A stretch of 64,000 nucleotides of DNA from Coriobacteriia bacterium (lineage in GTDB: Bacteria > Actinomycetota > Coriobacteriia > Anaerosomatales > SLCP01), in NCBI GenBank assembly GCA_030603745.1, contig JAUVXE010000007.1, positions 43,392 through 107,391 of the forward strand, given 5' to 3'. Below the pieces are notes generated by a model. The model was not told the origin of the DNA and ran no database searches. It was given only the letters and a program-made list of their open reading frames with translations. Both the position numbers and the translations under genes were made by a program. Positions 1 to 64,000 of this stretch are shown here, piece by piece (the first letter of the stretch is position 1; every line of letters begins with the position of its first letter).

Positions 1-1022
1 CCCCGCTTCACCGCGGCGCCCGGCATCCCCCAGACCACCGAGGTCTCCTCGTTCTGCGCGATCGTCGCCCCGCCGGCGGCGCGCACGGCGTCGAGGCCGG
101 CGGCGCCGTCGGTGCCCATCCCGGTGAGCACCACGCCCACCGCCCGCTCGCCGAACACCTCGGCGACGCTCTCGAACAGGGGGTCGGCCGCGGGCCGCAC
201 TCCGTGGATCGCGGACGTTTCGCGATCGAGGCGCAGGACCGGGCGACCGGCCTCGAGGCGGACCCGGAGGTGCGCCCCGTACGGCGCGAGGTACGCTCGC
301 CCGGGCTCGAGCGCCGTCCCGTCGGCGGCGATCTCGACCGGGACCCTGCCCACCGCTGCCAGCCGCCGCGCCAACGAGGTCGCGAAGCCGTCGGGCAGGT
401 GCTGGACGACGAGGTAGGCGACCGACTGCGCGGGGTCGATCCCGGCGAACACGCGCTCGAGCGCGGGCGGACCACCGGTGCTCGACGCGATGGCGACGAC
501 CGCCGAGACCGCGCCGCGCGTGTCCGCCGGTGCGGGCGGTGCCGGCTCCGCGGGAGCCTCGGACGCCACGGAGGCGGCCTCGGCATCGGCAGGAGGCGCC
601 TCGGCGTCACGCACGGTGCGCGGCGTGGCCCGGTAGGCGGTCTTGATCGTCTTGAGCAGCTGATCGGAGAGCTCGCCGATCGAGGTGGCGAACCCGCTGC
701 GGGGCTTCGGGATGAAGTCGACCGCGCCGAGGGAGAGCGCCTGGTAGGTGGTCTCCGGGTCGTCGAGCGAGCTCAGCATGACCACCCGCGCCGATGAGTA
801 GCGCGGGAGCTGCTCGAGCGCCTCGAGGCCGGTGAGCTCGGGCATCTCGATATCGAGCGTGATCACGTCGGGGTCGAGCCGCTTCGCCTGTTCGATCGCC
901 TCGACGCCGTTCTTGGCCACCCCCACGATCTCGATGCGCGGGTCGAGCGCGAGCGCCCGCGAGAGGATCTGCCGGATCAGCGCGGAGTCATCGACGATGA
1001 GTACGTTGATGGTGGATCGCAT
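1..1022 (-). CDS. cheB: Chemotaxis protein-glutamate methylesterase CheB (REC + methylesterase); 3' end runs off the window
   Basis: Absent from the ORF track because there is no in-window stop. Hand translation from ATG at 1022..1020 gives [39 protein letters not shown] (REC domain). At the window edge it reads ...[45 protein letters not shown] (CheB catalytic domain). It starts 12 nt after the cheY stop. Confidence 0.9.
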   Translation of the reverse strand, partial: [340 protein letters not shown]

Positions 1023-1034
1023 CTCACCGCTCTG

Positions 1035-1403
1035 TCACGAGTGGGCCTGCAGGCACTTCTTCACCGTCTCGAGCACCTTGGTCGGCTGGAACGGCTTGAC
1101 GAGAAAGTCCATCGCGCCGGCCTCGAGGGCCTCGACGATCATCCTCTGCTGGCCCATCGCACTCACCATGAGGACACGCGCGGCGGGATCGGCCGAGCGG
1201 ATCGCCCGCAACGCCTCGATGCCGCCCATCTCGGGCATCGTGATGTCCATCGTGACCAGGTCGGGGGAGACCTCGGCGTACTTCTCGACCGCGTCCCGCC
1301 CGTTGACCGCCTCGTGGATCACGTAGCCCTCCTTCGCGAGGATGTCCCGGATCATCATCCGCATGAACGCCGCGTCATCCACCACGAGGATCGTCTTCGA
1401 CAT
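1035..1403 (-). CDS. cheY: Chemotaxis response regulator CheY
   Basis: 122-aa single REC domain (ILVVDDAAFMR, DITMPEMGG, MVSAMG, KPF), located inside the che operon. Confidence 0.9.
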   Translation of the reverse strand: MSKTILVVDDAAFMRMMIRDILAKEGYVIHEAVNGRDAVEKYAEVSPDLVTMDITMPEMGGIEALRAIRSADPAARVLMVSAMGQQRMIVEALEAGAMDFLVKPFQPTKVLETVKKCLQAHS

Positions 1404-1407
1404 CTGT

Positions 1408-1896
1408 TCAGTCCTCTCCGATGCCCACGTCGCCTCCGACGTGGGCGTACTCGCTGCCGGGAACGGCGGCGTCCAACTCCAGCAGGATCACCAGGCGCCC
1501 GTCGAGCTCGGCGACACCGGCGAGCATCGCCGCGCTCTCCTGGGTCACCGCCCCCTCGGGCGCCGGCTTGAGCGCGTCGTCGGGGATCGTGATCACCTCG
1601 CTCGCGGCGTCGACCGCGAGCCCGAGCATGCCCCCCGCTCCCTCGGCGACCACGATGCGCGCGGTCGGGCCGGGCACGAACGTCCCGAGCCGAAGCCGGT
1701 GCATGAGGTCGAGGACGGGCACGACCTTACCGCGCAGGTTCACGACGCCCTTGACCGCCTCGGGCGCGCGCGGCACGGGCGTGGGCTCCTCGTAGCGGAT
1801 GATGCTGCGCACCCGCTCGATCGACACCCCGTACTCCTCGTCGCCGAGCCGGAAGAGCACGAACGCCGATCCGCGCACGTCATTCGAGGCGCTCAT
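1408..1896 (-). CDS. cheW: Chemotaxis coupling protein CheW
   Basis: Uses the internal ATG at 1896 of track ORF 1408..2295. The 162-aa product carries a CheW-like signature: [21 protein letters not shown]...[17 protein letters not shown]. The upstream 133 codons of the ORF are Arg/Pro/Ser-rich GC artefact. It overlaps the mcp stop by 17 nt. Confidence 0.85.
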
Positions 1897-3223
1897 CGGC
1901 GGGCCCCCGGTCGATCCTGAAGGTGCGCACCGACTCCTCGAGCCGCTCGGCCATGTCCGAGAGCTCCTGAGCCGAGGCGGAGACCTCCTCCATGCACGCG
2001 GTCTGCTCCTCGGCGGCGGCGGCGGTCTCCTCGGCGGAGGCGGCGTTCTGCTCGACCACCGCCGCGATGTCGTGCATCGCCTTGTCGACCACGCTCGTCC
2101 GCTGCGCCTGGACGCCCATCGCGTGGGAGATCTGCTCGGCGAGGACCGCGGTGCGCGAGACGGCGTCGGTGATGCGCCGGAGCGACTCTCCCGTCCTGCC
2201 GACGACCTCGCTCCCCTGCTCGACCTCGCGGGTGCCGATCTCCATGTAGTGGACGGCCTTGGCCGTCTCCTCCTGGACCTCCTTGATGAGGTCACCGATC
2301 TGCTCGGCGGCCTTGCCCGAGCCTTCGGCGAGCTTGCGGACCTCCTCGGCGACCACAGAGAAGCCCCTGCCCGACTCGCCGGCGCGCGCGGCCTCGATCG
2401 CCGCGTTGAGCGAGAGCAGGTTCGTCTGGTCCGCGATGGTCGTGATGACGTCGACGATGGAGCCGATCTGGTCGCTGCGCTTGCCGAGGAGCTCGACCGA
2501 CTCCGCGAGCGTCTCGATGGCCTGCTGGACCTCGGCGATCTTCATGATCGCCTGCGTGGTGGTCTCCTCGCCCTGGGCCGCCATGCGCGCGGCCTCCTCG
2601 CTCGTGTCCGCAGCCTCCTTGGCCTGGCCGAGAACGTCGGTGGTGGTGGTGTGGATCGCGTCGATGGAGTTCGTGGTCTCCTCCACCTTGCGCGACTGCA
2701 GCTCGGCCCCGTGGGCGATCTGCTGGACCGAGGAGGAGATCTCCACGGTCGAGGAGGAGATCTCCTGCGACGAGGCCGAGAGCTGAGCGGCCGCCGCCGA
2801 GACGGACTCAGCCGAGCGGCGCACCCCCGAGGCGATCCCCGCGAGCGAGGACACGAGGGAGTTGCACTCCTCGGCGAGCAGGCCGATCTCGTCGGCGCGG
2901 ACGACCTCTGCCCTGACGGTGAGGTCGCCCTTGCCCGCCTGCACCATCGTGCCGCCGAGCCAGCGCAGCGGCCTGAGGATGCGCTGCTTGAACTGCCAGC
3001 GCCAGAGGAGCTGGCCGGGGATGGCCATGACGCCCATCGCGACCGCGCCGAAGAGGATGACCGGCACCATCTGAGCGACGCTCAGTTCGAGGAAGTAGAA
3101 CGCGAACACCGCGGTCGCGCCGAGGCCGAGTGCCACGGCGGGCGCGATGGTGACCCATGTCAGCACCGTGAACGTGAACGCCAGTCCACCCCGGATGCTG
3201 CTGCTGCGGTGCTCCTGCTCCAT
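1880..3223 (-). CDS. Methyl-accepting chemotaxis protein (two TM helices, HAMP, no obvious extracytoplasmic sensor domain)
   Basis: 447 aa. It contains the conserved MCP signalling hairpin [42 protein letters not shown]-like segment follows the two N-terminal hydrophobic helices. An AAGGAGG RBS precedes ATG 3223. Confidence 0.9.
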
Positions 3224-3279
3224 CGGATCCTCCTTGATCGACGCATGTCACCGGTCACACGCCGCCCCCGTGGAGCGGA

Positions 3280-4137
3280 TCACAGCCCTTTCGGCTTGCG
3301 ATAGATCCGCTCCCGCCCGCTCACCAGTTCGAACCGCTTGGCCATCGCGGGTGCGAGCTTCTCGCTTCGGCCGAGCACCAGATACCCCCCGCGCACGATC
3401 GCCGACCAGAACGCCTCCAGCGCCGCCTCCTGCTGCTCCCTGTTGAAGTAGATGAATACGTTGCGGCAGAACACCATGTCGACGACGGAGAGTGGCCGGT
3501 CCGAGAAGAGGTCGAGCTTCCTGAACTTCACGAGCCGTGTGATCTCCGGGCGTATACGGAACACATCGGCATCTACCTCAACGTATTTTAGCCGAAGGGC
3601 CTCGGGGATGCTGCCGAGGCGCTCGATCGGGTAGGTGGCCTCGCGCGCCTTGCGAAGCGCCCCTTCGTCGAGGTCGGTCGCGAGCACGCTCACCCGCATA
3701 TGCCGGGCGTCGTCACCGAGGGCCTCCAGGAGAGCCATCGCGATCGAGTATGGCTCCTCGCCGGTCGCGCACCCCGCGGACCACACGCGGATCATCCGCT
3801 GGCGGGCGGCCAGCCGGCTCGCGACGAGCTCGGGCAGCACCTGCGAACGGATCAGGTCGAAGACGGGCGCGTCGCGGAAGAACTCGGTGACATTGATGGT
3901 GAGCGTGTCGACGAGCTTGGCGTACTCCTCGGGGTGCGTCTCGATGTAGTCCGCGTACTGCCGGTACGAGTGCAGGCCGAGGGCGCGTAGCCGGGTGGCC
4001 ACCCTGCGCTCGACGTACTGCGGGCGGTATCGCGTCATGTCGACGACACCGTCCACGCAGATCCGCTGCAGCAGCCGGTCGAGACTGCCGCGGTAGACCC
4101 GCTCGACTTCCCCCCGCCCCACCACTGCGCCTCCCAC
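3280..4137 (-). CDS. cheR: Chemotaxis protein methyltransferase CheR
   Basis: CheR motifs are present: LTINVTEFFRD, RVWSAGCATGEEPYSIAM, VFCRNVFIYF. The track ORF extends to 4263 but would then overlap the divergent ldt gene. GTG at 4137, preceded by GGAG, is my preferred start and is uncertain. Confidence 0.8.
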   Translation of the reverse strand: MGGAVVGRGEVERVYRGSLDRLLQRICVDGVVDMTRYRPQYVERRVATRLRALGLHSYRQYADYIETHPEEYAKLVDTLTINVTEFFRDAPVFDLIRSQVLPELVASRLAARQRMIRVWSAGCATGEEPYSIAMALLEALGDDARHMRVSVLATDLDEGALRKAREATYPIERLGSIPEALRLKYVEVDADVFRIRPEITRLVKFRKLDLFSDRPLSVVDMVFCRNVFIYFNREQQEAALEAFWSAIVRGGYLVLGRSEKLAPAMAKRFELVSGRERIYRKPKGL

Positions 4138-4204
4138 CTCGGTGTACTCCGGGTTGCACCGCCATTGTAGAATACCGGGATGACGTCGGCCTGAGAGGTT
4201 TGGT

Positions 4205-5248
4205 GTGATGAGCGTCCGTTCCGCGTTCACGAAGGTGACCGTCTGCTTCCTGTCGCTCGTCATGATCGGGGCGTCGGGCGGGCTCGCGCTCGCGGCGGCC
4301 GCGGACTACGCGAGCCGTGACGAGGCGCCCGCGGGCGTGTCCGTCGCGGGGGTCGAGGTAGGCGGCCTCACGCGTTCCGAGGTCCGCCTCGCGATCGAGC
4401 GTGCCACCGTCGAGCCCCTCTCCCAGCCGCTCACCGTGACCGCCGACGGCGACCGGTACGAGATCGACCCTGCCGACTACGTCACCGTCGACATCGAGTC
4501 GGCACTGGCGCGCGTCTACGAGCCGCGCACCGGCTCCACCCTCGCAGCACGCGCGCTGCGCCTCGCCACGGGCGATGTCGTCGACCACGTGGTCGAGCCC
4601 GAGGTCACCGTCGACACCGCGGCGCTCGCCGAGGCGGTCGCCGGGTTCGCGAGCGACGTCGACTCGGAGCCGGTCGACGCGGCCGTCGGGGTCATCGACG
4701 GCGAGTTCCGGCTGACCGAGCCCGTCGAGGGTCGCCGTCTCGCCAGGGAGGCCGCGGTCTCCTCGCTCGAGGCGGCTTTGCTCGCCGGGGATCCCGCGGT
4801 CGACCTCGCCGTCGAGCCGGTCGAGCCTGCCGTGGCCGCCGAAGACCTCGGCGCCACGATCGTGGTCCGCCTCGCCTCGCGCACCCTCGAGCTCTACGAC
4901 GGGGCGACCATCGACCGAACCTACCGGGTGGCCGTCGGCAAGCCCGGCCACGGCACGCCGAGGGGGAGCTGGAAGATCGTCGCGAAGCGCTACCTCCCCA
5001 CCTGGGGCAACCCCGGGAGCGCCTGGGCCGTGAACATGCCGCGCAGCATCCCGCCCGGGCCGAACAACCCCCTCGGCACGCGTGCGATGAACCTGAACGT
5101 GTCGGGCATCCGGATCCACGGCACGTCGGACGTGGGCTCGATCGGGACCGCGGCGAGCCACGGGTGCGTGCGCATGGTCCGCCGTGACGTCGAGGAGCTC
5201 TACGACCTCGTCGAGGTGGGGACGCCGGTCTTCATCGTGACCCGCTAG
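4205..5248 (+). CDS. L,D-transpeptidase (YkuD domain) with N-terminal membrane anchor
   Basis: 347 aa with an N-terminal hydrophobic segment (VCFLSLVMIGASGGLALAAAA). The C-terminal YkuD catalytic motif is IRIHGTSDVGSIGTAASHGCVRM. Confidence 0.85.
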   Translation: MMSVRSAFTKVTVCFLSLVMIGASGGLALAAAADYASRDEAPAGVSVAGVEVGGLTRSEVRLAIERATVEPLSQPLTVTADGDRYEIDPADYVTVDIESALARVYEPRTGSTLAARALRLATGDVVDHVVEPEVTVDTAALAEAVAGFASDVDSEPVDAAVGVIDGEFRLTEPVEGRRLAREAAVSSLEAALLAGDPAVDLAVEPVEPAVAAEDLGATIVVRLASRTLELYDGATIDRTYRVAVGKPGHGTPRGSWKIVAKRYLPTWGNPGSAWAVNMPRSIPPGPNNPLGTRAMNLNVSGIRIHGTSDVGSIGTAASHGCVRMVRRDVEELYDLVEVGTPVFIVTR

Positions 5249-5264
5249 CCGGACGGTCGGCCGT

Positions 5265-8200
5265 CTACCGCTCGTAGGTCCGTGGCGCCGCGTGGCAGCC
5301 GGCGGCCGCACATGAACCGCCGGTGGCGGCGTGCGCGTACCCGAGCCCCCCGCGGATCAGGTGGTACTCCGTGGGGCTCCCGTGACTCACGTGGCACGCC
5401 TCGCACCCGATCCCGAGCCCCGACGCGCCCCCGCCGTGCAGCTCGTGCAGCTCACCGGCCACCTGGTCGCGGAACCCGCTTCCAGCCACGCCTTCACGGT
5501 AGACGTCGCGACGGTGGCAGTCGTAACAGAGCAGCGCGTCCTCGGCGGGGCGCGTCGCGAGGAAGCCCCCGCGCAGCAGCGGCGCGGCGGGGCTGACGTG
5601 CGGACCGGCGGCCTCGGTAGGCGCGGCGGCGTTGCCGTGGCAGTCGACGCAGTAGAGCACCGAGTCGACGCTCCAGCCCGCCTCGAAGGTGACCGGCGCG
5701 TTCTCGGCGGTCGCCGAGGGGCCGAACGTGGCATGGACGGAGAGGTTGCCCTCGTCGACCTCGGCGGCGATGTCGCGCGGCGAGCCGCCCCACCCTGCCG
5801 AGGCGTGGCACTTGAAGCAGAGCTGGTACTCGTGGTCGATGCCCTCCACGAGCTGGTCGGTCGCGCTGACGCCCCAGGTGCCGGCGATCAGGCCGTAGGC
5901 CGCCGGCGCGCTCGCGGCATCAGCGGTCATCGCGTGCACGTTGTGGCAGTCGACGCACTCGGCGTGGCGAGCGAACCCGGCCTCCTCGGCGGAGTCGTGG
6001 GCACCGGGGATCGCGCTCGCCGGGTGGCGGCTGCGGCCCACGGCCCCGAGGTCCGCCACCGCGAGCGCGGGCGTGCCGCCCGCCATCTCGGTCCCTCCCG
6101 CCCAGCGGGTATCCACGATCTCGAGCGCGGTCGACGAGCCGTCGATCGCGAGCACGTGCACCGCCGGGGTCACGGACTGCCCGGCGACCTCCGACAGCAC
6201 GCCGGCGCCCGCCGCGATCAGCTGGACGGTGCCGTCGCCGTTCACGTCGCCGACGGCGAGCGAGCTCGTCACCGCACGCGCGCCCGTGGGCACCGGGCTG
6301 CCGAACGCGACCCCGTCGGCCTCGAACACCACGACCCCGTTCTGGCCGGTCTCGCTGCGCATCGCCACGCCGATCCCGGTCGAACCGCCGGGCAGGAACG
6401 CGCCGACCGCGGTGTCCCATGCCGAGGAGCCTCCGGGCGTGAGCGTGGCATCGATGGACGCGAGCTCGCTGCCCGCGGCGCTGATGATCGAGACGGTCCC
6501 GGTGGTCTCGCCGGAGTTCGCGTAGACGATCTCGTTGGCCGCCGGGGTCGCGGACCAGACGTTGCCCACCGAGGGGCCCCTCGGGGCACGGCCGGTGGCG
6601 TACGGGCCCTCGACCACGAGCTGGCCGGGCGTGACGCCCGACTCGCGGATCACGCGCACCTCGCCGGGCTGGGTCTCGTCGGCGGTGAGCGAGGTGACCA
6701 CCAGCGAGCGACGCGCGCCGCCGAGGTCACCCGCGGCGAGGCCCGAGGCGTTGAGGCCGACACCCACCGGCCCCGCGACGCGGTCGAACTTCTCAAGGAT
6801 GTCGTCGAAACGGTAGATGGTCAGGTGGCTCGCGCCGCTCCCCTCGGTGCTGACGACCGCCACCTCGACGGTGCCGCCGGCCGCGAAGTCGCCGACCGCG
6901 AGGACCGAGGCCGCCGCGGTCTCCTCGATGCTGTGAGCCGTGGTCGCCAGGCCGGCGAGGTCGTCGAAGCGCGCGACCCGAAGCAGGGGTGCCGCGGGGT
7001 CGGCGACGACGAGTTCGAGGGTGCCGAGACCGTCGATGTCACCTGCCGCGAGCGCGCCGGAACGATAGCCGGAGAGGTAGCGCCGGGGCCCTTCGAGAGC
7101 CCGGGGGGCGGCGGTCCCGCGCTCCTGCGTGTAGACGTGCAGGGCGCTGTAGGCGAGCGGCAGGCGCTCGGGGTCCCAGGAGACGAGAAGCTCCGCGCCC
7201 TCCTCGCCGGGCTCGTAGGGGCGCACGCCGATGGAGGCCATGTCGACCACGCCGTCCGATGCGGCGAGCGCGGGGTTGTGGCAGCCGTAGCAGAGCTCAC
7301 GGCCCTCGACCTCGGCGAGCTTGGGCACCAGGCCGCCGTCACCGTCGTCGACACCCATGGGGTTGTGGCAGTTCTGGCACTCGCCGGCGGCCCGCGTGGT
7401 CTCCTCGGAACCGGTCCACTCGGCGCTGACCGCGACGCTCACGCCCGAGAGGCCGTGGATCGAGTCCTCGTACGGGCCGTCGCCCCCATAGGTGACGAGC
7501 GCCTCCTCGTGGCAGCCGTAGCACAGCGTGCGCGGCGAGGCCGGGTCGACGGTCCAGGTCGCGGGAGCCGATGGGGGCAGGAGCTCGGCGCGGATGAGCG
7601 GCGCGATGTCCGAACCGTGGGATGCGTGGCAGGCCGAGCAGGTGATCTCCGTGCCCGACGCCGGGCTGGCGATCCGGTCCGCGTGCGCGGTCTGCGCGTA
7701 CACGTCGAGCCCGCCGAAGCGGTTGTCCTCGGCGGTGCGCGATTCGAAGTGGCAGGTAGCGCAGTACTCCTCGCCCTGATAGAACGCGGTGCCGTCCGAG
7801 GTGAACGCGCGGAGCAGGCGTGCGAAGGGCTGCTCGGTCACGGGGTCCTTCTCGGCGCCGTGCGCGTCGTGGCAGGAGCTGCACTGCTTGGGCGAGGGCC
7901 CGTAGGCCGAGGGATCGGGCGCCATCGAATGGACCGAGGAGCGCAGCAGCTCGCCCTGGACGTCGAGCACCGAGCCGAGGCCGTCGACCCCGTGGCAGGT
8001 CAGGCAGAGCGCCTGGTCACCGGTGTCGGACGGCTGCGCGACGATCAGCGCCGAACCGGTGGTCTCCCACGAGCCGGCCATCGGGTACGACACCACGCCG
8101 GGGGCCGTGTGGGTGCGGTGACACATCGCGCAGGCGTCGGGCCCGTCCTCGGGGCTGACGTGGGGCGCGTCCGAGGCGAGCGAGGCGGCGGGGGCGACGA

Positions 8201-8306
8201 GCAGCATGGCGAAGACGGCAGCGCCGAGAGCGACGCGCCATCGCACACCCCGATACCCCGTGCCGGTTCGTCCCGCGAGCGGGGACGCGACTCGACCCAA
8301 CGTCAT
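5265..8306 (-). CDS. Secreted 14-heme c-type cytochrome with central FG-GAP/VCBS-like beta-propeller insert
   Basis: By my count, 13 CxxCH motifs plus a C-terminal CAAAGCH (CX4CH). Eight lie N-terminal and six C-terminal of a roughly 400-aa heme-free region. That region carries repeated GD(I/F/L/V)xxxG...(V/L)V motifs: AAGDIDGLGTLELVVAD, VGDFAAGGTVEVAVVS, AAGDLGGARRSLVVTS, VGDVNGDGTVQLIAAG. A signal peptide is present (AVFAMLLVAPAASLA). ATG 8306 has a GGAAG RBS; the track start is TTG 8312. Confidence 0.85.
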   Translation of the reverse strand: MTLGRVASPLAGRTGTGYRGVRWRVALGAAVFAMLLVAPAASLASDAPHVSPEDGPDACAMCHRTHTAPGVVSYPMAGSWETTGSALIVAQPSDTGDQALCLTCHGVDGLGSVLDVQGELLRSSVHSMAPDPSAYGPSPKQCSSCHDAHGAEKDPVTEQPFARLLRAFTSDGTAFYQGEEYCATCHFESRTAEDNRFGGLDVYAQTAHADRIASPASGTEITCSACHASHGSDIAPLIRAELLPPSAPATWTVDPASPRTLCYGCHEEALVTYGGDGPYEDSIHGLSGVSVAVSAEWTGSEETTRAAGECQNCHNPMGVDDGDGGLVPKLAEVEGRELCYGCHNPALAASDGVVDMASIGVRPYEPGEEGAELLVSWDPERLPLAYSALHVYTQERGTAAPRALEGPRRYLSGYRSGALAAGDIDGLGTLELVVADPAAPLLRVARFDDLAGLATTAHSIEETAAASVLAVGDFAAGGTVEVAVVSTEGSGASHLTIYRFDDILEKFDRVAGPVGVGLNASGLAAGDLGGARRSLVVTSLTADETQPGEVRVIRESGVTPGQLVVEGPYATGRAPRGPSVGNVWSATPAANEIVYANSGETTGTVSIISAAGSELASIDATLTPGGSSAWDTAVGAFLPGGSTGIGVAMRSETGQNGVVVFEADGVAFGSPVPTGARAVTSSLAVGDVNGDGTVQLIAAGAGVLSEVAGQSVTPAVHVLAIDGSSTALEIVDTRWAGGTEMAGGTPALAVADLGAVGRSRHPASAIPGAHDSAEEAGFARHAECVDCHNVHAMTADAASAPAAYGLIAGTWGVSATDQLVEGIDHEYQLCFKCHASAGWGGSPRDIAAEVDEGNLSVHATFGPSATAENAPVTFEAGWSVDSVLYCVDCHGNAAAPTEAAGPHVSPAAPLLRGGFLATRPAEDALLCYDCHRRDVYREGVAGSGFRDQVAGELHELHGGGASGLGIGCEACHVSHGSPTEYHLIRGGLGYAHAATGGSCAAAGCHAAPRTYER

Positions 8307-8386
8307 ACGCAACTTCCGTCCCGGAATCGTCGTTCGGCGCGGGATAGCCGGTCCCTCCGCCGAGGACCCTCACGACAGTATACCGT

Positions 8387-9967
8387 TCACGTTCCCCGAG
8401 GGACAGGCGAATCCTGCCCGTCCTCACCGTCCCTGCCGCCCCGCGGGGGCCGTCTGCGCCCCTCCGTCTCGCCGGGGAGGAGGAACTCCTCGGCGAAGGA
8501 ACGGGCGTCGTAGACGTCGAGCCCGCGTGCCCTGCCGATGACCTGCAGAGTGGGGTCGCCCGTGAGGAGCGAGCGCGTCCGGAGCGCGAGCGTGAGCGTC
8601 TCCGCCTGGTCGGGATCGAGGCCGTAGGTGCGCCCCACGATCGAGACGTCCGGACGCGAGATCTCACGCTCCTCGAGCGGCGGCAGGCCGGGGAACGCCT
8701 CCGGCACCACCGCGGAGGCCGGAGCCGCGACGAGCCGGACCCTTCCCCACCGGGCGCGACGCCCGGCGAGAAGGTCGCGCAGCGCGGGCAGGGCCGGTCC
8801 GCTCACCGCGACGGTCACCGCCCGCAGGTCGAACAGGAGCAGCAGGGGCGCGCCGAACAGCAGGAACGCCGAGAGCGCGGCGAGCAGGCCCGGTCCTCCC
8901 GGCCACAGGGTCAGCATGCCCGCACGTGCGGCCCCGTCCCACTCCCACGCTTGCACGCGCGCGTTGCCGGTGTCCGCGATCCACGCGACGCCCCCGGCGA
9001 CCGCGACGTCGTTCGGGAAGGCGAGCTGCCCGGCCGCGCCCCCCGGCTCGCCGAGGCGCGCGACCTCGCTCCCGCTCTCGGAGACGAGCACGACCTGGTG
9101 CGAGAAGGCATCGGCGAGCGCGAAGTAGACCGGGGCGCCGGGCTCGGCCATCACCACGTCGAAGCCGCGCACGAGCCGGCCGAGCGGCAGCGAGCGCACC
9201 TGCTCGCCCTCGCCGTCGAACTCCACGAGCCGGCGGTTGTTGCTGTCCGCGATCCACACGCGCCCGCCGAGCGCCTTGACCGCGTTGGGATAGTCGAACC
9301 CGTCACCGGCGTCGGGGGCGCCGGTCTCCTCGGCGGAGCGCGGCAGCACGCCGAGGACCTCGCCGTCGCGGGCCAGGTGCCAGACCCGGTGCGGGCCGGA
9401 GACGTCGGTGACGTAGAGCGTGCCGTCGTCGGCGACATCGACCGCGAGCGGCGCCCAGAGGGGGTCGGGCACCGGCGTGGTCTCGAGCGAGGGGGTGATC
9501 GTCTCGACGAACGAGCCGGTCGCCAGGTCGAACGCGAGCACCGCCGAGAGCGCGCGGTCGGTCACGTAGAGCTCGCCGACCCGCTCGTTGGCGGCGAGGT
9601 AGAGCGGCACCTCGAGCTCCGTCTCGCCGAGGGGCTCCTCGGCGGCGCCGTCGATCCGGAACACGGCGACCAGCCCCGCGAGGGAGTCGCCAACGTAGAC
9701 GCGGTCGTCGGCGACGGTCACGGAGAGCGGGCGCAGCAGTGCCGGGTCGCCCGTCCGCGGGAGAGAGAACGCGTAGGCGGGCGGCGTGGGCCGTCCGGCG
9801 GCGTCGGGGCGCGGCGTGATCGGTCCGCCGAGGGCGCGGAGCACATCGGGGACGAGCCCCGCCAGGCCGAGGAGTGCGAGCAGGACGACGGCGATATGGC
9901 GCGCCTGCCGTCTGCGCCGGTATGCGCGCACGGTTCGCGTGCTCGGACGATCGCTGCGCTTCGGCAC
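8387..9967 (-). CDS. Membrane-spanning NHL-repeat beta-propeller protein with conserved cytoplasmic C-terminal domain (paralog 1)
   Basis: 526 aa. The order is an N-terminal TM (IAVVLLALLGLAGLV), then NHL-like blades (VYVGDSLAGLVAVF, LYVTDRALSAVLAF, LYVTDVSGPHRVWHL, VWIADSNNRRLVEF, AWIADTGNARVQAW). A second TM follows (LLAALSAFLLFGAPLLLLF), then a roughly 150-aa C-terminal domain shared with the 18695..20239 protein. Confidence 0.8.
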   Translation of the reverse strand: MPKRSDRPSTRTVRAYRRRRQARHIAVVLLALLGLAGLVPDVLRALGGPITPRPDAAGRPTPPAYAFSLPRTGDPALLRPLSVTVADDRVYVGDSLAGLVAVFRIDGAAEEPLGETELEVPLYLAANERVGELYVTDRALSAVLAFDLATGSFVETITPSLETTPVPDPLWAPLAVDVADDGTLYVTDVSGPHRVWHLARDGEVLGVLPRSAEETGAPDAGDGFDYPNAVKALGGRVWIADSNNRRLVEFDGEGEQVRSLPLGRLVRGFDVVMAEPGAPVYFALADAFSHQVVLVSESGSEVARLGEPGGAAGQLAFPNDVAVAGGVAWIADTGNARVQAWEWDGAARAGMLTLWPGGPGLLAALSAFLLFGAPLLLLFDLRAVTVAVSGPALPALRDLLAGRRARWGRVRLVAAPASAVVPEAFPGLPPLEEREISRPDVSIVGRTYGLDPDQAETLTLALRTRSLLTGDPTLQVIGRARGLDVYDARSFAEEFLLPGETEGRRRPPRGGRDGEDGQDSPVPRGT

Positions 9968-9998
9968 TCGCTCCCCCTCAGGCGACTGCGCGGGAGGG

Positions 9999-10877
9999 CT
10001 ACTGTCCGGTCGACGCCCTCGCCACGGCGATCAGCGCGTCCCGGTGCTCAGCCGGGTTGCTCGACGAGGTCGAGACCTCGATCAACACCAGGATAGCGCC
10101 GTCGGGGACGGCGACCACCGCGAGACCGTCGCGCGTGCCGAAGTAGGCGTCCTTGGTGCCGACCTTCACGTTCTGTCCGTTGACCGAGTAGTAGGTCCGG
10201 ACCCGCTCGTCCACGCGGCGCTTCACCATCTCGGCGTCCTGGAACTGCTCGACCTCGACCGCGAGGCGTCCCATCTTCCCGCTCGACTCAGGGAGATAGT
10301 CCCTGAACAGGGCGAAGGGGTCGGAGTAGATGCGCTGGCCCACGAATCCGGGGAGGCGGTCGGGGATGTAGTTGACGAGGTTCGCGATGGGGCCCACCGG
10401 CAGTCCGGTATCGTCGCCCGGCGGGGTGGCGCCCGGCGTCTGACCGCCGGTCTGGCCGCCGCTACCGGGGGTCGATGCCGGCGGTGTGGTCGCGCCGGCC
10501 GTCGAGCCGGTCTTGGCGCGCACGTCGGCGAGCAGGGTGCCCGTGTCGCGGTAGGCGCCGTCGCTCGCGGCGATCTCGGCGAGCGCGCGCTCGGCGGCCT
10601 CGAGGTCGCCCTCGGCGATCGCGTCGAGCGCCTCGGCGTAGAGCGCGGCGAGTTTGGTGTGGAGATCGCACGTGATGACCTCGGTGGTCACGCCATGGTC
10701 GGCGACCTGGTCGACCGGGACCTCGATCTCCTCGGTGGTGTCGGAGACGATCTCGCCCTGGGTGCAGATCACGACCTCACCGGTCTGGACGGTGACCATC
10801 TGCTTCCGGCAACCGGGAACGACCGCCAGTCCGGCCACGAGCGCGAGAACGAGTACGAGCTTCCAGATGTGCCTCAT
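9999..10877 (-). CDS. Lipoprotein of unknown function
   Basis: Real gene inside the artefactual 9999..12005 ORF. ATG 10877 follows an AGGAGG RBS. A lipobox is present (LVLALVAGLAVVPGC), as is a Thr/Pro/Gly linker (GATTPPASTPGSGGQTGGQTPGATPPG). Its start overlaps the upstream stop by 4 nt (ATGA). Confidence 0.75.
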   Translation of the reverse strand: MRHIWKLVLVLALVAGLAVVPGCRKQMVTVQTGEVVICTQGEIVSDTTEEIEVPVDQVADHGVTTEVITCDLHTKLAALYAEALDAIAEGDLEAAERALAEIAASDGAYRDTGTLLADVRAKTGSTAGATTPPASTPGSGGQTGGQTPGATPPGDDTGLPVGPIANLVNYIPDRLPGFVGQRIYSDPFALFRDYLPESSGKMGRLAVEVEQFQDAEMVKRRVDERVRTYYSVNGQNVKVGTKDAYFGTRDGLAVVAVPDGAILVLIEVSTSSSNPAEHRDALIAVARASTGQ

Positions 10878-12424
10878 CGATCCTGACCTCCTGCGGTACC
10901 CGCTGATGCGTCGGTGCCCGCCGTGTGAGCGAGCATGCGGCGTGCCGAGATCCAGGCGAGCGCGCATGCCGCAAGTGCCAGGGCCGCAAGCTGCGCCGGT
11001 GCCGGAACCGGCGTGAACACTATCGTCGCATACTCGGACCCGTAGTCCTGCTGTACCTGGGGCGGAATCCACCTCATCCACACATGCAGGGGGGTGAACG
11101 CGAGTGACGCGTGGCCTCCCAGCGCCGTCAGGGCGCCGAGGAGACCCGCGAGCGCCTGAGTGCGGGTCGGCGACCCCACCGCGGCGGCGATCGCCACGCA
11201 CGCGACGCTGAACGCAAGCCAGCCTCCCACCGTCTGGACGCCGAGCATCCGGAAGTCTGCGGCGAAGTCCCCGCCCCCGTCGAGCGTCGCCCGCACCGCC
11301 ACTTCGACACCGGGGGACGCGAACGCGACCAGCGCCGAGGCCGCCGCGAGCGACGCGAGAACGAGCGAGAGATGCGGCAGCGGCGCGCGAGCCGGGCGGT
11401 CCGCGCTCCTCGCCGAGTGCCGCCCCGAGCCTCCCGGAACGACGAGCAGGACTACCGCGATCACGATCAGGACGCTCGCCCATCCGGCCGCATCGACCAG
11501 GATCGGCCGCGGGCCGAAGACGCCGGTCGCCTCCTCGACGAAGAGCAGGCTCGTGATCAGCGGCACGGCGAGCATCCAGGCGGCGCCCGCGCGCCGTGGG
11601 CCGGCGTGTATCGCGACGTAGAGCGAGAGCGCGAGCAGCAGCGCACGGCTCGCGGCCGCGGGCAGCACGGACGCGTCGATGAGCGACGCGGAGTCCCATC
11701 CGGCCGCGGGAAGCGCCCATGCGAGCGCGGAGACCAGCGTGCCGACGCCGGAGAGCGTATAGACGAGCGCCGGGCGGTGATCGCGGGCCACGTACACGGC
11801 GACCAGGACCGAGAGCGCCCAGGCGAGCCCCGCGACCACGAACGCGACCTCCTGGGAGGTGTGGGCGACGAAGAGGGAGAGCGAACTCGGCCGCTCCCAG
11901 TTGCCGAGGATCCCCGCGGTGCCCACGACGGCGAGCAGCGCCGCCGACAGGGGCCCGAAGCGACGCTGGCGAAGCGCGGCGCCGAGCACGAGCAGCGCGC
12001 CCCACACGCTCGTCGTCCAGAACGCGACGACGGTGCCGGGCGGCGAATCGGAGTACCTGCTCAGCGCGACGAGCGCCGGCGCGAGCGTCCCGCCGAGCGC
12101 CCCCGCACCGAGAAGCGCTATGGCCCGCGCCCGACCGAGTGACGCGAGCACGCCGCGCCCGGGGAGCCCGCCCATCAGGAAGAGGAGGACCGCCGTGAAC
12201 ACGGCGGTCGCGAGCACGAGCGCGGGGTCCTCGACGAACGGAGTGACGGCCGTCTCGAACACGAAGGTGGCCGCGGCGGCCAGCGCGAGAAGGACCCAGG
12301 CGACGGCGAGCACCACGGTCGAGGGTCGGGGGAGCCGGGTGCGTGCGGATGCGGCAGCAGGGTCAGCCACCGCGGACGTAGGGGAAGGGCCGGGCACTGC
12401 CCGGCCCTTCCCTCGAGTCCACAT
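10874..12424 (-). CDS. Polytopic membrane protein, DMT/EamA-like N-terminal half
   Basis: About 516 aa and almost entirely hydrophobic helices, at least 10 by eye. An EamA-like stretch reads LGGTLAPALVALSRYSDSPPGTVVAFWTTSVWGALLVLGAAL. I chose ATG 12424 because the track start 12469 would overlap the upstream cytochrome gene. The RBS is weak, so the start is uncertain. Confidence 0.65.
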   Translation of the reverse strand: MWTRGKGRAVPGPSPTSAVADPAAASARTRLPRPSTVVLAVAWVLLALAAAATFVFETAVTPFVEDPALVLATAVFTAVLLFLMGGLPGRGVLASLGRARAIALLGAGALGGTLAPALVALSRYSDSPPGTVVAFWTTSVWGALLVLGAALRQRRFGPLSAALLAVVGTAGILGNWERPSSLSLFVAHTSQEVAFVVAGLAWALSVLVAVYVARDHRPALVYTLSGVGTLVSALAWALPAAGWDSASLIDASVLPAAASRALLLALSLYVAIHAGPRRAGAAWMLAVPLITSLLFVEEATGVFGPRPILVDAAGWASVLIVIAVVLLVVPGGSGRHSARSADRPARAPLPHLSLVLASLAAASALVAFASPGVEVAVRATLDGGGDFAADFRMLGVQTVGGWLAFSVACVAIAAAVGSPTRTQALAGLLGALTALGGHASLAFTPLHVWMRWIPPQVQQDYGSEYATIVFTPVPAPAQLAALALAACALAWISARRMLAHTAGTDASAGTAGGQDR

Positions 12425-12453
12425 CGCGCGAACCCGATCTGGTGCTGTTGCGA

Positions 12454-13641
12454 TTACTTGTTGTGGCATTCCTGGCAGACACCACGGTTGTCGAGACGCA
12501 GCAGCGCGTTGCTCTGCGTGGGATCGACGCCACCGTTACCGGAGTCGGGCTCAGGATCGGTGCTGTTCCACACGTTGGCGTAGCCCTCCATCGTGACTGC
12601 GGAGCCGTGCGCAACGTGGCAGGTCAGGCAGTCGACCCAGGAATCCGAGCCGACCACGCCACCATCGGTCGCCAGCGGCACACCGGGGTTACCGATGAGC
12701 GGACGCGGCCCGAGGTAGTTGGACATGGGGACGTTCACCGGGTGACGGTGACGGGTCACCATGCCGAAGCCATCTGCGGCGTCGTAGGCGCCGGCGGGAT
12801 CGATGGTCCTGACCTTGTAGCCGTCAGCGTCGTACACGCCGACGTTGGTGGTGCCGGACTCGACCACGTACTGCGTGTGGCACGCCGCACACCAGTTGCT
12901 GATGCCCTTGTTGGCATCGCCGCCGGGCGCCTTGGCGTACTGCGGGGTGGTGTAGTTCGGCTCGTAGTCGTTCATCTGCGCCGCGCCGGGCTCGTGGAGG
13001 AGCCAGCCGCCGGCCGGATAGTTGGTCTCGTTCGAGATCACGTACGGGGTGGGAGTGAACTCACCCGGCACGAGCTCGTCGTAACCGCCGACCCGCACGC
13101 CGTTCACGACATCCTTGAGGATGCGGTAGTTGGAGCTACCGTGCACGTCGTGGCAGGAGGTGCAGCTCATCGGGATGGCGGGACCCGCACCCGTGCTGAA
13201 CGGGAAGGGACCGCCGTCGGGGCCACCGCCCCACGCCGGCCAGGAGCCTGCGACCGAGTGCTTGCTGTCGCCGACGCCGTGCTCGTTGTTCAGGTCGAAA
13301 AGACCCGAGTTCAACGGAGCACCGAGGTCGCCCCACTCGTCACTCTCGTAGACACCGTCGACCACGTTGGTGGCCGCACCGGCGGCAGCGGAGCCGTGGC
13401 AGGTCAGGCAGAACTCGTAGACCTCGTCGGCGGTGGAGATGAGCAGGGCGCTGCGCTGCTCGTTCGCGCTGTTCGTCCACGTGATGGGACTCGCAGCAGT
13501 GTGGGCCCGGTGGCAACCGGCGCATGCGTCGGTGTCCATCGAGTAGCCACCGTGGATCGCGAAGTTAGCGAGCGCGATGCCGGGGGTGAGCATGACCGCC
13601 GCCACAACGGCGATCGCGAATGCGATTGACAGCTTCCGCAT
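12454..13641 (-). CDS. OmcS-like secreted hexaheme c-type cytochrome
   Basis: Six CxxCH motifs: CAGCH, CLTCH, CTSCH, CAACH, CLTCH, CQECH. The signal peptide is AVVAAVMLTPGIALA. Motif order and flanks recall Geobacter OmcS. These are the mature N-terminus NFAIHGG..CAGCHRAH, CTSCHDVHGSSNYRIL, NWCAACHT...RHRHP, CLTCHVAHGS and the C-terminal CQECHNK. ATG 13641 follows a GAGAGAGGGG RBS; the track start GTG 13650 overlaps the fdnH-like stop. Confidence 0.8.
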   Translation of the reverse strand: MRKLSIAFAIAVVAAVMLTPGIALANFAIHGGYSMDTDACAGCHRAHTAASPITWTNSANEQRSALLISTADEVYEFCLTCHGSAAAGAATNVVDGVYESDEWGDLGAPLNSGLFDLNNEHGVGDSKHSVAGSWPAWGGGPDGGPFPFSTGAGPAIPMSCTSCHDVHGSSNYRILKDVVNGVRVGGYDELVPGEFTPTPYVISNETNYPAGGWLLHEPGAAQMNDYEPNYTTPQYAKAPGGDANKGISNWCAACHTQYVVESGTTNVGVYDADGYKVRTIDPAGAYDAADGFGMVTRHRHPVNVPMSNYLGPRPLIGNPGVPLATDGGVVGSDSWVDCLTCHVAHGSAVTMEGYANVWNSTDPEPDSGNGGVDPTQSNALLRLDNRGVCQECHNK

Positions 13642-13646
13642 ACCTA

Positions 13647-14507
13647 TCACCCCTCTCTCATTCCGGCCGACTCTTCCATGTTCCGCTGACGGCGGGCGAT
13701 CACCGCGAGCAGGCCACCGGCGAAGATCGTCGGCACGAGCGCTGCCTTGGCGAACGGGCTGTTCAGCAGGTTCGACACCATCGGCGTGATGTGATCCTCG
13801 ACGAACGGATCAGCCTTGGGCTGTACGAGCAGGGCGGTCTTGCTTGCCCAGACCATACTACCATCGCCGTGTGCCGACAGGTAGCCGTTGGCGGGGTTGC
13901 TCACCCACGCGACGACCGCGTCGCGCGTGTCCCACTTCATGGCCTTGGCCGGGCAGGTGTAGACGCAGCTCGGCTCGTGGTCCATCTCGGGGATCGCGGG
14001 GCTACCCGGCAGCCGCTGGCCGTTGGTGGGCAGCGGGTTGCCGTAGGCGACGCCGCGCTGCGTGGTGGCAGCGGCGATGTCGGCATCGGAACCGGCGCGG
14101 CCCCAGCACAGGGTGCACTTCCACGACTTCGAGGCGGCGAACAGGTCGCTACCTTCGCCGACCTTGGGATAGCCGGAGCGCTTGCAGTCCACCACGCACT
14201 GACGGTTGCACTGGCTCGGGTTGCACTTGTCGGGATCGATCGACACCGCGCCGTTGGCCTGCTTGGTCAGCGCCTTGAACGGGCACCGGCGGACGCAGGG
14301 CGGATCGGGACAGTGCCAGCAGCTGAAGCGGACGAACGGACCCATGTCCACGCGCTTCTGGGACTTGATCATGACTCGCGTCCCCGGATCGACCTTGTGG
14401 ACGCCGTCGCTGAGCGCCTTCATCTGCCAGGTACGCTTGCAGCTGATGACGCAACCGCTGCATCGGACACACCTGTCGACATCCTGGAATACTGCCATCC
14501 TAGTCAT
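13647..14507 (-). CDS. FdnH-like 4x[4Fe-4S] electron-transfer subunit with C-terminal membrane anchor
   Basis: 286 aa with ferredoxin-type Cys clusters (CVRCSGCVISC, CWHCPDPPCVRRCP, CNRQCVVDC, CTLCWGR, CVYTCP). A C-terminal TM helix is present (ALVPTIFAGGLLAVIA). An AAGGAGGTG RBS precedes the start, which lies 14 nt after the fdnG-like stop. Confidence 0.85.
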   Translation of the reverse strand: MTRMAVFQDVDRCVRCSGCVISCKRTWQMKALSDGVHKVDPGTRVMIKSQKRVDMGPFVRFSCWHCPDPPCVRRCPFKALTKQANGAVSIDPDKCNPSQCNRQCVVDCKRSGYPKVGEGSDLFAASKSWKCTLCWGRAGSDADIAAATTQRGVAYGNPLPTNGQRLPGSPAIPEMDHEPSCVYTCPAKAMKWDTRDAVVAWVSNPANGYLSAHGDGSMVWASKTALLVQPKADPFVEDHITPMVSNLLNSPFAKAALVPTIFAGGLLAVIARRQRNMEESAGMREG

Positions 14508-14521
14508 CGTTCACCACCTCC

Positions 14522-17500
14522 TTATGCCTTCTCGATCCTGCAGGTGCAGGCCTTGTACTCGGGGATTCGGGTGTTCGCATCGAACGCGTCGATGCACAGG
14601 TCGTTCGCCCGGCTACCGGTCGAGAGACCCTTGTCGCCCCAGTGCCACGGGATGGCGACCACGCCGCGACCGACCCGCTGGTTGCTGCTCGCACCCACGC
14701 CCACCCGGGCGATGAAGCCCTTCGCGAAGACCTCACCCTCGGTGCGGCCCTCCTGGTCGCTCGTGCTGTTGCTGCGAGCGGTGACGATGTTGACCATGTC
14801 GCCCGTCTTGATCTGGTACGTCGCCGCGTCTGCGGAGTTGATCTCGATCCACGGAGTGGGCTCGATCTCGACGTTCCATGGGTTGTTGCGGGTGATCGGT
14901 CCGCCCTGGAAGTGCTCGACGCACCGGATCGTGGTCAGCACGAGCGGGAACTGGGTCGGATCGGCGGTCGGTCCGGGGTAGCTCGCATCGGACGTCGCGA
15001 TCGTGGTGCCGCTGTAGCCGCCGTTGTCCGAGTTGCCGCTGTGGATGAGGTCCCACTTGGCGACGCCACGCGTGTTGCGGCCCCAGAGCGCCGCAAGATC
15101 CTCGCGCGGAGTCTCATAGGGCTCGGTGTGGCCAGGGAAGCGGCCGGAGTAGCTGAGCCCGGGTGAGACGTAGTGCGGGCTTGCGGGGTTCGAGGTCGCC
15201 GGCAGGACCACGTCGGGACGGTCGGCGAGACCGTGCACGAAGCGCCACCAGCGGGAGTAGTGGATCGTGGCCGGCTGGGCGGGCACGAAGAGGCGTGCCA
15301 CCGAGTCGGGGGTCATGTAGTAGTCGACCACGTCGCCCGGGATGTCCAGGTTGTTGTAGAGGACACGACGGTTGACGAGCCACGAGTAGCCCCACGCCGG
15401 GTAGGCGTACGTCTGGTTCGGGTCCGCGTTGTTGCGGCTCTTGGCCCGGTTGTCGACCGCCCAGTTGCCCTGACCGACATGCACGTTGGTGCTGCGGGTG
15501 GAGTCCCACGCGCCGGTGTAGAGCCACATGGTGCCGCCCGTGTAGACGGGGCGGGTGCACTGGATGTAGAGCGACTCGGCGACGAGCTCGGAACCGTAGA
15601 CGGTCGCGGACTCGGGTGCCGTCTTGTTGGCATACCACATCTCGGTGGTATCGGAACGGTCCTCGAAGGCCACGGCATCGGCCGGGCTCCAGCCGTGCTG
15701 GTCCTTGTAGAGCTTGTTGTAGACCGCGGTGTCGGCCGGGTTGTTGGAGACGCCCCAGTTGAGCGGAGCGCTGTTCCACACCGCACGGATGTGGCTGAAC
15801 GCGTCGGCCTTGTCGAACGCGTACGCGAGCCTCAGCAGAAGCTCGAGGTCGGCCTTCGAGTTGCCCACCGGGGCGATGGCCCGCTCGCGCCACTGGAGCA
15901 CGCGACCGGAGTTGGCGGTCGAGCCTGCTTCCTCGACGTGGGAACACGCCGGGAGGAGGTAGGTGACGCCGTCGCTCTTGCGCTTGGCCGCCGAGGTCTC
16001 GGTGTCGAACATGTCCACGACCACGAGGACGTCGAGCTCCTCGAGGCCGTCGCGGACGTACTTCTGGTTGGGCTCGGTGACCGCGGGGTTCTGTCCCCAC
16101 ACGACGCATCCCTTGATCTGGCCGGCGGCCATCTTGCGGAACATCGTGATGTGGTCGTCACCGTTGGTCTTGGGCCACAGGTTGTAGATCGCGTCGACCG
16201 CGGCGCGCTTGGCGGCCTTGGCTGCGGCGTCGTTGAACGGCATCGCGTCGATGACGTCGAAGTCGCCGAACCACTTGAGGGTCATGTTGTAGAACCCGCG
16301 ACCCTGCAGGCCGTGGGTGGCGTTGTCCAGCGCCCCGGCCTCGGTCCTGGTGCGATAGGCATCCTCGTACGAGTCGTTCATGACCTGACGGCCGTTGGCG
16401 CCCCGGACGGGGAGACCCCAGAGGCGGTCCATGTACTTGCCGAACGCGTTCGCGTCGTTCATCGCGGGGGTGGCGTGCCCGTAGGCCATGAGGCCGGGGT
16501 TGCCGGAGTAACCCGGGATGAGGTGCTGCAGCACACCCATGTCGGTCGAACCCTGCACGTTGTGGATGCCGCGCAGCGCGTTGATCGCGCCACCGGCGCG
16601 ACCGACGTTGCCGGTCAGCGCCATGAGCGTGGCGAACGCTTTGACGTTCTGCGAGCCGTGGGTGTGCTGGGTGAGGCCCATCGCGTAGAGCATCTGGGTC
16701 GCACGGTAGTTCGCCTTGTCACGCGGGTCCTGCTGGCGGTCGGACGCGCCGACGACCGGCTGACCGGTGAGGTACGAGCTCATCGCGCGGCTGTTGTCCA
16801 CGTACGCCTGGGCCACGAAGAGGAGCTCCTCCTCGGTGCAGCCGCAGATGTTCGCGACGACGCTCGGGGTGTAGGCCGCGACGTGCGCCTTCAGCGCGCT
16901 GTACGCGGTACCGGCGTCACGGCAGTCGCCCGCCTTGACCGGCAGGAACTCGACGGCGGTGGCGTCCGGGTCGCCCGGATCGGCCTTGTAGTCGAAGCGC
17001 TCGTAGTCGGTGCCGGCCGAGTTCACCACGAACCGGGCGTCGGTGTACTTCGAGCCGCCCGGCACGAACCTGAGCGTGCTCGGCGTGGTCTCGTCACCGA
17101 TGTTGAAGAACTGGTTGCGAGTCGTGTCGGTGTCGCTGCTCTGAGTCTCGTTGAGGAACTCGAAGAACAGGTCGCGGACCGGCTGCGGCACGCTGCCCGA
17201 GAGACCCTCCATGCGACGGATGACCTCGCGGACGAGGCCCATCACGAAGGCGATGTCGGTTCCCGGACGGATGCGGATGAAACGGCCGCCCTTCTGCTCG
17301 GCAAGGACCGCGGTGCGGGTCTTGCGAGGATCGATGACGATCATCTTGGCAGCGGGGCGCTCGTCATGCGCGCGGAGGATGTGGGCGATGCTCGCCGGAT
17401 GGTTCTCGACGGCGTTGGAGCCCATGAACACGAACAGCGTCGAGTTCGCCATGTCGGCCCAGTTGTTCGTCATGGCGCCTCGTCCGAATGCGGCGGCCAG

Positions 17501-18157
17501 ACCGGCCACCGTGGACGAGTGTCATATACGTGCCTGGTGCTCGATGTTGCTCGTGCCGAAGTTCGCGATCACCTTGCGGTAGAGGTTGTTCTGCTCGTTG
17601 TTGAGGTGCGACGAGCCGAAGAACGCAACCGACTTGGAGTTGTGGCCGTTGGCCGGGGTGACGTCACCGCGAGCGTCCTTCATCGCGAGGGCGATCTCGT
17701 CCATCGCGGTGGCCAGCGGGATCTTGTCCCAGTCGTCGTTGCCGGTGCGCTTGTACGCCACGCCGTCCGTGAAAGACGGGTCGTAGGCGAACTTCGGGTT
17801 GGCCGGGTGCGGACCCGGGTAGGCGCCGAGGCGCCGCGAGTTCGTCACCAGCTGGAACGTGCCTGCGCCCTTGGCGCACAGGCCGCCTGCGTTCCACGGA
17901 GCCATGTGGTCGCCGTAGACATCGAGCACGTTACCGTCGGCGTCGATGTCGACGAGCTGGCCACAGCTCGCGGAGCAGTACGGACAGGTGGTGTGGTAAG
18001 TGTGGTCCACTTCAGCTGCGTTAGCGCTCGAAGGCGCGGCGGCGAACTCGAGACCCGCTGCTCCTACCGCAGCGGTTGCCGCGCCTGCCTTCAAGAACTG
18101 ACGACGAGTCAGCTGCAGACCCTTACCTCCATCCTGGTCCTTATCAAGTTTACCCAT
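14522..18157 (-). CDS. Tat-exported selenocysteine-containing molybdo/tungstopterin oxidoreductase, FdnG-like formate dehydrogenase catalytic subunit (1211 codons, Sec at codon 212)
   Basis: Track ORFs 17522..18157 and 14522..17509 are in the same frame, joined through TGA at 17522..17524. Read-through gives [33 protein letters not shown], matching the FdnG/FdhF Sec active-site context. A twin-arginine signal (TRRQFLKAGAATAAV) and an N-terminal 4Fe-4S motif (CPYCSASCG...CAKG) are present. A SECIS hairpin lies directly downstream. Confidence 0.9.
17481..17517 (-). promoter_or_regulatory. Bacterial SECIS stem-loop for the fdnG-like TGA
   Basis: The mRNA reads UGA CAC UCG UCC ACG GUG GCC GGU CUG GCC GCC GCA UUC GGA CG. 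The lower stem is CGUCC/GGACG and the upper stem GGUGGCC/GGCCGCC, with apical loop GGUCU. Counting U of UGA as 1, U17 and G23-U24 fall in the same register I recall for the E. coli fdhF SECIS. Confidence 0.8.
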
Positions 18158-18285
18158 GCTTCTTCCCTCTCTTAGGTTCCGCGGTCCTCGAAGGATTTCG
18201 AGACCTCGCGAATACGGAGCGTGACCCGGGGCGGATCACCGAACACGTCGTGGCTTCGACCTCCCTTCCCGTGCAGACAGAGGGG

Positions 18286-18345
18286 GTGAGAAAAGGAAAA
18301 GACCGACGACAGACAGAGCGCGGACGCCCTGAAAGCGGTCGGTCT
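18286..18345 (-). terminator. Candidate riboswitch expression platform (terminator hairpin plus U-tract with competing alternative pairing)
   Basis: The mRNA reads GAGACAGAugaAGACCGAC...UCUGUCUgucGUCGGUCUUUUCCUUUUCU. AAGACCGAC/GUCGGUCUU pairing is followed by a U-rich tract. The interleaved GACAGA/UCUGUC pairing is mutually exclusive with it. Confidence 0.45.
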
Positions 18346-18420
18346 TCATCTGTCTCGCCTCCCTTACCCCGTACACCGATGGGACGGACCCCATTGCCGG
18401 GAGGTCCGCCACAGCACCAG

Positions 18421-18530
18421 TCTCCTTTCCAAGGTCCGGAAGGACGGGAGGCGCCAGGGTTTCCCCGGACACCCTATCGGCCGCGGCGCCATGGCTTTCG
18501 CGGTAGGCGTCCGGGGCTCGGAGACGATGT
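18421..18530 (-). promoter_or_regulatory. Moco/Tuco-type riboswitch aptamer candidate in the 5' leader of the fdnG-like operon
   Basis: The mRNA reads CUCCGAGCCCCGGACGCCUACC...CCGAUAGGGUGUCCGGGGAAACCCUGGCGCCUCCCGUCC...GGAAAGGAGA. It shares five ordered sequence blocks with the tupA leader at 36403..36510. Closing helix: UCUCC...GGAGA. Confidence 0.6.
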
Positions 18531-18576
18531 TCCATTTTCACGGTCCGCGGGACGTTGCCGGTCGATCCCGGGACCC

Positions 18577-18592
18577 TGTAACAATTGTTACA
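18577..18592. promoter_or_regulatory. Perfect 16-bp palindromic operator TGTAACAATTGTTACA (site A)
   Basis: The palindrome is perfect. It lies 15 nt downstream of the predicted -10 box, at roughly +9..+24. Related copies occur at 26076..26091 and 33648..33663. Confidence 0.6.
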
Positions 18593-18607
18593 ATACGCTC
18601 ACTCGCA

Positions 18608-18636
18608 AGATTATCCCGACCGCCCGACCCTGTCAA
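18608..18636 (-). promoter_or_regulatory. Sigma-70/SigA-type promoter for the fdnG-like/omcS-like operon
   Basis: The minus strand reads TTGACA-gggtcgggcggtcggga-TAATCT, a consensus -35, a 17-nt spacer and a good -10. It sits in the only low-GC intergenic stretch upstream of the riboswitch. Confidence 0.6.
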
Positions 18637-18694
18637 CACTCAGCGGACAGGCGGTCGAGACCTTGTCATCCTTCATTCCCCACACTCCGGCGGC

Positions 18695-20239
18695 CTACTC
18701 CCGGCCACCCTGCTCGGCGTCGCTCAGGTACTGCTCGATGAAGAGCCGCGCGTCATAGGCGTCCACGCCCAGCGCGCGCGCCGCGACGGCCAGCGCGGCG
18801 TCCTCGGTGCAGAGCCGCTTGGTGGTCCGGGCGAGCACGAGCATCAGTGCCTCGTCCCGGGTCACCCCGACCCGCTTCATCAGGTCGCGCACGTCGGACT
18901 CGGAGTGCTTGACCAGCGTGATCATCTCGTCGAGACGCACCCCGTCGAGCTCACGGCCGGCGTAGGTCGCGGCATGCTCCTCGGGAGCGATCCAGCGCCA
19001 GCGCTTGCGCGACGCGGCCTCGGCGAGCAGTCCGGCCTCCGCCATCGCCACCAGGAAGTCCTCGGTCACCGCGAACTTCCGGCGGCGCAGGAGGAGCAGG
19101 AGGGGCAGCAGAAGGAGCGGGCTCAGGCAGAGCGCCCACTGGGAGGGCGTCTCGGGCAGCGCGTCGGGCACGAGCGGCACCGGCTCGGGCCAGCCCCACA
19201 CCTGCACCTGATGGTTGAGGCGGTCGGTCACGAAGATCCGCGTGCGGCGGTCGATCGCGAGGTCGTTCGCGTAGCGGAACTGCCCGGGGCCGATCCCGCT
19301 CTGGCCGAACCCGGTGATCCGCTCACCGCCTGACTGGTAGATGTCGACCTGGTGCGCGAGCGCGTCGGCGATGTAGATGCGGTCCTCGGCGTCGATGTCC
19401 ATGCCGCGCGGGATACCGGAGGTCCGCATGATGCGGTCGAACTGCCCGTTCAGGTCGAAGACCTGGACGCGGCGGTTGTTGCTGTCGGATACGTAGATCT
19501 CGTCACCCATGACGAGCACGTCGTTGGGGAAGTAGAAGCGCCCGGGGAGTTGCGAGATCTCGTCGGCCTGTGCGAACGCGCCGAACCGCCGGAGCTCCTG
19601 ACCGTTCTCGTCGAAGACGATGACCTGGTGGAGCTCCACGCGACCGACATCGGTGACGTAGAGGTTGTCGTTCTCATCGAACCCGAGGCCGAGAGGGCCC
19701 CACAGGCGCGCCTCCTCAGGATCGGCGGGGACGACCTTGCGCAAGAAATCGCCATCGAGCGTGAACACGTAGATCGCGCGGTGGCGGCGGTCGGTGACGA
19801 AGAGCTCGTCTTTGCTGTTGATCGCGAGGAAGACCGGGGTGCCGAGCTCCGTGTTCTCGCCGTCGGCGATCTCGTTGAAGGTGAACAGGTAGTCGCCGTC
19901 CACCGTGTAGACACGCACGACGCGCGACGCGGAGTCGGTGACGTAGACCCGGTCGTCACGGCTGACCTCGACGCCGATCGGCGCGGTGAGCGCGTTCTCT
20001 CCGGCGGGACCCGAGATCGAGTAGAGATAGCGCGGCGGATCGACCTGCTCGTCGAAGGTCCGCCCGAGGCCGGGGATCGGCAGGGTGCGGTTCACCGAGA
20101 AGTAGTAGATGGAGTAGAGCACGAGCGCGAGGAGCGCCAGCAGAAGCGCGAGGGCGACCCACTTCTTCCACGCGGCACGGCCGGCGTCCGCGCGGCCGAA
20201 CGAGGCCCGTTCCGGTTGCGTCTGATGATCCATCGACAC
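18695..20239 (-). CDS. Membrane-spanning NHL-repeat beta-propeller protein with conserved cytoplasmic C-terminal domain (paralog 2)
   Basis: 514 aa with an N-terminal TM (WVALALLLALLALVLYSIYYF). NHL blades follow: VYVTDSASRVVRVY, LFVTDRRHRAIYVF, LYVTDVGRVELHQVIVF, IYVSDSNNRRVQVF, IYIADALAHQVDIY, IFVTDRLNHQVQVW. A second TM (LCLSPLLLLPLLLLL) precedes a C-terminal domain ending ...LCTEDAALAVAARALGVDAYDARLFIEQYL. Confidence 0.85.
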   Translation of the reverse strand: MSMDHQTQPERASFGRADAGRAAWKKWVALALLLALLALVLYSIYYFSVNRTLPIPGLGRTFDEQVDPPRYLYSISGPAGENALTAPIGVEVSRDDRVYVTDSASRVVRVYTVDGDYLFTFNEIADGENTELGTPVFLAINSKDELFVTDRRHRAIYVFTLDGDFLRKVVPADPEEARLWGPLGLGFDENDNLYVTDVGRVELHQVIVFDENGQELRRFGAFAQADEISQLPGRFYFPNDVLVMGDEIYVSDSNNRRVQVFDLNGQFDRIMRTSGIPRGMDIDAEDRIYIADALAHQVDIYQSGGERITGFGQSGIGPGQFRYANDLAIDRRTRIFVTDRLNHQVQVWGWPEPVPLVPDALPETPSQWALCLSPLLLLPLLLLLRRRKFAVTEDFLVAMAEAGLLAEAASRKRWRWIAPEEHAATYAGRELDGVRLDEMITLVKHSESDVRDLMKRVGVTRDEALMLVLARTTKRLCTEDAALAVAARALGVDAYDARLFIEQYLSDAEQGGRE

Positions 20240-20245
20240 TCCTCG

Positions 20246-21256
20246 TCAGTCTCTCAGGCGTTCGACGGCCGCCGAGGCGGTCTCGTCGTTCGGGTCGATC
20301 TCGAGCACCTTGCGCCACGTCACGAGCGCGGACTCCGGGTTCCCGAGCTCCTCGTGCAGCTCGGCGGCGATGCGACCCGCCTCCGCGAGGCCCCGGTCGA
20401 GGGCGAACGCGATGCGAGCCTCGGCAAGGGCGCCTTCCGGGTCGGCGGGGCGCAGCGAGCGGGCGCGCTCCAGGCGCTCGGTCGCGCTTCCCTCGGCGGC
20501 GATCTTCGCGAGCTCGTCGCGGGGCTCGTCGCGGCCGGGTGGCGCGTGGTCCGCCGAGGTGCGGAAGTGCTCGGCGGCGCCGGCGATGTCGCCCTCCTCG
20601 AGCAAGAGCAGGCCGAAGTCGTAGTTCGCCTCGGGCATGATCGGGTCGAACATGATGGCGTTCTGCAGGTAGAGGCGCTGATTGGAGTCCGAGCCGAGGC
20701 GCCCGTAGGCGACCGAGAGCGCGTAGTGCGTGTCCGAGGCGCTCCGGCGGATCCGCAGCGCCTCGCGCAGATAGGCGACGGCGTCCTCGTAGCGGCCGAG
20801 CTCGATGTAGGTCACGCCGAGCTGGTAGTAGGCGACCTCGAGGCGGGTGTCGAGCATCGCGTACTCGCTGCCCCCGAGCTGGTCGATGACGGTGAGCCAG
20901 TACTCCTCGGCGGTCTCCCACTCGCCCTGGTACATCGCGACCAGCGCGAGGCCGGAGAGCGCGCTCGGATGGTCGGGGTGGATCTCGAGCGCGGCGTTGA
21001 ACTGCTCGACCGCCTCGCGCAGCCGGCCGGACGCCGCGAGGGCCTCGGCGAGCAGGAGACGGAGCTCCGCGTCGTCAGGGTTCTCGCGGACGGCCTCGAT
21101 GAGGTTGTCGACCGCACGCGACGCCGGCTGCGCACGGCGTTCCTGCAGCTGGTAGGCGGTCACCGTGTAGGCGAGGTAGATGAGTGCGACGAGCAGCAGG
21201 GCGACGACGGACTTGAGCGCCACGTCGAGCCAGCGTATGTCGGATCCGAATCTCAC
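20246..21256 (-). CDS. Membrane-anchored TPR-repeat protein
   Basis: 336 aa with an N-terminal TM (VVALLLVALIYLAYTV). It contains multiple TPR-like A/L/Y-rich 34-mers, for example AEALAASGRLREAVEQFNAALEIHPDHP and YQLGVTYIELGRYEDAVAYLREAL. Confidence 0.8.
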   Translation of the reverse strand: MRFGSDIRWLDVALKSVVALLLVALIYLAYTVTAYQLQERRAQPASRAVDNLIEAVRENPDDAELRLLLAEALAASGRLREAVEQFNAALEIHPDHPSALSGLALVAMYQGEWETAEEYWLTVIDQLGGSEYAMLDTRLEVAYYQLGVTYIELGRYEDAVAYLREALRIRRSASDTHYALSVAYGRLGSDSNQRLYLQNAIMFDPIMPEANYDFGLLLLEEGDIAGAAEHFRTSADHAPPGRDEPRDELAKIAAEGSATERLERARSLRPADPEGALAEARIAFALDRGLAEAGRIAAELHEELGNPESALVTWRKVLEIDPNDETASAAVERLRD

Positions 21257-21306
21257 GCGCGCCTCGTTTCTGTGCGGTCGAGGTGGTACGGGGGGTCAGA
21301 GCGCGG

Positions 21307-22902
21307 CTAGAACCGCATGTCGGTATGGCAGCGGCGACACAGCTGTGAACCGGGCCAGGGCGCGATCTGGATGTTGCGGAGATCGAGCGCGCCGTGGCAG
21401 TCATAACAGATACGCAAGTCGTGTGCCTGAGTCTCGAACTGGTGCACACCTACATCACGAACACGCGCGATCGTGAAGCCGACGTGGCAGTCGTCACAGA
21501 TGTAGGGACGGCCCACGCGCTCTTCGACCTCGAAGTGCACGGCGTGGGTGACGAGCGCCATGTTCTGGATGTCGGTAGGCGGTTCGGTGCGCATCTCCTC
21601 GTGGCAGTCGACGCAGTTGGGCTGGAGGAGCTCGGTGCTCCGCAGGCCCTGGTGGTGGCACTCCTGGCACGACGCGCGGTCGGTGTGGCAGACCTTGCAG
21701 TCGTCGCTCGGGTAGCCGTTGGCCGCGTGCCGCGCGAGCCAGTCGGTCGGGTGCGGCATGGGCGTCTGATGGCACCGCTCGCACGACGCCGAGGTATGGC
21801 AGATCGAGCACGCCCCTTCCCCGCCGAGGAACCCGGCCCCGTGCTCCTGCATCCACTCGGGCGTCAAGTGGTCGTCGGGGACGATCTGCTCGCTCGTGGA
21901 GCCGTCGGCCAGCACCCGCTCTCCCCGGTGACACTCCGAGCACAGCGACGACGCGTGGCACATGGTGCACTCGATGATCTTCTCGTTGGCCGGCTCCGCG
22001 TGCTCCCGGGCGATGAACGCGGGCGTGTGGTCGGCCGGCATGAGCTCGAAGTCGGCGGTGTGGCAGGCGAGACACTCCTCGGTGGCCACCTCGCCCTGGG
22101 CGGCGTGCTGGAGGCTGTGGCAGCGGTAGCACGAGAGCATGTCGGGGATGACGGTCCCGTCGGGGCTGTGGGGGAACGACTCGTGGCACGCCTGGCACCG
22201 GTAGTCGCGCGCGATGTGGACGCCGTGCGTGAAGATGAGGCCGGGCTGCTCGCCCGCGTCGATGTCCGGGTGGCAGAAGACGCACTGTCCCATCGTCGCC
22301 TCGCCCGTGGGGTCGACGGTGACCGACGGCCGCGGCTCGGGCACGGGGATCGTGCGCAGGTAGACCGGGGGCACGGGCGCGGTGTCGAGCCCGAGCTCGC
22401 GGTGGCAGGAGTCGCAGTCGAGGCGCGCGTCGTGGCAGAGCATGCACTCGTTCGTGCCGCCCCGCTCCACAGCGAGCGCGTGGGGCTCCTCGGCCCAGGT
22501 CTCGACGTGGGTCGCGGGCCTGAGCTCGAAGGCGGGCGTGTGGCAGTCCTCGCACGTGCCGGTCGCCAAGATGCCCTGGGGGCCGTGCACGAGGCCGTGA
22601 CAGGCGAAGCAGGTCTGCATCGGCGGGCTGTAGGTGTTGCCCGCCTCGTGGGCCGGGCGCACGTGGCACGACGTGCACGCGACCGTGAGGTGCGCCCCGT
22701 GGCTGAAGATGAGCCCGGGGGAGCGGGACTCGGCGATACGCGCGTGGCAGGCGGCGCAGTTCGACGCCCTGACCTCGGCGGTCAGGTCGATCTCACCCGT
22801 GGTCTCGCGGCCGATGCCGGAGAGCGGGCCCGCAAAGGCGAAGGCGGTCGCCAGGAGGACGACCGCCGCGCCTGCTATGAGAGCCTTGCGCGTGCGCTGC
22901 AT
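21307..22902 (-). CDS. Membrane-anchored 20-heme c-type cytochrome built from repeated multi-heme modules
   Basis: 531 aa with 20 CxxCH motifs by my count. Four are closely paired doublets (CMLCHDARLDCDSCH, CTMCHASSLCSECH, CSICHTSASCERCH, CKVCHTDRASCQECH). An N-terminal anchor or signal is present (ALIAGAAVVLLATAFAFA). Confidence 0.9.
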   Translation of the reverse strand: MQRTRKALIAGAAVVLLATAFAFAGPLSGIGRETTGEIDLTAEVRASNCAACHARIAESRSPGLIFSHGAHLTVACTSCHVRPAHEAGNTYSPPMQTCFACHGLVHGPQGILATGTCEDCHTPAFELRPATHVETWAEEPHALAVERGGTNECMLCHDARLDCDSCHRELGLDTAPVPPVYLRTIPVPEPRPSVTVDPTGEATMGQCVFCHPDIDAGEQPGLIFTHGVHIARDYRCQACHESFPHSPDGTVIPDMLSCYRCHSLQHAAQGEVATEECLACHTADFELMPADHTPAFIAREHAEPANEKIIECTMCHASSLCSECHRGERVLADGSTSEQIVPDDHLTPEWMQEHGAGFLGGEGACSICHTSASCERCHQTPMPHPTDWLARHAANGYPSDDCKVCHTDRASCQECHHQGLRSTELLQPNCVDCHEEMRTEPPTDIQNMALVTHAVHFEVEERVGRPYICDDCHVGFTIARVRDVGVHQFETQAHDLRICYDCHGALDLRNIQIAPWPGSQLCRRCHTDMRF

Positions 22903-22911
22903 GCCGTGAGC

Positions 22912-24165
22912 TTACCCCCGGCCTCTCAGTGCGCGCCACCAGCGGATCACCGGGTTGGCGCTCTGCACCTCGTACCGTCCGTGGATCAGCGAGGCGCTCT
23001 GCTCGATGAACGACTCGCCCGAGCCCCAGTGGCAGCCCTCGGTGCCGCAGGTGTCCACCGCGTTGACGGGGTAGACCATCGAATCGGGGTCGGCCACCGC
23101 CCTCACGTCGTGCGAACCGTGGCAGTCCCAGCACGACGGCGCGTCGGCGGCGCCGCGCTTGTAGGCCCGGCCGTGGTAGTAGTCGTCGTAGTTCTCCCAC
23201 TCGGCCGCGTGGCACACGCCGCACATCTGCTCGGAGGCGAAGTGGAGTTGCCGACGGGCCGCCTCGGTGTCGAGCCTCGCGATGGAGTGGCCGCCGTGGC
23301 ACGAACCGCAGGTGGCCGAGGAGTAGTCCCCCTCGGCGATGAGCTCGGCGTGGATCGAGCCGGCGTACTCCTCGGCGGAGGTCGAGTGCTCGTGGCAGGC
23401 GGCGCAGGCCAGTCCGGCGTTCACGCGCCAGACCGGCGTGGCGTCGGGGCGGTCGTGGTAGTTGAAGTCCACGTGGCACTCGACGCAGGTGTTGTCGCGG
23501 TGCGCGGTGCGGTCGAGCCCGGTCACGTGGAGCGAGCGGGTCGCCCCGCCGTCGGACTTGGCGAGGTTCGGGTCGCCGTGACAGGCGAGGCAGCCGTTCT
23601 CCACGTCGTAGGTGAACTCCTCGGCGGTGCGCCACTCGACGCCGACCGCCCGGTGGCACTCGTCGCAGTCGGTGCGCGTGTGGCACATCATGCAGCGGGT
23701 GCGCAGCTCGGTCAGCGAGGGCTCGACGTGCGGCGTCTCGGCCCAGTCGGGCGTGTGGCTCTCCGGCCGCATGCGTCCGGTATAGGCGCCGTGGCACTTC
23801 TCGCACTCGCCGGTCGCGATGGTGCCCATTGGCCCGTGGCGCAGGTCGTGACAGTTCCAGCAGTCCTTCATGGTGGGCTTCACCGTGCCGGCCGGGCTGT
23901 GCGGGAAGACCGTGTGGCAGCTGCTGCACGCGTAGAGCATGTGCGACGCGTGACGGAAGATGACCCGCGGGTCCTTTCCGTCCGCGATGGTGCCGTGACA
24001 GACCTTGCAGGTGCTGCCGTAGACCGGCGCACCCGTGTCGACCTCGACCGTGCCCCCCTGGGCGAACGCGGGTGCGGCGAACGCGAGCATCACGATGCAC
24101 GCGAGCGCTGCCGCCACGATCGCCGAGACGTGGATGCCGGTCCGCGCCTCGATCCTTAGGATCAT
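22912..24165 (-). CDS. Secreted 13-heme c-type cytochrome
   Basis: 417 aa with 12 CxxCH motifs plus CGTEGCH (CX4CH). The signal peptide is AAALACIVMLAFAAPAFA. The first six hemes form the same module as in the 20-heme protein. The C-terminal part is homologous to the 7-heme protein (YDDYYHGRAYKRGAADAPSCWDCHGSHD). Confidence 0.9.
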   Translation of the reverse strand: MILRIEARTGIHVSAIVAAALACIVMLAFAAPAFAQGGTVEVDTGAPVYGSTCKVCHGTIADGKDPRVIFRHASHMLYACSSCHTVFPHSPAGTVKPTMKDCWNCHDLRHGPMGTIATGECEKCHGAYTGRMRPESHTPDWAETPHVEPSLTELRTRCMMCHTRTDCDECHRAVGVEWRTAEEFTYDVENGCLACHGDPNLAKSDGGATRSLHVTGLDRTAHRDNTCVECHVDFNYHDRPDATPVWRVNAGLACAACHEHSTSAEEYAGSIHAELIAEGDYSSATCGSCHGGHSIARLDTEAARRQLHFASEQMCGVCHAAEWENYDDYYHGRAYKRGAADAPSCWDCHGSHDVRAVADPDSMVYPVNAVDTCGTEGCHWGSGESFIEQSASLIHGRYEVQSANPVIRWWRALRGRG

Positions 24166-24213
24166 CGTCCCCTACCCTTCCTGTCAGCTGAACGGGCGTC
24201 CCCTCGCCCGGAC

Positions 24214-25098
24214 CTACCTTCCGAAGATCCCGGCGATCGCCGAACGCACCCGCTGGAACAGGGAGTAGAGCGGGTTCGCCTCGAGCACGTCGCGCTGCCC
24301 GTGGATCAGCTCCGCGTAGGCGACGTAGTCCACGTTGGGATCGGTGTGGCACCCGGGAGCGGTGCACGTCTCGGTGAGCCTCGTCTCATGGACCATCGAG
24401 TCACGGTCCGAGGACGGGCGGATGTCGTGCCAGCCGTGGCAGTCCCAGCACGCCGGGGCGTCTTCGGCGCCCCGCTTGTAGGCGCGGCCATGGTAGTAGT
24501 CGTTGTAGCTCTCCCAGTAGTCCTCGTGGCAGCGGCCGCAGACCTCCCAGCCGTTCGCGTGAAGCGCGGCGCGGCCCTCATCGTCGATCTCGACGATGTC
24601 GTGCGCGCCGTGACAGCTGCTGCAGATCGGCTTCTCCGCCGCGTCCGGACCCGGCACGCCGTTGCCGTTCCCGTTGACCTCGATGCGGTGGACCCCCTGT
24701 CCGACCTCGAAGTTCTGGTCCTGGTGACAGTTCTTGCAGGCCGACCCGGCCTCGCGGCGCCAGTCCTGGGACGCCGTGGTGTGCGGCGCGGTGAAGGCGA
24801 AGTCGATGTGGCACCCGGCGCACTGCACGGCGGCGTGCGGACCGGCCTCGAGCTCGGCCGCGTCGACGTAGTAGCTCACGAGACGGTCCTCCCGCAGGCG
24901 GATGAGGTTCTCATCGCCGTGGCAGACGAGACAGCCGGCCTTGGCCGCCGTGGGCAGCGTGAAGTCGACGTCGTAGCCGTCGAACTCGATGGTGTGGGTC
25001 CCGACCGTGCTCTCTTGCGCGTATGCCAGTGCGGGAAGCGCGATCAGGACGGCGAGGACCGTCAGCGTGATCGTCAGTGTCCGGTGCGCTGGTGTCAT
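24214..25098 (-). CDS. Secreted 7-heme c-type cytochrome, partner of the b-type cytochrome
   Basis: Uses the internal ATG 25098 of track ORF 24214..25338. The signal peptide is LTVLAVLIALPALAYA. There are 6 CxxCH motifs plus CTAPGCH. Its start overlaps the cyt b stop by 4 nt (ATGA). Confidence 0.85.
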   Translation of the reverse strand: MTPAHRTLTITLTVLAVLIALPALAYAQESTVGTHTIEFDGYDVDFTLPTAAKAGCLVCHGDENLIRLREDRLVSYYVDAAELEAGPHAAVQCAGCHIDFAFTAPHTTASQDWRREAGSACKNCHQDQNFEVGQGVHRIEVNGNGNGVPGPDAAEKPICSSCHGAHDIVEIDDEGRAALHANGWEVCGRCHEDYWESYNDYYHGRAYKRGAEDAPACWDCHGWHDIRPSSDRDSMVHETRLTETCTAPGCHTDPNVDYVAYAELIHGQRDVLEANPLYSLFQRVRSAIAGIFGR

Positions 25099-25940
25099 TC
25101 TGCCTCTCCGGTCGAGGGGCTCAGTGCCGGGCTCCCGTGGGCCTCTCCGTGTCCGTGGGAGTCGTGGTGGTCGGCCCCGCCCAGTCCGAAGAAGCTCTGG
25201 AAGGCGGGGAAGTCCTCCGTCATCGACAGGTAGGCGTGCACCGTGGTGAGGATGATGAACAGCCAGTTGATGATGTAGTGGGCGGTACGCGCGTACCATC
25301 CGGCGAGGTCGGTCGAGCCCACGAGCGCTCCGAGCCACCAGCTCAGCAGGACCTCGCGCGGGCTGTAGCCGAAGATCATCGGCGTGGCCACGAGCGCGAA
25401 GCCCGTGTAGGCCTGCAGGATCATCAGCGGCACGAAGAGTGTGTAGGTGCCCTTCTGCATCACGTTGTACTTCCCGAGGTGTGGCTTGGAGGACTTCACG
25501 AAGATGTAGTACAGCACTACTTTCGGCGCGGTCACTATGTCTTCCTTCGTGATCGCGAACTCTTTGTAGTCACGCTGCCGCGAGAAGAAGGCGTACCACA
25601 AGCGCCACACGAGGTTGATCGTGACGATGATCATGAAGACGTAGTGCACGTAGCGCATCGGGGTACGGCCACCGTCGAAGAACGGGAACCGGATGTACAT
25701 CCCCGAGATGCCGAGCGCGAACATCGAGAAGACGTGCTGGAAGTGGAGGAACTTCGGGAGGAACGGGACGGGCGGTCCCTCGTGGTGGGGCCACTGCTTA
25801 CCGATGAAACGCTTCTTGACGCGTCCGGTGAGCACGTTGCCGATGAAGTGGCCGGACAGGCCGAGCACCACGACCACGTACAGGCTCGTGAAGACGACGT
25901 CCAGCCATACGTTGAACCCGGTCAGACTGATCTCCGACAC
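25095..25940 (-). CDS. FdnI/HydC-family membrane b-type cytochrome (putative menaquinol-interacting subunit)
   Basis: 281 aa and polytopic. It carries the family-typical GKYNVMQKGTYTLFVPLMILQAYTG (compare E. coli FdnI GKYNAGQK). Conserved His residues sit in TM helices (HFQHVF, YVHYVF, TAHYIINW, TTVHAYL). GTG start follows a GGGAGTAGGGG RBS. Confidence 0.8.
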   Translation of the reverse strand: MSEISLTGFNVWLDVVFTSLYVVVVLGLSGHFIGNVLTGRVKKRFIGKQWPHHEGPPVPFLPKFLHFQHVFSMFALGISGMYIRFPFFDGGRTPMRYVHYVFMIIVTINLVWRLWYAFFSRQRDYKEFAITKEDIVTAPKVVLYYIFVKSSKPHLGKYNVMQKGTYTLFVPLMILQAYTGFALVATPMIFGYSPREVLLSWWLGALVGSTDLAGWYARTAHYIINWLFIILTTVHAYLSMTEDFPAFQSFFGLGGADHHDSHGHGEAHGSPALSPSTGEAE

Positions 25941-26075
25941 CCCCTACTCCCTGTCACGCGCATCGCACGCTGCGACGACGCGAAACCTCGAGAACCCGTC
26001 CCGCCCTGTCGCGTCGATCCGCTCGCGCGGCAGAACCGCCGCGCTATGCCGGACGCGAGCGGTCGTGGGTGAGTT

Positions 26076-26091
26076 CGTAACAGCAGTTACA
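26076..26091. promoter_or_regulatory. Palindromic operator CGTAACAGCAGTTACA (site C)
   Basis: GTAAC-N4-GTTAC core identical to sites A and B. It lies about 135 nt upstream of the cyt b start, in the 200-bp intergenic gap. Confidence 0.45.
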
Positions 26092-26142
26092 TTTGACCAT
26101 AGCCCCCCGTGAGAGGCAAGCGGGAACCGCCCTCGGCGGCCG

Positions 26143-26391
26143 TCAGACGTCCTCGAACGAAGCGGACGCCGTGGGCTCGAGATCCGCCCTGCCGAGGAGC
26201 TCCAGCGCCCGGTCCACCTCGGCGGGCTCAAGGCGCAACGCGATCCCGCAGAGCCCCGTCCCGAGGGTCTTGGGGGCCGGCACGGGGACGACGTCGATCC
26301 CGAGGTCTTTCAGGAGCTGTTCCGCCGAGAGCGCCCGGTGGGTCGACCCGAACCCGAGCACGGTGAACAGGCGCGGCTCGCGCACGGTCAC
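26143..26391 (-). CDS. DUF3343-like small protein (putative S/Se carrier)
   Basis: GTG 26391 overlaps the desulfurase stop (GTGA). The 82-aa product begins VTVREPRLFTVLGFGSTHRALSAEQLLKDLGIDVVPVPAPKTLGTGLCGIALRL, the typical DUF3343 pattern as I recall it. Confidence 0.65.
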   Translation of the reverse strand: MTVREPRLFTVLGFGSTHRALSAEQLLKDLGIDVVPVPAPKTLGTGLCGIALRLEPAEVDRALELLGRADLEPTASASFEDV

Positions 26392-27557
26392 GATGCCAGC
26401 TCCCGGAGTGCCGAAAGCACGGTGTCGACCTGCTCTGCGGTGTTGCCCCACCCCACGCCGAAACGCACCGCGCCGCACTCAAGCGTTCCCACGGTCTCGT
26501 GCGCCCAGGGGGTGCAGTGCAGCCCGGCCCGTGCCGCGATGCCGTATGCGCGGTCGAGCTCGTAGGCGATCCTGTCGGAGTCGAGGGTGTCGTGCACGAC
26601 GGTGACGATCGGCACCCTCGGCACGCCCGGAGGCGGGCCGAGCACTCGGAAGCCCTCGATCGCGAGCACCCCCTCGTGCAGGCGACGGACGAGCTCGGCC
26701 TCGGCGGCACGGAGCGTGGCGCCCTCGGCCTTAAGGAGGGCCGCGGCGGCGCCGAGTCCGACGATCCCGGGCGTGTTGGCGGTACCGGCCTCGTAGCGGT
26801 CGGGACGCTCGGCAGGCATCTCGAGCGAGTCGGAGGCTCCTCCGCCGGTGCCGCCCTCGATCTGCACCTCGAGCTCGAGGCCCGGGACGAGGTAGAGCAG
26901 CCCGATCCCCTGCGGGCCGAGCATGCCCTTATGGCCCGAGGTCGCGTAGGCGTCGGGGGCGAGCGAGGCGAGGTCGACGTCGAGGTGCCCGGCGCCCTGG
27001 GCGCCGTCCACGAGCATGAGCGCGCCGTGCTCGTGCGCGATGTCGGCCAGGTCGCCGATGAGCTGGACCGTGCCGGTCAGGTTCGAGGCGTGCTGGCAGA
27101 CGACCGCGCGGGTGGGCGCGGCGCCGACCTCGCGCTCGACGTCGGCCGGGTCGACGAGCCCGGTGGGATCCGCCTTCACCACCACGACCTCCACGCCGGC
27201 GCGGGCGAGGTGCGCGAGGGGACGTGCGACGGCGTTGTGCTCCATGGAGCCGACCACCACCCGGTCGCCCGGTCGCAACGAGCCCTTGAGCATGAGGTTG
27301 CACGCGGCCGTGCAGCCGGACTGGAAGAGCAGGTCGCGGGTGTCTGGCACGCCGAGGAGCGTCGCACAGGCGCGACGGGCCTCGAGGATCGCGCGCGACG
27401 AGGCGAGCGCCAGCGCGTAGGCCCCGCGCCCCGGGTTGCCGCCGAGTTCGGTGAGCGCGCGCACCACCGCGTCGACGACGGGCCCCGGCTTGGGCCACGA
27501 GCTCGCGCCATGGTCGAAGTAGGCCACCGGCGGGCGGGTCTCCTCGGCGGGCGACAC
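26388..27557 (-). CDS. Class-V aminotransferase-fold cysteine desulfurase / selenocysteine lyase family protein
   Basis: GTG 27557 lies 2 nt after the mogA stop. The PLP-lysine motif is ATSGHKGMLGPQGIGLLY. The N-terminus YFDHGASSWPKPGPVVDAV is typical for the family. The upstream part of the track ORF is artefact. Confidence 0.8.
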   Translation of the reverse strand: MSPAEETRPPVAYFDHGASSWPKPGPVVDAVVRALTELGGNPGRGAYALALASSRAILEARRACATLLGVPDTRDLLFQSGCTAACNLMLKGSLRPGDRVVVGSMEHNAVARPLAHLARAGVEVVVVKADPTGLVDPADVEREVGAAPTRAVVCQHASNLTGTVQLIGDLADIAHEHGALMLVDGAQGAGHLDVDLASLAPDAYATSGHKGMLGPQGIGLLYLVPGLELEVQIEGGTGGGASDSLEMPAERPDRYEAGTANTPGIVGLGAAAALLKAEGATLRAAEAELVRRLHEGVLAIEGFRVLGPPPGVPRVPIVTVVHDTLDSDRIAYELDRAYGIAARAGLHCTPWAHETVGTLECGAVRFGVGWGNTAEQVDTVLSALRELAS

Positions 27558-27559
27558 CG

Positions 27560-28045
27560 CTAGTGGCCCCCGCCCGCGATCATCTCGACGGCGTGCGTGA
27601 GCTGGTCGGCGATGAAGGAGAACGACTCGCGGGCGGCCTTCTCGCTGCCGGGAAGGTTGACGATGAGCGTGGTGCCGCGCAGGCCGGCGGTCCCGCGGGA
27701 GAGCATGGCGCGCGGGGTGACCTTGAGGCTCTCGGCCCGGATGTGCTCGGCGATGCCGGGAGCGCGCCGGTCCGAGACCCGGTCGGTGACCTCGGGCGTG
27801 ATGTCGCGCCGGCTGAAACCGGTGCCACCGCAGGTCAGAACCACGTCGGCCTCGTCGAGGTCGGCCATCTGGATGAGCGAGTCGGCGATGCACTCGTCCT
27901 CGTCAGGGCAGACGTGGTAGGCGATGACGAGCCACCCGCGCTCCTCCACGAGCTCGATGAGCGCCTGGCCGGCGGTGTCCTCGGCGCCACCCGCGGCGCG
28001 GGTGTCCGAGCAGGTCAGGATCCCGACCCTCAAGTCGCGTCCCAC
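27560..28045 (-). CDS. MogA/MoaB-family molybdopterin adenylyltransferase-like protein
   Basis: 161 aa with VGILTCSDTRA...VVLTCGGTGFSRRDITPE...LPGSEKAA, the MogA/MoaB signature. Confidence 0.85.
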   Translation of the reverse strand: MGRDLRVGILTCSDTRAAGGAEDTAGQALIELVEERGWLVIAYHVCPDEDECIADSLIQMADLDEADVVLTCGGTGFSRRDITPEVTDRVSDRRAPGIAEHIRAESLKVTPRAMLSRGTAGLRGTTLIVNLPGSEKAARESFSFIADQLTHAVEMIAGGGH

Positions 28046-28046
28046 G

Positions 28047-28550
28047 TCACTCCTTCCGGTCGCACGTCCCGTCGCCGAGGGCGAGGACCGTGATGGCGTC
28101 GCCGGCGCGGACGTCTCCGGGCTCGCGCACGACCGCGAAGATGCCCTCGCGGGGCATGACGCAGTCGCCGGCCTGGTAGTAGATGGCGCACTTAGTATGG
28201 CAGACCTTCCCGATCTGGCTCACCTCGAGCACCGCCTCCTCGCCGACGCGGAACGTGGTGCCGATCGGCATCGCGAGGAGGTCGATCCCCTCGGTGGTGA
28301 TGTTCTCGGCGAAGTCGCCTGCGGCGACGTCGAGTCCCTTGGCGACCATCGAGTCGATCGACTCTTGCGCGAGCAGGCTCACCTGCCGGTGCCAGTCGCC
28401 GGCGTGCGCGTCACCCGCGAAGCCGCGGTCGAACACGAGGGTGCCCTCCTCACCGCGGGTCTTGCGCACCGTCTTCTTCTCGGAAAGGTTCACCGACACG
28501 ACCTTCCCGGGACCGGGGAGCGCAGGGGTGGCGGTCTCGTTCTCGTTCAT
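28047..28550 (-). CDS. MOSC-domain protein
   Basis: 167 aa with [10 protein letters not shown]...[14 protein letters not shown]...[18 protein letters not shown], a MOSC beta-barrel-like pattern. Located within the Moco operon. Confidence 0.7.
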
Positions 28551-29107
28551 CGTTCCTCCTCGCGGGTCCAGCGGCCGGATGCGCCGCCCTCCTTCTCGAG
28601 CAGCATGACCTCGCCGAGGACCATGCCCCGGTCGACGGCCTTACACATGTCGTAGAGCGTCAGCCCGGCCACCGCGGCGGCCGTGAGCGCCTCCATCTCG
28701 ACGCCGGTCGGCCCGGTGGTCTCGCAGACCGCGACGATCCGGACCGCGGCGAGGCCGTCGCCGGTCGGATCGGGCTCCTCGGCGGTGAGGTCGACCGAAG
28801 CGTGCGTGAGCGCGATCGGGTGACACATCGGGACGAGGTCCGCGGTGCGCTTCGAGGCCATGATGCCGGCGATGCGCGCGGTGGCGAATACGTCTCCTTT
28901 GGGCGCGCGGCCCTCGACGATCATCGCGAGCGTCTCGGGACGCATCGTGATGCGAGCGGAGGCCACGGCGCGCCGGTGCGTGTCGGGCTTGGCGCCCACG
29001 TCGACCATGCGGGCCTCGCCACGCTCGTCGAGGTGCGTGAGCCGCCCGTGGGGGCCGGCGGCACCGGCCGCGGCGGGCGGCACGGCGGGAGGTTCGGTGG
29101 CGCTCAT
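28547..29107 (-). CDS. moaC: Cyclic pyranopterin monophosphate synthase MoaC
   Basis: Uses the internal ATG 29107 of track ORF 28547..29377. Motifs: [16 protein letters not shown]...[28 protein letters not shown]...[23 protein letters not shown]. Confidence 0.9.
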
Positions 29108-29114
29108 CGGGCGG

Positions 29115-30137
29115 TCACCCTCCGATCTGGGACATGCCGCGCGCGGTGCCGACCCGGGAGCTGTGGCTCTCGGGCTTGGTCGCGAGCGCGGTGCGGATGA
29201 GGTCACGGACATCGGCGTCGGTGCCGCCTCGCAGCACCGAGCGCACGTCGATCTCCTCGTCGGAGAAGAGGCAGGCGCGCAGCCGGCCGTCGGCGGTGAG
29301 GCGCAGGCGGTTGCACTCGCCGCAGAAGTGGTGCGAGAGCGGCGTGATGACGCCCACGGTCCCCGGGGCGCCCGCATAGCGGTAGTAGCGCGCCGGCCCC
29401 CAACCGCCCGGGGCGTCGCCGCGCCGGACGGGCTCGAGCGCGCCGAGGCCGGCCGCGGTCCCCTCGGCGGTGAGGCGCTCGAGGATCTCCTCGGCGGAGA
29501 CGTGGTCGGCGCGCGTCCAGCCCTCTCCGGCCGGCTCGCACTCCCCGCCCTCGGACGCGCCGCCCACCGGCATGTACTCGATGAAGCGCACGTGCACCGG
29601 GCGGTCGAGCGTGAGCCGCGCGAAGGCGAGCAGGTCCTGGTCGAGGCCGCGGACCACGACCGCGTTCACCTTGACGGGGCCCATGCCTGCCGCGAACGCG
29701 GCGTCGAGGCCCGCCAGCGCGTCGGCGAGCTTGCCGCCGCGCGTGACGCGCTCGAAGACCGCGGGGTCGAGCGAGTCGAGCGAGATGTTGACGCGCGTGA
29801 GGCCCGCCTCGACGAGCGGGGCGGCGTAGCGCGCGAGCAGCGTGCCGTTGGTGGTCAGCGCGATCGCCTCGAGCCCGGTGAGCGCGCGGAGCCGCCGGAC
29901 GTGGCCGACGACCCCCTTGCGCACGAGCGGCTCGCCGCCGGTCAGGCGGATCTTGGAGATGCCCTCCCCGACCGCGATCGCCGCGAACCGCTCGATCTCC
30001 TCGAGCGAGAGGATCTCGTCGTGGTCCTTCCACGCGACGCCCGCCGCGGGCATGCAGTAGACGCACCGCAGGTTGCACCGGTCGGTGAGCGAGATGCGCA
30101 GGTAGTCGATGCGCCTGCCGAACGCGTCGATCGCCAC
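29115..30137 (-). CDS. moaA: GTP 3',8-cyclase MoaA (radical SAM)
   Basis: 340 aa. Contains the radical-SAM [10 protein letters not shown] motif and the C-terminal [19 protein letters not shown] second-cluster motif. Confidence 0.95.
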
Positions 30138-30706
30138 TACGCCCCGCCCCCCGTCGCCGTCGGGCCCGTGCCGGTCCGCCGCGACCGCGCCTCGGCCCCG
30201 CCGAGGAACCGCTCCTCGATGAGGTCCGCGACGCCCGCCGCGTCGTCGAGCGCGAAGACCGGCGCCGGAGAGCCCGCGAGCGCCTCGACGTCGGTGACGA
30301 GGGCGAAGAGCTCCTCGGCGGCGCAGATCGGTTCGGCCGAGCGCGCCGCGCGCACCACCTCGACGAGCACCGGGGCGGTGGCGCGGAACCCCTCGGTCAG
30401 CAGGAGGTCGAGTCCTTCGGCGGCGGCGAGCGACGCGAGGTCGGCCAGCGAGCGCTCGCCGTCCACCCGCCGGATCACGCCGAGGCGGTTCGGGGCGCTC
30501 ACCATCGTCATGACCGCCCCGGCCCGCTCGTGGCGCCAGGTGTCCTTGCCGGGCACGTCGATGTCGGTCTCGTGCGCGTGATGCTTCGCGGTGCCGACCC
30601 GCCAGCCGCGGGAGGCGAGCTCGGCGATCACGCCCTCGAGCAGGGTCGTGCGGCCCGACTTACTCTTGCCCACCACGCTGACCACCGGAAGCGCCAGCCC
30701 GCTCAT
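30137..30706 (-). CDS. mobB: Molybdopterin-guanine dinucleotide biosynthesis adapter MobB
   Basis: Uses the internal ATG 30706 of track ORF 30137..30787. Contains a P-loop (VVGKSKSGRTTLL) and AKHHAHETDIDVPGKDTWRH. Confidence 0.8.
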   Translation of the reverse strand: MSGLALPVVSVVGKSKSGRTTLLEGVIAELASRGWRVGTAKHHAHETDIDVPGKDTWRHERAGAVMTMVSAPNRLGVIRRVDGERSLADLASLAAAEGLDLLLTEGFRATAPVLVEVVRAARSAEPICAAEELFALVTDVEALAGSPAPVFALDDAAGVADLIEERFLGGAEARSRRTGTGPTATGGGA

Positions 30707-30707
30707 C

Positions 30708-30923
30708 TCAGAAACAGCCGAGGTCACAGTTGTGGACCTTGATCCCGATCGAGTCGGCCGCCGCGCCCGCCACCTTGTAGGGGACACCGCTGTCCTCGGC
30801 GAGCTTCCTCAGCACCGGACAGGTGATGCGGCCTTCGCGGGCCTTCTCCCGCACCGCCTCTGTCAGCTCGGGCGTGACCTGCTCGGCCCACCTGGGGTCG
30901 ATCTGCTTGGGTGAACCGCTCAC
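30708..30923 (-). CDS. Small conserved-looking protein of unknown function in Moco operon (71 aa, C-terminal CDLGCF)
   Basis: The ORF fits exactly between moeA (4-nt overlap) and mobB (1-nt gap). Codon usage matches its neighbours. I do not recognise the family. Confidence 0.5.
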   Translation of the reverse strand: MSGSPKQIDPRWAEQVTPELTEAVREKAREGRITCPVLRKLAEDSGVPYKVAGAAADSIGIKVHNCDLGCF

Positions 30924-32167
30924 GGCGATCCCTCCTCCATGTCGAGTCGGACGACCTCGGCCGGGGTGCCGGCCGCGAAGAACCCTTCACCTTGCGGGAG
31001 CACGAGCAGGCAGTTGCCCTTGTGGGCGGCGGTCAGCAGCGCCGAGGACTGCGAGCCGGAGAGCGCGACCACGAGCCCGCCGTCCTCCCCGCGCTCGAGC
31101 CGGGCGCGCAGGTAGTAGCGGCGGTCCTGTTTCTTCTTGACGTCGTGCGCGAGCGTGGCGACCGAGCGCGGGCGGTCGAGCGCGGTGTGCCCCTGCATGT
31201 AGCGCAGTGCGGGACGCACGAACACCTCGAAGCCCACGTAGGTCGAGGTCGGGTTGCCCGGAAGGCCGAAGAAGGGCACCCCGTCGATGGAGCCGAGCGT
31301 CTGCGGGTTGCCCGGCCGCATCGCGACCTTGCAGAACTCCATCTCGCCGAGCTCCTCGAGCACGGGCTTGACGAAGTCGAAGTCGCCCACGCTCACCCCG
31401 CCGCTCGTCACGATGAAGTCGGCCTCGGCGGCGGCGCGGGCGAACGCCTCCCGGGTCGCGTCGGGGTCGTCGCGCACGATCGGGAAGCGCAGCGGCTCGC
31501 CGCCCGCGGCGAGGACCTGGGCGGCGATCGAATAGGAGTTCGAGTTGCGGATCTTGCCCGGGCCGGGCTGCTCGGCGACCTCGACGAGCTCGTCGCCGGT
31601 CGAGAGCACCGCCACACGGGGGCGGCGGTGGACCTCGACCGTCGCATGCCCCGCCGAGGCGGCCAGTCCCACCGCGGCCGGGCCGACGACCTCGCCCGCG
31701 AGCAGCACCGCGTCTCCCGCGGCGACCTCCTCGCCCCTCAGGCGGACGTTCTCGCCGGGCGCGACGGTGCGGCTCACGTGGACCGTGCCGCCCGTGGAGC
31801 CCGCGGCCTCGCCGGGGGTCGTGTACTCGACCATCACCACCGAGTCCGCCCCGGGAGGCATGGGCGCGCCCGTCATGATCCGCGCAGCCTGTCCGGGACC
31901 GACCTCGAGGTCGGAGTGGTCGCCGGCGGCGATGTGGGAGACGACGTCGAGCGTGACCGGCACGCCGTCGACTGCCGTGGCGAGATCGGCGGCGCGCACC
32001 GCGTAGCCGTCCATCGCCGAGTTGTCGAACGGCGCGATGTCGATGTCGGAGCGCACGTCGGCGGCGAGCACCCTGCCGAGGGCCTCCAGGATCGGCACGC
32101 GCTCGGTCGCGAGGACTCGGCAGCGCGCGAGCACGAGGTCGCGGGCCTGCTCCACGGTGAGCGTCAT
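30920..32167 (-). CDS. moeA: Molybdopterin molybdenum/tungsten transferase MoeA
   Basis: Uses the internal ATG 32167 of track ORF 30920..32503, with an ATGA overlap on the upstream stop. Motifs: IAPFDNSAMDGYAVRAADL, VLSTGDELV, IVTSGGVSVGDFDFV, LPGNPTS. Confidence 0.9.
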   Translation of the reverse strand: MTLTVEQARDLVLARCRVLATERVPILEALGRVLAADVRSDIDIAPFDNSAMDGYAVRAADLATAVDGVPVTLDVVSHIAAGDHSDLEVGPGQAARIMTGAPMPPGADSVVMVEYTTPGEAAGSTGGTVHVSRTVAPGENVRLRGEEVAAGDAVLLAGEVVGPAAVGLAASAGHATVEVHRRPRVAVLSTGDELVEVAEQPGPGKIRNSNSYSIAAQVLAAGGEPLRFPIVRDDPDATREAFARAAAEADFIVTSGGVSVGDFDFVKPVLEELGEMEFCKVAMRPGNPQTLGSIDGVPFFGLPGNPTSTYVGFEVFVRPALRYMQGHTALDRPRSVATLAHDVKKKQDRRYYLRARLERGEDGGLVVALSGSQSSALLTAAHKGNCLLVLPQGEGFFAAGTPAEVVRLDMEEGSP

Positions 32168-33588
32168 CGGGCATCCTCCTCGGCGGGGTTCGTGACGATG
32201 CGTTCGGGGTGCGTGTAGACGGTGATCTTGCCGCCGCGCGCATACCCTGCGAGCGTGATGCCGAGTTCGGCGGCGATCTCGGCGGCCAGGTCGGTGACCG
32301 CGGTGCGGGAGACGACCACCGGCACCCCGGCCTTGGCGGCCTTGACGGCCATCTCGTAGGAGATGCGGCCGGTGGAGAGCAGCACCGCGTCGCGCGCGGG
32401 GACGCGATCGAGCCACGCCCGGCCGAGGAGCTTGTCGAGCGCGTTGTGGCGCCCCACGTCCTCCCGCACGAGCAGCAGCTCGCCGCCGCGCGCCAGCCCG
32501 CACGCGTGCATGCCGCCGGTGTCCCGGTACGACGTGGCCGCGCGCGCCATCTGCCCCATGAGGTCGTAGAGGTCCTGGCTGTCGACCCGCAGCCCGCTCT
32601 CGACGCGGGCGAGCCCGCGGGCGTGCCCGACCGAGGAGAACGTCACGCCCTTGCCGCAGCCGCTCGTGACGTAGCGGGTCTTGTAGACCATGTCGTCGGG
32701 GACCGCCTCGGCGGTGTTCGCGTAGACGAGGCCGCGCTTGTGGTCGACGTCGATGGAGGCGAGCGCGTCGCGGTCGGCCATCAGCCCCTCGGCGACGAAG
32801 AAGCCCGCCGCCATCTCCTCGAGGTCGTCGGGCGTGGCCTGCACCGTCGCGACCTCGACGTCGTTCATGTAGAGCGTGATCGGGCGCTCGGAGGGCATGC
32901 CGCGGGGGCGGCGCGTTCCGACCTCGATCACCGAGACGACGACCCGCTCGGCGTCGCGCGCGTCACGCCGCTTCGGCGCCTGCTCGCGGGCGTCGGCGAG
33001 CTCCTCGGGCGTGTTCACGTTCAGGAAGCTCTTGAGCCCGGGGTCGACGCCACGCAGCGAGTCGACCGGGACCTCGACGACCGTGACCTCGCGAAAGACC
33101 GCGACGAGGCGGCGTCGGCCGCTCGCGAGCACCGTGCGGGCCACCGGCAGACACGCGCGGGAGTAGAGGGCGAGCAGCGGTTCGGGACCCTTGTCGGTCA
33201 CCGGTACGACCACGTCGGCGCCGTCGCGGGCCTCCCACAGCGCACGGACGACCGCGGCCGAGACGTGCGGCATGTCGGCGGCCACGGCGAGCACCCACTC
33301 GTCGGGTGCCTCGGCGAGCGCGGTGACGAGCCCGCCGAGGGGGCCCTGATAGGGTATCTCGTCGGTGAGGACCCGCACGTCGGACGGCAGGCCCGCGTCG
33401 GCGAGCGCCTCGGGACGGTTCGTGACGACGATCGTGTGGGCGCAGACCTCGCCGACCGCGGCGGCGACACGGGCTACGAGCGCCTCGCCATCCACGGGCA
33501 GGAGCGTCTTGTCCACACCCATCCGCATGGAGCGGCCACCGGCCAGCACCGCGGCGGTACAGGGAAGGATGGCGGGTTCGGGGGTCAC
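32164..33588 (-). CDS. MobA-FdhD fusion (Moco guanylyltransferase fused to formate dehydrogenase sulfurtransferase/accessory protein)
   Basis: The N-terminal half is MobA-like: AAVLAGGRSMRMGVDKTLLPV...AADMPHV...FLNVNTPEEL. The C-terminal half is FdhD-like: YVTSGCGKGVTF...GGMHACGL...EDVGRHNALDKLLG...VVSRTAVTDLA. GTG 33588 follows a GAGAGGA RBS. Confidence 0.85.
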   Translation of the reverse strand: MTPEPAILPCTAAVLAGGRSMRMGVDKTLLPVDGEALVARVAAAVGEVCAHTIVVTNRPEALADAGLPSDVRVLTDEIPYQGPLGGLVTALAEAPDEWVLAVAADMPHVSAAVVRALWEARDGADVVVPVTDKGPEPLLALYSRACLPVARTVLASGRRRLVAVFREVTVVEVPVDSLRGVDPGLKSFLNVNTPEELADAREQAPKRRDARDAERVVVSVIEVGTRRPRGMPSERPITLYMNDVEVATVQATPDDLEEMAAGFFVAEGLMADRDALASIDVDHKRGLVYANTAEAVPDDMVYKTRYVTSGCGKGVTFSSVGHARGLARVESGLRVDSQDLYDLMGQMARAATSYRDTGGMHACGLARGGELLLVREDVGRHNALDKLLGRAWLDRVPARDAVLLSTGRISYEMAVKAAKAGVPVVVSRTAVTDLAAEIAAELGITLAGYARGGKITVYTHPERIVTNPAEEDAR

Positions 33589-33647
33589 GGATCCAGTCGT
33601 CCTCTCGTCGCCGGCGCGCCGGCCGTCCCGGGCGGAGCGCACCACAT

Positions 33648-33663
33648 TGTAACCATTGTTACA
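33648..33663. promoter_or_regulatory. Palindromic operator TGTAACCATTGTTACA (site B)
   Basis: Differs from site A at 1 position. It lies 60 nt upstream of the mobA-fdhD GTG. Its promoter-distal-to-proximal half overlaps a TACAAT -10-like hexamer on the minus strand. Confidence 0.55.
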
Positions 33664-33682
33664 TTCCCGTTGCCACCGGCCA

Positions 33683-34795
33683 TCATCGGTCTCCTCGCAC
33701 CCTGACCCGCACCGCCGAGGCCTTGAACACGACCTGCACGAACGAGCCCGCCTCGAGTCCCAGCTCGCGCACCGAGGCGCGCGAGACACGCGAGGCGAAC
33801 GGACTGCCCGCGACGTCGATCGTCATGTGGTGCATGGCCCCCCACGACTGCACCTCGGTGACCGTGCCTGCGAAGCGGTTGCGCGCGGTCGACTGCGGGA
33901 TCTCCGCGTCGCCCTCGAACAGGAGCACGTCCTCCGGACGCACGCCGAGGAGCACCGGGGTCCCGACCGCCTCCGAGCCGGCCGCGAAGACGACCGCCCC
34001 GCCGATGTCGACCCCCACGAGCCCCTCGGCCGAGGAGACGACCTCGCCCTCGAGCGGCTCCCCCGCGCCGAGGAAGGTCGCGGTCCAGGCGTCGGGCGGC
34101 AGCCCGGTGATCTCGTCGACCGGGCCGCTCGCGACCGCGACACCGTCGCGCAGGATCATCATGGTGTCGGCGACCGCCATCGCCTCGTTCTGGTCGTGCG
34201 TGACGTAGAGCGTGGTCATCGACTCCTCGCGGATGATCCGCGCGAAGTCCTGGGCGAGCCGGCCTTTGATGAGCGGGTCGAGCGAGGAGAGCGGCTCGTC
34301 GAGGAGGAGCACCCGCGGTCGCAGCACGAGCGCGCGAGCGAGCGCGACCCGTTGCGCCTCGCCGCCGGAGAGCGTGAGCGCCGAGCGGTCCTCCCATCCC
34401 GCGAGCCCCACCCGCTCGAGCGCCTCGGCGACCGCGCTCCGCCGTGCCCCGGAGAGCATGCGGCGGAGCCTCAGGCCGTAGGAGACGTTGTCGGCGACGG
34501 TGCCCTTGAACAGGTACGGACTCTGGAACGCGGCCGCCATCTGAAGGCGGGCCGCCTTGTCGCGATGCGTGACCTCGCGCCCGTCGAGCAGGACGGTGCC
34601 CTCGTCGGCCGGCTCGAGCAGGCCGAGGATCGCGAGCAGCGTCGACTTGCCGGCACCGGAGGGGCCGAGCAGCGCGAGCGTCTCGCCCGGCTCGATGCGC
34701 ACCTCGGCCACGTCGACGACGGTACGCTTGCCGTAGGTCTTGCGGATCCCCGTCGCCTGCAGCGAGATGCCGGCGGGTGTGGTTCGCGTGGTCAT
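33683..34795 (-). CDS. tupC: Tungstate/molybdate ABC transporter ATP-binding protein with C-terminal TOBE-like domain
   Basis: 370 aa with Walker A (GPSGAGKST), signature motif (LSGGEAQRVALARAL) and Walker B (LLLDEP). An OB/TOBE-like tail ends VRVRVRG. Confidence 0.8.
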   Translation of the reverse strand: MTTRTTPAGISLQATGIRKTYGKRTVVDVAEVRIEPGETLALLGPSGAGKSTLLAILGLLEPADEGTVLLDGREVTHRDKAARLQMAAAFQSPYLFKGTVADNVSYGLRLRRMLSGARRSAVAEALERVGLAGWEDRSALTLSGGEAQRVALARALVLRPRVLLLDEPLSSLDPLIKGRLAQDFARIIREESMTTLYVTHDQNEAMAVADTMMILRDGVAVASGPVDEITGLPPDAWTATFLGAGEPLEGEVVSSAEGLVGVDIGGAVVFAAGSEAVGTPVLLGVRPEDVLLFEGDAEIPQSTARNRFAGTVTEVQSWGAMHHMTIDVAGSPFASRVSRASVRELGLEAGSFVQVVFKASAVRVRVRGDR

Positions 34796-34796
34796 C

Positions 34797-35504
34797 TCAG
34801 CTCCTCTCGAACCGCTCGTTCGAGTGCTGGTACCACGTGAGGAACCCGTTCATCGCGAACGTGATGGTCATGAGGATCAGTCCGAGCGCGAGCGCGAGGC
34901 CGAAGTCGCCCTTGCGCGACTCCTGCACGATCGCCGTGGTGAGCACGCGGGTCTGCCCCTCGATGTTGCCGCCGACCATCATGACGGCACCGACACCGCG
35001 CACCACGGCGCCGAACCCGCTCGCGACAGCCGCGAGCACGCCCAGGCGCGCCTCCCTCAGCGCGAGGAGGGCCTCTTGGACCCTCGATGCGCCGAGGGAG
35101 CGCGCCTGCAGCCGAAGCTTGTACGGCACCGACGCCACGGCTGCGGCGGTCAGGCCGGCGATGATGGGCGCGGAGATCAGGGTCTGCGCGATCGACATCG
35201 CGTCCTTCGTGTAGAGCAGGCCGAGGAAGCCGAGCGGACCCTGGCGAGAGAGGAACATCATCACGACGAGGCCGATGACCACCGGGGGCACGGCCATCGC
35301 GGTGTTCATGAGCGCGACGAGGAGCCTGCGTCCCCGGAACCGGGTCGCCCCCATGACGAAACCCATGGGAGCGCCGAGCACGACTCCGGCCGCCGTGGAG
35401 ACGATGGCGACCTCGAACGTCACCGCGATGACGTTCCAGAGCTCCGTCGAGCCCTGGAAGAGCAACGTGACCGCTGTGACGACTGCTTCGGCGAACACCT
35501 GCAT
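34797..35504 (-). CDS. tupB: Tungstate ABC transporter permease TupB-like
   Basis: 235 aa and polytopic. It has the TupB-like GAVMMVGGNIEGQTRVLTTAIVQESRKGDFGLALALGLILM. Confidence 0.75.
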   Translation of the reverse strand: MQVFAEAVVTAVTLLFQGSTELWNVIAVTFEVAIVSTAAGVVLGAPMGFVMGATRFRGRRLLVALMNTAMAVPPVVIGLVVMMFLSRQGPLGFLGLLYTKDAMSIAQTLISAPIIAGLTAAAVASVPYKLRLQARSLGASRVQEALLALREARLGVLAAVASGFGAVVRGVGAVMMVGGNIEGQTRVLTTAIVQESRKGDFGLALALGLILMTITFAMNGFLTWYQHSNERFERS

Positions 35505-35513
35505 GGCGTGGGC

Positions 35514-36395
35514 CTACTCCGCGTCGGGGATGAAGAGGGGCTCGCCGTACGTGTCGACCCCGAAGCTTTCGATGATCGCCTGGCCGGCGGGCGAGACGAT
35601 CCAGTCGGCGAAGGCCTGCGCGCCCTCGAGGTTGCCCGCGTCGGTCACGACGATCACGCCGTACGGGTTGAAGAGCGCCTCATCGCCCTCGACCGCGACC
35701 GTGAGGTCGAGGCGGTCCCGCATCGCCAGGTACGTGCCGCGGTCCGCCAGCGTGTACGCCCCGATCTCGGACGCCATGGTGAGCGCCTCGCCCATGCCCT
35801 GCCCGATCGAGAGGTACCACTCCCCGGCAGGCTCGATGCCCGCGAGCGACCAGAGCGAGCGCTCCGTGGTGTGGGTGCCGGAATCGTCGCCACGCGAGAC
35901 GAACACGTGCGCACCGCCGGCGATCGCGGTCAGGGCCGCCGCCGCGTCACTCGTGCCGGCGATGCCGGCGGGGTCCGCCTCGGGGCCGACGATCACGAAG
36001 TCGTTGTACATGACGTCGCGGCGCTCGACGCCATAGCCCTCGGCGACGAACTCCTCCTCCTGCGACCTGGCGTGCACGAGCAGGACGTCGGCATCACCTG
36101 CTCGGCCGATCTCGAGCGCCTGGCCGGTCCCGACCGCGACCACGCTCAGGCGGTACCGCGGATAGGCGTCCTCGAAGGCCGGGACCAGCTCGGTGAACAG
36201 GCCCGAGTCCTCGGTCGAGGTGGTCGAGGCGATGATCACGTTCGTGACCTCGACCTCTTCGACGGGTTCGGGTGCGGACGGCTCCTCGGCGACCTCTTCG
36301 GCGCCGCACGCGGCGAGACCGGATACGAGTACGAGCGAGAGGAGCAGTGCGAGTGCCTGCCGCTTGAGCGCGGGCGAAGGACGAAGCTCGAGCAT
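35514..36395 (-). CDS. tupA: Tungstate-binding lipoprotein TupA-like
   Basis: ATG 36395 follows an AAAGGAGA RBS. A lipobox is present (LVLVSGLAACG). TupA-type motifs: ASTTSTEDSGL, VGTGQALEIGRAGDADVLLVHA, SRGDDSGTHTTE, FNPYGV. Confidence 0.8.
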   Translation of the reverse strand: MLELRPSPALKRQALALLLSLVLVSGLAACGAEEVAEEPSAPEPVEEVEVTNVIIASTTSTEDSGLFTELVPAFEDAYPRYRLSVVAVGTGQALEIGRAGDADVLLVHARSQEEEFVAEGYGVERRDVMYNDFVIVGPEADPAGIAGTSDAAAALTAIAGGAHVFVSRGDDSGTHTTERSLWSLAGIEPAGEWYLSIGQGMGEALTMASEIGAYTLADRGTYLAMRDRLDLTVAVEGDEALFNPYGVIVVTDAGNLEGAQAFADWIVSPAGQAIIESFGVDTYGEPLFIPDAE

Positions 36396-36402
36396 GTATG
36401 GG

Positions 36403-36510
36403 TCTCCTTTCCACCGGGAGGCGAGGAGGTTTCCCTTCCCCACCCTATCGGTCCGGGACCCGTGGCCCGCTCGGCTGGGCTGTAGGGCATCCGGACTCGG
36501 AGATATGTGG
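36403..36510 (-). promoter_or_regulatory. Moco/Tuco-type riboswitch aptamer candidate in the tupA leader (RBS-sequestering)
   Basis: The mRNA reads CUCCGAGUCCGGAUGCCCUAC...CCGAUAGGGUGGGGAAGGGAAACCUCCUCGCCUCCCGGUGGAAAGGAGA-cccauac-AUG. The 3' strand of the closing helix (GGAGA) is the tupA Shine-Dalgarno. The ordered blocks match those at 18421..18530. Confidence 0.6.
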
Positions 36511-36532
36511 CCGCTGAAGCGACCGCACGAAG

Positions 36533-36562
36533 ACGATACCGCATCCGTCCGCGACGCGACAA
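36533..36562 (-). promoter_or_regulatory. Possible promoter for the tupABC leader
   Basis: The minus strand reads TTGTCG-18 nt-TATCGT, about 25 nt upstream of the aptamer. The match to consensus is only moderate. Confidence 0.3.
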
Positions 36563-36596
36563 CTCTCCCGACCGGAGGAGCGCGTTCGCGGGTACC

Positions 36597-37490
36597 CTAC
36601 CGCTCCACCGCGGAACGCAGGTGGCCGAGGAACGCCTCGGCGGCGCGGGTGAGCGTCGTGCGCGGGGTGACGATGTAGAGCGGGCGCGAGACGGGAAAGC
36701 CCTTGGCCCTGACGGTGGCCACGGTGCCGAGCTCGAGCGCCTTCTCGGCGACCCATGAGCTCACCATGCCGAGCCCGAGTCCTCCCTCGACCGCGCTCAC
36801 GATCGCCTCGCCGGTGCCGAGCTCGGTGACCACGTGGAGCTCGGCCACGTCCACACCCGCCGAGCGGAGGGCCCCCTCGGCGATCTGGCGCGTGCCCGAG
36901 CCCTCCTCGCGCATGACGAACGGCTCGGCGGTCACCTCCGCGATATCGACCCGCTCCGCAGTGGCGAACCGGTGGTCGGGCGGGCAGATGAGCACGATGT
37001 CGTCGGTGCCCATGGGTTCGAAGTCGGCACGCGCTCCCTTGACGACCGCGCCGGTCACGCCGAGGTCGGCCTCGCCCGCCACTACAGCGTCGACGACCTG
37101 CGCGGTGTCGGCGACCGCGATCGAGACCGCCACCTCGGGGTTGGCGCGCAGGAAGCGCCCGAGCAGGCGCGGCAGCACGTACTGTCCCGGGGTGGTGCTC
37201 GCGGCCAGGGTCAGCCGCCCGGTGACCTGCTCGCTCATGCGCGCGAGGTCCTCACGCGCCTGCTCGAGTTCGCCGAGGACCGCCCGCGCATGCGGCAACA
37301 GGGCGGTGCCCGATTCGGTGAGTTCGATCTTGCGGTATCCGCGGTCGAGCAGCGTCACGCCGAGGTCGGACTCGAGGGCCTGGACCTGCATCGTGACCGC
37401 GGGCTGCGAGATGCCCATCTGCCGGGCGGCCGCGGAGAACGAGCCGTGGTCGACCACCATCACGAACGCTCTGATCTGTGCGAGGTTCAC
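36597..37490 (-). CDS. LysR-family transcriptional regulator
   Basis: GTG 37490 starts VNLAQIRAFVMVVDHGSFSAAARQMGISQPAVTMQVQALESDLGVTLLDR, a LysR wHTH. The remainder resembles a LysR substrate-binding domain. The track ORF start 37613 is an artefactual extension. Confidence 0.85.
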   Translation of the reverse strand: MNLAQIRAFVMVVDHGSFSAAARQMGISQPAVTMQVQALESDLGVTLLDRGYRKIELTESGTALLPHARAVLGELEQAREDLARMSEQVTGRLTLAASTTPGQYVLPRLLGRFLRANPEVAVSIAVADTAQVVDAVVAGEADLGVTGAVVKGARADFEPMGTDDIVLICPPDHRFATAERVDIAEVTAEPFVMREEGSGTRQIAEGALRSAGVDVAELHVVTELGTGEAIVSAVEGGLGLGMVSSWVAEKALELGTVATVRAKGFPVSRPLYIVTPRTTLTRAAEAFLGHLRSAVER

Positions 37491-37603
37491 CGCACGCCTC
37501 CCGTCGGTCCGGCGCCCGCGCGCCCGGTCGAGATGTAATGCTACCTGAACCGGTTCGCCCGTGGGACGTTTAGCGGGCCGATGGTGGTGGTACCATCCCC
37601 GGC

Positions 37604-38059
37604 ATGGATGCATGTGAGAACCATTCTCATTTCGGCGAGGGCCGCGTCACCGCGCGCAGGCGCGCGATCGCACGCGCCGCCGACGCGATGCCCGGGGCGT
37701 TCACGGTGGACGAGCTCTCCTCGGCGGTGCGCGAGAGCGCGCCCGGCACCGGCACCGCGACCGTCTACCGGGCCGTCGCCGCGATGGAGGCCGCGGGCAC
37801 GCTCGAGCGCGTGGGCGCGCGTGACGGGAGCGCGCTCTACGTCCGCTGCCACGCCGACGCCCACCACCACCACCTCGTGTGCACGGGGTGCGGCAGCGTC
37901 GCGCACGCAGAGTGTCCCCTCGGCGAGGAGTCGGTGCGCGCGCTGGCGGGAACCGGATTCACGGTGACCGGCCACGAGATCACGCTCTACGGGCTCTGCC
38001 CCGCATGCGCGACCGAACACCGGACGAACCCCCCGACCCTGGCCACCCGGAAGGACTGA
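37604..38059 (+). CDS. Fur-family metalloregulator
   Basis: 151 aa with a wHTH (TVDELSSAVRESAPGTGTATVYRAVAAMEAAGTLERV). Metal sites: HHHHLVCTGCG and CPAC. It lies directly upstream of cbiMQO. Confidence 0.85.
   Translation: MDACENHSHFGEGRVTARRRAIARAADAMPGAFTVDELSSAVRESAPGTGTATVYRAVAAMEAAGTLERVGARDGSALYVRCHADAHHHHLVCTGCGSVAHAECPLGEESVRALAGTGFTVTGHEITLYGLCPACATEHRTNPPTLATRKD
37615..37629. promoter_or_regulatory. Fur-box-like 7-1-7 palindrome TGAGAACCATTCTCA
   Basis: TGAGAAC-C-ATTCTCA has 6 of 7 complementary arms and resembles the TGATAATnATTATCA architecture. It overlaps codons 4-9 of the fur-family gene. Confidence 0.45.
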
Positions 38060-38067
38060 TCGCTGAC

Positions 38068-38883
38068 ATGTCACACATCCACATCCCCGACGGAGTACTC
38101 CCCTTCTGGCTCTGGGCGGCCGGATGGGCGATCGCGCTCGTGATGGTCGGTGTCGCCGGGCGCGTCGCCGGGCGCTCTGAGGCGCGGCGCAAGGTGCCGC
38201 TCGTGGGGGTCGTGGCGGCGCTCATGATCGTGAGCATGTCCTCGGAGATCGTCCCGATCGCCTACCACGTGAACCTCTCGGTGATCGGTGGCATCCTGCT
38301 CGGGCCCGCGCTCGCGGTGATCGCCGCGTTCATCGTCGAGGCCGTGCTCGCGATGCTCGGGCACGGCGGGGTCACGGTGCTCGGCCTGAACACCATGGTC
38401 ATCGGCGCCGAGATGGTGCTCGGCTGGGCGCTCTTCCACGCGATCCTCAAGGTGATCAAGCCCACCCGCGCCGGGATCGGGGCCGGGATCGCGACGTTCC
38501 TGACGCTCGCGGTCACCACCACGCTCGTGGTGGGCATCGTCTGGATCGGCGGCGGCGGCGAGGCGGCGGAGCGCGAGACCGGCGCGCTCGACCCGTCCAC
38601 GCTGCGCTTCGAGAACCCGTTCGAGGAGGGGCTCTTCGAGTTCGGGCTCTTCGGCGACGGACACGGGGACGAGGACGAGGACGCCGAGGGAGAGCGCTAC
38701 CTGTCCGTGGGCCGCTTCGCCCTCGTGGTCTACACCCTCGGCCCGGTCGGCTGGCTCCTTGAGGCGCTCGTGACCGCCGGTATCATCGGGTACGTCGCGC
38801 GTGTCCGGCCGAGGATGGTCTTCGAGGGCGCGCTCGCCGAGGAGATGGCCCGCATCCCGGGCGACGAGACCGGAGGCCACTGA
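38068..38883 (+). CDS. cbiM: ECF-type Ni/Co transporter substrate-capture component CbiM/NikM-like (extended C-terminus, possible M-N fusion)
   Basis: Uses the internal ATG 38068 of track ORF 37879..38883. The N-terminus is MSHIHIPDGVLPFWLW. The protein is polytopic. An acidic loop (GDGHGDEDEDAEGE) is followed by an extra C-terminal TM. Confidence 0.75.
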   Translation: MSHIHIPDGVLPFWLWAAGWAIALVMVGVAGRVAGRSEARRKVPLVGVVAALMIVSMSSEIVPIAYHVNLSVIGGILLGPALAVIAAFIVEAVLAMLGHGGVTVLGLNTMVIGAEMVLGWALFHAILKVIKPTRAGIGAGIATFLTLAVTTTLVVGIVWIGGGGEAAERETGALDPSTLRFENPFEEGLFEFGLFGDGHGDEDEDAEGERYLSVGRFALVVYTLGPVGWLLEALVTAGIIGYVARVRPRMVFEGALAEEMARIPGDETGGH

Positions 38884-38884
38884 C

Positions 38885-39697
38885 GTGCACATCGGCCGCA
38901 TCGACGAGTCGGCGACGCTCGGGGACTCCTGGCTGCACCAGGTCTCCCCGATCAGCAAACTGCTCGCGTTCGCCCTCGTGCTGGCCGCGGTCGTGCTCTC
39001 GTGGAACGTGCTCGTGATCGCGTCGATCACCCTCGTGCTCACGGCCGTCGCCGTCTCGGCGCGCCTCAAGGGTCGCCTGGCGTTCTCGCTTTCAGCCTAC
39101 CCGGCGCTCTTCGCGCTCATCTTCGCGTTCAGCGCCGCCACGAGCGTGCTCGGTGGCGCGGTGATCGTGCTCAAAGCGGTGACCGCCGCCCTCGGCGCGG
39201 TGATCGTCATCCTCACGACGCCCTACCCGTACGTCTTCGCCCCACTCCAGCGGGTCGTCCCCGGCATCGTCGGTGACGCGCTGCTCATGACCTACCGCTC
39301 GCTCTTCCTGCTGATCGAGAAGTTCGGGAACCTGCTGACCGCGGCCCGCCTCCGCGCCGGACTGCACGCCGGGCACCCCGTCCGCTCCGCCCGCGCGACG
39401 ACCCGAGCCCTCGGCGGGCTGCTCCTCTACTCGTTCGACCTCTCGCAGCGCTCCTACGACATCATGCGGATGCGCGGCTACGAGGGCCGCCTCCGGGTCA
39501 CGTTGCCGAGGAGCGCGGCCCCGCTCATCGACGCCGCGCTCGTGGGAGGGGCCCTCCTGCTCGCCGCGACCTCGCTGCTCTGGCGGGTGGGCTGGCGCGA
39601 CCTGAACCCCTACAGCTGGATCGTGCTCGCGGTGGCGGCCCTCGGTCTTGCGGCCGCCGCGGCCTCCACGTGGCCCGCGAGAGGACGGACGTCATGA
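38885..39697 (+). CDS. cbiQ: ECF transporter transmembrane component CbiQ-like
   Basis: GTG 38885 lies 1 nt after the cbiM stop. The protein is polytopic, with the CbiQ-like motif RLRAGLHAGHPVRSARATTRALGGLLLYSFDLSQRSYDIMRMRGY. Confidence 0.75.
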   Translation: MHIGRIDESATLGDSWLHQVSPISKLLAFALVLAAVVLSWNVLVIASITLVLTAVAVSARLKGRLAFSLSAYPALFALIFAFSAATSVLGGAVIVLKAVTAALGAVIVILTTPYPYVFAPLQRVVPGIVGDALLMTYRSLFLLIEKFGNLLTAARLRAGLHAGHPVRSARATTRALGGLLLYSFDLSQRSYDIMRMRGYEGRLRVTLPRSAAPLIDAALVGGALLLAATSLLWRVGWRDLNPYSWIVLAVAALGLAAAAASTWPARGRTS

Positions 39698-40593
39698 GCA
39701 CGGACCCGATGGACGCGCCGACGGACGCGCCGGCACCGGTCGCCGAGACGGTGGTACACGTCAGCTGCCTGCGCCACTCCTACGAGGACGGCACCACGGT
39801 GCACCTGTGCGGGCTCGACTTCGTGGTCCGCCGCGGGCAGCGGGTCGCGGTGCTCGGCCCGAACGGCTCCGGCAAGACCACGCTCATCTACCACCTCCTC
39901 GGCCTGCTCCGCAGCCGGGAGGGCGAGGTCCGGGTGCTCGGTGTCGACCCGGCGCGCGCGTGGCCGGAGATCCGCGCCCGCATCGGCGTGGTGCTGCAGA
40001 ACGTCGACGAACAGCTCCTCGCGCCCACCGTCGCCGACGACGTCGCGTTCTCGCCCCGCCAGTACGGGATGCCGGAGTCCGAGGTGCTCGCGAGGGTCGA
40101 TGCGGCGCTGGACCTCCTCGGCATCGCCCACCTGAAGGAGCGCGTGCCGCACAACCTCTCCGGCGGCGAGAAGCGCAAGGTCGCACTCGCCGGCGCGCTC
40201 GTGATGGAGCCGGAGCTGCTCGTGCTCGACGAGCCCTTCGAGGGGCTCGACCCCGCCTCTCGCGACGGGCTCGCCGCGCTCCTCGAGCGCCTCGCGACCG
40301 AGCGCGGCACCACGGTCGTGATGTCGACCCACGACATCGACTCGGTGCCGGAGCTCGCCGACTACGCGTACGTGCTCGCGCCCGGCGGCGCGATCGTGCT
40401 CTCCGGCACGCCCGCCGAGGTGTTCGAGAAGGCCGACACGCTCGCCGAGGGCAACATCAAGCCGCCGATCCTCGCCGAGCTGTTCACCGCGCTCGGTCGC
40501 GCCGACGCGGGCGCCCCTCGGCCCGCGCTCTCGATCGACCGCGCCGTGGAGGCGCTGCTCGCCTGGAAACGGCGGTCCACGGGCACCGGCTGA
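39694..40593 (+). CDS. cbiO: ECF transporter ATPase CbiO/EcfA-like
   Basis: ATG 39694 overlaps the cbiQ stop (ATGA). Motifs: Walker A GPNGSGKTT, signature LSGGEKRKVALAGAL, Walker B LLVLDEP. Confidence 0.85.
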   Translation: MSTDPMDAPTDAPAPVAETVVHVSCLRHSYEDGTTVHLCGLDFVVRRGQRVAVLGPNGSGKTTLIYHLLGLLRSREGEVRVLGVDPARAWPEIRARIGVVLQNVDEQLLAPTVADDVAFSPRQYGMPESEVLARVDAALDLLGIAHLKERVPHNLSGGEKRKVALAGALVMEPELLVLDEPFEGLDPASRDGLAALLERLATERGTTVVMSTHDIDSVPELADYAYVLAPGGAIVLSGTPAEVFEKADTLAEGNIKPPILAELFTALGRADAGAPRPALSIDRAVEALLAWKRRSTGTG

Positions 40594-40612
40594 CCGTCAT
40601 CGCCGCACGAAA

Positions 40613-40642
40613 GAGCCCCGGCGGGATCTCCCACCGGGGCTC
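40613..40642. terminator. Bidirectional terminator hairpin between convergent cbiO and adhesin genes
   Basis: A GAGCCCCGG...CCGGGGCUC 9-bp GC stem. It is followed by CUCUCGUCUCU on the plus strand and UUUCGUG on the minus strand. Confidence 0.55.
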
Positions 40643-40687
40643 CTCTCGTCTCTGCCCGCAGAGCGGTGCGGTAGCCGGAATGCGGGC

Positions 40688-43600
40688 CTAGCCGACAGTG
40701 CGTGCGCGACGCCGCAGGGCGAGCCCTGCGATGGTCGCCGCGGCAGCCAGAGCGATGAGGCCGAGCAGGTTCCCTCCGGTGAAGGGCAGGAACGGCTCGT
40801 CGACATCGACGGTCACGCGCCACGTCGCACGGTCGTTATCGGGATTGTCATCGTCCGGGTGGGTCACGACGACCACGTTGTCGAGGATCGTCGTTCCTTC
40901 GGGCATGTCGTCCGCGACCTTGAGCTTGTAGGTGATGACGTGGTCCGTGCCGAAGACGAGCGGCCCGGGGAAGTTCCACGTGATCCGTCCGCCTGCGACG
41001 GTGCCACCGGCCGCATCCACGACGGTCAGGTACCGCTCGTCGAAGTCGTCGACGACCGTGTAGTCGTAGGCGGGGTCTCCGCCGACGTTCCTGACGGTCA
41101 CGGTGTAGGTGATGGTATCGCCGGGATCGGCGGTCGTGCGGTCACCGGACTTCTGCACCGCGAGGTCGGGCGGGAAGCCGAGGAACTCCTCGATGTCGAC
41201 GAACGCCTCGTCGGTATCGGAGACCTCATGGCCCCACTCGTCGGCCCCCGACGCCACCACGACGTTGAGGGTGGGCTCGAACAGCGCGGTCGTGGCCGTG
41301 AAGGTCTGCGACTCGCCCACGTCGAGCATCGCGATGGTCGCGATCACGCCGAGGTGGTCGTCTGAGACCAACACGTCATAGAGGGGCACGTCGCCCGTGT
41401 TCTCGACGACGAACGTGTAGGTCACGTCCTCGCCCTCGAACACGAAGTCGGCGCTGGCGGACTTGGTCACGGAGATGGCCGGGTTCACGACCCTCACGAA
41501 CGCATCGTCGGATGCGGTGAGCGTCTCCTCCCAGCTGATCTCACGAGACTCGTCGATCCAGCCGTAGTACGCCTCGACGGTGCCCACGTTGGGGGTGTCC
41601 ACGTCGATGGTCGTCGTCGCGGTCACGGTCCACTCGCCAAGCGGCGCCAGGAAGTCGCGCGTCCCGAGCGGGCCGAGCTTGTCGTCGACGAGCGACAGGT
41701 CGTAGAGCTCCGTGTCGCCGTCGTTGGTGATGACGAACGTATAGGTCACCATCTCGCCGGGCAGGACCACCTCGGGGTCGACCGTCTTGACGATCGAGAG
41801 CGCCGGGTTCAGGACCACGACCGTCTCATCGTCGCTGTCGTCGACCGGGTTGCCGATCGGGTCGTACCCGACCACGTCGGCGATGTTGGTGGTGGTCTCG
41901 TCGAGCATGGTGGTGTGGTCGAGCAGCTCCCATGCGCCCGGAGCGAGCTCGTCGATCGTGCCGATGAGACCGAGCTTGTCGTCCTCCACGCTGATCGCCG
42001 TCAGCGTCTCCTCGCCCGAGTTGGTGACCAGGTAGTAGTAGGTGACCTCCATGTCGGCGGTGACGCCGGTGAGATCGGCCTGCTTCACGACGCTGATCGC
42101 GGGCTTGAGGATGTCGACGAGATGCGTGTCGAAGGCCGTGACGGTCCCCTGCAGGATGTGCGTCCCGATGACGTCCGCGCGGTTAGGCAGCGGGTCCTCG
42201 TCATCGGCCATCACGGTGTAGGGGACGTCGAAGCTGTAGGTCGCTCCGGCGGCCAGGCTCGGGAGCGTCAGGTCGACGTCCAGGAGCGGGTCGGTGATCT
42301 TGACGTTGGTGAGCGTGTGGTCGCCGGTGTTCTCGACGGTGATCGTATAGGTGATCTCCTCGCCCACGTAGGCGTAGGCGGGACCGGTCTTGTCGATCGA
42401 GATGCCCGGATCGTAGACCGAGACCATCGCGGAGTCGGTGTCGTCGACCTTGGTCTGCAGCACGTCGTAGCCTTCGACGACGGCCGTGTTGGTCATCGTG
42501 GCGGCGGGGAAGTACGCAGGCGCGGTCAGCGTGACGACCTCACCGGGGGTGAGCATGCCGATCATCGAATCGAACTCGATGTCCGGGTCGTCGAGGAAGA
42601 CGCCGGTGAGCGTCTCCTCACCGGAGTTGGTGACCACGAAGGTGTAGACCACCGAGTCACCGAGGAGGATCGAGCCGGGGCTCACCGACTTCGCCAGGCT
42701 GATCGCGGGCTTGAGGATGTCGACGAGGTGCGAGTCGTCATCGGTCAGTGTCCCGTCGAGCAGGTCGGTCGCCATCACGTAAGCTGTGTTGGGCAGCGGA
42801 TCGGGATCGTCCGCCTGCACGGTGTAGGGCACGTCGATGACGTAGGGGACGTTCGGGGCCAGGGTCGGCAGCGTGACGTCCACGCCGAGCTTGGGGTCGG
42901 TGATCTTGACGCTGTAGAGCGTGTAGTTGCCCGTGTTCTCGACGGTGATCGTGTAGGTGATCTCCTCGCCCACGTAGGCGTAGGCGGGACCGGTCTTGTC
43001 GATCGAGATGTTCGAGTCGACGTAGAAGTTGCCGAAGTCGAGCCCGGTGATCGCGCTGCCATGCGCCACCACGATCGGGTTCGTCGGCGCGAGCGTCTGG
43101 TACCAGTCGTCCTGGAGGACCTCCGAGATCTGGTAGGAGCCCGGAAGCACGTTGACGAACGAGAAGCTCCCATCGGCGGCCGTGGTGGTCTGGGCGTAGA
43201 GCGTGCCGCCCTTGTGGAGGCGGATCGTCCAGCCGCCGAGACCCGGCTCGCCGGCGTCCTTGACGCCGTCGGCGTCGAGGTCGTGGAACTTCATGCCCGA
43301 GAGCGCCGAGGAGTAGGTGAACCTGTTGGTCAGGTTCGACTCGAGCGTCTCTGAGAGCATCTCGCTCCTGAGCAAGATGTCCTCTCCGCCGAAGCTCGCG
43401 TACCAGTCCGCCCGGGTGATCGTGGACCCGAAGGGCAGGTCGACCGATCCGGAGTAGGTGTTGTTCGGCCCGGCCGTCAGCGCGACATCGGGCTGTACGA
43501 CGCCTGCCACCCAGAAGCGGGCGAAGAACGTCGCGCCCTGCGGCGCGCCGGCGAACGTGAGCTCGAACGTCTTGGTGACGTCGGGACGGTAGTTGCCGAT

Positions 43601-44809
43601 GTAGCGAGTCAGGTTCTCGCCCGAGCCGAGCGTGAGGGCCATCGGAAGCACCGTGGCGGTCTCCCACCCCGGCTTGAGGGTCTCTGTCACCTCGAACGAG
43701 CCGGGAGGCAACGGCGAGAACACCACCTTGCCGTCCATGTCGGTCGTGCCGTGGATGTCCCACGAGTAGACGTCGTCCCCGCCGGTCGAGGTGAGACGGA
43801 AGTCCCACCCGGGCAGGAACTCGTTCTCCCCCGTGTCACGGACGCCGTTGCGGTTGGTGTCGTAGTACTTGTAGACCGTGACCGATCCGCTCGGCGCCTC
43901 GACGGCGGGAAGCGGGACGGTCTTGCGGCCGAGTCCCTCGATCTGCATGTTGCCCGGCGAGCCGGTGTAGGGTCCCCAGCCGTCTCGAGGCGGGTCCTGC
44001 TGGTTCCAGTAGATGGTGAGCGCCAGATGCGCGCGGAAGTAGATCACCGCGTACTGCCCTGCCGGGATGACGACCTGACCGCCGGCGATCGTGGTCAGGA
44101 GACCGGACGCGTCGACGCCGTACGCGCCGCCGACCGGCACGTCGTGCTGCGAGAGCGCGAGCGGTGACCAGCCAGGCTGCGGCACACGAGGGTCGCCCGT
44201 GGCGGGCTTGGTGCTCGTCAGGTAGTAGAGATAGTCCGTCGTCCGGTCGAAGTAGATGCCCTGGCCGGACTTGTAGTGGAACGCGTCCACGGAAAGCTCG
44301 GGGACAGTCACCTGTACGGCCTGTCCCTTGGTGTTGTCGATGATCAGACGGAACGGGACCCACTCGCCCTCCTGGTACGCCTGGAGGTTGCCTGTGGTCC
44401 AGCCCATGCTCTTGCGGACGCCCTCAAGGCTCACGTCGCCGCTCCCGATGTCGGAGAGGGTGACCTCTTCGGCGAGGGAGGCGAACGGTGCGGGGGCCGA
44501 GCGGGGCGCGGGAGCGGGCTCATCGGCCGGATCGGCCTCTGTCACCGCAGGCGGGTCTTCAGGGTCAGGAGCGGGCGCCGGGTCACCTTCAGACGGAGGC
44601 CCCTCATCCGCCGAGGGCGGTGCGGGCTCTACCGGTACTTCGAGGGGTGTCGCTTCGACCAGCCCCTCTGTCGCGCTCTCCTCGGCAAACGAAACGGGCA
44701 CCGATGTGCCGATGCCCGTGAACATCACGACAACCACGATGGTGAGGTATGTCGTGAACAGCCGGGAGAGCCATGACCGACGCTTCATGCTGCGTGCCAT
44801 CGCTCTCAT
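40688..44809 (-). CDS. LPXTG-anchored cell-surface protein with SdrD-B/Cna-B-like and multiple DUF11 (conserved repeat) domains
   Basis: The C-terminal sorting signal is LPFTGG + [18 protein letters not shown] + RRRARTVG. About eight DUF11-like units are present (e.g. [39 protein letters not shown]). SdrD-B-like units include [24 protein letters not shown] and [23 protein letters not shown]. I chose ATG 44809 (GGAAGGGG RBS) because the track start 44869 lies inside an upstream terminator U-tract. Confidence 0.85.
   Translation of the reverse strand: [1373 protein letters not shown]
42092..43010 (-). repeat. In-frame 606-bp tandem duplication inside the adhesin gene
   Basis: Anchor strings recur exactly 606 nt apart. 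gctgatcgcgggcttgaggatgtcgacgag occurs at 42092 and 42698. A 78-nt block at 42327..42404 matches 42933..43010 with a single mismatch. Confidence 0.8.
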
Positions 44810-44869
44810 CCCCTTCCGCTCCGTGGACACTCCACCTCCCCGCCTGCGGCGGAGTCGGTCGGGGTGCAT

Positions 44870-44909
44870 AGAAAAGACCGGCTCCGTCTGAAAACGAACG
44901 GGCCGGTCT
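44870..44909 (-). terminator. Strong intrinsic terminator upstream of the adhesin start
   Basis: The minus-strand RNA reads GAGACCGGCCCGUucguuuucagACGGAGCCGGUCUUUUCU. That is about 12 bp of GC-rich stem with one bulge, a 10-nt loop and a U-tract. Confidence 0.7.
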
Positions 44910-45095
44910 CACCACTGGCTCCCCGTCGCGTCGTTCGGTGACCGCACTGTGCTGCGACGGATCCATGCCTCCCGCGTCCAGCCTGCACGACTCGCAGGCC
45001 CGCGTCTGGGGATTGTGAAAGAGCGCCTCTCCAGCTACCTATGGGAGACTTTACCCGCTGGTCACGACGGCAGATGGGTGAAGGGCATCATCCAT

Positions 45096-45115
45096 TGGTA
45101 TGAGTGTGGTATGAG
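45096..45115. repeat. Direct repeat TGGTATGAG-tg-TGGTATGAG with 11-bp periodicity
   Basis: Two exact 9-mers whose starts are 11 nt apart, i.e. one helical turn. They lie in the 300-bp non-coding gap between the flavodiiron gene and the adhesin gene. Confidence 0.5.
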
Positions 45116-45166
45116 CCGCTGATGGCCGGCGGGCGCCGGGGCGCACCGGGGCGAGGCAGGGGCCGG

Positions 45167-46366
45167 TCAGGCCCCGGGAAGCTCCCTGACCGCGCGGGCG
45201 TACCGCGCGCCCCACTCCCGCGCCTCCGCGACCTCCTCGGGGCCGGGACGGTACTTCTGCGTGTACGGGTCGAAGGGCAGTTCGAAGCCGATCTCGCCGA
45301 GGCGCTCGGAGATCTGCTTGCACGCGCCGCTCGACCAGCCGTACGAGCCGAAGGCGCCGCCGATCTTGCCCGAGGGCTTGAGTCCCGACAGGTACTGCAG
45401 ATAGCCGGCGACACGGTAGAGCATGCCATGGTGCAGCGTCGGCGAACCCAGCAGGAGCGCGCGGGCGTCGAGGAGGTGCCGGGTCACCCCGGCGACGGGG
45501 CTGACCGCGAGGTCGAACAGCTCGACCTCGACCCCCTCGGCGGCGACGCCGTCGGCGACCGCCCGGGCGAGCGTGTCGGTGGAGCCCCACATCGTGGAGA
45601 ACGCGACCACGATCTTCTCGCGCGTCTCCCCCGCGGTCAGGCGGGCGTACGCGTCGAGCACCGAACCGAGGGCGTCTCCCCGCCAGATCACGCCATGGCT
45701 CGGGGCGATCGTCTCGATCTCCCAGCCGGTGGCCACGACCTTCTCGACGGCCTTGGCGACCTGCCGGCCGAGCGGCATGAGGATGTTGGCGTAGTAGATG
45801 GTGAGCTCCTCGATCGCGAGGTCGAGACCGACCTCGTCGGCGAACCGCTCGGAGGAGGCCATGTGCTGCCCGAACGCGTCGTTGGGCATGAGGACGCGCT
45901 CCTCGGCGCAGTAGGTGAACATCGAGTCCGGCCAGTGCACCATCGGCATGGGCAGGAAGCGCAAGGTGCAGCCGCCGAGGTCGATCACGTCGTCGGCCCC
46001 GACGGCCTCGACCTCGAGTCCACCGTGATACTCGGCCACGCCGGCCACGCCTGAGCGCGACGCGACGACCCGCGCGTTCGGCATCGCCTCCATGATCTGG
46101 CGAAGACCGCTGTTGTGATCGGGCTCGACGTGGTTCACGACGATGAGGTCGACCTCGGCAGGGTCGACGATCGAACCGACACGGGCGAGGAGCTCGTCTG
46201 CGAAGGGCGTCTTCACCGTGTCGACGAGGGCGGTCTTCTCCGCGCCGCGCACAAGGTAGGCGTTGTAGGTCGTGCCGCGGGGGGTCTCGTACCCATGGAA
46301 ATCGCGCAGGTTCCAGTCGATCGCTCCGACCCAGTGGATCCGCTCGGACACCTGGACTGACCGCAT
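45167..46366 (-). CDS. Flavodiiron protein (FprA-type O2/NO reductase: metallo-beta-lactamase-like + flavodoxin-like domains)
   Basis: 399 aa with the diiron motif VVNHVEPDHNSGL and the typical N-terminus IHWVGAIDWNLRDFHGYETPRGTTYNAYLV. The C-terminal flavodoxin-like part reads KIVVAFSTMWGSTDTLA. Confidence 0.9.
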   Translation of the reverse strand: MRSVQVSERIHWVGAIDWNLRDFHGYETPRGTTYNAYLVRGAEKTALVDTVKTPFADELLARVGSIVDPAEVDLIVVNHVEPDHNSGLRQIMEAMPNARVVASRSGVAGVAEYHGGLEVEAVGADDVIDLGGCTLRFLPMPMVHWPDSMFTYCAEERVLMPNDAFGQHMASSERFADEVGLDLAIEELTIYYANILMPLGRQVAKAVEKVVATGWEIETIAPSHGVIWRGDALGSVLDAYARLTAGETREKIVVAFSTMWGSTDTLARAVADGVAAEGVEVELFDLAVSPVAGVTRHLLDARALLLGSPTLHHGMLYRVAGYLQYLSGLKPSGKIGGAFGSYGWSSGACKQISERLGEIGFELPFDPYTQKYRPGPEEVAEAREWGARYARAVRELPGA

Positions 46367-46444
46367 GAGGGCTCCTCTCGCTTCACTGCGGGACGCACGT
46401 AGTCGTATCTACCCGTTGCGCCCGGCGAGGCCGGGGCGAAGAGG

Positions 46445-47452
46445 TCAGGAACTCCGCTTGACGAAGAACTCCGCCATCGAGAGCAGCAGTTTGCGGGCCT
46501 TACTCGGCGGCAGAGCGGCCTCGAGTGTCGCCTGGGCGTCGGTGATGAGCGTGGTGGCGTAGGTGTTGGCGTACTCGACCGAGCCCGCCTCGGCCATGAT
46601 CGCGGCGGCCTCGTCGAGGAGCTCGGGGTCGGTGGCCCGCGCGGAGAGGATCTCGAGCAGCCGCTCGCGGCGCTCGGAGTTCGCCAGCGCGTGGATCGCC
46701 ACGAGCGTGCGCTTGCCCTCGGTGATGTCGGAGCGGAAGTCCTTCTTGGTCGCCTCGCGCGTGCCGGCGATGTTGAGGACGTCGTCTTGGATCTGGAACG
46801 CGAGACCGGCCGCCATGCCGAAGGAGCGCAGCGCCTCGATCTGCTCCTCGGTGCCGCCGCCGATGATCGCGCCCACCGCGAGCGGGATGCCGCCCGAGTA
46901 GAACGCCGTCTTGTGCGTCGCCATGAGCAGGTAGTCGTCGACGGTGAGGTCGAACCGGTGATCACGAGCCCATCCGATGTCGAGCGCCTGACCCTCGATG
47001 GTGCGGGTCGTCATATCGACGAGCTCGGCGAGGACGCGGAGCTTGGTCGCGTCGTCGAGGCCGGTGTCGTGGACGACCGTCCCGCAGACGAGCGAGAGCG
47101 CCAGGTCGCCGGCGTTGATCGCCACGCCCTCGCCCTCGCGGACGTGCATGCACGGCTCGTCGCGGCGCGTGAGCGAGGAGTCCTCGATGTCGTCGTGGAT
47201 GAGCGCGGCGGTGTGGAAGTGCTCGATGGCGGCCGCCGAGGCCCGGGCATGCTCGGGGTCGCCGCCCACCGCCTCGCAGGCGAGGAGGCAGATGAGCGGG
47301 CGGTGGCGCTTGCCCGCGTTGGCGCTGAACGAGGCGACGGGGTCGTAGAGGTAGCGACGCATGTCGGGGTGCGCGCCGTTGTCGAAGAAGGTGGCGAGAT
47401 AGGTGTCGAACTTCTTCGCGTTGCGCTTCAGGTAGAGCTCGAAACCGGTCAT
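46445..47452 (-). CDS. Polyprenyl diphosphate synthase (trans-isoprenyl, GGPP/longer-chain type)
   Basis: 335 aa. First Asp-rich motif is LIHDDIEDSSLTRR; second is FQIQDDVLN. Confidence 0.9.
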   Translation of the reverse strand: MTGFELYLKRNAKKFDTYLATFFDNGAHPDMRRYLYDPVASFSANAGKRHRPLICLLACEAVGGDPEHARASAAAIEHFHTAALIHDDIEDSSLTRRDEPCMHVREGEGVAINAGDLALSLVCGTVVHDTGLDDATKLRVLAELVDMTTRTIEGQALDIGWARDHRFDLTVDDYLLMATHKTAFYSGGIPLAVGAIIGGGTEEQIEALRSFGMAAGLAFQIQDDVLNIAGTREATKKDFRSDITEGKRTLVAIHALANSERRERLLEILSARATDPELLDEAAAIMAEAGSVEYANTYATTLITDAQATLEAALPPSKARKLLLSMAEFFVKRSS

Positions 47453-47600
47453 GCGTCTCCTCGGCGCCGGACGGCCTGGACTCGCCCGCCCCGAGGCTCC
47501 GGGGGTGGCTCACAGGCCGGGCGCACGTCGCCCATTCTACGGGTGGGGCACCACGGCGGGCAAGCCGGCCGGCCGCCGTGGCGCGCGCGAGCTCGCGGGC

Positions 47601-47969
47601 TCACGCCAGGAGGGTCCACCCCCACCAGGTGCCGCCGCCGTAGACCACGACGAACGCGACGTGCTTGACGATGAGCGCCTGCCGCTTGGCGGAGAGATCC
47701 GCCTGCGCGGTCTCCGCCCGCCAGTACGCCAGGCGGACGACCCCGGTCACGGTCACCACGGCAAGGGCGGCGACGAGGAGCCAGAACACGAGCATCGCGG
47801 TCTCTCCGAGCACCTCGGCCGCCTCCGGGGGCACGCCGGGCGTCCGGCGGGACAGGACCCAGATGACGAGCAGGGCCGCCGCCCACGTGCCGGTCGCCAT
47901 GTCGTGCAGGAAGTTGTTGCTGATGCGCGCGTAGGCGCCGACGGTGGGGCCCGATGTGGTCTCACCCAT
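47601..47969 (-). CDS. Small membrane protein of unknown function
   Basis: About 122 aa from ATG 47969, an 8-nt overlap with the fetB-like stop (ATGGGTGA). Three or four hydrophobic helices (WAAALLVIWVL, MLVFWLLVAALAVVTVTGVV, VAFVVVYGGGTWWGW). I do not recognise the family. Confidence 0.5.
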   Translation of the reverse strand: MGETTSGPTVGAYARISNNFLHDMATGTWAAALLVIWVLSRRTPGVPPEAAEVLGETAMLVFWLLVAALAVVTVTGVVRLAYWRAETAQADLSAKRQALIVKHVAFVVVYGGGTWWGWTLLA

Positions 47970-48771
47970 GGGATCGATACCCTTTCTCCAGGTAGATGCC
48001 CTCGGCATCGAAGCGGCGGCGGAACGAGAGGAGCACGGCGAGCACCGACCCTATGGCGGTGGCGGCCGAGACCATGAGCATGACCACGATCTGGTAGTAG
48101 GCCGCCTCGAGCGGGTCCGCGCCCGCGAGCACCTGTCCGGTCATCATGCCCGGGATGAAGACGACGCCGGCCGCGGCCATCGCGTTGATCGTGGGGATGA
48201 GGCCGGCGCGCACCGCGACACGCACCGAGTCGGCCGCCGCCTCCCACGGGGTCGCGCCGAGGGCTGTGAGCGCGAGCACCTCGCCCGCGCGCGCGTCGAG
48301 GTCGGCGAAGGTCCGCTCGAGCGCGAGCGCGATGCCGTTCATCGAGTTGCCGAGGACCATCCCGGCGATCGGGATGACGTAGCGCGCCTCGTACCAGGGC
48401 TCGACACGGATCACGAGGCCGGTCACCGCGAACGTGACCGTGAACCCGGTCAGCAGCATCGTCACGAGGCCCGGGCCGAAGATGCCCGGCGGCGCGTCGG
48501 GGGCGCGCGCGATGATCGTCTGGGCGGCGGCCGCCATCATGAGCACGAGGATCGCGATCACGAGCCAGGCACTGTCGACCCCGAACACCCATCGCAGCAC
48601 CAGGCCGAGCGCGATCAGCTGCAGATAGGTGCGCACCGTGGCCACGGCCAGGTCGCGCTCGAGGCCGAGGGCGAGCCGCAGCGACAGCACGCCCACGACC
48701 ACGATGAAGCCGGTCGACAGGAGCAGCTGCCACGCGCCGATCTCCACCACGCCGCCCGCGAGCTCGTTCAT
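47962..48771 (-). CDS. fetB: YbbM/FetB-family (UPF0014) ABC exporter permease
   Basis: Uses the internal ATG 48771 of track ORF 47962..49215, with an ATGA overlap on the ATPase stop. Motifs: RTYLQLIALGLVL...IPIAGMVLGNSMNG...GATPWEA...IPTINAMAAAGVVFIPGMMTGQVLAG. Confidence 0.75.
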   Translation of the reverse strand: MNELAGGVVEIGAWQLLLSTGFIVVVGVLSLRLALGLERDLAVATVRTYLQLIALGLVLRWVFGVDSAWLVIAILVLMMAAAAQTIIARAPDAPPGIFGPGLVTMLLTGFTVTFAVTGLVIRVEPWYEARYVIPIAGMVLGNSMNGIALALERTFADLDARAGEVLALTALGATPWEAAADSVRVAVRAGLIPTINAMAAAGVVFIPGMMTGQVLAGADPLEAAYYQIVVMLMVSAATAIGSVLAVLLSFRRRFDAEGIYLEKGYRSHG

Positions 48772-49439
48772 CCGCTCACCTCGGCCAACGTGCCGCCTGC
48801 AAGACGCAGCCGGCGGCCGGCGCGCCCGTCTGAGCCGCGGTGGCGGACCCTGAGCACGGCGGCGCCGCGCGCGGCGGCCTCGGCGGTCGCGGTCGCGACG
48901 AGCGTCGCGCTCTCCTCGTCGAGCGCGGCGTCGGGCTCGTCGAGCAGGAGCACCTCCGGCGCGGTGAGCATCACGCGGAGCAGCGCGACCCGGGCCGCCT
49001 GCCCCACGGAGAGCCGCGCGGCGTCGCGGTCGAGGCCGATGTCGGCGGCGAGGCCCACGGAGTCCAGCGCCGAGAGCAGCGCCCGGTCGTCGGGAGCCGA
49101 TGCGGAGCCCTCGGCGGCGTGGACCTTGAGGCGCCAGGGCAGCAGGAGGTTCTCGCGCACGGTCCCCGGACGGATCGCGGGCGTCTGCGGGAGGAGGGCC
49201 ACGCGCGCCCGCCACGCCTGCGCCGGGATCGCCGAGGAGTCCTCGCCCGCCAGCACGAGGCGGCCCGTGGCAGCGGGCAGCAGCCGCGCGAGCGCCCGCA
49301 GCAGCGTGGTCTTGCCCGAGCCGCTCGGCCCGGTGACGTCGGCGACCTCACCGGCGGCGAGCTCGATCCCGACCCCGTCGAGCAACAGCACCCCCTCGGC
49401 GGAGCGGAACGTGATCCCCTGGGCTGAGAGCAGCGTCAC
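48768..49439 (-). CDS. fetA: YbbL/FetA-like ABC transporter ATP-binding protein
   Basis: Uses GTG 49439 within track ORF 48768..49823. Motifs: Walker A GPSGSGKTT, signature LSVGQAARVALLRVM, Walker B LLLDEP. Confidence 0.75.
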   Translation of the reverse strand: MTLLSAQGITFRSAEGVLLLDGVGIELAAGEVADVTGPSGSGKTTLLRALARLLPAATGRLVLAGEDSSAIPAQAWRARVALLPQTPAIRPGTVRENLLLPWRLKVHAAEGSASAPDDRALLSALDSVGLAADIGLDRDAARLSVGQAARVALLRVMLTAPEVLLLDEPDAALDEESATLVATATAEAAARGAAVLRVRHRGSDGRAGRRLRLAGGTLAEVSG

Positions 49440-49444
49440 GCGGT

Positions 49445-49954
49445 CTACCAGCCCTCGTGGTGGACGAGGTCGGCGTCGTAGCGCTCCGAAGGGCCTTTCT
49501 CCTCGGCGGGATGACCGATCGAGAGCACCGCCATCGGCTCGACGCCCTCGGGTATGCCGAGGAGCTCCTTGAGCGGCGCGACCCGCTCCATCTTGGGGTA
49601 GTAGCCGAGCCAGACCGCGCCGAGGCCGAGCGCGTGGGCGGCGAGCAGCGCGTTCTCGACGGCGGCGGCGCAGTCCTGCTGCCACATCACCTCGTGGCGC
49701 AGGTCGGCGGTGTCGCCGCAGACCACGATGCCGAGGGCCGCCTCGGCGAGCATGCCCGCGAACGGGCTCGTGCCGGCGACCGCCGCGAGGCGCTCCGGGT
49801 CGCGGACGACGATGAAGCGCCACGGCTGCTGGTTGCCCGCCGAGGGGGCGGCCATCGCCGCGCGCAGGATCGTCTCGAGGGCCTCCTCGGCGACCGGCTC
49901 GCCCGTGTACCGCCGGATGCTGCGCCTCGAGAGCAGTGCCGTGATCGCGTCCAT
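49445..49954 (-). CDS. Nitroreductase-family flavoprotein
   Basis: 169 aa with RRSIRRYTGEPV...APSAGNQQPWRFIVV...LAAHALGLGAVWLG. Confidence 0.85.
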   Translation of the reverse strand: MDAITALLSRRSIRRYTGEPVAEEALETILRAAMAAPSAGNQQPWRFIVVRDPERLAAVAGTSPFAGMLAEAALGIVVCGDTADLRHEVMWQQDCAAAVENALLAAHALGLGAVWLGYYPKMERVAPLKELLGIPEGVEPMAVLSIGHPAEEKGPSERYDADLVHHEGW

Positions 49955-49960
49955 CGACCG

Positions 49961-50932
49961 CTACGCCTCCTTCGCCGCGTCTCGAGCACGGACCCGCCGC
50001 GCGTCACGCGCGATGACCGGGCTCGTGCCGAAGAGCAGGTCGTTCTCGAACGAGATCCGCTCGAGGGTGGTCAGGTCACGCACGATGCGATCGAGGTTCG
50101 CCGTGACCTCGGGCGAGTCGACGCGCAGGTCGTGCAGGTCGGTCCCGTCGAGCTTACCCTTCTTGCGGGCGTTCGCGTAGGTCTTCCACATCGCCTGACG
50201 GATCCGCGCGCGGTTCGACGGCGCGCGCAACCCGTCCATGATGCGGCCCTTGAGCTCCTGCAGCGTCTCGGCCGAGGGGTTCTTGGGCAGGGCGGCCAGC
50301 TCGCGGCCGATCTCGTCGGCGAAGGGGCGGGAGGTCTCCTGCAGCACGAACTTGACCACGTGCCAGGCGTCGTAGAGGTCGCGCGAGCGCGCGATCCCGC
50401 GGTCGTCGAGCCACAGCCACGCGTGCAGGCGGCGGCGCCAGTCCCACCACATGAGCGGGTTGGAGAGCGCCGTGTCAGGGATGAGGAACCAGCCGGTCTC
50501 GAGCAGCATCGCGCCGAAGACCCCCGAACCCTCCCGCTGCTCGGTGCGCTTCTTGCCGACCCGCGCCCGGTAGACGCCGCACGACGGGGATGACTCCTTG
50601 ACGATCATCGCCCGCACGCCGGCCCGCTCGAGCGCGTCGAGGCACGCGCGGCTGCCGGCTACGAGCGCGTCGGTGACGTCGCGCCCCCGCCGGTCGCGCA
50701 CGGCCGCGCGGCCCGCGAGCACCTCCTGGCCGGTCCCGGTCAGGTGGATGGGCATCCTCGGCACGCCGAAGCCCGCCATGCACTCCGGGCAGACCGGCGT
50801 GAAGGCGAAGTCGGTCCGCTCCCTGCCGAGGAGCGCGAGCGCGTCGAACGCCTTGCCGTTGTAGCGAACCGGGCAGCGGAACACGCACGCGCTGATGCCG
50901 AGGGGGACGGCCCGGGTGATCAGTTCGGCCAC
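49961..50932 (-). CDS. DUF523 + DUF1722 (YbgA-like) protein
   Basis: Start GTG 50932 is uncertain. The DUF523-like part reads GISACVFRCPVRYNG...CPECMAGFGVPR...KESSPSCG. The YbgA-like C-terminal half follows. The gene is divergent from a photolyase gene, as ybgA-phr is arranged in E. coli. Confidence 0.7.
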   Translation of the reverse strand: MAELITRAVPLGISACVFRCPVRYNGKAFDALALLGRERTDFAFTPVCPECMAGFGVPRMPIHLTGTGQEVLAGRAAVRDRRGRDVTDALVAGSRACLDALERAGVRAMIVKESSPSCGVYRARVGKKRTEQREGSGVFGAMLLETGWFLIPDTALSNPLMWWDWRRRLHAWLWLDDRGIARSRDLYDAWHVVKFVLQETSRPFADEIGRELAALPKNPSAETLQELKGRIMDGLRAPSNRARIRQAMWKTYANARKKGKLDGTDLHDLRVDSPEVTANLDRIVRDLTTLERISFENDLLFGTSPVIARDARRVRARDAAKEA

Positions 50933-51053
50933 GGCTCCTCCGCTCGCGTCGGGTCGGCCCTGCGGTCTCGCACGGCCCCGCCGATGCAGAGTGTACCCGT
51001 CCGTCGCGTGGCGCCCGCACGCCGAGGGGTACCTATGCGTGAGGAGGACTCTC

Positions 51054-52481
51054 GTGACGCCTGCGACGATCGTCTGGTTCCGGCGCGACCTGCGGTGCGC
51101 CGACAACGAAGCGCTCACGGCCGCGGCGGCCGCGGGCGGCGCGGTGGTCCCGGCGTTCGTGCACGCGTCGGGCGCCCCGGCGCGCGGCCATGGCGAGCGG
51201 GCGTGGCTCGATCACTCGCTCGCCTCGCTCGACGCGGGCCTGCGCGCGTGCGGCTCGCGCCTCGTGCTGCGCGAAGGAACGAACGCGGGCGACGAGCTCG
51301 CGCGCCTCGCCCGCGAGTGCGGGGCCTCGGCGGTCCACTGCACCCGCGACTGGTCGCCTGCGGGCCTCGCGACCGAGCGCGCGGCCGGCGAGCGGCTCGC
51401 CGAGACCGGGGTGCGGCTGGAGGTCTTCGAGGGCTCGCTGCTCGTGACCCCGGACTCGCTCTCGCCCGCATCGGGCAGTGGCGTGAGCGGCTACCGGGTC
51501 TTCTCGCCGTACTTCGCCGCGTGGGAGCGCGCATGGGCGCCGCACGCTCCCCTGCCGGCCCCCGTACGCCTCCGGGCGCCCGCGCGCTGGCCGTCCTCGG
51601 CGCCGCTTTCCGGACGGCGCTCGGGAGCGGACGGCGCCCCCGACCCCACGACGTGGTGGCGGCCCGGCGAGCCCGGCGCGGGGGAGCGGCTCGCGGCCTT
51701 CACCGACGGTCTCCTCGGCGGGTACGCGGAGGCGCGCGACGTGCCGGGGGTGGACGGGACCTCGCGGCTCTCGCCGCACCTCGCGTTCGGGGAGCTCTCG
51801 CCGCGCCAGGTCGTAGCAGCGGTGAGGGCCGCGGACGGCGGTGACGGCGCACAGGCCCGCGCGTTCGTACGCCAGCTCGCGTGGCGGGAGTTCGCGGCAC
51901 ACGTGGTCTGGCATCATCCGCGCTCCGGCGTCGAGCCGCTGCGGCCCGCGTTCGCCCGGATGCCGTGGCGAGACGATCCGGACGCGCTCGAGGCCTGGCG
52001 GCAGGGACGCACCGGACATCCGCTCGTCGACGCGGGGATGCGCCAGCTCGCGTCCACCGGCTGGATGCACAACCGCGTGAGGATGGTCGCAGCGTCGTTC
52101 CTCGCGAAGGACCTGCTCATCGACTGGACGCACGGCCTCGCGCACTTCGCCGACCTGCTCACCGACCACCACGAGGCCGCGAACGCGTTCAACTGGCAGT
52201 GGGTCGCGGGGTCCGGAGCCGACGCCGCACCGTACTTCCGCGTGTTCAACCCCGCGCTTCAGGCCACGCGCCACGACCCGGACGGCACCTACATCCGCGC
52301 CTGGGTCCCCGAACTCGCCGAGGCGCCCGCGCGCTGGATCGCCCGGCCGTGGGAGCTGCCCGCCGAGGAGGCACGGCGCGCGGGTGTCGCGATCGGTTCG
52401 ACCTATCCCGCGCCGATAGTCGACCACGTCGAGGCACGCCGGCGGGCGCTCGCGGCGTACGCGTCGATCCGCGGCGGGTGA
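51054..52481 (+). CDS. phr: Deoxyribodipyrimidine photolyase (class I CPD type)
   Basis: GTG 51054 follows a GAGGAGG RBS. Motifs: IVWFRRDLRCADNEAL, SRLSPHLAFGELSPRQ, the FAD-binding region GWMHNRVRMVAASFLAKDLLIDW, and NWQWVAGSGADAAPYFRVFNP. Confidence 0.9.
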   Translation: MTPATIVWFRRDLRCADNEALTAAAAAGGAVVPAFVHASGAPARGHGERAWLDHSLASLDAGLRACGSRLVLREGTNAGDELARLARECGASAVHCTRDWSPAGLATERAAGERLAETGVRLEVFEGSLLVTPDSLSPASGSGVSGYRVFSPYFAAWERAWAPHAPLPAPVRLRAPARWPSSAPLSGRRSGADGAPDPTTWWRPGEPGAGERLAAFTDGLLGGYAEARDVPGVDGTSRLSPHLAFGELSPRQVVAAVRAADGGDGAQARAFVRQLAWREFAAHVVWHHPRSGVEPLRPAFARMPWRDDPDALEAWRQGRTGHPLVDAGMRQLASTGWMHNRVRMVAASFLAKDLLIDWTHGLAHFADLLTDHHEAANAFNWQWVAGSGADAAPYFRVFNPALQATRHDPDGTYIRAWVPELAEAPARWIARPWELPAEEARRAGVAIGSTYPAPIVDHVEARRRALAAYASIRGG

Positions 52482-52602
52482 CCGGGGCCGGCCGCGACCG
52501 CGCGGTCGGCCGCGACCCTGAGGGCGGACCGCTGACACGAGGCCGGGGACCGGGACGACGACGGGCGGCCCCGTGTCGGGACCGCCCGTCGGCACGTTCG
52601 CA

Positions 52603-52699
52603 TGGCGGAGGCGCGTGCGAATCGAACACACCCGGGACGCTCTTCACGCCCCACTACGGTTTTGAAGACCGCGGAGCCCACCAGGACCCATCCGCCTCC
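52603..52699 (-). tRNA. selC: tRNA-Sec (anticodon UCA), selC
   Basis: 97 nt: GGAGGCGGAUGGGUCCUGGUGGGCUCCGCGGUCUUCAAAACCGUAGUGGGGCGUGAAGAGCGUCCCGGGUGUGUUCGAUUCGCACGCGCCUCCGCCA. The anticodon loop is CU-UCA-AA. It has a 6-bp D-stem (GGGUCC/GGGCUC), a long variable arm, a T-loop UUCGAUU and an encoded CCA. It lies 76 nt downstream of selB. Confidence 0.9.
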
Positions 52700-52774
52700 G
52701 CAGCGGATTGTCCTGGTGGCGCCGCCGAGTGTCAATCAGGGCGCACGCCCCGCGGCGTGGTCGCGCTCTCGGGC

Positions 52775-54682
52775 TCAGCCCTTCCGCAGGACCCGGAGAT
52801 CCCCCTCGCGGCGGGTGAGCCCGGTCGCGTCGAAGTGCTCAAGGAGCGGGATGGCGTACTTGCGGCTCACGCCGAGGACGTCACGCAGCTCGGCGGCGGT
52901 CGCGCCCTCCCGCTCACGCAGGAACGCCGTCATCCGCTCGCCGGCGGCGGTGACGGAGGCCGCGTCGAAGTGCAGGTCGGGACCGAGCCGGACCACCGCG
53001 CCCTCGGCGACCAGACGCGTGAGCACCTTGCGCGCGACACCGGCGTCGACGCCTGCCTCCTCGGCCCATCCGGCCACGGTCTTGGGGGCGAGCGCGTCGC
53101 GCGCGACGAGCGGCGCGAGCGCGTCGTAGGCGGCCTGCTCCTCGGCGAGCGCCGAGACCGCGGCCGCGGGGTGGCGGACCTGGCCGCGCTCGGCCACGGC
53201 CGTACCGCGCGCGGCGGCGACCTCGAGGAGCGCGTCGAAGGTCTTGGGCGCGAGCCGGCGGTCGACCCGGTCGCGCAGCGCGAGCGTCGCGATGCCGGTG
53301 GCCTTCGGCTCCGCCTCGTGGAACGCGAGCAGCTCGCGCTCGATGGCGGCGGCCAGCCCGTCGAGCGCCTCGGCGGTCACGAAGAGCGTCTCGCCGCCGG
53401 CCTTCACCCGCTCGAGGCCGGACGCCCTGTTGAGCTCGTCGGCGACCTGGGCTCGCACGACGCCGAGGGCCGCCGCGACCTCGGCCGACGACATCGGGAT
53501 CCCGCGGGCGGCGAGCAGGCCCACGCTCGCCCCCGACAGGTCGCCCGCGAGCAGCGCCTCGAGGAGTTCGCGCTCGTGGGGCTTGGGCCTCGAGCGGCGC
53601 GGCGGCATCACGTCGAGCACCGTGCCGCCGCCGATGGTGTAGACCGGCGAGTACGACCGCACGATGAAGCGGTCGCCGTAACGGGGAGCGAGCGGCTCCT
53701 CCAGCCGGACCTGCGCGAGCGAGGAGCCGCCCGGCGCGAGCTCGTCGCCGTCCATGAGCAGCACGCGCCCGAGCACCTCCCGCGTCCCGTGGTGCACGTG
53801 CACGCGGGTGCCGGAGGTGAACGACTCGGTGGCCCCGGGCTCGCCGAGGAAGGTGAAGCGCGCGTCGAACCGGTCGGTGACCGAGAGCGTCCCGGGCGCG
53901 GCGATGACGTCCCCGCGCGCGATCTCGTCGCGGTCGAGCCCGGCTATGTTGAGCGCCACGCGCTGGCCGGCGCTCGCCTTCGCGACGGCCTCCGAGTGCA
54001 CCTGCACGCCGCGGACGCGGCCCTCGCGTCCGGCGGGCAGGACCTCGACCGGGTCGTCCTTGGCGGCCTGGCCGGACCACAGCGTGCCGGTGACGACCGT
54101 GCCCGCGCCCGCGATCGTGAACACGCGGTCGACCGGCAGGCGCATCGGGAGGTTCGCCTGGCGCGCGGGCGCCTCGCCCGCGATCGCGTCGAGCGCGGCG
54201 AGCAGGTCGGGGATGCCCGCGCCGGTCGCGGCGGAGACCGGCACGACCGCGGCGCCCTCGATCGACGTGCCCTCGAGCAGCGTTCCGACCTCCTCGGTCA
54301 CGAGTTCGATCCAGTCCGGCTCGGCGAGGTCGGCCTTGGTGAGCGCCACCACCCCCCGGTCCACGCCGAGGAGATCGAGGATCGCGAGGTGCTCGCGGGT
54401 CTGCGGCATGACGCCGTCGTCCGCGGCGATCACGAGCAGCACCACGTCGACGCCGGTCGCGCCGGCGACCATGTGGCGCACGAACCGCTCGTGGCCGGGC
54501 ACGTCGACGACCCCCATCGTCCGCCCGCTCGGCAGCTCGAGGCGCGCGAACCCGAGCTCGATGGTGATGCCGCGCTCTTTCTCCTCGGCGAGACGATCGG
54601 GGTCGGTGCCGGTGAGCGCCTTGATGAGCGTGGACTTGCCGTGGTCGATATGGCCCGCGGTGCCGAGGACGAGCGAGGGCAT
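52775..54682 (-). CDS. selB: Selenocysteine-specific translation elongation factor SelB
   Basis: 635 aa with GTPase motifs ([26 protein letters not shown]). A long C-terminal winged-helix extension, typical of bacterial SelB, follows. Confidence 0.95.
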
Positions 54683-54688
54683 GCGCGC

Positions 54689-56110
54689 CTACGCCCCCTC
54701 GCCGAGGACGGCCGCGATGCGGGCGGCGACCTCGGGCTCCTCGGCGGGGCCGAGGGTACGTGGGTCGAGGAGGAGGCGGTCGTCCTTGATGCGGGCGACG
54801 ACGGACGGCTCGCCGAGACGCAGCCGCCGCTCGAGCTCGACCACGCTCACCGAGCGCGGCAGCACGCGTACGACGGTGGTCGGGATGTCGGCCATCGGCA
54901 GCGCGCCGCCGCCGGCGCGGGAGACGTCCGGTGCGGTGTCGACGTCGGCCGCCGCTGTCGCGATCGCATCGGCGCCGCCGCACGCGTCCGCGATGCGCGC
55001 CGCGAACGCCGAGGCGCGCGCGGCGACCTCATCGGCGGGCATGGTGAGCATGCGGAGGGTGGGGATCTCGGCGATGGCGACCGACTCGTCGGCGTAGGCC
55101 CGCAGCGTGACCTCGAGGGCGGCGAGCGTCAGCTTGTCGAGGCGCAGCGCGCGCGCCATCGGATGCTGCTTGAGGGCGCGGATCACGTGGTCGCGACCCA
55201 CGAGGATGCCCGCCTGCGGTCCCCCGAGCAGCTTGTCGCCCGAGCACGACACCAGGTCGGCGCCCGCGGCGATCGACTCGCCCACGGTGGGCTCGTAGGG
55301 CAGCCCGTAGCGGCGCAGGTCGACGAGCACGCCCGAACCCTGGTCCTCGAAGACGGTCACGCCGTGGCGCGCCCCGAGCTCCACGAGCTCGGCGACGCCG
55401 ACCTCCTGCGTGAAGCCGACCACGCGGAAGTTGCTCGAGTGCACCTTGAGGATCATGCCGGTCTCGGGCGTGATGGCGTTCTCGTAGTCGCGCAGGTGCG
55501 TCTTGTTGGTGGCGCCGACCTCGACCATCGTCGCACCCGACTCGCGCATGATGTCCGGGATGCGGAACGACCCGCCGATCTCGACGAGCTGCCCGCGGCT
55601 GACGATCGCCTCCCTGCCGCGGGCGAGCGCGGCGAGCGCCATCATGACCGCGGCGGCGTTGTTGTTGACGGCCATCGCCGCCTCGGCGCCGGTGAGGCGA
55701 CAGAGCAGCTCCTCGCAGTGGACGTGGCGGCTCCCCCGCTCGCCGCTCTCGACGTCGAACTCGAGGGTCGAGTAGGAGCGGGCGACCTCGGCGACCGCCT
55801 CGGCGGCGCGCTCGGAGAGGACCGAACGGCCGAGGTTCGTGTGCACCACGATGCCGGTCGCGTTGATCACCCGGCGCAGGCTGCGGCGGGACTTGAGCGC
55901 GAGCCGCGCGGCGACCTCGCCGAGGAACGCCTCGGCATCGAAGCGGGAGGACTCATCGGCGACGAGACGCGACCGCGTGTGGTCGAGGACCTCGCGGACC
56001 GCCTCGAGCACGAGCGCGCGGGGGTGCTCGCCGAGCATGCCGGCGGCCTCCGCGTCGCGGAGCGCGTCGTCGACCTTGGGGAGCTGCCGGAGTCTCGCCT
56101 GGGTGTCCAT
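54689..56110 (-). CDS. selA: L-seryl-tRNA(Sec) selenium transferase SelA
   Basis: 473 aa with [18 protein letters not shown]...[11 protein letters not shown]...[17 protein letters not shown]...[12 protein letters not shown] (PLP lysine). Confidence 0.95.
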
Positions 56111-56222
56111 GCGCGTGATTCTACCTGTTACGGGCGGTGACCGCGACGGCCGACCGCCCGGGCGCCCGGCGGGGGCGTCGGGCGGGGCGGCGTCGGGCGG
56201 GCCTTCGTCAAGCGGGCCTTCG

Positions 56223-56561
56223 TCAGGCGATCGTCACCACGTCATCCGCGCCGAGGAGCGCGTCGACCGCGTCGGCCATCGCGCCGACCTCGCCCACCGC
56301 GAGCGCGTCGGTCAGGCCGAGGTAGTCAAGACAGGTGCCGCACGCCTTGACCGCCACACCCCCCTGGACCGCCAGCCGCAGGTCGTCGAGCACCTCGGAG
56401 CCCTCGCACGCCAGGCGCACGCCCTCGTTCATCAGCATGATCGCCCGGGGTGGCTCACCCGCGCGCGCGACGGAGTAGACGAAGTTGCGCATGAGGACCC
56501 GCCCGAGCTCGGCGTCCGAGCTCCCGATGCGGTCGGTGAGGATGAGCACGCGCTTGGCCAT
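56223..56561 (-). CDS. DsrE/YedF-C-terminal-like sulfur/selenium-transfer protein
   Basis: 112 aa: MAKRVLILTDRIGSSDAELGRVLMRNF...IMLMNEGVRLA...VKACGTCLDYLGL. This looks like a DsrE-fold selenium-metabolism YedF-type domain. It sits between selD and selA. Confidence 0.65.
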   Translation of the reverse strand: MAKRVLILTDRIGSSDAELGRVLMRNFVYSVARAGEPPRAIMLMNEGVRLACEGSEVLDDLRLAVQGGVAVKACGTCLDYLGLTDALAVGEVGAMADAVDALLGADDVVTIA

Positions 56562-56690
56562 GGCGTCCTCCTGCCGTCGTGCGAGCGCACGGCCTTCGCC
56601 CGGGCAGCCCCGGTGAGATAAGTGCGAGTCGCGTTGCCGATTCAGCGGAGATTATACCGGAGCGCCGCCGCGGCGACACCCGCGCCCGAC

Positions 56691-57722
56691 TCAGCGAACG
56701 AACACCGCTCCCGGCTCCCCCGCGAGCATCCGCCCGATCACGGCAGCCGGCTCGCCGCGCCGCTCGAGGGCGCCGACGAGGTCACCGGCACGCTCCGGCG
56801 GCAGCGCCATGAGCAGACCGCCGCTCGTCTGGGGGTCGCAGAGGACCTCTTTCCACTCGGTCTGGAGCCCGTCCCACTCGGCGAACGGGTCGAGGTGGGT
56901 GATGACGTCGATCGTCCTGCCGGGCCGGACGCCCCGCCGCGCGTAGTCGAGCGCGCCCTCCCAGACCGGCACGGCCGCGGTCTCGATCTCGACGGCGAGC
57001 CCGCTGCCGAGCGCCATCTCCCGCGCGTGGCCGAGGAGACCGAAGCCGGTGACGTCGGTGGCCGCGTTCACGCCGACCTCCACCATCGCCTCGGCGGCCG
57101 CCGCGTTCAGATGCGCCATCGAAGCGATGACCTCGCGAAGCGTCTCGGCGGTCTCGAGGCCGGCCTTGAGCGCGGTGTTCATGATGCCCACGCCGATGCG
57201 CTTGGTGAGCACGAGCGCGTCGCCCTCCCGCGCGCCGACGTTGCGCACGACCGCGTCGGGGGCCGCCTCCCCCATGACCGAGAGGCCGAACTTGGGCTCC
57301 TTGTCGTCGATCGTGTGCCCGCCGACGACGAGCACGCCCGCCTCGGCACACGCGTCGGAGCCGCCCTGCAGCACGCGCGCGACGATCGCCGGGTCCATCG
57401 AACAGGGGAACGCGAGCAGGTTCATCGCGGTCAGCGGCCGACCGCCCATCGCGTAGATGTCGGAGAGCGCGTTGGCCGCGGTGATCCTCCCGAAGTCGTA
57501 CGGGTCGTCGACCATGGGCGTGAAGAAGTCGACCGTGAGCAGCACGGCACGGTCACCGAGCAGGTAGACCGCCGCGTCGTCGCTCGTCTCGAAGCCGACC
57601 ATGAGCCGTTCCGACGCTCCGGGAGCGATCGCGGAGAGCACGTTCGCGAGGTCCTCCGGACCCCACTTCGCCGCTCAACCGGCCTTGCTCGAGAGTTCTG
57701 TGAGCCGAACGGGTCCCGTCAC
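56691..57722 (-). CDS. selD: Selenide, water dikinase SelD; itself a selenoprotein (in-frame TGA at 57675..57677)
   Basis: Track ORF 56691..57641 lacks the N-terminus. Extending the frame upstream through the TGA gives V-TGPVRLTELSSKAG-U-AAKWGPEDLANVLSAI, the SelD glycine-rich active-site loop with Sec in place of Cys. GTG 57722 lies 3 nt after the upstream gene stop. The rest of the protein is SelD-like (DDAAVY, FFTPMVDDPYDFGRITAANALSDIYAMGG, VGGHTIDD). Confidence 0.9.
57648..57664 (-). promoter_or_regulatory. Candidate SECIS hairpin for the selD TGA
   Basis: The mRNA reads UGA GCG GCG AAG UGG GGU CCG GAG GAC CUC. GGGGUCC/GGACCUC forms a 7-bp stem starting 11 nt after the UGA. The triloop is very small, so the exact fold is uncertain. 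Confidence 0.45.
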
Positions 57723-57725
57723 CGC

Positions 57726-59093
57726 CTACAACTCCTTCAGGTGCTCGTAGAGCGAATCGTCGGGGAAGGGCTCGGTGGGCAGGGCGAACAGGAAGCCCTG
57801 GCCGTAGCGGACGCCGAGCTCGCGAACGGTCGCGAGCTCCTCGGCGGTCTCGATGCCCTCGGCGATGAGCTTGACGCCCACGCTCTCGGCGAACTGGACG
57901 AGACTGTGGATGAGCGAACAGCGCACCTCGTCGGCGTCGCAGTTGCGCACGAGCGAGATGTCGACCTTGAGCCACTCGGGATGCACCTCGGCGAGGCACT
58001 GCAGCGAACCGTAGCCGGCACCGGCGTCGTCCACCGCGATGGAGAAGCCGAGCGCCCGCAGGTACTCGAGCGTGGCCCGAAACGTCGTGAAGTCCGAGAT
58101 CGCGGTCCGCTCGGTGAGCTCGAGCACGATGCGGTCGGGCGTGACGCTGGAGTTGGCGAGCAGGGTACCGGTCATCGCCTCGCGCAGTTCGGGGTCGGCG
58201 ACCGCGTCGGGTTCGATGTTGATGAAGATCGTGCGCCCCTCGGGCAGCGTGTCGGCGGCCTGGACCGCCTTCTTGCGGCAGAGCCGCTCGAGCCGCATGA
58301 CGAGGTCGGCGTCGTAGGCGACCTTGAACAGCTTGTCGGGGCGCTCGAACTCGCTCTTCTCCGGCCCGCGCGAGAGTGCCTCGTAGCCCACGACGCTCAT
58401 GTCGCCCAGGTCGAACACCGGATGCACGAGCGTGCGGACCTCCTCGGCGTCGATGATATCGCGCAGGCGCCGCTTGCGCGTCTCCGCGTCTACCGCCTCG
58501 CGCGTGGCCGAGTCGTGCAGCGCCGCGTCGAGCCCCGCATGCACGAGACGCTCGAGGCGCGCGTTGGGGTCGTGCGTGATCGTGGCCGCGCCCACGTAGC
58601 AGCCGAACTTGCGGAAGACCTCGGGCTCGACCTGCTCGCCGAGGAACGCGCGGATGCTCTCCTCGACCCGCTGCACCACGAGCTGGCGCGAGTCGGCGTC
58701 CATGCGCAGCGACGCGCGGGGCGGCGAGAGGACGACCACGAACGAGTTACCGGAGATCATGATCTCGGCGATGATGTCGGCGTCGCGCAGCACCGTGCCG
58801 GTGATCGACTCGAGCGCCCGGGCGACGTGGCGCATGACGTCGTCGAAGACCTTCCACCCGTAGATCTCCTCGATCTTGGAGTAGCGGACCACGTTCACGC
58901 AGAGCAGCGTGACCTCGTTGCGCTCCTCGAGCAGCACCTGGATGCGGGGGAAGAGCAGCGGGGTGGTAGGCAGGCCGGTGACCGGGTCGAAGAGCAGGCG
59001 CCGGACCTCGGGGTGGGACTCGATCACATCGGCGAACTCGAGCCACGACTCCAACAGGAAGTTGTGGCCGTCTCCATGGTGCGAGGATTGCAC
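57726..59093 (-). CDS. Degenerate-GGDEF + EAL domain protein (putative c-di-GMP phosphodiesterase)
   Basis: 455 aa. The GGDEF-like domain has ISGNSFVVVL in place of the GG(D/E)EF site. The EAL domain motifs are VGYEALSRGP, INIEP, ELTER, IAVDDAGAGYGSLQ and KVDISLV, with a C-terminal stretch QGFLFALP. Confidence 0.85.
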   Translation of the reverse strand: MQSSHHGDGHNFLLESWLEFADVIESHPEVRRLLFDPVTGLPTTPLLFPRIQVLLEERNEVTLLCVNVVRYSKIEEIYGWKVFDDVMRHVARALESITGTVLRDADIIAEIMISGNSFVVVLSPPRASLRMDADSRQLVVQRVEESIRAFLGEQVEPEVFRKFGCYVGAATITHDPNARLERLVHAGLDAALHDSATREAVDAETRKRRLRDIIDAEEVRTLVHPVFDLGDMSVVGYEALSRGPEKSEFERPDKLFKVAYDADLVMRLERLCRKKAVQAADTLPEGRTIFINIEPDAVADPELREAMTGTLLANSSVTPDRIVLELTERTAISDFTTFRATLEYLRALGFSIAVDDAGAGYGSLQCLAEVHPEWLKVDISLVRNCDADEVRCSLIHSLVQFAESVGVKLIAEGIETAEELATVRELGVRYGQGFLFALPTEPFPDDSLYEHLKEL

Positions 59094-59152
59094 GTGCCCT
59101 CCGATCCCGCGCGGTCGTCGCGCACAGTCTACACCGACTCGGGCAACGAACC

Positions 59153-61327
59153 CTATCCGTACGAGAGCCGCAGCGCGAGAGCGCCGTTCGCCGCGAGCGG
59201 CACGGCGAGGTCCGTCGAACCGACCACGACCGGCTGTCCGCCCCGGACGTCGGCGACCGCGGTCACCGCACGGTCGAACACGAGCCCGACATCGACCGTG
59301 GCAGGCTCGTGGTTCAGCAGCACGAGGATGTCCTCGCCCTCGCCCGCGAACAGGCCGAGTTCGACGCCGGGCGCGTCACAGGCAACGGGCGCCCCGCACC
59401 CGGCCGCGCTCGCGACCGCCGCGTAGACGGTCCGCAGAAGCGCCGTGACCGCCCCGGGCGGCGCCCACGGGTCGCCCTGCGCGAGGGCGCGCTCGAGCGG
59501 CGCGGCACAGAGCACCGCCCGTCCCTGTCCGGCCTGGTTGAGCGTGAGGAGCGGGCTGCCGGTCGCGTCCGTCGCGACCACCGTGGCGCCCGCCTGACCG
59601 AGCAGCGCGAACGACGGCACGTCGAGCCGGGCGTCGAACGAGGTCAGGTGCCCGAGGACGTCGGGCTGCGCGATGCGGCAGGAGAGCGTCGCGCGCGCAC
59701 CGCCGTCGCCGAGGAACTCCACGCCGAAGAGCTCCCGCACGATGTCGGGAGCGTCGCCGCCCCCGTAGGAGAGCAGGAGCGAGCCGCCGCCCTGGACCCA
59801 CGCGGAGAGGCGCTCCCAGGTGGAGTCCTCGAGCGAGAACGCCGAGGGGACCACGATCACCGAGTAGGGGTCCAACGAGTCCCCCTCGTGTACGACGGTC
59901 ACCGGGACGTGCGCCTCCTTGGCCGCGATGTAGGCCTGGAGACACGCACGGGGGTCGTAGAGGGAGGCGAGGTTCGGCAAGGGCTCGAAGCGCTCGGCGG
60001 GGAGGAGCACCGCGGTGCGCTCCTGCACGAGCGTGTACCGGCGCAGGTCGATGCGCGCCGCCACCCGCGCGAAGGAGGCGACCTCCGACATCACGGGCTT
60101 GGGTTCGTCGTCGATGTCGCGCACGCCCACGAGCACCTCGAACGGGTCGCGGAAGTACGGCTCGCGCCGCTCGGTGTCCAGATCGCGCCACCGGCGCAGG
60201 AGCACGCCGGCCGCGCGGTTCATGAGGCCGGAGTAGAGCGCCGTCCTGACGGCCGCGCTCTCCTCGGCGTGAGAGTGGTCGAGCGAGTGCACGCCCACGT
60301 CGTCGAGGAGGACCGGGACCCCGCCCGACGCGCTGCGCAGCAGGAACGAGTCGAGGTAGGTCGAGGGGCCGGAGGTGAGCGGGCCCTCGGCGGCGTAGGC
60401 CCGGTAGGGCGCGGTCACGTGGCTGACGGCGATCTCGGAGGGCCCGAGCGCGGCGCGGGCGTCGACGCCTGTGTGGCGGAAGAGCGTCTCGGGGTCGACC
60501 GAGAGCAGCACGGGGCGGTCCGGGTCGACCTCGCGGACCGCGTCGCGCATCGTCTCCGCCCACGCCGCCAGGTCGTCGGCCGAGGTGAAGCCGGTGCAGA
60601 ACGCCTCGTTGGCGAGGTCCCAGCCGAAGATCGCCGGCTCGGCGCGGTAGCGGTTGACGACGCGCTGGATGAGCGCGGTCTGGCGCTGGAGCAGGTACGG
60701 GTCGGTGTGCGGGTCGCGCTTGCGGCCCCACGGCACGTCGAGCATCTCGGCGAGGCGGTCGTCGGCGAAGAAGCAGACGATGAGCTGCAGCTTGTGGCGG
60801 CGCGCGGCCTCCACGAGCTCCTGCAGGCGGTCCTCGGCGGCGTCAGCGTACTGCCCCACCTGCGGCTCGAGGCTCTTCCAGGAGAGGAACACGCGCACGA
60901 GCGTCAGGCGCGCCTCGGCGAAGGCGGCGAAGTCGGCCTCGGGGTCCGCCGCGTACCAGTCGTCCCATCCGCTCGTCTCCGCGTCGAGCGGGTAGTGGTT
61001 CACGCCGAGGGGGAAGAGCGCGTTGCGGCGCGGAGCGCGGCCGGGCGCCGGTGCGGGCTCGGCGGCGGGCGTGGGCTCCTCGGCGGGCAGCGCGTCGGCG
61101 GGTGCGGGGGTGCCGGGCGCGTCGGCGCCGTGGTCGGCGAGCGGCTCGAGGTCGGCGGCGATACCCTCCGACTGGGCGGCGGGTCCTCCGGGCACGGGCG
61201 TGTCGGGAGCGGCGGCGCCGTCCGGACGGTCGTCCGCCGAGGCGGCCTCGGTCGCGGGTGCGGCCTCGGCGGGCGTGCGCGGCGCGGCGCTGCGACGGTC
61301 GCGCGGTCCCTTCCTGCGGGTGGGCAC
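59153..61327 (-). CDS. Glycoside-hydrolase-like TIM-barrel protein (GH5/GH42-like) with disordered Ala/Pro-rich N-terminus
   Basis: 724 aa. After about 100 low-complexity residues it reads GVNHYPLD...VRVFLSWKSLEP...IFGWDLANEA, an N-E acid/base-like motif. The later VTVVHEGDSLDPYSVIVVPSAF...GGGSLLLSYGG resembles the GH42 trimerisation domain. The family call is tentative. Confidence 0.55.
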   Translation of the reverse strand: MPTRRKGPRDRRSAAPRTPAEAAPATEAASADDRPDGAAAPDTPVPGGPAAQSEGIAADLEPLADHGADAPGTPAPADALPAEEPTPAAEPAPAPGRAPRRNALFPLGVNHYPLDAETSGWDDWYAADPEADFAAFAEARLTLVRVFLSWKSLEPQVGQYADAAEDRLQELVEAARRHKLQLIVCFFADDRLAEMLDVPWGRKRDPHTDPYLLQRQTALIQRVVNRYRAEPAIFGWDLANEAFCTGFTSADDLAAWAETMRDAVREVDPDRPVLLSVDPETLFRHTGVDARAALGPSEIAVSHVTAPYRAYAAEGPLTSGPSTYLDSFLLRSASGGVPVLLDDVGVHSLDHSHAEESAAVRTALYSGLMNRAAGVLLRRWRDLDTERREPYFRDPFEVLVGVRDIDDEPKPVMSEVASFARVAARIDLRRYTLVQERTAVLLPAERFEPLPNLASLYDPRACLQAYIAAKEAHVPVTVVHEGDSLDPYSVIVVPSAFSLEDSTWERLSAWVQGGGSLLLSYGGGDAPDIVRELFGVEFLGDGGARATLSCRIAQPDVLGHLTSFDARLDVPSFALLGQAGATVVATDATGSPLLTLNQAGQGRAVLCAAPLERALAQGDPWAPPGAVTALLRTVYAAVASAAGCGAPVACDAPGVELGLFAGEGEDILVLLNHEPATVDVGLVFDRAVTAVADVRGGQPVVVGSTDLAVPLAANGALALRLSYG

Positions 61328-61330
61328 GGC

Positions 61331-62494
61331 TTACGACCTCCCCTCGGCGTACTCGTCGTAGAGGGCCCAGAACAGCCCCTGTCGTCTCGTGTCGTGATAG
61401 GCGGCGCGGCGGATCTCCCAGTCGGCCTCGGCGTGACGGCCCTCGGTGAAGAGCACCGCGGCGAGCCCGAAGCGCGCTCGCACGCACGCCGGGTCGAGCG
61501 CGACGGCGGTCAGGTACGATTCGCGAGCGGCGCTGAACCGCTGCAGCGCGAGGAGCGACTCGGCGAGCAGGACGTGCGGCATGGGCTCGTCGGGGACCGC
61601 CTTGGCGAGCGCGGAGAAGACCCGGGCGGCGTGCCGCGCGAGCCCCTGGCGCCGGGCGAACGCCACGCCGAGGCAGTAGACCGCCGTGGGCGTGCGGGTC
61701 GAGATCGTGAGCGCGCGCAGGGCGCACGCCATCGCCTCGTTCGCCGCCTCCTGCTTCAGATACAGGTAGGACGCCAGGCCGAGCGCCTCGGCGTCGTCGG
61801 CGTCCTCGTCGAGGATGAGCCGGATGAGCTCGGCGGCGGCGAAGTAGTCCTCCTCGAAGGCGAGGCCGTAGGCCGCGGCGATGCGGCTCTTGCGGTCGGG
61901 CGGGACGTCCGCGGGGTCGGGCGCCTCCTCACCGTCGTCGTAGACGCCGGCGAGCGAGAAGAAGAGATCGTCCTGGCTCGGGTCGAGCTCGCCGGCTTTG
62001 CGAAAGCCGGGAAGCGCCGTCGCCATACCCTCGCGTTTGAGGGCCGCCACGGCGAGGTTGTACATCGCGCGCGCCTCGCTCGGGTCGAGTTCGAGCGCGC
62101 GTCGCCACGCGTCGATGGCCTCCTCCTCGAAGGCCGCGGCCGCGAACGCCTCCCCGAGCTGCACGTGGGCCGTGACGAGATCGGGCACCACCTCGGCGAG
62201 CTCGTGCCACACGAGGATCGAGCGGTCCCACATCCCCCCGCGCCGGTCGTAGGCCAGTCCGAGCGCGAGATAGGCGGGCGCGCACTCCGGGTCGAGCTCG
62301 ATGGCCCGGCTCGCGGCCGAGATCGCCTCGTCGTAGAAGTCGCCCGAGAGCATGAGCTCGGCGAGCAGGCAGTGGACGAACGGGTCGGACTCGTCGATGC
62401 GCAGCGCCTGGTAGCAGGCGTTGACGGCGGGCGCGACGTGCCCCTGGCGCGCGAGCCCCTCGGCGAGCCTGACCTGCTGGGATCGCCCGGTCAC
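61331..62494 (-). CDS. TPR-repeat protein
   Basis: GTG 62494 overlaps the upstream stop (GTGA). It carries many TPR units (AYLALGLAYDRRGGMWDRSILVWHELAEVVPD, MYNLAVAALKREGMATALPGFRKAGELDPS). The upstream part of track ORF 61331..62995 is Arg-rich artefact. Confidence 0.75.
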   Translation of the reverse strand: MTGRSQQVRLAEGLARQGHVAPAVNACYQALRIDESDPFVHCLLAELMLSGDFYDEAISAASRAIELDPECAPAYLALGLAYDRRGGMWDRSILVWHELAEVVPDLVTAHVQLGEAFAAAAFEEEAIDAWRRALELDPSEARAMYNLAVAALKREGMATALPGFRKAGELDPSQDDLFFSLAGVYDDGEEAPDPADVPPDRKSRIAAAYGLAFEEDYFAAAELIRLILDEDADDAEALGLASYLYLKQEAANEAMACALRALTISTRTPTAVYCLGVAFARRQGLARHAARVFSALAKAVPDEPMPHVLLAESLLALQRFSAARESYLTAVALDPACVRARFGLAAVLFTEGRHAEADWEIRRAAYHDTRRQGLFWALYDEYAEGRS

Positions 62495-63153
62495 GGCCGC
62501 TCTCCCGCGCCGAGGCGGTCCCGTGCGATCCGCGCGACGAGCTTGAGCGCGCTCTCCGCGCCGCGCGCGACGCCGTTCGCGCCGACCTCGCGGGCGAGCG
62601 CCGGGTCGGCCGCGAACGGGCCGCCGGAGACGAGCAGCAGCATGTCGTCGCGCCCGGCGGCGGCGAACATCTCGCGCACCCGGGCCACCGCGCGGGCGGT
62701 CGCCATCATCTGTGCCGAGACGAGCACGATGCGCGCGCCGGTCTCCTCGGCGCGCTCGAGGAACTCCGACGGCCGCACGTCGGCGCCCAGGTCGATCACC
62801 CGATGGCCGGCGTCTTTGAGCGCCGCCGCGATGATGTCCTTGTCGATCGTGTGGTGATCGCGGTGCATCGAGCCGACAAGCACCGTGATCCCGGTGTCTT
62901 GAGCGGTGGCCGGCGGCGTGGCGAACGAGGTGATCTGCTCGGCGACCACCGAAGCCTGCGTGAAGGTGTACTCGTCGATCGCGCCGCTCGCCCACGCCCC
63001 GCCGAGGAGGGCCATCGCCGGCGCGAAAAGGGTGTCGAAGAGCGCGCCCTGGTCCATGCCTCCGTCGCGCGCCTGTTCGATGACCGAGATCGCGGTCGCG
63101 GGGTCCTGGCTCACGAACGCCTGGTAGAGGCGTGCCGCGTCATCATCGGCCAT
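62491..63153 (-). CDS. Cobalamin (B12)-binding-domain protein
   Basis: 220 aa: an N-terminal helical bundle followed by a Rossmann-like B12-binding domain. A variant DxHxxG region is present (SMHRDHHTIDKD), with VLVSAQMM and LLVSGGP downstream. Confidence 0.65.
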   Translation of the reverse strand: MADDDAARLYQAFVSQDPATAISVIEQARDGGMDQGALFDTLFAPAMALLGGAWASGAIDEYTFTQASVVAEQITSFATPPATAQDTGITVLVGSMHRDHHTIDKDIIAAALKDAGHRVIDLGADVRPSEFLERAEETGARIVLVSAQMMATARAVARVREMFAAAGRDDMLLLVSGGPFAADPALAREVGANGVARGAESALKLVARIARDRLGAGERP

Positions 63154-63299
63154 CCGTCACGCCCCCTTTCCCGTCGCGCCGGGCTCAGCCGGCCCACGCT
63201 CGCTCGCTCGGTCGCACACGCTTCTGTGTGGTGCAAGTATCGCAGAGCCCGAGCGGGCCGGGCAAAGCGCGCCGGCGCCGCTTCGGGAGATGCGGTCGC

Positions 63300-63386
63300 T
63301 GGTAGCGGTGGTGGGATTCGAACCCACACGGCCGTGAGGCCAGAGGCTTTTAAGGCCCCCTCCTGTACCAGTTCGGATACACCGCC
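63300..63386 (-). tRNA. tRNA-Leu (anticodon UAA)
   Basis: 87 nt: GGCGGUG-UA-UCC-GAACUGGUACA-GGA-G-GGGGC-CUUAAAA-GCCUC-UGGCCUCACGGCCGU-GUGGG-UUCGAAU-CCCAC-CACCGCU-ACCA. It is a type-II tRNA with a long variable arm and an encoded CCA. Confidence 0.85.
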
Positions 63387-63389
63387 CCA

Positions 63390-64000
63390 TCACATGAGCC
63401 CCGGTCCGCGCTCGAGGCCGGACACCAGCTCGATGGCGATCCCGTACAGTATGTCGTGCTCGCTCACGACCGTCGAATCAAGACCGGCCAGATCCAGCAG
63501 CTCGCCGAGGATGAGCGCGCCGGCGACGATCACCGGGGCACGGCCCGGGTGCAGCCCCGGGACCTCGAGCCGCTCGCTCAGCGGCATCGCGGCGAGGCGG
63601 TCGGCGATCGCGCCGACCCGGTCGCGGGCGAGCACCGCCCCGTGCACGCGCGCGGGGTCGTAGACGGTGAGCCCGAGATCGATCGCCACGAGCGTGGTGG
63701 CCGTCCCGGCGAGCGCGATGGAGGAGCGCGGCGGCGCCGGAAGCGCCTCGAACGCGGGCCCGAGGAGGTCGCGGACGTAGGCGCGCGCGGCGGAGAACTC
63801 CGCCGGGGCGGGAGGGTCGGAGGGCAGGCAGACCTCGGTCACCCGACGCGAGCCGACGTCGACCGAGCGGGCGAACGCGACGCGCGGCTCGGCGCCCGCA
63901 CTGCCGAGGACGATCTCGGTCGAGCCGCCGCCGATGTCGTTCACGAGCACGTCCTCGGCGTCGACCCCCCACGTCGCGCCCGCGAAGGCGAGCCGGGCCT
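63390..64000 (-). CDS. Ppx/GppA-family phosphatase (5' end beyond window)
   Basis: The frame is open to the window end. Sequence: ...VLVNDIGGGSTEIVLG...ALAGTATTLVAI...LHPGRAPVIVAGALILGELL, i.e. ASKHA-fold Ppx/GppA motifs. Confidence 0.8.
   Translation of the reverse strand, partial: ARLAFAGATWGVDAEDVLVNDIGGGSTEIVLGSAGAEPRVAFARSVDVGSRRVTEVCLPSDPPAPAEFSAARAYVRDLLGPAFEALPAPPRSSIALAGTATTLVAIDLGLTVYDPARVHGAVLARDRVGAIADRLAAMPLSERLEVPGLHPGRAPVIVAGALILGELLDLAGLDSTVVSEHDILYGIAIELVSGLERGPGLM

Follow-up and report, generated by a model that had tools for sequence, protein, structure and literature searches.

The window analysed here, the whole stretch of 64,000 nt, contains a cluster of about 21 kb (20.7 kb, 5265–25940) in which genes for a formate dehydrogenase (FDH) lie among genes for multiheme cytochromes. 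This raises the question of whether the enzyme belongs to a route of extracellular electron transfer (EET) or merely lies beside one. The 13 genes, all on the minus strand, that the preliminary description had counted were recovered by GC3 frame analysis and translation, and its total of 57 CxxCH plus 3 CX4CH motifs, about 60 heme sites, was also found. Gene identities were assigned by Pfam and NCBIfam profile searches. In order of transcription, and with the distance to the following gene, the features are:

25095–25940, minus strand: cytochrome b of HydC/FdnI type, at least 3–4 TM helices (PF01292, E=6e-15); 4-nt overlap
24214–25098, minus strand: 7-heme c-type cytochrome (6 CxxCH + 1 CX4CH), N-terminal signal or anchor; 48 nt
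22912–24165, minus strand: 13-heme cytochrome (12 CxxCH + 1 CX4CH; Cytochrome_C7, E=8.5e-17); 9 nt
21307–22902, minus strand: 20-heme cytochrome (20 motifs; Cytochrome_C7, c3_2, MtrC/MtrF II-IV domain); 50 nt
20246–21256, minus strand: TPR protein, N-terminal TM helix (Pfam, TM scan); 6–12 nt
18695–20233, minus strand: NHL1, with TM, NHL beta-propeller, second TM and cytoplasmic domain of about 130 aa (PF01436, E=9e-23); 537 nt
14522–18157, minus strand: FdhA, Tat-exported Mo/W-bisPGD formate dehydrogenase alpha subunit, 1211 aa (Pfam); 14 nt
13647–14507, minus strand: FdhB, 4Fe-4S iron-sulfur beta subunit, C-terminal TM tail anchor (Fer4_11); 5 nt
12454–13641, minus strand: OmcS-family hexaheme cytochrome (6 motifs; family profile against PDB); 29–137 nt, depending on the start codon
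10874–12316, minus strand: DMT-fold membrane protein, extra C-terminal domain (AF2 and Foldseek); 4-nt overlap
9999–10877, minus strand: putative lipoprotein, signal peptide ending VVPGC; 31 nt
8387–9967, minus strand: NHL2, with TM, NHL propeller, TM and cytoplasmic domain (PF01436, E=1e-17); about 80 nt
5265–8306, minus strand: 14-heme cytochrome (13 CxxCH + 1 CX4CH; heme motifs)

Cytochromes, accessory proteins and host

The cytochrome b gene heads the upstream unit, and its product scored 66 bits against TIGR02125, under the cut-off of that family. The multiheme proteins of the cluster fall into the c7, c3 and MtrC-type families; family profile searches gave no nitrite or sulfite reductase-type assignment, in agreement with the EET type first proposed. 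Orthologues of the 20-heme cytochrome in related loci showed 45–74% identity, and those of the 14-heme protein, located downstream in these loci, 35–52%. The hemes attributed to the latter were present, but the FG-GAP propeller that had been described with them was only a weak match (E=2e-4, under the cut-off) in a non-heme domain that occupies about 370 aa in the middle of the protein.

The family profile of the hexaheme cytochrome, previously called OmcS-like, matched OmcS in the PDB (6EF8, E=8.6e-10, residues 40–371 against 8–371). Five of the six heme motifs were in register, as was the His16 position, with CAGCHRAH aligned to the CEGCHTMH of OmcS. Six CxxCH motifs and an N-terminal CxxCHxxH were present in all of the 120 closest homologues, and we take this aligned and invariant N-terminal motif to be the holder of the inter-subunit His of OmcS. 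At the level of sequence, the protein is a true but distant homologue of the Geobacter OmcS "nanowire" protein; its AF2 model was unusable (pLDDT 41.6). It may polymerise like OmcS, but homology alone is no proof of filaments, and polymerisation is not known for the Geobacter OmcS paralogues (PMC12977616).

Regarding the accessory proteins, the TPR gene precedes the NHL gene in every related locus examined, and NHL1 and NHL2 are paralogues with 32% identity over their full length. The membrane protein gave no Pfam or NCBIfam family match. Its earlier designation as DMT-like agreed with the fold of its AF2 model (pLDDT 89.7), whose best Foldseek matches in the PDB were the DMT transporters 5y78, 6xbo, 5i20 and 7paf (TM-scores of 0.6–0.7 on the target), and the protein as modelled has a DMT fold. 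The lipoprotein also lacked any Pfam or NCBIfam match; its gene and the DMT-like gene travel together in FDH loci and in some hydrogenase loci.

The LPXTG protein reported for the window was identified as a 1393-aa product (40688–44869) whose C-terminus consists of an LPFTG sorting signal, a hydrophobic segment and RRRAR. Because of this substrate, and because the closest relatives are Coriobacteriia, the host is read as a monoderm, as had been proposed, namely an uncultured Anaerosomatales-like member of the Coriobacteriia.

Formate dehydrogenase and its regulatory region

An exported selenocysteine enzyme had been proposed, and the Tat signal and the catalytic U-H and Arg residues of FdhA bore this out. 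Its Pfam domains were TAT_signal, Molybdop_Fe4S4, Molybdopterin and Molydop_binding, and its best PDB matches were Desulfovibrio W/Sec FdhA proteins (E~1e-92), to which U-H and the active-site Arg were aligned. The Sec codon is an in-frame UGA (17522–17524), kept as TGA in 26 of 26 FdhA orthologues, and a SECIS-like hairpin lies 3' of it (approximately 17479–17519, dG −27.4, z=−2.4). FdhD, genes for Moco biosynthesis and a Tup/Mod-type transporter are also encoded in the window. The remaining elements related to the enzyme are:

18608–18636, minus strand: donor-cassette promoter TTGACA, 17 nt, TAATCT (read from the sequence)
18577–18592, unstranded: operator palindrome TGTAACAATTGTTACA (repeated in the window and in related loci)
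18406–18535, minus strand: Moco/Tuco riboswitch aptamer (RF01055, 56.3 bits against a gathering score of 36)
18291–18347, minus strand: terminator-like hairpin with U-run, putative expression platform of the riboswitch
33648–33663, unstranded: second operator copy TGTAACCATTGTTACA, about 62 nt upstream of the likely mobA-fdhD start
52607–57641, minus strand: Sec machinery (tRNA-Sec, SelB, SelA, SelD-like protein)

A generic scan flagged neither this promoter nor the terminator-like hairpin. When 16 FDH and hydrogenase loci were aligned, 15 of them kept the motif TTGAC(A/G)-17/18-TAnnnT, and the fold of region 18270–18545 gave z=−3.25. Two operator sites were observed in the window against 0.01 expected; in related loci, GTAAC-N4-GTTAC is a conserved element ahead of both fdhA and hydS, and it was not found in the compared loci without the cassette. 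Hence the promoter and the palindromic operator initially described are both kept in orthologous loci, and the riboswitch described with them is a Moco RNA motif above the gathering score, present upstream of fdhA in all seven orthologous loci tested. By contrast, the statement that the FDH was "fused transcriptionally" to the cytochromes was not supported. Since the FDH half is equipped with a separate, conserved set of promoter, operator, riboswitch and terminator-like hairpin, the cluster is likely not one fused operon but at least two transcription units. The riboswitch would couple expression of the FDH half to the supply of Mo/W cofactor, and the common operator would place FDH, hydrogenase and fdhD-mobA under a single putative regulator.

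The donor slot in related loci and earlier descriptions

About 20 related genomes or more share the gene order, with 40–80% amino-acid identity, and because of this recurrence it cannot be attributed to chance. Across Coriobacteriia the core comprises the cytochrome b, the 7-, 13- and 20-heme cytochromes, the TPR protein, a TM-anchored NHL propeller and the OmcS-family hexaheme; the core gene set occurs in Chloroflexota in a reduced form. The FdhAB cassette (promoter, operator, riboswitch and enzyme) is flanked by the NHL gene on one side and the OmcS-like gene on the other. This slot holds FDH in 27 loci (the present one and at least 26 related ones) and hydrogenase in 17, and is empty in 16. 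In the 17 hydrogenase loci, an anchorless Tat-exported [NiFe] hydrogenase lies behind the same promoter and operator. All 28 of the close FdhA orthologues examined lie within a cytochrome cluster, so the claimed tie of the FDH to the cytochromes is both physical and evolutionary. These comparisons suggest a lineage-conserved electron-transfer cluster with an inserted donor-enzyme cassette, which is part of the explanation that we favour.

The earlier assertion that no such system had been described was overstated. Khomyakova et al. (2022) published a 15-gene cluster of Parvivirga hydrogeniphila with multiheme cytochromes and a molybdopterin oxidoreductase (FDH), and suggested that Fe(III) reduction is determined by it (PMC9686372); it is similar to the present cluster as judged by the description in that paper, not by sequence. 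A relative's similar cluster was thus noted in 2022 and the present one is not undescribed. P. hydrogeniphila, which grows on H2 or formate, is obligately Fe(III)-reducing; a comparable set of multihemes is present in a sister strain, Anaerosoma tenue, which does not reduce Fe(III) (PMC9686372). Arbour et al. (2020) noted that a Coriobacteriales MAG enriched on an anode encodes an OmcS homologue; this genome ranked fourth in abundance in the anode biofilm. A biocathode source was reported for close relatives of an anode Coriobacteriales 16S sequence (PMC7399161). In Gram-positive iron reducers, NHL/TPR/multiheme clusters are known (PMC10376724). What is new here is the OmcS homology, the conservation of gene order, the swappable and regulated FDH/hydrogenase cassette and the DMT fold.

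Proposed electron path and competing explanations

It seems fairly probable to us, from the gene content and its conservation, that an extracytoplasmic network of cytochromes, tied to menaquinone and to external acceptors, receives its electrons from exported donor enzymes. Formate would be oxidised at the outer face of the membrane, H2 being the donor in sister loci, and FdhB (or HydS) would reduce the OmcS-like hexaheme as a dedicated cytochrome partner, judging from adjacency only. The donor enzyme and the OmcS-like gene are separated by 3–10 nt in the loci checked (3–5 nt for fdhB and the hexaheme gene). In addition, the hydrogenase small subunits are anchorless and the hydrogenase cassette includes no gene for a cytochrome b; therefore a c-type acceptor is needed. 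Against this explanation, FdhB retains an FdnH-like tail anchor, kept in about 28 orthologues. In E. coli, the FdnH tail anchor docks on cytochrome b. An FDH-N-type enzyme resembling E. coli FdnGHI could then merely lie beside EET genes: FdhAB would dock on the PF01292 cytochrome b of the cluster and reduce menaquinone in a redox loop, which would account for energy conservation, and the cytochromes would be a separate quinol-oxidising outlet without direct contact between FDH and cytochrome c. We regard this as unlikely. The cytochrome b gene lies 7 kb upstream, overlapping the 7-heme gene, and is kept in loci without FDH (L006, L017 and L024), whereas the minimal unit of L083 (TPR, NHL, FdhAB, OmcS-like, DMT-like and lipoprotein genes) has no cytochrome b within 10 kb. 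The short fdhB–hexaheme spacing and the anchorless hydrogenase that replaces FDH in the slot also argue against it.

In the favoured explanation, the cytochrome b and 7-heme pair, which resembles CbcL but is split over two genes, would carry electrons from the hexaheme hub to the menaquinone pool. If donor oxidation and acceptor reduction both took place outside the membrane, no proton-motive force would result, which counts against this explanation unless the menaquinone detour is assumed. The role of the hexaheme would be that of cytochrome c3 in the Desulfovibrio FdhABC3 and HynABC3 systems, where the donor enzyme has its own cytochrome c gene. The same gene arrangement, together with the cytochrome b and multiheme pair at the cluster head, would fit a Desulfovibrio-style "periplasmic" hub without extracellular role, in which FDH or hydrogenase reduce a wall-zone cytochrome pool whose sole outlet is menaquinone (Qrc, Hmc or Tmc-like) and, from there, intracellular or membrane reductases. 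The lack of Fe(III) reduction by A. tenue despite similar multihemes also favours such a hub (PMC9686372). Its probability nevertheless seems low to us, given that about 60 heme sites, among them those of an OmcS homologue and of MtrC/MtrF-domain 13-, 14- and 20-heme cytochromes, are too many for a quinone-reducing hub, and that the cluster contains no terminal reductase gene for soluble acceptors. Furthermore, relatives are anode-enriched (PMC7399161) and the cultured relative reported to bear such a cluster is an obligate Fe(III) reducer (PMC9686372).

From the hub, electrons would cross the wall through the 13-, 20- and 14-heme cytochromes to minerals, electrodes or partner cells. Inward flow of electrons drawn from a cathode, a partner cell, Fe(II) or Fe(0), or an electron sink for menaquinol in fermentative or syntrophic growth, in either case through the cytochromes to an exported FDH or hydrogenase that releases formate or H2 outside, appears quite improbable. 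In this clade, W/Mo-Sec FdhAB enzymes reduce CO2 reversibly, as the named PDB relatives show, the biocathode relatives are consistent with uptake (PMC7399161), and electron uptake catalysed by extracellular hydrogenase and FDH is known (PMC4453541). However, the cultured relative uses up formate and H2 with Fe(III) (PMC9686372), and formate made outside would be of no use to an autotroph unless re-imported. With electrons leaving the cell as favoured here, the cluster is probably a route coupling formate or H2 to iron minerals in these subsurface bacteria. Roles in assembly, anchoring or cofactor supply would fall to the TPR protein, both NHL propellers, the DMT-fold protein and the lipoprotein.

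The physiology of Parvivirga (H2 or formate with Fe(III)) was counted as support for the favoured explanation, as was the abundance of the Coriobacteriales with an OmcS homologue in the anode biofilm.

Cluster content and host

The window has a G+C content of about 70%, and third-position GC analysis together with translation recovered 13 co-directional genes on its minus strand, from 5265 to 25940, as claimed in the preliminary description. Ten of the 12 junctions are 4-nt overlaps or gaps of at most 50 nt; only two are longer, with 537 nt separating the gene of the first NHL-repeat protein (NHL1) from fdhA and about 80 nt preceding the last gene. Pfam and NCBIfam searches confirmed the gene identities and recognized a PF01292 cytochrome b, multiheme proteins with c7, c3 and MtrC domains, a TPR protein, two NHL-repeat proteins, a TAT-signal molybdopterin oxidoreductase with an in-frame TGA (FdhA) and a 4Fe-4S subunit (FdhB). 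The heme-motif tally given beforehand, 57 CxxCH and 3 CX4CH, was exact (6+1, 12+1, 20, 6 and 13+1). For the 14-heme protein the heme count stood, and the FG-GAP propeller also attributed to it gave only a weak match (E = 2e-4) below the cut-off. Single-sequence PDB searches with the 14- and 20-heme proteins were uninformative. An intracellular nitrite or sulfite reductase pathway was discarded, since no NrfA, HAO or sulfite reductase matches were obtained with Pfam and NCBIfam, and the similarities to NrfB and NrfH were weak and sub-threshold.

The two NHL proteins, NHL1 and NHL2, are paralogues sharing 32% identity across their full length. Each begins with a transmembrane helix, which is followed by an external propeller, another transmembrane helix and a cytoplasmic domain of about 130 aa that is conserved. 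This last domain, encoded at 18695–19150 in NHL1 and 8387–8850 in NHL2 (examples ...GVDAYDARLFIEQYL and ...GLDVYDARSFAEEFL), had no Pfam match and could serve to anchor the protein or to relay signals across the membrane. Neither the membrane protein nor the lipoprotein encoded after the hexaheme cytochrome matched any Pfam or NCBIfam family. The label "DMT-like" for the former is therefore not backed by a sequence family; it is right at the fold level, because residues ~1–310 of its AF2 model (pLDDT 89.7) match the DMT structures 5y78, 6xbo, 5i20 and 7paf (probability 1.0, TM-score 0.6–0.7 on the target). Beyond the DMT-fold part the protein has an additional C-terminal domain.

The closest homologues of the hexaheme cytochrome and of FdhA belong to MAGs named Coriobacteriia, Anaerosomatales or Actinomycetota, and the exact sequence of the window was present only on one NCBI contig and in one Logan assembly. 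The assignment of the host as a monoderm was upheld: a 1393-aa surface protein ends in a sortase anchor, with LPFTG at residue 1361 followed by a hydrophobic segment (GNLLGLIALAAAATIAGLAL) and RRRAR, and next to the cluster is the gene of an L,D-transpeptidase that carries a peptidoglycan-binding domain.

The hexaheme cytochrome and the formate dehydrogenase

The hexaheme cytochrome is encoded directly 3' of fdhB (12454–13641, minus strand). A PDB search with its single sequence found nothing; a profile of 27 homologues matched Geobacter sulfurreducens OmcS (6EF8, E = 8.6e-10), aligning residues 40–371 with residues 8–371 of the 407 of OmcS, so that the similarity is detectable only with a profile. 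Five of the six heme motifs are in register, and the sixth, at the C-terminus, lies outside the alignment. Exactly six CxxCH motifs were counted in 120/120 of the closest homologues, and with six motifs in the order and spacing of OmcS in addition to the homology, the protein was placed in the OmcS family. The family-invariant CAGCHRAH aligns with CEGCHTMH of OmcS, whose second histidine we take to be His16, the residue ligating heme 5 of the neighbouring subunit in the 2019 structures. The corresponding H47 is invariant in the family alignment (A1), and CxxCHxxH occurs in 120/120 of the closest homologues; the hexaheme family consequently keeps a histidine at the His16 position. Grouped at 50% identity, the family members found at E ≤1e-3 in a library of 1.84 billion proteins form 1289 clusters. 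An AF2 monomer model built with the 27-sequence alignment had a pLDDT of 41.6 and was unusable for fold search. A caution for the hexaheme as a putative filament protein is that Geobacter has OmcS paralogues for which polymerisation is not known (PMC12977616).

FdhA has 1211 aa, and its nearest PDB entries are the Desulfovibrio periplasmic W/Sec FdhA structures 9qm0, 1h0h and 6sdr (E ~1e-92). Its segment IEHQARI-U-HSSTV aligns on the Sec-His pair of D. vulgaris FdhA, around Sec192/His193, and NALRGIHNVQGSTD / NALRG..NVQGSTD on the active-site arginine, Arg441, these numbers being read from alignment coordinates. The catalytic residues of Mo/W-bisPGD formate dehydrogenases (Sec/Cys and His, Arg) are accordingly all present. 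The protein scores below the NCBIfam equivalog cut-offs (TIGR01553, 420 vs. 814 bits; NF041513, 386 vs. 1400), with formate dehydrogenase models still by far its best NCBIfam matches; the match is broken into four by ~200 extra residues. These make FdhA ~200 aa longer than the Desulfovibrio and Escherichia coli enzymes and are distributed over insertions at roughly residues 314–485, 570–670, 780–890 and 940–1066, which possibly have a role in docking. Some FdhA orthologues carry PF27730. The C-terminal transmembrane tail anchor of FdhB is conserved in ~28 orthologues.

The in-frame UGA of fdhA (17522–17524) is followed by a 15-bp hairpin with a GGUCU loop, the TGA is kept in 26/26 orthologues from the fetched loci, and the window encodes tRNA-Sec, SelB, SelA and a SelD-like protein; because of this the UGA was read as selenocysteine, in a complete decoding context (SECIS, selA, selB, selD and tRNA-Sec). 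Cofactor genes are also at hand, encoding a MobA-FdhD fusion, MoeA, MobB, MoaA, a MOSC-domain protein and MogA/MoaB. A further Moco riboswitch (36388–36514, 56 bits) precedes the genes of a TupA-like ABC transporter (whole region 33683–36514, minus strand). The binding protein of this transporter matches PBP_like_2 (E = 3e-45) far better than SBP_bac_11 (E = 2e-15), which hints at tungstate rather than molybdate import and so at a possible W-dependent formate dehydrogenase.

Immediately upstream of the cytochrome b gene (26143–27893, minus strand) lie a class-V aminotransferase of the cysteine desulfurase/selenocysteine lyase type and a Se/S-carrier protein (PF11823). The same pair precedes cytochrome b in another genome (locus L082, 1–265), so this linkage may be conserved. 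Proteins of the nitroreductase and DUF523/2-thiouracil desulfurase families (49445–51118, minus strand) adjoin tRNA-Sec, and a weak DsrE-like ORF (56223–56561, minus strand) is flanked by selA and the selD-like gene; all of them may be additional genes for sulfur/selenium trafficking.

The regulatory gap and the donor enzyme slot

The gap between the NHL1 gene and fdhA (537 nt) contains the following features.

18608–18636: promoter TTGACA-17-TAATCT
18577–18592: perfect palindrome, candidate operator, TGTAACAATTGTTACA
18406–18535: Moco riboswitch aptamer RF01055 (56.3 bits vs. a gathering score of 36; model positions 1–135)
18291–18347: long hairpin followed by UUUUCCUUUU, from folding

A generic promoter and terminator scan of 17900–18800 found nothing, because the −10 element is of the TAnnnT type and the hairpin loop exceeds the limit of the scan; alignment and folding recovered both. 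The riboswitch, which covers the full model above the Rfam gathering score upstream of a Mo/W-related gene and so belongs to the Moco/Tuco class, was found at the same position in 7/7 orthologous loci (58–68 bits). A 16-locus alignment keeps TTGAC(A/G), a spacer of 17–18 nt, TAnnnT and the palindrome TGTAAC-N4-GTTACA. From this conservation it follows that the formate dehydrogenase half has its own regulated promoter. The cluster, which had been presented as transcriptionally fused, is thus more aptly divided into two or more transcription units than treated as a single operon.

The window has one more copy of the palindrome, with one mismatch, at 33648–33663 (2 sites vs. 0.01 expected). It lies in the interval separating the gene of the transporter ATPase from mobA-fdhD, whose likely start is ~62 nt further downstream. 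The distribution of this motif suggests a single regulator for the formate dehydrogenase, its maturation genes and, in other genomes, a hydrogenase cassette.

The hydrogenase cassette became apparent when all 13 proteins were mapped onto 80 loci fetched around hexaheme homologues and 2 around FdhA homologues. About 20 Coriobacteriia loci keep the full order: 7-heme/13-heme, 20-heme, TPR, NHL, FdhA, FdhB, hexaheme, DMT-like, lipoprotein, NHL, 14-heme. FdhAB stands between the NHL and hexaheme genes in 27 loci, and in 17 loci the same slot is taken by the small subunit of a Tat-signal [NiFe] hydrogenase and its large subunit. The small subunit in this slot has no C-terminal membrane anchor and the hydrogenase cassette has no cytochrome b gene inside; in one locus (L040) the hexaheme gene begins 10 nt after hydL. 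In another 16 loci (L006 and most of those from Chloroflexota) the NHL gene is directly followed by the hexaheme gene, and a search of the Chloroflexota gaps for other donor enzymes yielded, in some loci, additional multihemes only. Promoter and operator precede both the formate dehydrogenase and the hydrogenase cassettes and are missing from loci that have no cassette, which argues that donor enzyme and regulatory region form one exchangeable unit. Judged from this comparison of loci, the unit behaves as an insert in an older cytochrome/TPR/NHL/hexaheme operon.

The presence of the hexaheme gene in loci devoid of formate dehydrogenase rules it out as a subunit specific to that enzyme. The DMT-like and lipoprotein genes were likewise rejected as formate-specific, since they are also found in hydrogenase loci (L023, L025, L033 and L035). 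The smallest unit observed (L083) consists of TPR, NHL, FdhAB, hexaheme, DMT-like and lipoprotein genes, with no cytochrome b or other multiheme nearby. Formate dehydrogenase and hydrogenase modules occur in tandem in L026, in L047/L033 (same contig, DASXUP010000001.1) and in L082, each module with its own TPR, NHL, operator and OmcS-like gene. Other arrangements were also seen: in L024 the hydrogenase is followed by the OmcS-like gene and then, downstream, by FdhA, and in L054 (Ca. Geothermocultoraceae) the OmcS-like gene is upstream of FdhAB. The hydrogenase genes of a long-read MAG (L045, 6500–10000) are broken into several frames; these breaks look like assembly indels and not real pseudogenes, because orthologues such as that of L040 are intact.

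Possible electron path and related systems

What was directly seen are the parts, the signals for their export and anchoring, and a linkage that is conserved; from these a path for electrons can be proposed. Formate, or H2 in the sister loci, would be oxidised outside the membrane, and its electrons would go to the neighbouring OmcS-family hexaheme in the way that FdhABC3 and HynABC3 of Desulfovibrio pass theirs to cytochrome c3. The hexaheme and the 13-, 20- and 14-heme proteins would form a network in the wall zone, and the cytochrome b and 7-heme pair would connect it to menaquinone. A wholly external short circuit from formate to Fe(III) would conserve no energy, and therefore either part of the flow goes via the quinone pool or the system has another purpose, such as an electron sink or electron uptake. 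As a speculative extension, in which we have little confidence, the exported formate dehydrogenase, or the anchorless [NiFe] hydrogenase of sister loci, might dock on a polymerising OmcS-type cytochrome in the Gram-positive wall to give enzyme-loaded "catalytic nanowires", with donor cassettes swapped under one regulator and flow in either direction (from formate or H2 to a mineral, electrode or partner, or the reverse).

A first rival explanation is an FdnGHI-like redox loop that merely has unrelated cytochromes as neighbours. The Tat/Sec alpha subunit, the beta subunit with a C-terminal transmembrane helix and a PF01292 cytochrome b within the cluster are all shared with E. coli FdnGHI (1KQF). 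However, FDH-N enzymes of this type have an adjacent, dedicated cytochrome b gamma gene, and here that position is held by the hexaheme gene. The cytochrome b gene lies 7 kb upstream of fdhAB and overlaps by 4 nt the separate gene of the 7-heme cytochrome; it is kept without formate dehydrogenase in L006 and L017, and is absent near FdhAB in L083. As the pair stays with the cytochromes with or without formate dehydrogenase, it may be a split CbcL-like module rather than FdnI. In Geobacter CbcL, a cytochrome b of the HydC/FdnI type and a multiheme c domain form one fusion protein. The likeness is one of architecture (PF01292 cytochrome b plus multiheme c, plausibly a quinol/quinone-cytochrome c oxidoreductase), whereas here the two components have overlapping genes of their own, that of the cytochrome c encoding a 7-heme protein.

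As a second rival, an internal hub as in Desulfovibrio, lacking any extracellular outlet, was considered. In D. vulgaris FdhABC3 and HynABC3, the gene of a dedicated multiheme cytochrome c acceptor follows the donor enzyme. The Tat-exported W/Mo-Sec FdhAB of that bacterium is like the one studied here, and its anchorless periplasmic-type [NiFe] hydrogenase is like those of the sister loci. In contrast, the acceptor here is an OmcS-family hexaheme instead of a tetraheme c3, FdhB has a transmembrane tail, FdhA is the longer protein, the host is a monoderm and the cluster encodes ~60 heme sites. We hold an internal hub to be less probable than the wall-zone path.

The direction of flow bears on a third rival, inward electron flow or a role as electron sink. 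We rank this third explanation below outward flow.

The interpretation offered in the preliminary description, an extracellular electron transfer conduit with a selenocysteine formate dehydrogenase, was largely right in kind, but not in calling the system undescribed. Parvivirga hydrogeniphila, an obligate Fe(III) reducer on H2 or formate, was isolated by Khomyakova et al. (2022; PMC9686372). Strain Es71-Z0120 has a cluster of ~15 genes (MCL4079376-90) with multihemes of the quinol-oxidising and terminal-reductase types and a molybdopterin oxidoreductase annotated as formate dehydrogenase (MCL4079382-3), proposed by its authors as the likely determinant of Fe(III) reduction (PMC9686372). By that paper's description, it resembles the window in lineage (Anaerosomatales/Coriobacteriia), gene count and position of the formate dehydrogenase. 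Parvivirga was not named among the top FdhA or hexaheme homologues, and no mention of OmcS homology, the Sec codon, the riboswitch/operator or the exchange of formate dehydrogenase and hydrogenase was found in the paper (PMC9686372).

Other elements have precedents as well. Arbour et al. (2020; PMC7399161) reported an OmcS homologue, 28% identical, from a Coriobacteriales MAG that was enriched on an anode and has 37 multihemes. Hernsdorf et al. (2017; PMC5520028) noted that HGW-Actinobacteria have many multihemes and [NiFe] hydrogenases, and two of our loci (L009 and L020) come from those MAGs. NHL/TPR/multiheme clusters have been described in Dethiobacter (PMC10376724). Thermincola potens, Carboxydothermus ferrireducens and Dethiobacter alkaliphilus are, like this host, monoderms combining multihemes with NHL/TPR proteins in a proposed wall-spanning path (PMC10376724); they are Firmicutes, whereas the present host belongs to Actinomycetota, and no embedded formate dehydrogenase/hydrogenase cassette or OmcS-family member was found reported for their clusters. 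Propeller proteins accompany the OmcE and OmcS nanowire genes in Geobacter relatives. The osc cluster of OmcS (Shen et al., 2025), in the accounts given in PMC12977616 and PMC13194489, comprises a beta-propeller, large multihemes and membrane/channel-type proteins, as here. Unlike OmcS and osc, our cluster belongs to a monoderm, has no outer-membrane components and encodes the donor dehydrogenase directly upstream of the hexaheme; with respect to osc as presented in those accounts, its propellers are transmembrane-anchored NHL proteins with a cytoplasmic domain and no PPIase was seen. In full-text searches of the literature, nothing was found on formate dehydrogenase/hydrogenase exchange beside an OmcS-family gene, on the shared operator or on riboswitch control. 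The locus is a combination of known kinds of system: Gram-positive multiheme electron transfer, the OmcS family, and periplasmic formate dehydrogenases or hydrogenases that have a cytochrome c partner.

Both Anaerosomatales (OPB41) and related Coriobacteriia have a wide distribution, extending over communities of the deep subsurface, sediments and electrodes. To our knowledge, electron transfer to minerals by monoderm Actinomycetota is essentially uncharacterised. The locus provides for it a conserved parts list (OmcS-family hexaheme, quinone module, propeller/TPR accessory proteins and a formate dehydrogenase-or-hydrogenase slot behind a shared operator) and extends the OmcS family to Gram-positive hosts. 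As the slot takes either enzyme, the hexaheme is a specific candidate for the protein with which H2- and formate-oxidising enzymes exchange electrons directly. A regulatory handle is offered by the operator and the Moco riboswitch, and the system can now be tested in the cultured relative P. hydrogeniphila. Enzyme-to-wire coupling, if true, would be relevant to bioelectrochemical CO2-to-formate and H2 catalysis.

Elsewhere in the window, the gene of the LPFTG surface protein (40688–44869, minus strand; domains DUF7507, DUF11, SdrD_B and SpaA) is directly preceded by a c-di-GMP-II riboswitch (RF03169, 60.5 bits, 44894–44981, minus strand), which suggests that c-di-GMP may control this giant adhesin; a GGDEF-EAL protein is encoded at 57726–59093. 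Finally, a chemotaxis set (CheB, CheY-like, MCP and CheR; 1–4263, minus strand) is located just downstream of the cluster, beyond the convergent L,D-transpeptidase gene.

Follow-up and report, generated by a model that had tools for sequence, protein, structure and literature searches.

Upstream regulation of fdhA

What controls are held in the 537-bp intergenic gap ahead of fdhA in this Coriobacteriia genome, and how might they act on the operon downstream? We read the gap as holding the promoter and the 5′ leader for an operon that encodes cytochromes and a selenocysteine formate dehydrogenase. Its GC content is 0.626 (0.709 for the whole window, the 64,000-nucleotide stretch of DNA that was analyzed), the lowest among the intergenic gaps measured, as the original prediction had claimed. 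The promoter, palindrome, aptamer, and hairpin that this prediction read in the gap all lie where it had placed them (Table 1). It overlooked the lack of P3 in the aptamer, the two further copies of the palindrome in the window, the Shine-Dalgarno-like block with its start codon and its covariation with the P1 5′ strand, and the second riboswitch, at tupABC. We predict two independent controls, one acting at the DNA level and one at the RNA level.

The fdhA gene contains an in-frame TGA codon for selenocysteine at 17524..17522, in the context …HQARI-U-HSS…. Based on tight gene spacing, it is plausible that the whole of the downstream “wire”, which was described as running from an OmcS-like protein through a 14-heme protein, is tied to cofactor availability. 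The sequence gives no support for the label OmcS-like.

For comparison we used 15 orthologous loci (L001, L002, and 13 further loci) and 17 extra loci obtained by a promoter/operator pattern scan of metagenomes, 13 of which have fdhA as the next gene. The sets of leaders compared comprise 21 unique leaders and 25 leaders. A protein-based scan of the metagenome contigs gave no matches.

Table 1. Features of the fdhA leader and related features elsewhere in the window
Feature	Coordinates	Strand	Details
−35 hexamer TTGACA	18631..18636	-	Direct reading; perfect, 6/6
−10 hexamer TAATCT (TAnnnT type)	18608..18613	-	Spacer to −35 of 17 nt
Operator dyad TGTAAC-AATT-GTTACA, TGTAACAATTGTTACA	18577..18592	.	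Perfect 16-mer, about +9..+24 from the predicted transcription start
Hairpin between operator and aptamer	18542..18576	-	ACCGGCA in loop; from folding; CCGGCA loop motif recurs in orthologues
RF01055 Moco/Tuco riboswitch aptamer, P3-less	18406..18535	-	Covariance-model match
P1 5′ strand GUCUCC	18525..18520	-	P1 3′ strand GGAGAC at 18425..18420
Hairpin H1ext	18376..18419	-	Begins directly past P1; loop CCGGCAAU at 18400..18393
Block A, GGGGUAAGGGAGG	18358..18370	-	Extended Shine-Dalgarno-like, with the Shine-Dalgarno at 18366..18358; nearly invariant; candidate alternative partner of the P1 5′ strand
Leader ORF	18236..18349	-	37 codons; AUG at 18349..18347, 8 nt past the Shine-Dalgarno and 5 nt before the hairpin arm
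Terminator-like hairpin H2 and U-rich tail	18289..18344	-	Hairpin 18344..18301; tail UUUUCCUUUUCU at 18300..18289
Block B, CACCCCCUC	18288..18280	-	C-rich; conserved
Block C, GGGAAGGGAGGU	18270..18259	-	Conserved
fdhA	14522..18157	-	TAT signal; Fe4S4, molybdopterin, and dinucleotide-binding domains
Third operator copy, TGTAACTGCTGTTACG (- strand)	26076..26091	.	Upstream of cytochrome b561/multihaem cytochrome/TPR/NHL genes
Second operator copy, TGTAACAATGGTTACA (- strand)	33648..33663	.	Upstream of mobA-fdhD/moeA/mobB/moaA
Second P3-less RF01055 aptamer	36388..36514	-	P1 3′ strand contains the Shine-Dalgarno of a tupA-like gene (AUG at 36374)

Promoter and operator

We predict that the fdhA leader has a real, conserved promoter of the sigma-70 type, with transcription starting near 18601. 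A TTGAC(A/G)-16..18-TAnnnT arrangement is found at the same relative place in 15/15 orthologous loci. The position given for the promoter and its perfect −35 hexamer thus stand, but calling it a consensus promoter overstated the case: the −10 hexamer matches TATAAT at only three of six positions, which is weak against the E. coli consensus. A consensus scan called no promoter.

The palindrome past the promoter was correctly read as a perfect 16-mer. Two matches to it with three or fewer mismatches were found (0.01 expected per window), and the window contains three dyad sites versus 0.10 expected, each located at or just past a −10-like element. All 15 orthologous loci have TGTAAC-N4-GTTACA with a variable centre and a fixed spacing to the promoter. 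The dyad marks a regulon, as it also occurs upstream of the cytochrome operon and the cofactor-synthesis operon in the window; therefore one factor may co-regulate the enzyme, its electron-transfer partners, and cofactor supply.

LysR-type regulators bind sites of the form T-N11-A. The window encodes a LysR protein of the selenium-metabolism family NF040786 (37613..36597), near the fdhA cluster, which is an alternative regulator candidate. Reading the dyad as a T-N11-A site does not work for an even-centred 16-mer, so this gene is a secondary candidate.

The dyad core equals the motif GTAACnnnnGTTAC predicted for HcpR2-type CRP/FNR regulators (Rodionov et al. 2005, PMC1274295) and follows the pattern GTAAC-N4-GTTAC. 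Most likely, the dyad is bound by a dimeric CRP/FNR-family protein whose specificity resembles that of HcpR2; judged by the operator position at +9..+24, this regulator would act as a repressor. The HcpR2 branch has the same half-sites and N4 spacing and also controls redox enzymes of anaerobes. Its regulon, in contrast, comprises hcp and nitrosative stress genes in Clostridia, Bacteroides, and Thermotogales (PMC1274295), whereas the operons here are for formate dehydrogenase, cytochromes, and cofactor synthesis. Also unlike the HcpR2 system, the sites are in repressor-like positions and no cognate CRP/FNR regulator gene turned up in the 64-kb window or the related loci examined. A tblastn search of the window and related loci with approximate E. 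coli CRP and FNR queries, a weak test, detected no homologue, and searching the literature for papers that link the dyad with formate dehydrogenase returned nothing relevant. About 100 lower-GC matches to the promoter and operator pattern were considered as a clue to the regulator and were heterogeneous and uninformative (for example, a BioY-like gene in a gut organism with 45% GC).

A P3-less RF01055 aptamer

The original prediction described an element of about 110 nt, closed by UCUCC...GGAGA and resembling a Moco/Tuco riboswitch. This is confirmed by a significant match to the RF01055 covariance model at 56.3 bits (gathering score 36, E = 8e-11), which spans model positions 1-135 and is not truncated. 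RF01055 is the sole Rfam family of note in the leader at E <= 10; the rest are miRNA-like matches to the hairpin that score far below threshold. The conserved core, P1, P2, P4, P5, and the GAAA tetraloop are all there (CUCCGAGCC, GGCC..AGGG, GGAAAC, CGCCUCCCG, and GGAAAGGAG in the RF01055 alignment). The structure is conserved in orthologous leaders, with the aptamer detected in both L001 and L002, in 11 of the 13 further fdhA leaders from orthologous loci, and in the 17 additional loci from metagenomes. The model match, the domains of FdhA, and the orthologues together support a riboswitch of the Moco/Tuco class upstream of a formate dehydrogenase that depends on a pterin cofactor.

Alignment columns for P3 are missing from the fdhA aptamer and from the second copy in the window, and likewise from L001 and L002, the orthologues whose alignments were inspected. 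The fdhA aptamer thus belongs to the P3-less subclass; the tungsten form of the cofactor has been proposed as the ligand of this subclass and would be the ligand here. In PMC2408646, 58 of the 176 members of the Moco class are P3-less, and such members correlate with use of the tungsten cofactor (PMC2408646; PMC11725836); the passages of these two papers drawn on here report no direct ligand binding for the RF01055 class.

The second RF01055 riboswitch is predicted to control tupABC, a tupA-like tungstate transporter, by the standard OFF platform with the Shine-Dalgarno inside P1. The fdhA switch has no Shine-Dalgarno inside P1, so the two platforms differ in build.

A conserved terminator-like hairpin

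About 75 nt downstream of the aptamer is a hairpin (H2; GACCGAC...GUCGGUC) followed by a U-tract. It folds at -24 kcal/mol (z = -3.6) and was missed by a simple terminator scan because its stem is bulged and its loop is long. In 13/13 leaders the equivalent hairpin folds at -24 to -32 kcal/mol. The upper stems are unrelated, while seven base pairs at the base of the stem are kept in all 13 with double-sided (compensatory) changes. Between five and eight U residues occur within 10 nt past the stem in 21/21 leaders. H2 has the sequence characteristics of an intrinsic terminator (a stable G+C-rich hairpin, then a U-tract), and we predict that it terminates transcription. A terminator ahead of the formate dehydrogenase operon, as originally proposed, is therefore represented by a conserved terminator-like hairpin and U-tail in all 21 leaders.

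Hairpin H1ext is also present in the 21 unique leaders; its stem sequences differ and its loop is nearly invariant.

A putative leader ORF and its Shine-Dalgarno-like block

Between the aptamer and H2 is the near-invariant Shine-Dalgarno-like block UAAGGGAGG, part of block A. A start codon is found 3-16 nt past block A in 20/25 leaders (9.1 expected), in unrelated spacer contexts, and an AUG 5-13 nt past it in 18/25 (4.1 expected). The start codon lies 2-14 nt ahead of the 5′ arm of the hairpin, so a ribosome positioned there would overlap the terminator stem. Five of the 25 leaders have no canonical start in the Shine-Dalgarno window; ACG replaces it in the clade of L005, L010, and L011 and in L015, and the AUG of L092 is 26 nt past the Shine-Dalgarno.

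We considered a conserved leader peptide and rejected it, as peptides, frames, and lengths differ and some leaders have no start. Any action of a ribosome in this leader would therefore have to depend on initiation alone. The unconserved peptide fits a role confined to initiation, but it also removes any coding-level evidence for the ORF.

The P1 5′ strand of the aptamer can pair with block A. Cognate duplexes have an energy of -12.1 kcal/mol versus -9.8 kcal/mol for non-cognate ones, a difference reached in 0/5000 permutations, in a test that corrects only partly for sequence relatedness. This equals the result for the true P1 helix, used as a positive control (1/5000). The CCUCCC core shows no cognate advantage with block A (4507/5000 permutations). 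Block A thus covaries with the P1 5′ strand and the sequence flanking it, tying the module to the aptamer where an aptamer is present. When P1 is enforced in folding, the Shine-Dalgarno is 0.60 unpaired, compared with 0.30-0.31 otherwise; across the set, its exposure rises by more than 0.2 in 13/21 leaders and falls in none.

A separate candidate helix, which block A could form over 8 bp in the window with CGCCUCCC of the aptamer core, had no cognate advantage in the duplex test. It is probably a by-product of any Shine-Dalgarno being complementary to CCUCC.

A possible ribosome-dependent ON switch

Comparative evidence suggests that the riboswitch may turn the operon ON by freeing the ribosome binding site of a very short leader ORF situated right next to the terminator. 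The P3-less aptamer would control premature termination at the hairpin and U-tract, with an indirect link between aptamer and hairpin. The P1 5′ strand would have two alternative partners, the P1 3′ strand and the Shine-Dalgarno-like block. Ligand binding would lock P1 and expose the Shine-Dalgarno; a ribosome could then initiate at the AUG of the leader ORF and either stop the hairpin from forming or keep Rho off the leader, and transcription would read through into fdhA. With no ligand, the Shine-Dalgarno would be sequestered, no ribosome would bind, and the terminator would form. The net effect would be an ON switch by which apo-enzyme is made only when cofactor is available. We consider it an even call that the leader combines the promoter, an HcpR2-like operator, the P3-less aptamer, and a ribosome-dependent ON switch over the terminator.

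In pyrBI attenuation, and in the mgtA Mg2+ riboswitch with mgtL, whether a downstream terminator (intrinsic or Rho-dependent) acts depends on a ribosome at a short leader ORF. Here, in contrast, access to the Shine-Dalgarno of the leader ORF would be set by alternative pairing of the P1 5′ strand of a riboswitch. As the leader peptide is not conserved, no codon-specific stalling is implied, unlike in systems of the pyrBI or mgtL type.

Other possible ways to couple aptamer and hairpin

The ligand could instead shift an antiterminator helix against the hairpin with no ribosome involved, which we regard as unlikely. Terminator platforms do follow RF01055 aptamers elsewhere, in examples given in PMC2408646 and PMC11725836. 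The original prediction proposed two interleaved, mutually exclusive helices, and one of these, GACAGA (18354..18349) with UCUGUC (18317..18312), exists and interleaves with H2. It changes to GACAGG/CCUGUC in L002, the closest relative. This 6-bp helix is, however, no better than chance and is seen in the window and L002 only, with no sign of it in L003, L005, and more distant leaders.

We also examined competition between a P1 extension and H1 (the “CAUCG” repeats) as an antiterminator relay. In the window and L005, enforced P1 frees CAUCGG to pair with the 5′ arm of the hairpin, and the energy gain of the hairpin drops by 2.0-3.5 kcal/mol. This competition occurs in the closest clade only and is not conserved in the wider set. 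By equilibrium folding, the coupling of P1 to the hairpin is weak and inconsistent overall (-1.2 to +3.5 kcal/mol) and lies between -1.2 and +0.8 kcal/mol in most orthologues. An RNA-only mechanism also leaves unexplained the invariant Shine-Dalgarno-like block and the enrichment of AUG.

It is improbable, in our estimate, that cofactor binding represses the operon, as it does for E. coli moaA; examples would be the tungsten cofactor silencing a molybdenum-dependent isoenzyme, or feedback on cofactor demand. All experimentally characterized members in the cited literature are OFF switches, namely E. coli moaA (PMC2408646) and E. limosum focA and fetABC1, which go up under W limitation (PMC11725836), and Regulski et al. 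suggest that Tuco could repress Moco enzymes (PMC2408646). Against an OFF switch, enforced P1 never hides the Shine-Dalgarno-like block in the folding comparison above. The enzyme is the only pterin enzyme of the cluster and sits beside a tungstate transporter with a standard OFF platform of different construction. Repressing a cofactor-using enzyme when its cofactor is present also makes less physiological sense.

Similarly improbable is a separate attenuator or mRNA-stability module, in which the hairpin, blocks A-C, and the leader ORF respond to, for example, translation status, selenium, or formate, and the riboswitch acts by another route, such as Rho loading or mRNA decay. Block A, the AUG, the hairpin, and blocks B and C are all kept in three leaders that lack the aptamer (L006, L007, and L019), so the hairpin module can exist without a riboswitch. 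By equilibrium folding, H2 is predicted to form in either state of the aptamer. The ON-switch model does not explain blocks B and C, the CCGGCA loops, or the likewise conserved leader hairpins H3 and H4. Against a separate module stands the covariation between block A and the P1 5′ strand with its flank, which links module and aptamer physically where the aptamer is present.

Comparison with characterized riboswitches

The fdhA aptamer shares P1, P2, P4, P5, the GAAA tetraloop, and the CCUCCC and GGAAAGG core with the E. coli moaA Moco riboswitch (RF01055; Regulski et al. 2008, PMC2408646). Both accompany pterin-cofactor genes and are combined with protein regulators that act at the promoter, which in E. 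coli are ModE and FNR (PMC2408646). Unlike moaA, the fdhA aptamer has no P3 and precedes a cofactor-using enzyme, not a biosynthesis operon. Its Shine-Dalgarno is not in P1; the aptamer is about 260 nt from the fdhA start codon and is followed by a hairpin, the Shine-Dalgarno block, the leader AUG, and the terminator. The logic also appears to differ, being OFF in moaA and, we infer, ON here.

Further counterparts are the P3-less “Tuco” riboswitches that PMC11725836 places upstream of wor1, tupABC, fetABC, and focA in Eubacterium limosum. Both organisms have P3-less RF01055 aptamers before a tungstoenzyme operon (predicted here) and tupABC, a common transcription-factor site at the promoter, and either a terminator or a sequestor of the ribosome binding site. 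They differ in phylum, Actinomycetota (Coriobacteriia) here, and in target: a Sec-containing formate dehydrogenase is downstream in our case, whereas the E. limosum formate dehydrogenase is presented in that work as having no riboswitch (PMC11725836). The operator motif is CcpA-like in E. limosum (PMC11725836) and HcpR2-like here. The E. limosum examples of the terminator type are OFF switches, and no leader ORF is described for them (PMC11725836).

Implications for cofactor-dependent regulation

Neither the aptamer class nor its P3-less form is new, and the same holds for its combination with protein regulators; the core finding is thus an annotation, not a discovery. The riboswitch is of a known class, possibly with an expression platform of a new type. 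In the widest reading, the leader would be a tungsten-cofactor ON switch with a platform not described for the class, in which the P1 5′ strand toggles between aptamer closure and sequestration of the leader-ORF Shine-Dalgarno and an initiating ribosome is the antiterminator. It would be joined to an HcpR2-like CRP/FNR regulon for formate dehydrogenase, hydrogenase, multihaem cytochromes, and cofactor synthesis across the Coriobacteriia. We put this combination forward tentatively and consider it somewhat doubtful as a whole.

In this little-studied lineage of actinobacteria, a Tuco-class riboswitch stands before a Sec-containing formate dehydrogenase that is linked to multihaem cytochromes; this predicts tungsten as the metal of the enzyme and gating of enzyme synthesis by the supply of cofactor. 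The shared operator points to a small regulon that includes the enzyme, cytochromes, cofactor synthesis, and, in related contigs, hydrogenase, and could lead to the regulator. The comparative data also provide a testable design for an ON switch, with the ribosome as antiterminator, in a class for which only OFF switches have been shown.

Leader layout and genetic setting

The leader occupies a gap of 537 bp between the stop codon of an NHL-repeat gene (18695) and the fdhA ATG (18157). Its GC content, 0.626, is the lowest among the gaps measured, compared with 0.709 for the whole window. Reading the minus strand of 18900..18000 recovered every sequence element where the original prediction had placed it, and that observation is real and was mostly read correctly. 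The promoter hexamers are present, but calling them consensus was an overstatement; the -10 TAATCT equals TATAAT at 3/6 positions. The downstream hairpin has a bulged stem and a long loop. Simple consensus scans missed both promoter and terminator, so each must be judged by conservation. When 21-25 unique leaders are set in register, the element order is fixed: P1; a covarying hairpin 0-2 nt 3' of P1 with a near-invariant CCGGCA loop; a near-invariant purine block GGGGUAAGG(G)AGG, which is an extended Shine-Dalgarno (SD) sequence (UAAGGAGG); a spacer of 12-25 nt; and the terminator-like hairpin.

The fdhA gene encodes the alpha subunit of a periplasmic formate dehydrogenase, recognised by its TAT signal and its Fe4S4, molybdopterin, and dinucleotide-binding domains, with an in-frame TGA within …HQARI-U-HSS…; its nearest relatives are from Coriobacteriia and Anaerosomatales MAGs. 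The genes that follow, joined by overlapping or 14-nt junctions, encode a 4Fe-4S subunit, a hexahaem cytochrome, a membrane protein, an NHL-repeat protein, and a 1015-aa multihaem cytochrome. Upstream on the same strand are genes for a cytochrome b561, three multihaem cytochromes, a TPR protein, and an NHL protein, and the cytochrome–TPR–NHL–fdhA synteny is kept in every orthologous contig examined. The two NHL-repeat beta-propeller proteins flanking the operon are paralogous, with similar C-terminal regions. The 398-aa cytochrome previously described as OmcS-like is hexahaem (six CXXCH motifs, Paired_CXXCH hits); PDB chains give no sequence match at E <= 0.01, and its sequence lends the OmcS resemblance no support.

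The window also contains a cofactor operon (mobA-fdhD fusion, moeA, mobB, moaA, MOSC, mog/moaB) and a tungstate-type ABC transporter. The transporter's binding protein best matches TupA-like proteins, with a score under the curated cut-off. A LysR regulator clears the NCBIfam cut-off for a selenium-metabolism-associated family. A full selenocysteine toolkit (tRNA-Sec, selB, selA, and a selD-like gene) adjoins the cluster, and genes for a Se/S-carrier protein and a class-V aminotransferase of the cysteine desulfurase / Sec lyase type are present as well. Elsewhere, a c-di-GMP-II-GAG riboswitch precedes a 1393-aa surface-type protein (DUF7507, DUF11, CARDB, SdrD-B repeats), and there is a gene for a GGDEF-EAL protein.

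Coordinates of leader elements and neighboring features in the window
Feature	Position	Strand	Remarks
-35 TTGACA	18636..18631	-	direct reading
-10 TAATCT	18613..18608	-	17-nt spacer after -35; direct reading
Perfect 16-mer palindrome TGTAACAATTGTTACA	18592..18577	-	direct reading
fdhA aptamer (RF01055)	18535..18406	-	56.3 bits, gathering score 36
Aptamer-closing strands (G)UCUCC / GGAGA(C)	18525..18520 / 18425..18420	-	direct reading
CCGGCA(A) loops	18393..18400 and about 18555..18562	-
SD-like block A	18370..18358	-
Hairpin GACCGAC…GUCGGUC	18344..18301	-	direct reading
Tail UUUUCCUUUUCU	18300..18289	-	directly 3' of hairpin; direct reading
Block B, then block C	18259..18288	-
Two further hairpins	18175..18255	-	between block C and fdhA SD
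In-frame TGA of fdhA	17524..17522	-
Operator copy 2	33663..33648	-	overlaps TACAAT -10-like hexamer
Operator copy 3	26091..26076	-	four bases past TATGGT
Second P3-less RF01055 aptamer	36514..36388	-	56.3 bits
398-aa cytochrome	12454..13650	-
Paralogous NHL-repeat proteins	8387..9967 and 18695..20239	-
LysR regulator	36597..37613
Selenocysteine toolkit	52607..57641 and 26143..27893	-
tRNA-Sec		-	72 bits
selB	52775..54682	-
selA	54689..56110	-
selD-like AIRS protein	56691..57641	-
c-di-GMP-II-GAG riboswitch (RF03169)	44894..44981	-	60.5 bits, cut-off 40
Surface-type protein	40688..44869
GGDEF-EAL protein	57726..59093

Two RF01055 aptamers

The element originally described as Moco/Tuco-like matches RF01055, covering the model in full with the P3 columns deleted; a permissive search found no other Rfam family in the leader. 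Sequence and structure establish it as a member of the P3-less subclass with a putative ligand, an addition to a known class and not a new class. The aptamer occurs at an equal position in orthologous loci L001 and L002 and in 11 of 13 further ones, and a pattern scan of metagenome contigs gave 17 more aptamer loci, of which 13 are demonstrably followed by fdhA. P3-less members, 58 of 176 in the account of Regulski et al. (2008, PMC2408646), are described there as tracking organisms and genes of tungsten-cofactor metabolism. A 2024 account of Eubacterium limosum treats P3-less members as Tuco riboswitches, which precede, among others, a tungstoenzyme operon and tupABC (PMC11725836).

The second aptamer precedes a tupA-like gene that starts with the AUG at 36374; genes for a permease and for an ATPase with a TOBE domain come next. 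Its P1 3' strand GGAAAGGAGAC doubles as the SD sequence of the tupA-like gene, a predicted platform of the classical OFF type, unlike that of the fdhA copy.

A shared promoter and operator

The window and all 15 orthologous loci share one arrangement, TTGAC(A/G)-16..18-TAnnnT and then, 13-15 nt further on, TGTAAC-N4-GTTACA, with conserved half-sites and four central bases that vary freely across the orthologous loci. There are three operator sites in the window (0.10 expected); the second lies between the transporter and mobA-fdhD/moeA/mobB/moaA/MOSC/mog and the third upstream of the cytochrome b561, multihaem cytochrome, TPR, and NHL genes. In related high-GC metagenome contigs, an equal promoter and operator module is found upstream of a TAT-signal [NiFe]-hydrogenase small subunit (Pfam Oxidored_q6; contig L070), with hydrogenase-type candidates also in contigs L074, L094, L104, L129, and L130. 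Because the dyad recurs at several operons, it marks a regulon of enzyme, cytochromes, cofactor synthesis, and, in the related contigs, hydrogenase. The putative operator is thus regulon-wide and not private to the fdhA operon, and its place ahead of the hydrogenase gene suggests a regulon covering hydrogen oxidation too.

The operator core is identical to GTAACnnnnGTTAC, the predicted motif of CRP/FNR regulators in the HcpR2 branch (PMC1274295), and its position at or past the -10 suggests repression. No CRP/FNR gene was found within the window or the other loci examined, so the family assignment derives from the motif; the LysR gene stays an alternative candidate. The promoter and operator pattern also matched ~100 lower-GC contigs (among L016-L135), ~40 of them one recurring locus of a gut organism with ~45% GC, where the gene downstream of the dyad encodes a BioY-like membrane protein; this site type is probably unrelated.

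The terminator-like hairpin and other conserved parts

The hairpin folds in each of the 13 unique first-set leaders (37-52 nt, -24 to -32 kcal/mol), with similar stem bases (GACCGR/YCGGUC) and upper stems unrelated in sequence. RNAalifold kept seven basal pairs in 13/13 leaders, with double-sided changes in four pairs, and the 10 nt past the stem contain 5-8 U in 21/21 leaders from genomes with 58-71% GC. We consider it a conserved terminator-like structure with putative termination activity.

The motif CCGGCA(A) recurs in the loops of the hairpins flanking the aptamer, here and in orthologues, and CCGG is found again at the foot of the terminator stem (GACCGG/CCGGUC). The loops are conserved more than their stems, and we found no partner or function for the motif. 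Past the terminator-like hairpin, the C-rich block B (CACCCCCUC) is able to pair with block A or with the SD-like block C (GGGAAGGGAGGU). Leader ORFs mostly end 0-25 nt past block C, often at GUGA.

Possible coupling of aptamer and hairpin

The antiterminator GACAGA/UCUGUC of the original prediction is kept in L002 only. Constrained ensemble folding, with P1 either enforced or blocked, shifted the energy gained on hairpin closure by -1.2 to +3.5 kcal/mol; because this shift is small and without consistent sign, an RNA-only antiterminator is not evident.

Start codons are enriched beside the SD block. Of 25 leaders, 20 have AUG, GUG, or UUG 3-16 nt past it, where shuffling each leader's own spacer predicts 9.1; AUG alone accounts for 18 (4.1 expected). 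These starts lie in spacers of unrelated sequence, always 2-14 nt ahead of the hairpin 5' arm. Five of the 25 leaders have no canonical start in the SD window; ACG is present there in one clade (L005, L010, L011) and in L015, and L092 has an AUG 26 nt past the SD. A conserved leader peptide was rejected, as peptides, reading frames, and lengths all differ between leaders.

The P1 5' strand and the SD block are complementary through GUCUCC and GGAGRC, and this match continues into the flanks, where the sequences differ from lineage to lineage: ACGAUCUCC / GGAGGUCGU in L029, UUCGUCUCC / GGAGGCGAA in L117, AUAUCCC / GGGAUAU in L014, and CAGUC / GACUG in L087. We compared cognate with non-cognate pairing energies over 5000 permutations, with imperfect control for phylogeny. 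The P1 5' strand and block A gave -12.1 and -9.8 kcal/mol (0/5000 permutations as good), close to the true P1 helix used as positive control (-12.6 and -10.3 kcal/mol; 1/5000); the aptamer core CCUCCC and block A gave -13.9 and -14.5 kcal/mol (4507/5000). With P1 enforced, the fraction of the SD core predicted to be unpaired rose from ~0.30 to 0.60, with a gain above 0.2 in 13 of 21 leaders and a loss of that size in none. Three leaders, L006 (4684..5000), L007 (same sequence), and L019, are natural 'aptamer deletion' variants, ~140 nt shorter, that keep promoter, operator, SD-like block, AUG, hairpin, and blocks B and C.

A proposed ON switch

We infer that the fdhA leader is an ON switch, with the tungsten form of the cofactor as the presumed ligand and a ribosome acting at the leader ORF. 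The P1 5' strand would have two alternative partners, the P1 3' strand or the SD block. With ligand present, P1 would close and free the SD block; initiation at the leader AUG may then place a ribosome over the hairpin 5' arm, blocking the terminator (or Rho could not load), and RNA polymerase would read into fdhA. With ligand absent, the P1 5' strand would sequester the SD, no ribosome would bind, and the hairpin would terminate transcription. The weak points of this model are the five leaders without a canonical start, the three aptamer-less leaders, and the conserved parts that it leaves unused (blocks B and C, the CCGGCA loops, and the two hairpins before the fdhA SD).

In principle, the arrangement resembles ribosome-dependent attenuators; as a hypothesis, it would be a new expression platform for the RF01055 class. 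E. limosum also stacks a transcription-factor site, a Tuco-type aptamer, and a terminator, but in the account given its formate dehydrogenase is without a riboswitch and its terminator-type examples are OFF switches (PMC11725836). An ON switch would suit a gene for a cofactor-dependent product; the tupA copy, 18 kb away, has by contrast a predicted OFF platform.

Follow-up and report, generated by a model that had tools for sequence, protein, structure and literature searches.

A conserved palindrome, predicted to be a repressor operator, heads formate dehydrogenase, hydrogenase and cytochrome operons in Coriobacteriia

Three minus-strand operons in a 64,000-nucleotide stretch of a Coriobacteriia genome (hereafter the window) carry the palindrome GTAAC-N4-GTTAC at their heads, which raises the question of whether the element serves a common function and what would read it. 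The earlier note had picked out three sites by eye, each intergenic and ahead of a minus-strand operon, and a window-wide pattern scan confirms both points for all three: GTAACNNNNGTTAC is matched at 18578-18591, 26077-26090 and 33649-33662, with no fourth match. These three exact copies compare with an expectation of 0, none being found in 100 dinucleotide-preserving shuffles, and when up to three mismatches to TGTAACNNNNGTTACA are allowed the window yields a single additional match, a weak one with three mismatches at 4143. Across 61 related Coriobacteriia loci (0.98 Mb) there are 70 copies of GTAAC-N4-GTTAC against 0.29 expected, while control arrangements of the same composition give 0-1 matches, bearing out the proposal of a shared cis-element that defines a regulon. 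All 70 are intergenic and confined to two orthologous places, one 5' of a cytochrome b/multiheme operon and the other 5' of the next operon, whose enzyme is in some genomes a formate dehydrogenase (FDH) containing selenocysteine and in others a periplasmic [NiFe] hydrogenase. The phylogenetic footprinting that the earlier note had proposed thus sustains sites 1 and 2, conserved at orthologous operons, and not site 3. The extended consensus is TTGTAAC-N4-GTTACAA, with the half-site TTGTAAC present in 73 of 73 exact sites, and the arms are nearly invariant at two different operons and across genomes whose cytochromes b are only 48-83% identical. Matches with two mismatches that recur some 4.4-5.1 kb 3' of the cytochrome b gene were rejected as operators, being CxxCH coding sequence or half-sites. 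Most likely the three palindromes mark out a regulon that is new and of an ordinary type.

The first site belongs to the FDH operon, whose features are as follows.
18577..18592, no strand assigned: putative operator 1 (TGTAACAATTGTTACA), perfectly palindromic over 16 bp, heading the FDH operon
18608..18636, minus strand: putative sigma-70-type promoter of the FDH operon, read from the sequence and then scored
18549..18569, minus strand: leader hairpin with a CCGGCA loop (18561->18556), between operator 1 and the riboswitch
18406..18535, minus strand: Moco/tungsten-cofactor riboswitch aptamer (RF01055) in the FDH leader, 56.3 bits against a gathering score of 36
14522..18157, minus strand: FDH catalytic subunit with a TAT signal, best NCBIfam match FDH-N alpha
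5265..14507, minus strand: probable downstream genes of the FDH operon, predicted from co-orientation and tight spacing

Operator 1 stands 427 nt 5' of the FDH gene with the Moco riboswitch between them, and an orthologous site is found ahead of FDH or [NiFe] hydrogenase in 39 related loci. The putative promoter consists of a -35 box TTGACA (18636->18631), a 17-nt spacer and a -10 box TAATCT (18613->18608) that ends 15 nt ahead of the operator; its TTGAC(A/G)-17/18-TAnnnT equivalent is conserved in relatives. An in-frame TGA (17524->17522) in the FDH gene, at 'HQARI*HSS', is read as selenocysteine. Further genes encode a 4Fe-4S subunit, a 6-heme cytochrome, two proteins of unknown function, an NHL-repeat protein and a 13-heme cytochrome. 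The 398-aa cytochrome of this operon has six CxxCH motifs and finds no sequence match among solved structures at E<=1, leaving its OmcS label, and the extracellular wire of the earlier note, without sequence support. The palindrome belongs to neither the Moco aptamer, outside which it lies, nor the expression platform, and it also heads operons that have no Moco riboswitch (cytochrome b and hydrogenase). The same order of operator and Moco riboswitch is repeated in seven of seven FDH-type relatives, the riboswitches 3' of the operator forming an added cofactor-sensing layer. CCGGCA leader hairpins are enriched over background, with the motif in the loop and stems that covary between genomes.

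The second site heads the neighbouring cytochrome operon.
26076..26091, no strand assigned: putative operator 2 (coding strand TGTAACTGCTGTTACG), heading the cytochrome b/multiheme operon
26096..26101, minus strand: -10-like hexamer TATGGT, ending 4 nt ahead of operator 2
26036..26062, minus strand: leader hairpin with a CCGGCA loop (26052->26047), 23 nt 3' of operator 2
18695..25940, minus strand: cytochrome b/multiheme operon, gene order conserved in nearly all related loci

The operon, which operator 2 precedes by 143 nt at the cytochrome b gene, encodes this cytochrome, three multiheme cytochromes (6, 12 and 20 CxxCH), a TPR protein and an NHL-repeat protein, and is probably a quinol-to-multiheme conduit. 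Its -35 box is poor here (3/6), with TTGACA in most relatives. In an unbiased best-match test, 44 of 62 cytochrome b heads hold a site within two mismatches, compared with a background best of 4-6.

The third site differs from the other two in its distribution.
33648..33663, no strand assigned: putative operator 3 (coding strand TGTAACAATGGTTACA), ahead of mobA-fdhD
33646..33651, minus strand: TACAAT, -10-like hexamer in the promoter of the moa operon; it overlaps operator 3 in the operator's downstream half
26143..33591, minus strand: Mo/W-cofactor and sulfur/selenium delivery genes

Operator 3 lies between an ABC ATPase gene, whose stop codon is 19 nt upstream, and the gene for the mobA-fdhD fusion, 64 nt away on the 3' side; it precedes genes for mobA-fdhD, moeA, mobB, moaA, moaC, MOSC, mogA/moaB, a cysteine desulfurase/Sec-lyase-like protein and a Se/S-carrier. 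The palindrome is absent from this position in 22 of 22 related loci and is specific to the present genome, so that cofactor synthesis, which the earlier note had counted among the co-regulated functions, falls outside the conserved regulon. Comparison with relatives shows that the site arose by a small indel and a substitution beside a pre-existing half-site, over a conserved -10 box; a TACAAT(GTGAC)-like box is kept at this position in many relatives, and the promoter in the window scores only 7/12. Site 3 would thus illustrate the growth of a regulon by conversion of a promoter -10 region into an operator.

The mode of action of the palindrome is suggested by where it lies relative to the promoter. 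Promoters and transcription starts are consensus-inferred throughout: with criteria that proved too strict, a consensus promoter and terminator scan gave no match in any of the three regions, and promoters were recognised instead through anchored alignments across relatives. Immediately 5' of the palindrome, 84% of cytochrome b sites and 56% of donor-enzyme sites have a promoter with a score of 9/12 or more, as against 0.9% of random segments, and in the alignments the -35 box TTGAC(A/G) upstream of the palindrome is nearly invariant. The gap between the -10 box and the palindrome is 3-4 nt for cytochrome b, 5-6 nt for hydrogenase and 13-15 nt for FDH. At cytochrome b heads the inferred start falls inside the palindrome, in its left arm, and at FDH heads the palindrome in its entirety probably falls within the transcript, at about +7 to +22. 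A palindrome just 3' of a near-consensus sigma-70 promoter, across or after the start, has the geometry of a repressor operator and not the position of a CRP/FNR activator. We therefore regard the palindromes as probably the operators of one homodimeric repressor encoded elsewhere in the genome; the 18 of 62 cytochrome b heads that have no recognisable site count against this reading.

Such a repressor would straddle the transcription start of strong sigma-70-type promoters, or adjoin it on the 3' side, and when bound would block initiation or promoter escape until some signal released it, thereby turning off the formate/hydrogen oxidation and cytochrome electron-export operons in this uncultured Coriobacteriia group. 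The signal is probably related to energy or redox state, since this is common to H2/formate oxidation and electron export. After derepression, leader RNAs would gate elongation, the Moco riboswitch acting for FDH and, in relatives, an unclassified attenuator-like leader for hydrogenase, while in the present genome alone the third operator, over the moa-operon -10 box, could couple cofactor supply to FDH expression.

The earlier note had instead likened the 5-N6-5 layout to the sites of CRP/FNR dimers, a family that often senses redox state, NO or CO. That such a dimer activates the three operons on a signal of this kind now appears improbable. CRP/FNR activators bind at sites centred around -41.5 or -61.5, which overlap the -35 box or lie 5' of it, and activator-dependent promoters usually have no good -35; here the -35 is nearly invariant, the -10 box is followed after 3-15 nt by the palindrome, as judged from inferred starts, which is neither a class I nor a class II placement, and the alignments contain no conserved -10-like element 20-30 nt 3' of the palindrome. 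The window holds no hcp gene, and no palindrome is found near fprA (45167-46366). In favour of the family, GTAAC-N4-GTTAC exactly equals the published consensus for HcpR2, a CRP/FNR protein (GTAACnnnnGTTAC; Rodionov et al. 2005, PMC1274295), and in three low-GC metagenome contigs the palindrome lies directly 5' of CRP/FNR genes whose recognition helix reads R-P-S-L-x-R, which is the E181P signature associated with the motif. TetR-type genes also sit behind the core, however, and no CRP/FNR gene was found in the window or in 64 related loci. Of the family claim the core resemblance stands and the placement does not; the core motif alone does not identify the regulator family, CRP/FNR- and TetR-type genes both following this layout elsewhere.

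Alternatively the palindrome could act in the transcript, as a 5' hairpin with a 6-bp stem and 4-nt loop that affects mRNA stability or is bound by a protein. Its probable transcription at FDH heads would allow this, and a second, clearly structured hairpin, that with the CCGGCA loop, follows it. The arms are nevertheless essentially invariant, even between two operons, and the changes that do occur (TGCAAC...GTTACA, ...GTCACA, CGTAAC...) break the pairing without compensation, whereas the neighbouring CCGGCA stem covaries freely. At cytochrome b heads the hairpin could not form because the inferred start falls within the left arm, and at site 3 part of the palindrome coincides with the -10 box. 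The uncompensated variants and the position of the cytochrome b start favour a protein that reads DNA, and we consider an RNA element very improbable.

Only one LysR and one Fur-like gene represent transcription factors in the window, in agreement with the gene inventory of the earlier note and with its view that the regulator is encoded outside.
36597-37496, minus strand: LysR-type regulator (NF040786, selenium metabolism-associated LysR, an NCBIfam equivalog)

Among regulators this LysR alone keeps a consistent link to the cluster, and in two related loci (L030 and L049) it lies directly 5' of the cytochrome b site. That it reads the palindrome is nonetheless scarcely credible, even less so than the RNA hairpin. 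An even-length 16/18-bp dyad does not suit the T-N11-A box of LysR regulators; such a box would be looked for upstream of the -35 and at the regulator's own promoter, and the palindrome provides neither, lying 3' of the -10 box with nothing conserved 5' of the -35 box in the alignments. LysR-type regulators normally autoregulate, and the Fur-LysR intergenic region was without the palindrome at 19 loci, its best match having 4-6 mismatches. The protein scores 279.7 bits against an equivalog cutoff of 250, which gives it another role, in selenium metabolism. Finally, a chance or non-regulatory repeat, such as a mobile-element relic or a restriction-site cluster, is effectively refuted by the excess of copies in the window and in relatives and by the orthologous promoter position of every copy.

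Returning to the predicted repressor, its conserved regulon is a donor oxidase plus the cytochrome conduit and excludes cofactor supply, since exact copies in relatives occur only at cytochrome b and FDH/hydrogenase heads. One factor for several operons, as had been suggested, would thus extend as a conserved arrangement to quinol oxidation/cytochrome and FDH and not to cofactor synthesis. As the donor oxidase beside the cytochrome b operon, a [NiFe] hydrogenase takes in many relatives the place that the selenocysteine FDH holds here, which makes it unlikely that the common signal has to do with the Mo/W cofactor; as the riboswitches downstream already sense cofactor, the repressor signal should be something else. 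A ModE-like, molybdate/tungstate-responsive reading was rejected, the palindrome also heading hydrogenase and cytochrome operons and the transporter operon having a Moco riboswitch and no palindrome. A metagenome scan for the promoter-plus-palindrome pattern gave for the clade, among the matches listed, only cytochrome b, FDH and hydrogenase heads, with neither a further regulon member nor a regulator gene; a literature search on the extended motif TTGTAAC/GTTACAA found nothing relevant.

Neither a Rex nor a CRP/FNR gene nor any other candidate lies in the window, in the 10 kb past its left edge (L065, with chemotaxis and cell-wall genes and no regulator) or in the related loci. Searches of all the DNA analysed by phmmer and tblastn with CRP, FNR and M. 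tuberculosis CRP seeds gave no real match; a weak CRP-like match in one locus (L050) comes from a shadow ORF, with a P-type ATPase gene on the opposite strand. Three HcpR2-like proteins, used as a profile, brought up only Bacteroidales-type proteins among the best 120 matches, below which any GC-rich members would have ranked, and tblastn with three Rex seeds found no rex in 1.87 Mb of the DNA analysed. About 1 Mb of clade DNA covering this one locus, too confined a sample to be informative, contained no canonical Rex, CRP or FNR boxes, and LexA-like boxes with one mismatch were seen in it. Weighed roughly, a Rex-like repressor and one of some other family are equally plausible, each short of an even chance, and an HcpR2-type CRP/FNR protein is slightly less so.

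Coriobacteriia of the OPB41/Anaerosomatales type and their relatives occur widely in subsurface and sediment settings and have hardly been cultured, and to our knowledge little has been reported on how Gram-positive bacteria regulate extracellular electron transfer. More speculatively, a single lineage-wide repressor, either a re-tuned Rex (TTGTAAC, not TTGTGAA) or a recruited HcpR2-type CRP/FNR protein, might be the master switch for extracellular electron transfer in OPB41-type Coriobacteriia, covering both H2/formate oxidation and the quinol-to-multiheme conduit, set over cofactor-sensing leaders of which the hydrogenase one could be an undescribed riboswitch-like attenuator; we regard this as tentative. 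An operator so sharply defined across divergent genomes is a practical handle: a scan of complete genomes should list the regulon and would probably reveal an autoregulated regulator gene, and two cultured relatives make direct tests possible. The locus would show stacked transcription-factor and riboswitch control on metalloenzyme operons, the element itself remaining conventional in kind, a predicted repressor operator.

Among known systems the Rex operator offers a close architectural parallel. Rex is an NADH/NAD+-sensing repressor whose operator overlaps the core promoter and whose gene is usually autoregulated through its own operator. The palindrome shares with that operator an 18-bp, 7-4-7 layout overlapping the core promoter, the outer TTGT...ACAA and five of seven half-site positions; against Rex as the repressor, it differs at positions 5 and 7 of each half-site, TTGTAAC in place of the TTGTGAA of the consensus TTGTGAA-N4-TTCACAA with its GTG/CAC core (PMC6391272). 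The bases at these two positions are reported as the most conserved and important in Rex binding. Known Rex regulons include hydrogenases and respiratory components; that of C. bescii, comprising hydrogenases, a tungstate transport/pyranopterin/W-enzyme cluster and a class V aminotransferase, closely parallels in function the operons headed by the palindrome, and in Parvivirga hydrogeniphila, a cultured OPB41 relative, a Rex-type gene is reported inside the multiheme-cytochrome cluster MCL4079323-32. The HcpR2 site is identical to the palindrome at 10 of 10 specified core positions with equal spacing, and in the autoregulatory CRP-linked contigs the palindrome lies just 3' of the -10 box, as here, with the outer T...A extension mostly absent, unlike clade sites. 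Against an HcpR2-type repressor, HcpR2 is described in Clostridia, Bacteroidetes, Thermotogales and Treponema, 5' of hcp (nitrosative-stress) genes and not as a regulator of respiration (PMC1274295), whereas the present sites head FDH, hydrogenase and cytochrome operons in high-GC Coriobacteriia in a position that implies repression. TetR-family operators resemble the palindrome in core, in placement after the -10 box and in repression as the mode, TGTAAC-N4-GTTACA lying just 3' of the -10 box of TetR genes in three metagenome contigs (L144, L072 and L094). TetR regulators are usually local, encoded beside their targets, while the present site is common to two or three separate operons at the least and has no TetR gene beside it. 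In E. coli, the FDH and cofactor operons fdnGHI and moaABCDE are under both an FNR/ModE layer and one of Moco riboswitch control, a pairing of transcription factor and riboswitch much like that predicted here; the E. coli factors, however, are activators upstream of the promoter, whereas in the Coriobacteriia the predicted operator lies at the start, ahead of the riboswitch, and one operator type also serves hydrogenase and cytochrome operons.

The palindrome GTAAC-N4-GTTAC (extended consensus TTGTAAC-N4-GTTACAA) occurs three times in the 64-kb window and has no fourth copy there, just as the earlier note had it:

18578-18591, site 1, at the head of the selenocysteine formate dehydrogenase (FDH) operon
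26077-26090, site 2, at the head of the cytochrome b/multiheme operon
33649-33662, site 3, at the head of the mobA-fdhD...moa operon

This occurrence is highly non-random. The window has a GC content of about 70%, with almost all genes on the minus strand; none of 100 dinucleotide-preserving shuffles of it yields a match, and a scan tolerating up to three mismatches to the 16-mer brings in a single further, weak match.

Gene assignments in the window were made with Pfam and NCBIfam. The gene headed by site 1 encodes a TAT-exported molybdopterin oxidoreductase whose best matches are FDH-N alpha and whose in-frame TGA (HQARI*HSS) is read as selenocysteine; genes for a 4Fe-4S subunit, multiheme cytochromes and NHL-repeat proteins come next. 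One of these cytochromes, 398 aa long and labelled 'OmcS' in the earlier note (12454-13650, minus strand), has six CxxCH motifs and no sequence similarity to solved structures at E<=1. Behind site 2 lie cytochrome b, three multihemes (6, 12 and 20 CxxCH), a TPR protein and an NHL-repeat protein, and behind site 3 mobA-fdhD, moeA, mobB, moaA, moaC, MOSC, mogA, a cysteine-desulfurase/Sec-lyase-like gene and a Se/S-carrier gene. An ABC transporter (best matches tungstate TupA and WtpC, each under cutoff) and a LysR gene (36597-37496, minus strand; NF040786, 'selenium metabolism-associated LysR family transcriptional regulator', 279.7 bits, above the equivalog cutoff of 250) lie 5′ of site 3. With selA, selB, a selD-like gene and tRNA-Sec (52603-52699) added to the LysR gene, Se/S carrier, Sec-lyase-like desulfurase and selenocysteine FDH, the window is a selenium/tungsten/FDH island.

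Scanning the cytochrome b protein against species-representative genomes gave 64 loci, almost all from uncultured Coriobacteriia MAGs (cytochrome b identity 47-83%), in which synteny is kept: a Fur gene divergent from LysR, a transporter in some arrangements, mobA-fdhD through moa to cysteine desulfurase and Se carrier, then cytochrome b, multihemes, TPR and NHL, then the next operon. Their 0.98 Mb holds 70 exact palindromes against 0.29 expected, control arrangements of the same composition giving 0-1 matches, and every one falls at one of two orthologous positions, either 100-200 nt 5′ of cytochrome b or directly after the NHL gene, heading the next operon. That operon encodes a selenocysteine FDH in about half of the loci and, in the others, both subunits (small and large) of a [NiFe] hydrogenase. 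What is conserved of the regulon is therefore an extracytoplasmic donor oxidase (for formate or H2) together with a cytochrome b/multiheme conduit. In two unbiased best-match tests the cytochrome b heads carry the site with at most two mismatches in 44 of 62 loci, against a background best of 4-6, whereas the mobA-fdhD heads are at background level in all 22 other loci, closest relatives (86% protein identity) included. The expectation of conservation upstream of orthologous operons is thus borne out for the cytochrome b and donor-enzyme heads and fails for mobA-fdhD, and the cofactor operon, formerly counted as a regular member, is lineage-specific. Such a regulon fits the physiology of the cultured OPB41 relatives: their growth uses H2 or formate as donor and Fe(III) or sulfur as acceptor, and their multihemes are clustered.

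How site 3 arose can be read from the nearest relatives. A -10-like TACAAT(GTGAC) box follows soon after the ATPase stop codon in many relatives; the two nearest loci, L001 and L002, carry TGTAAC and TACAATGT 3 nt closer together, without the right half-site, and by comparison the window's GTTACA, overlapping the conserved -10 box, arose by an indel plus substitutions. Site 3 is a recently gained predicted operator, by which cofactor biosynthesis would join the regulon in this lineage only.

Alignment of the upstream regions of all sites, with the palindrome as anchor, revealed a conserved TTGAC(A/G)-17/18-TAnnnT promoter immediately 5′ of it, scoring at least 9/12 at 84% of cytochrome b sites, 56% of donor-enzyme sites (both types pooled) and 0.9% of random segments. 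From the end of the -10 to the palindrome there are 3-4 nt at cytochrome b sites (33/44), 5-6 nt at hydrogenase-type and 13-15 nt at FDH-type donor sites, so that the operator spans about -3 to +13, +1 to +16 or +7 to +22 relative to inferred starts; no conserved -10-like element lies 3′ of the palindrome in the anchored alignment of relatives. This layout is repressor geometry on strong, predicted promoters, and the palindrome is the predicted operator of a repressor. An activator role for a CRP/FNR protein is at odds with a palindrome placed 3′ of the conserved -35/-10; what stands of the regulon proposed earlier is a shared site and a trans factor encoded elsewhere, and what falls is the conserved membership of the cofactor operon.

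In the subclade to which the window belongs (26092-26135 here; loci L001, L002 and L005-L007), the cytochrome b promoter keeps the -10 and the 4-nt operator gap, whereas its -35 has decayed to TTCCCG or to a TTGCCT at the wrong spacing (TTGACA in most relatives); this promoter may be weaker or dependent on an extra factor. An intergenic TGTAAC-TATT-GACACA, a left half-site plus a TTGACA-like hexamer, recurs about 4.8 kb 3′ of the cytochrome b start, where the multiheme genes give way to the TPR gene, in four related loci (L009:8018, L010:14790, L024:7724, L048:14821); an internal promoter and a degenerate operator are both possible readings of it.

An inverted repeat could also act as an RNA hairpin, and the window does contain structured leader elements (all on the minus strand):

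18406-18535, Moco/tungsten-cofactor riboswitch (Rfam), separating site 1 from the FDH start
36388-36514, another Moco/tungsten-cofactor riboswitch (RF01055, 56 bits), in front of the TupA-like/permease/TOBE-ATPase transporter
18549-18569 and 26036-26062, CCGGCA-loop hairpins, also in related loci L001-L061

The palindrome lies outside both riboswitches, its arms stay the same over deep divergence and at two operons, such variants as occur disrupt pairing with no compensating changes, and the inferred transcription start at cytochrome b heads falls within its left arm; the stems of the nearby CCGGCA-loop hairpin, unlike these arms, covary freely. The reading of the palindrome that fits best is a predicted protein-DNA site. 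The second riboswitch places the true start of the binding-protein gene below 36388, and the window scan found no palindrome at that transporter operon. The hairpin itself (loop N-CCGGCA-N, or CCGGACA/CCGGTA) follows the palindrome in 33/44 cytochrome b leaders, there at a distance of 19-28 nt, and in 28/39 donor-enzyme leaders, whereas 11% of random 90-nt windows contain it; its mean stem is 5.3 pairs versus 3.2 with swapped arms. It might bind an RNA-binding protein, stabilise the 5′ end or cause pausing.

Hydrogenase-type loci, a type absent from the window, have a conserved leader of 150-200 nt between the palindrome and the small-subunit gene (L010:17611-17781, L013:18374-18564, L021:17920-18083 and 16 more), filling the slot of the Moco riboswitch in FDH-type loci. 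Its 5′ hairpin has the invariant loop UUGGAGCCGGCACGAAGA; a segment further 3′, CGCCRYCUCCACCCGG, can pair alternatively with the 5′ element or with GGAGGUGGCG plus a U-run, a terminator whose stem shows CG<->AU compensatory changes. It matches nothing in Rfam even at E<=10 and is a candidate undescribed riboswitch or attenuator.

Elsewhere in the window, a c-di-GMP-II riboswitch (44894-44981, minus strand; RF03169, 60.5 bits) lies directly 5′ of a 1393-aa DUF11/DUF7507/SdrD-like surface protein (40688-44869). The Fur-LysR intergenic regions of 19 related loci share with the window a conserved 7-1-7 box of the Fur family, GTGAGAAT-N-ATTCTCAC (at 37614-37630 it reads GTGAGAACCATTCTCAT); it heads the Fur-like gene, divergent from LysR and adjoining cbiMQO, and probably serves as operator for a Fur-family regulator that responds to Ni/Co.

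As the earlier note had said, the LysR and Fur-like genes are the only regulators in the window (Pfam, NCBIfam), and no candidate gene for the palindrome's reader was found there, in the 10 kb beyond the window's left edge or at any of the related loci. A Mo/W-responsive factor is unlikely because the operator is common to hydrogenase and cytochrome operons and riboswitches already sense the cofactor, and the neighbouring LysR is an unlikely reader: neither the type nor the position of the dyad suits it, its own promoter has no site and its family assignment is distinct. The candidate families are Rex-like, HcpR2-like CRP/FNR, or other. The palindrome core equals the published HcpR2 consensus of the CRP/FNR family (PMC1274295), and in three contigs of low GC content the genes behind it are CRP/FNR genes with an R-P-S-L-x-R helix; the same core also precedes TetR-type genes, bioY and other genes, and alone is therefore not family-diagnostic. 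Rex operators resemble the palindrome in their 7-4-7 layout, in the outer bases, in overlapping the promoter and in a very similar regulon content (PMC6391272), and Rex is encoded in a multiheme cluster of one relative, although two of the seven half-site positions differ from the Rex consensus. The predicted repressor and its targets would represent a regulon that is new but of a well-known type, in a lineage that has been little studied.
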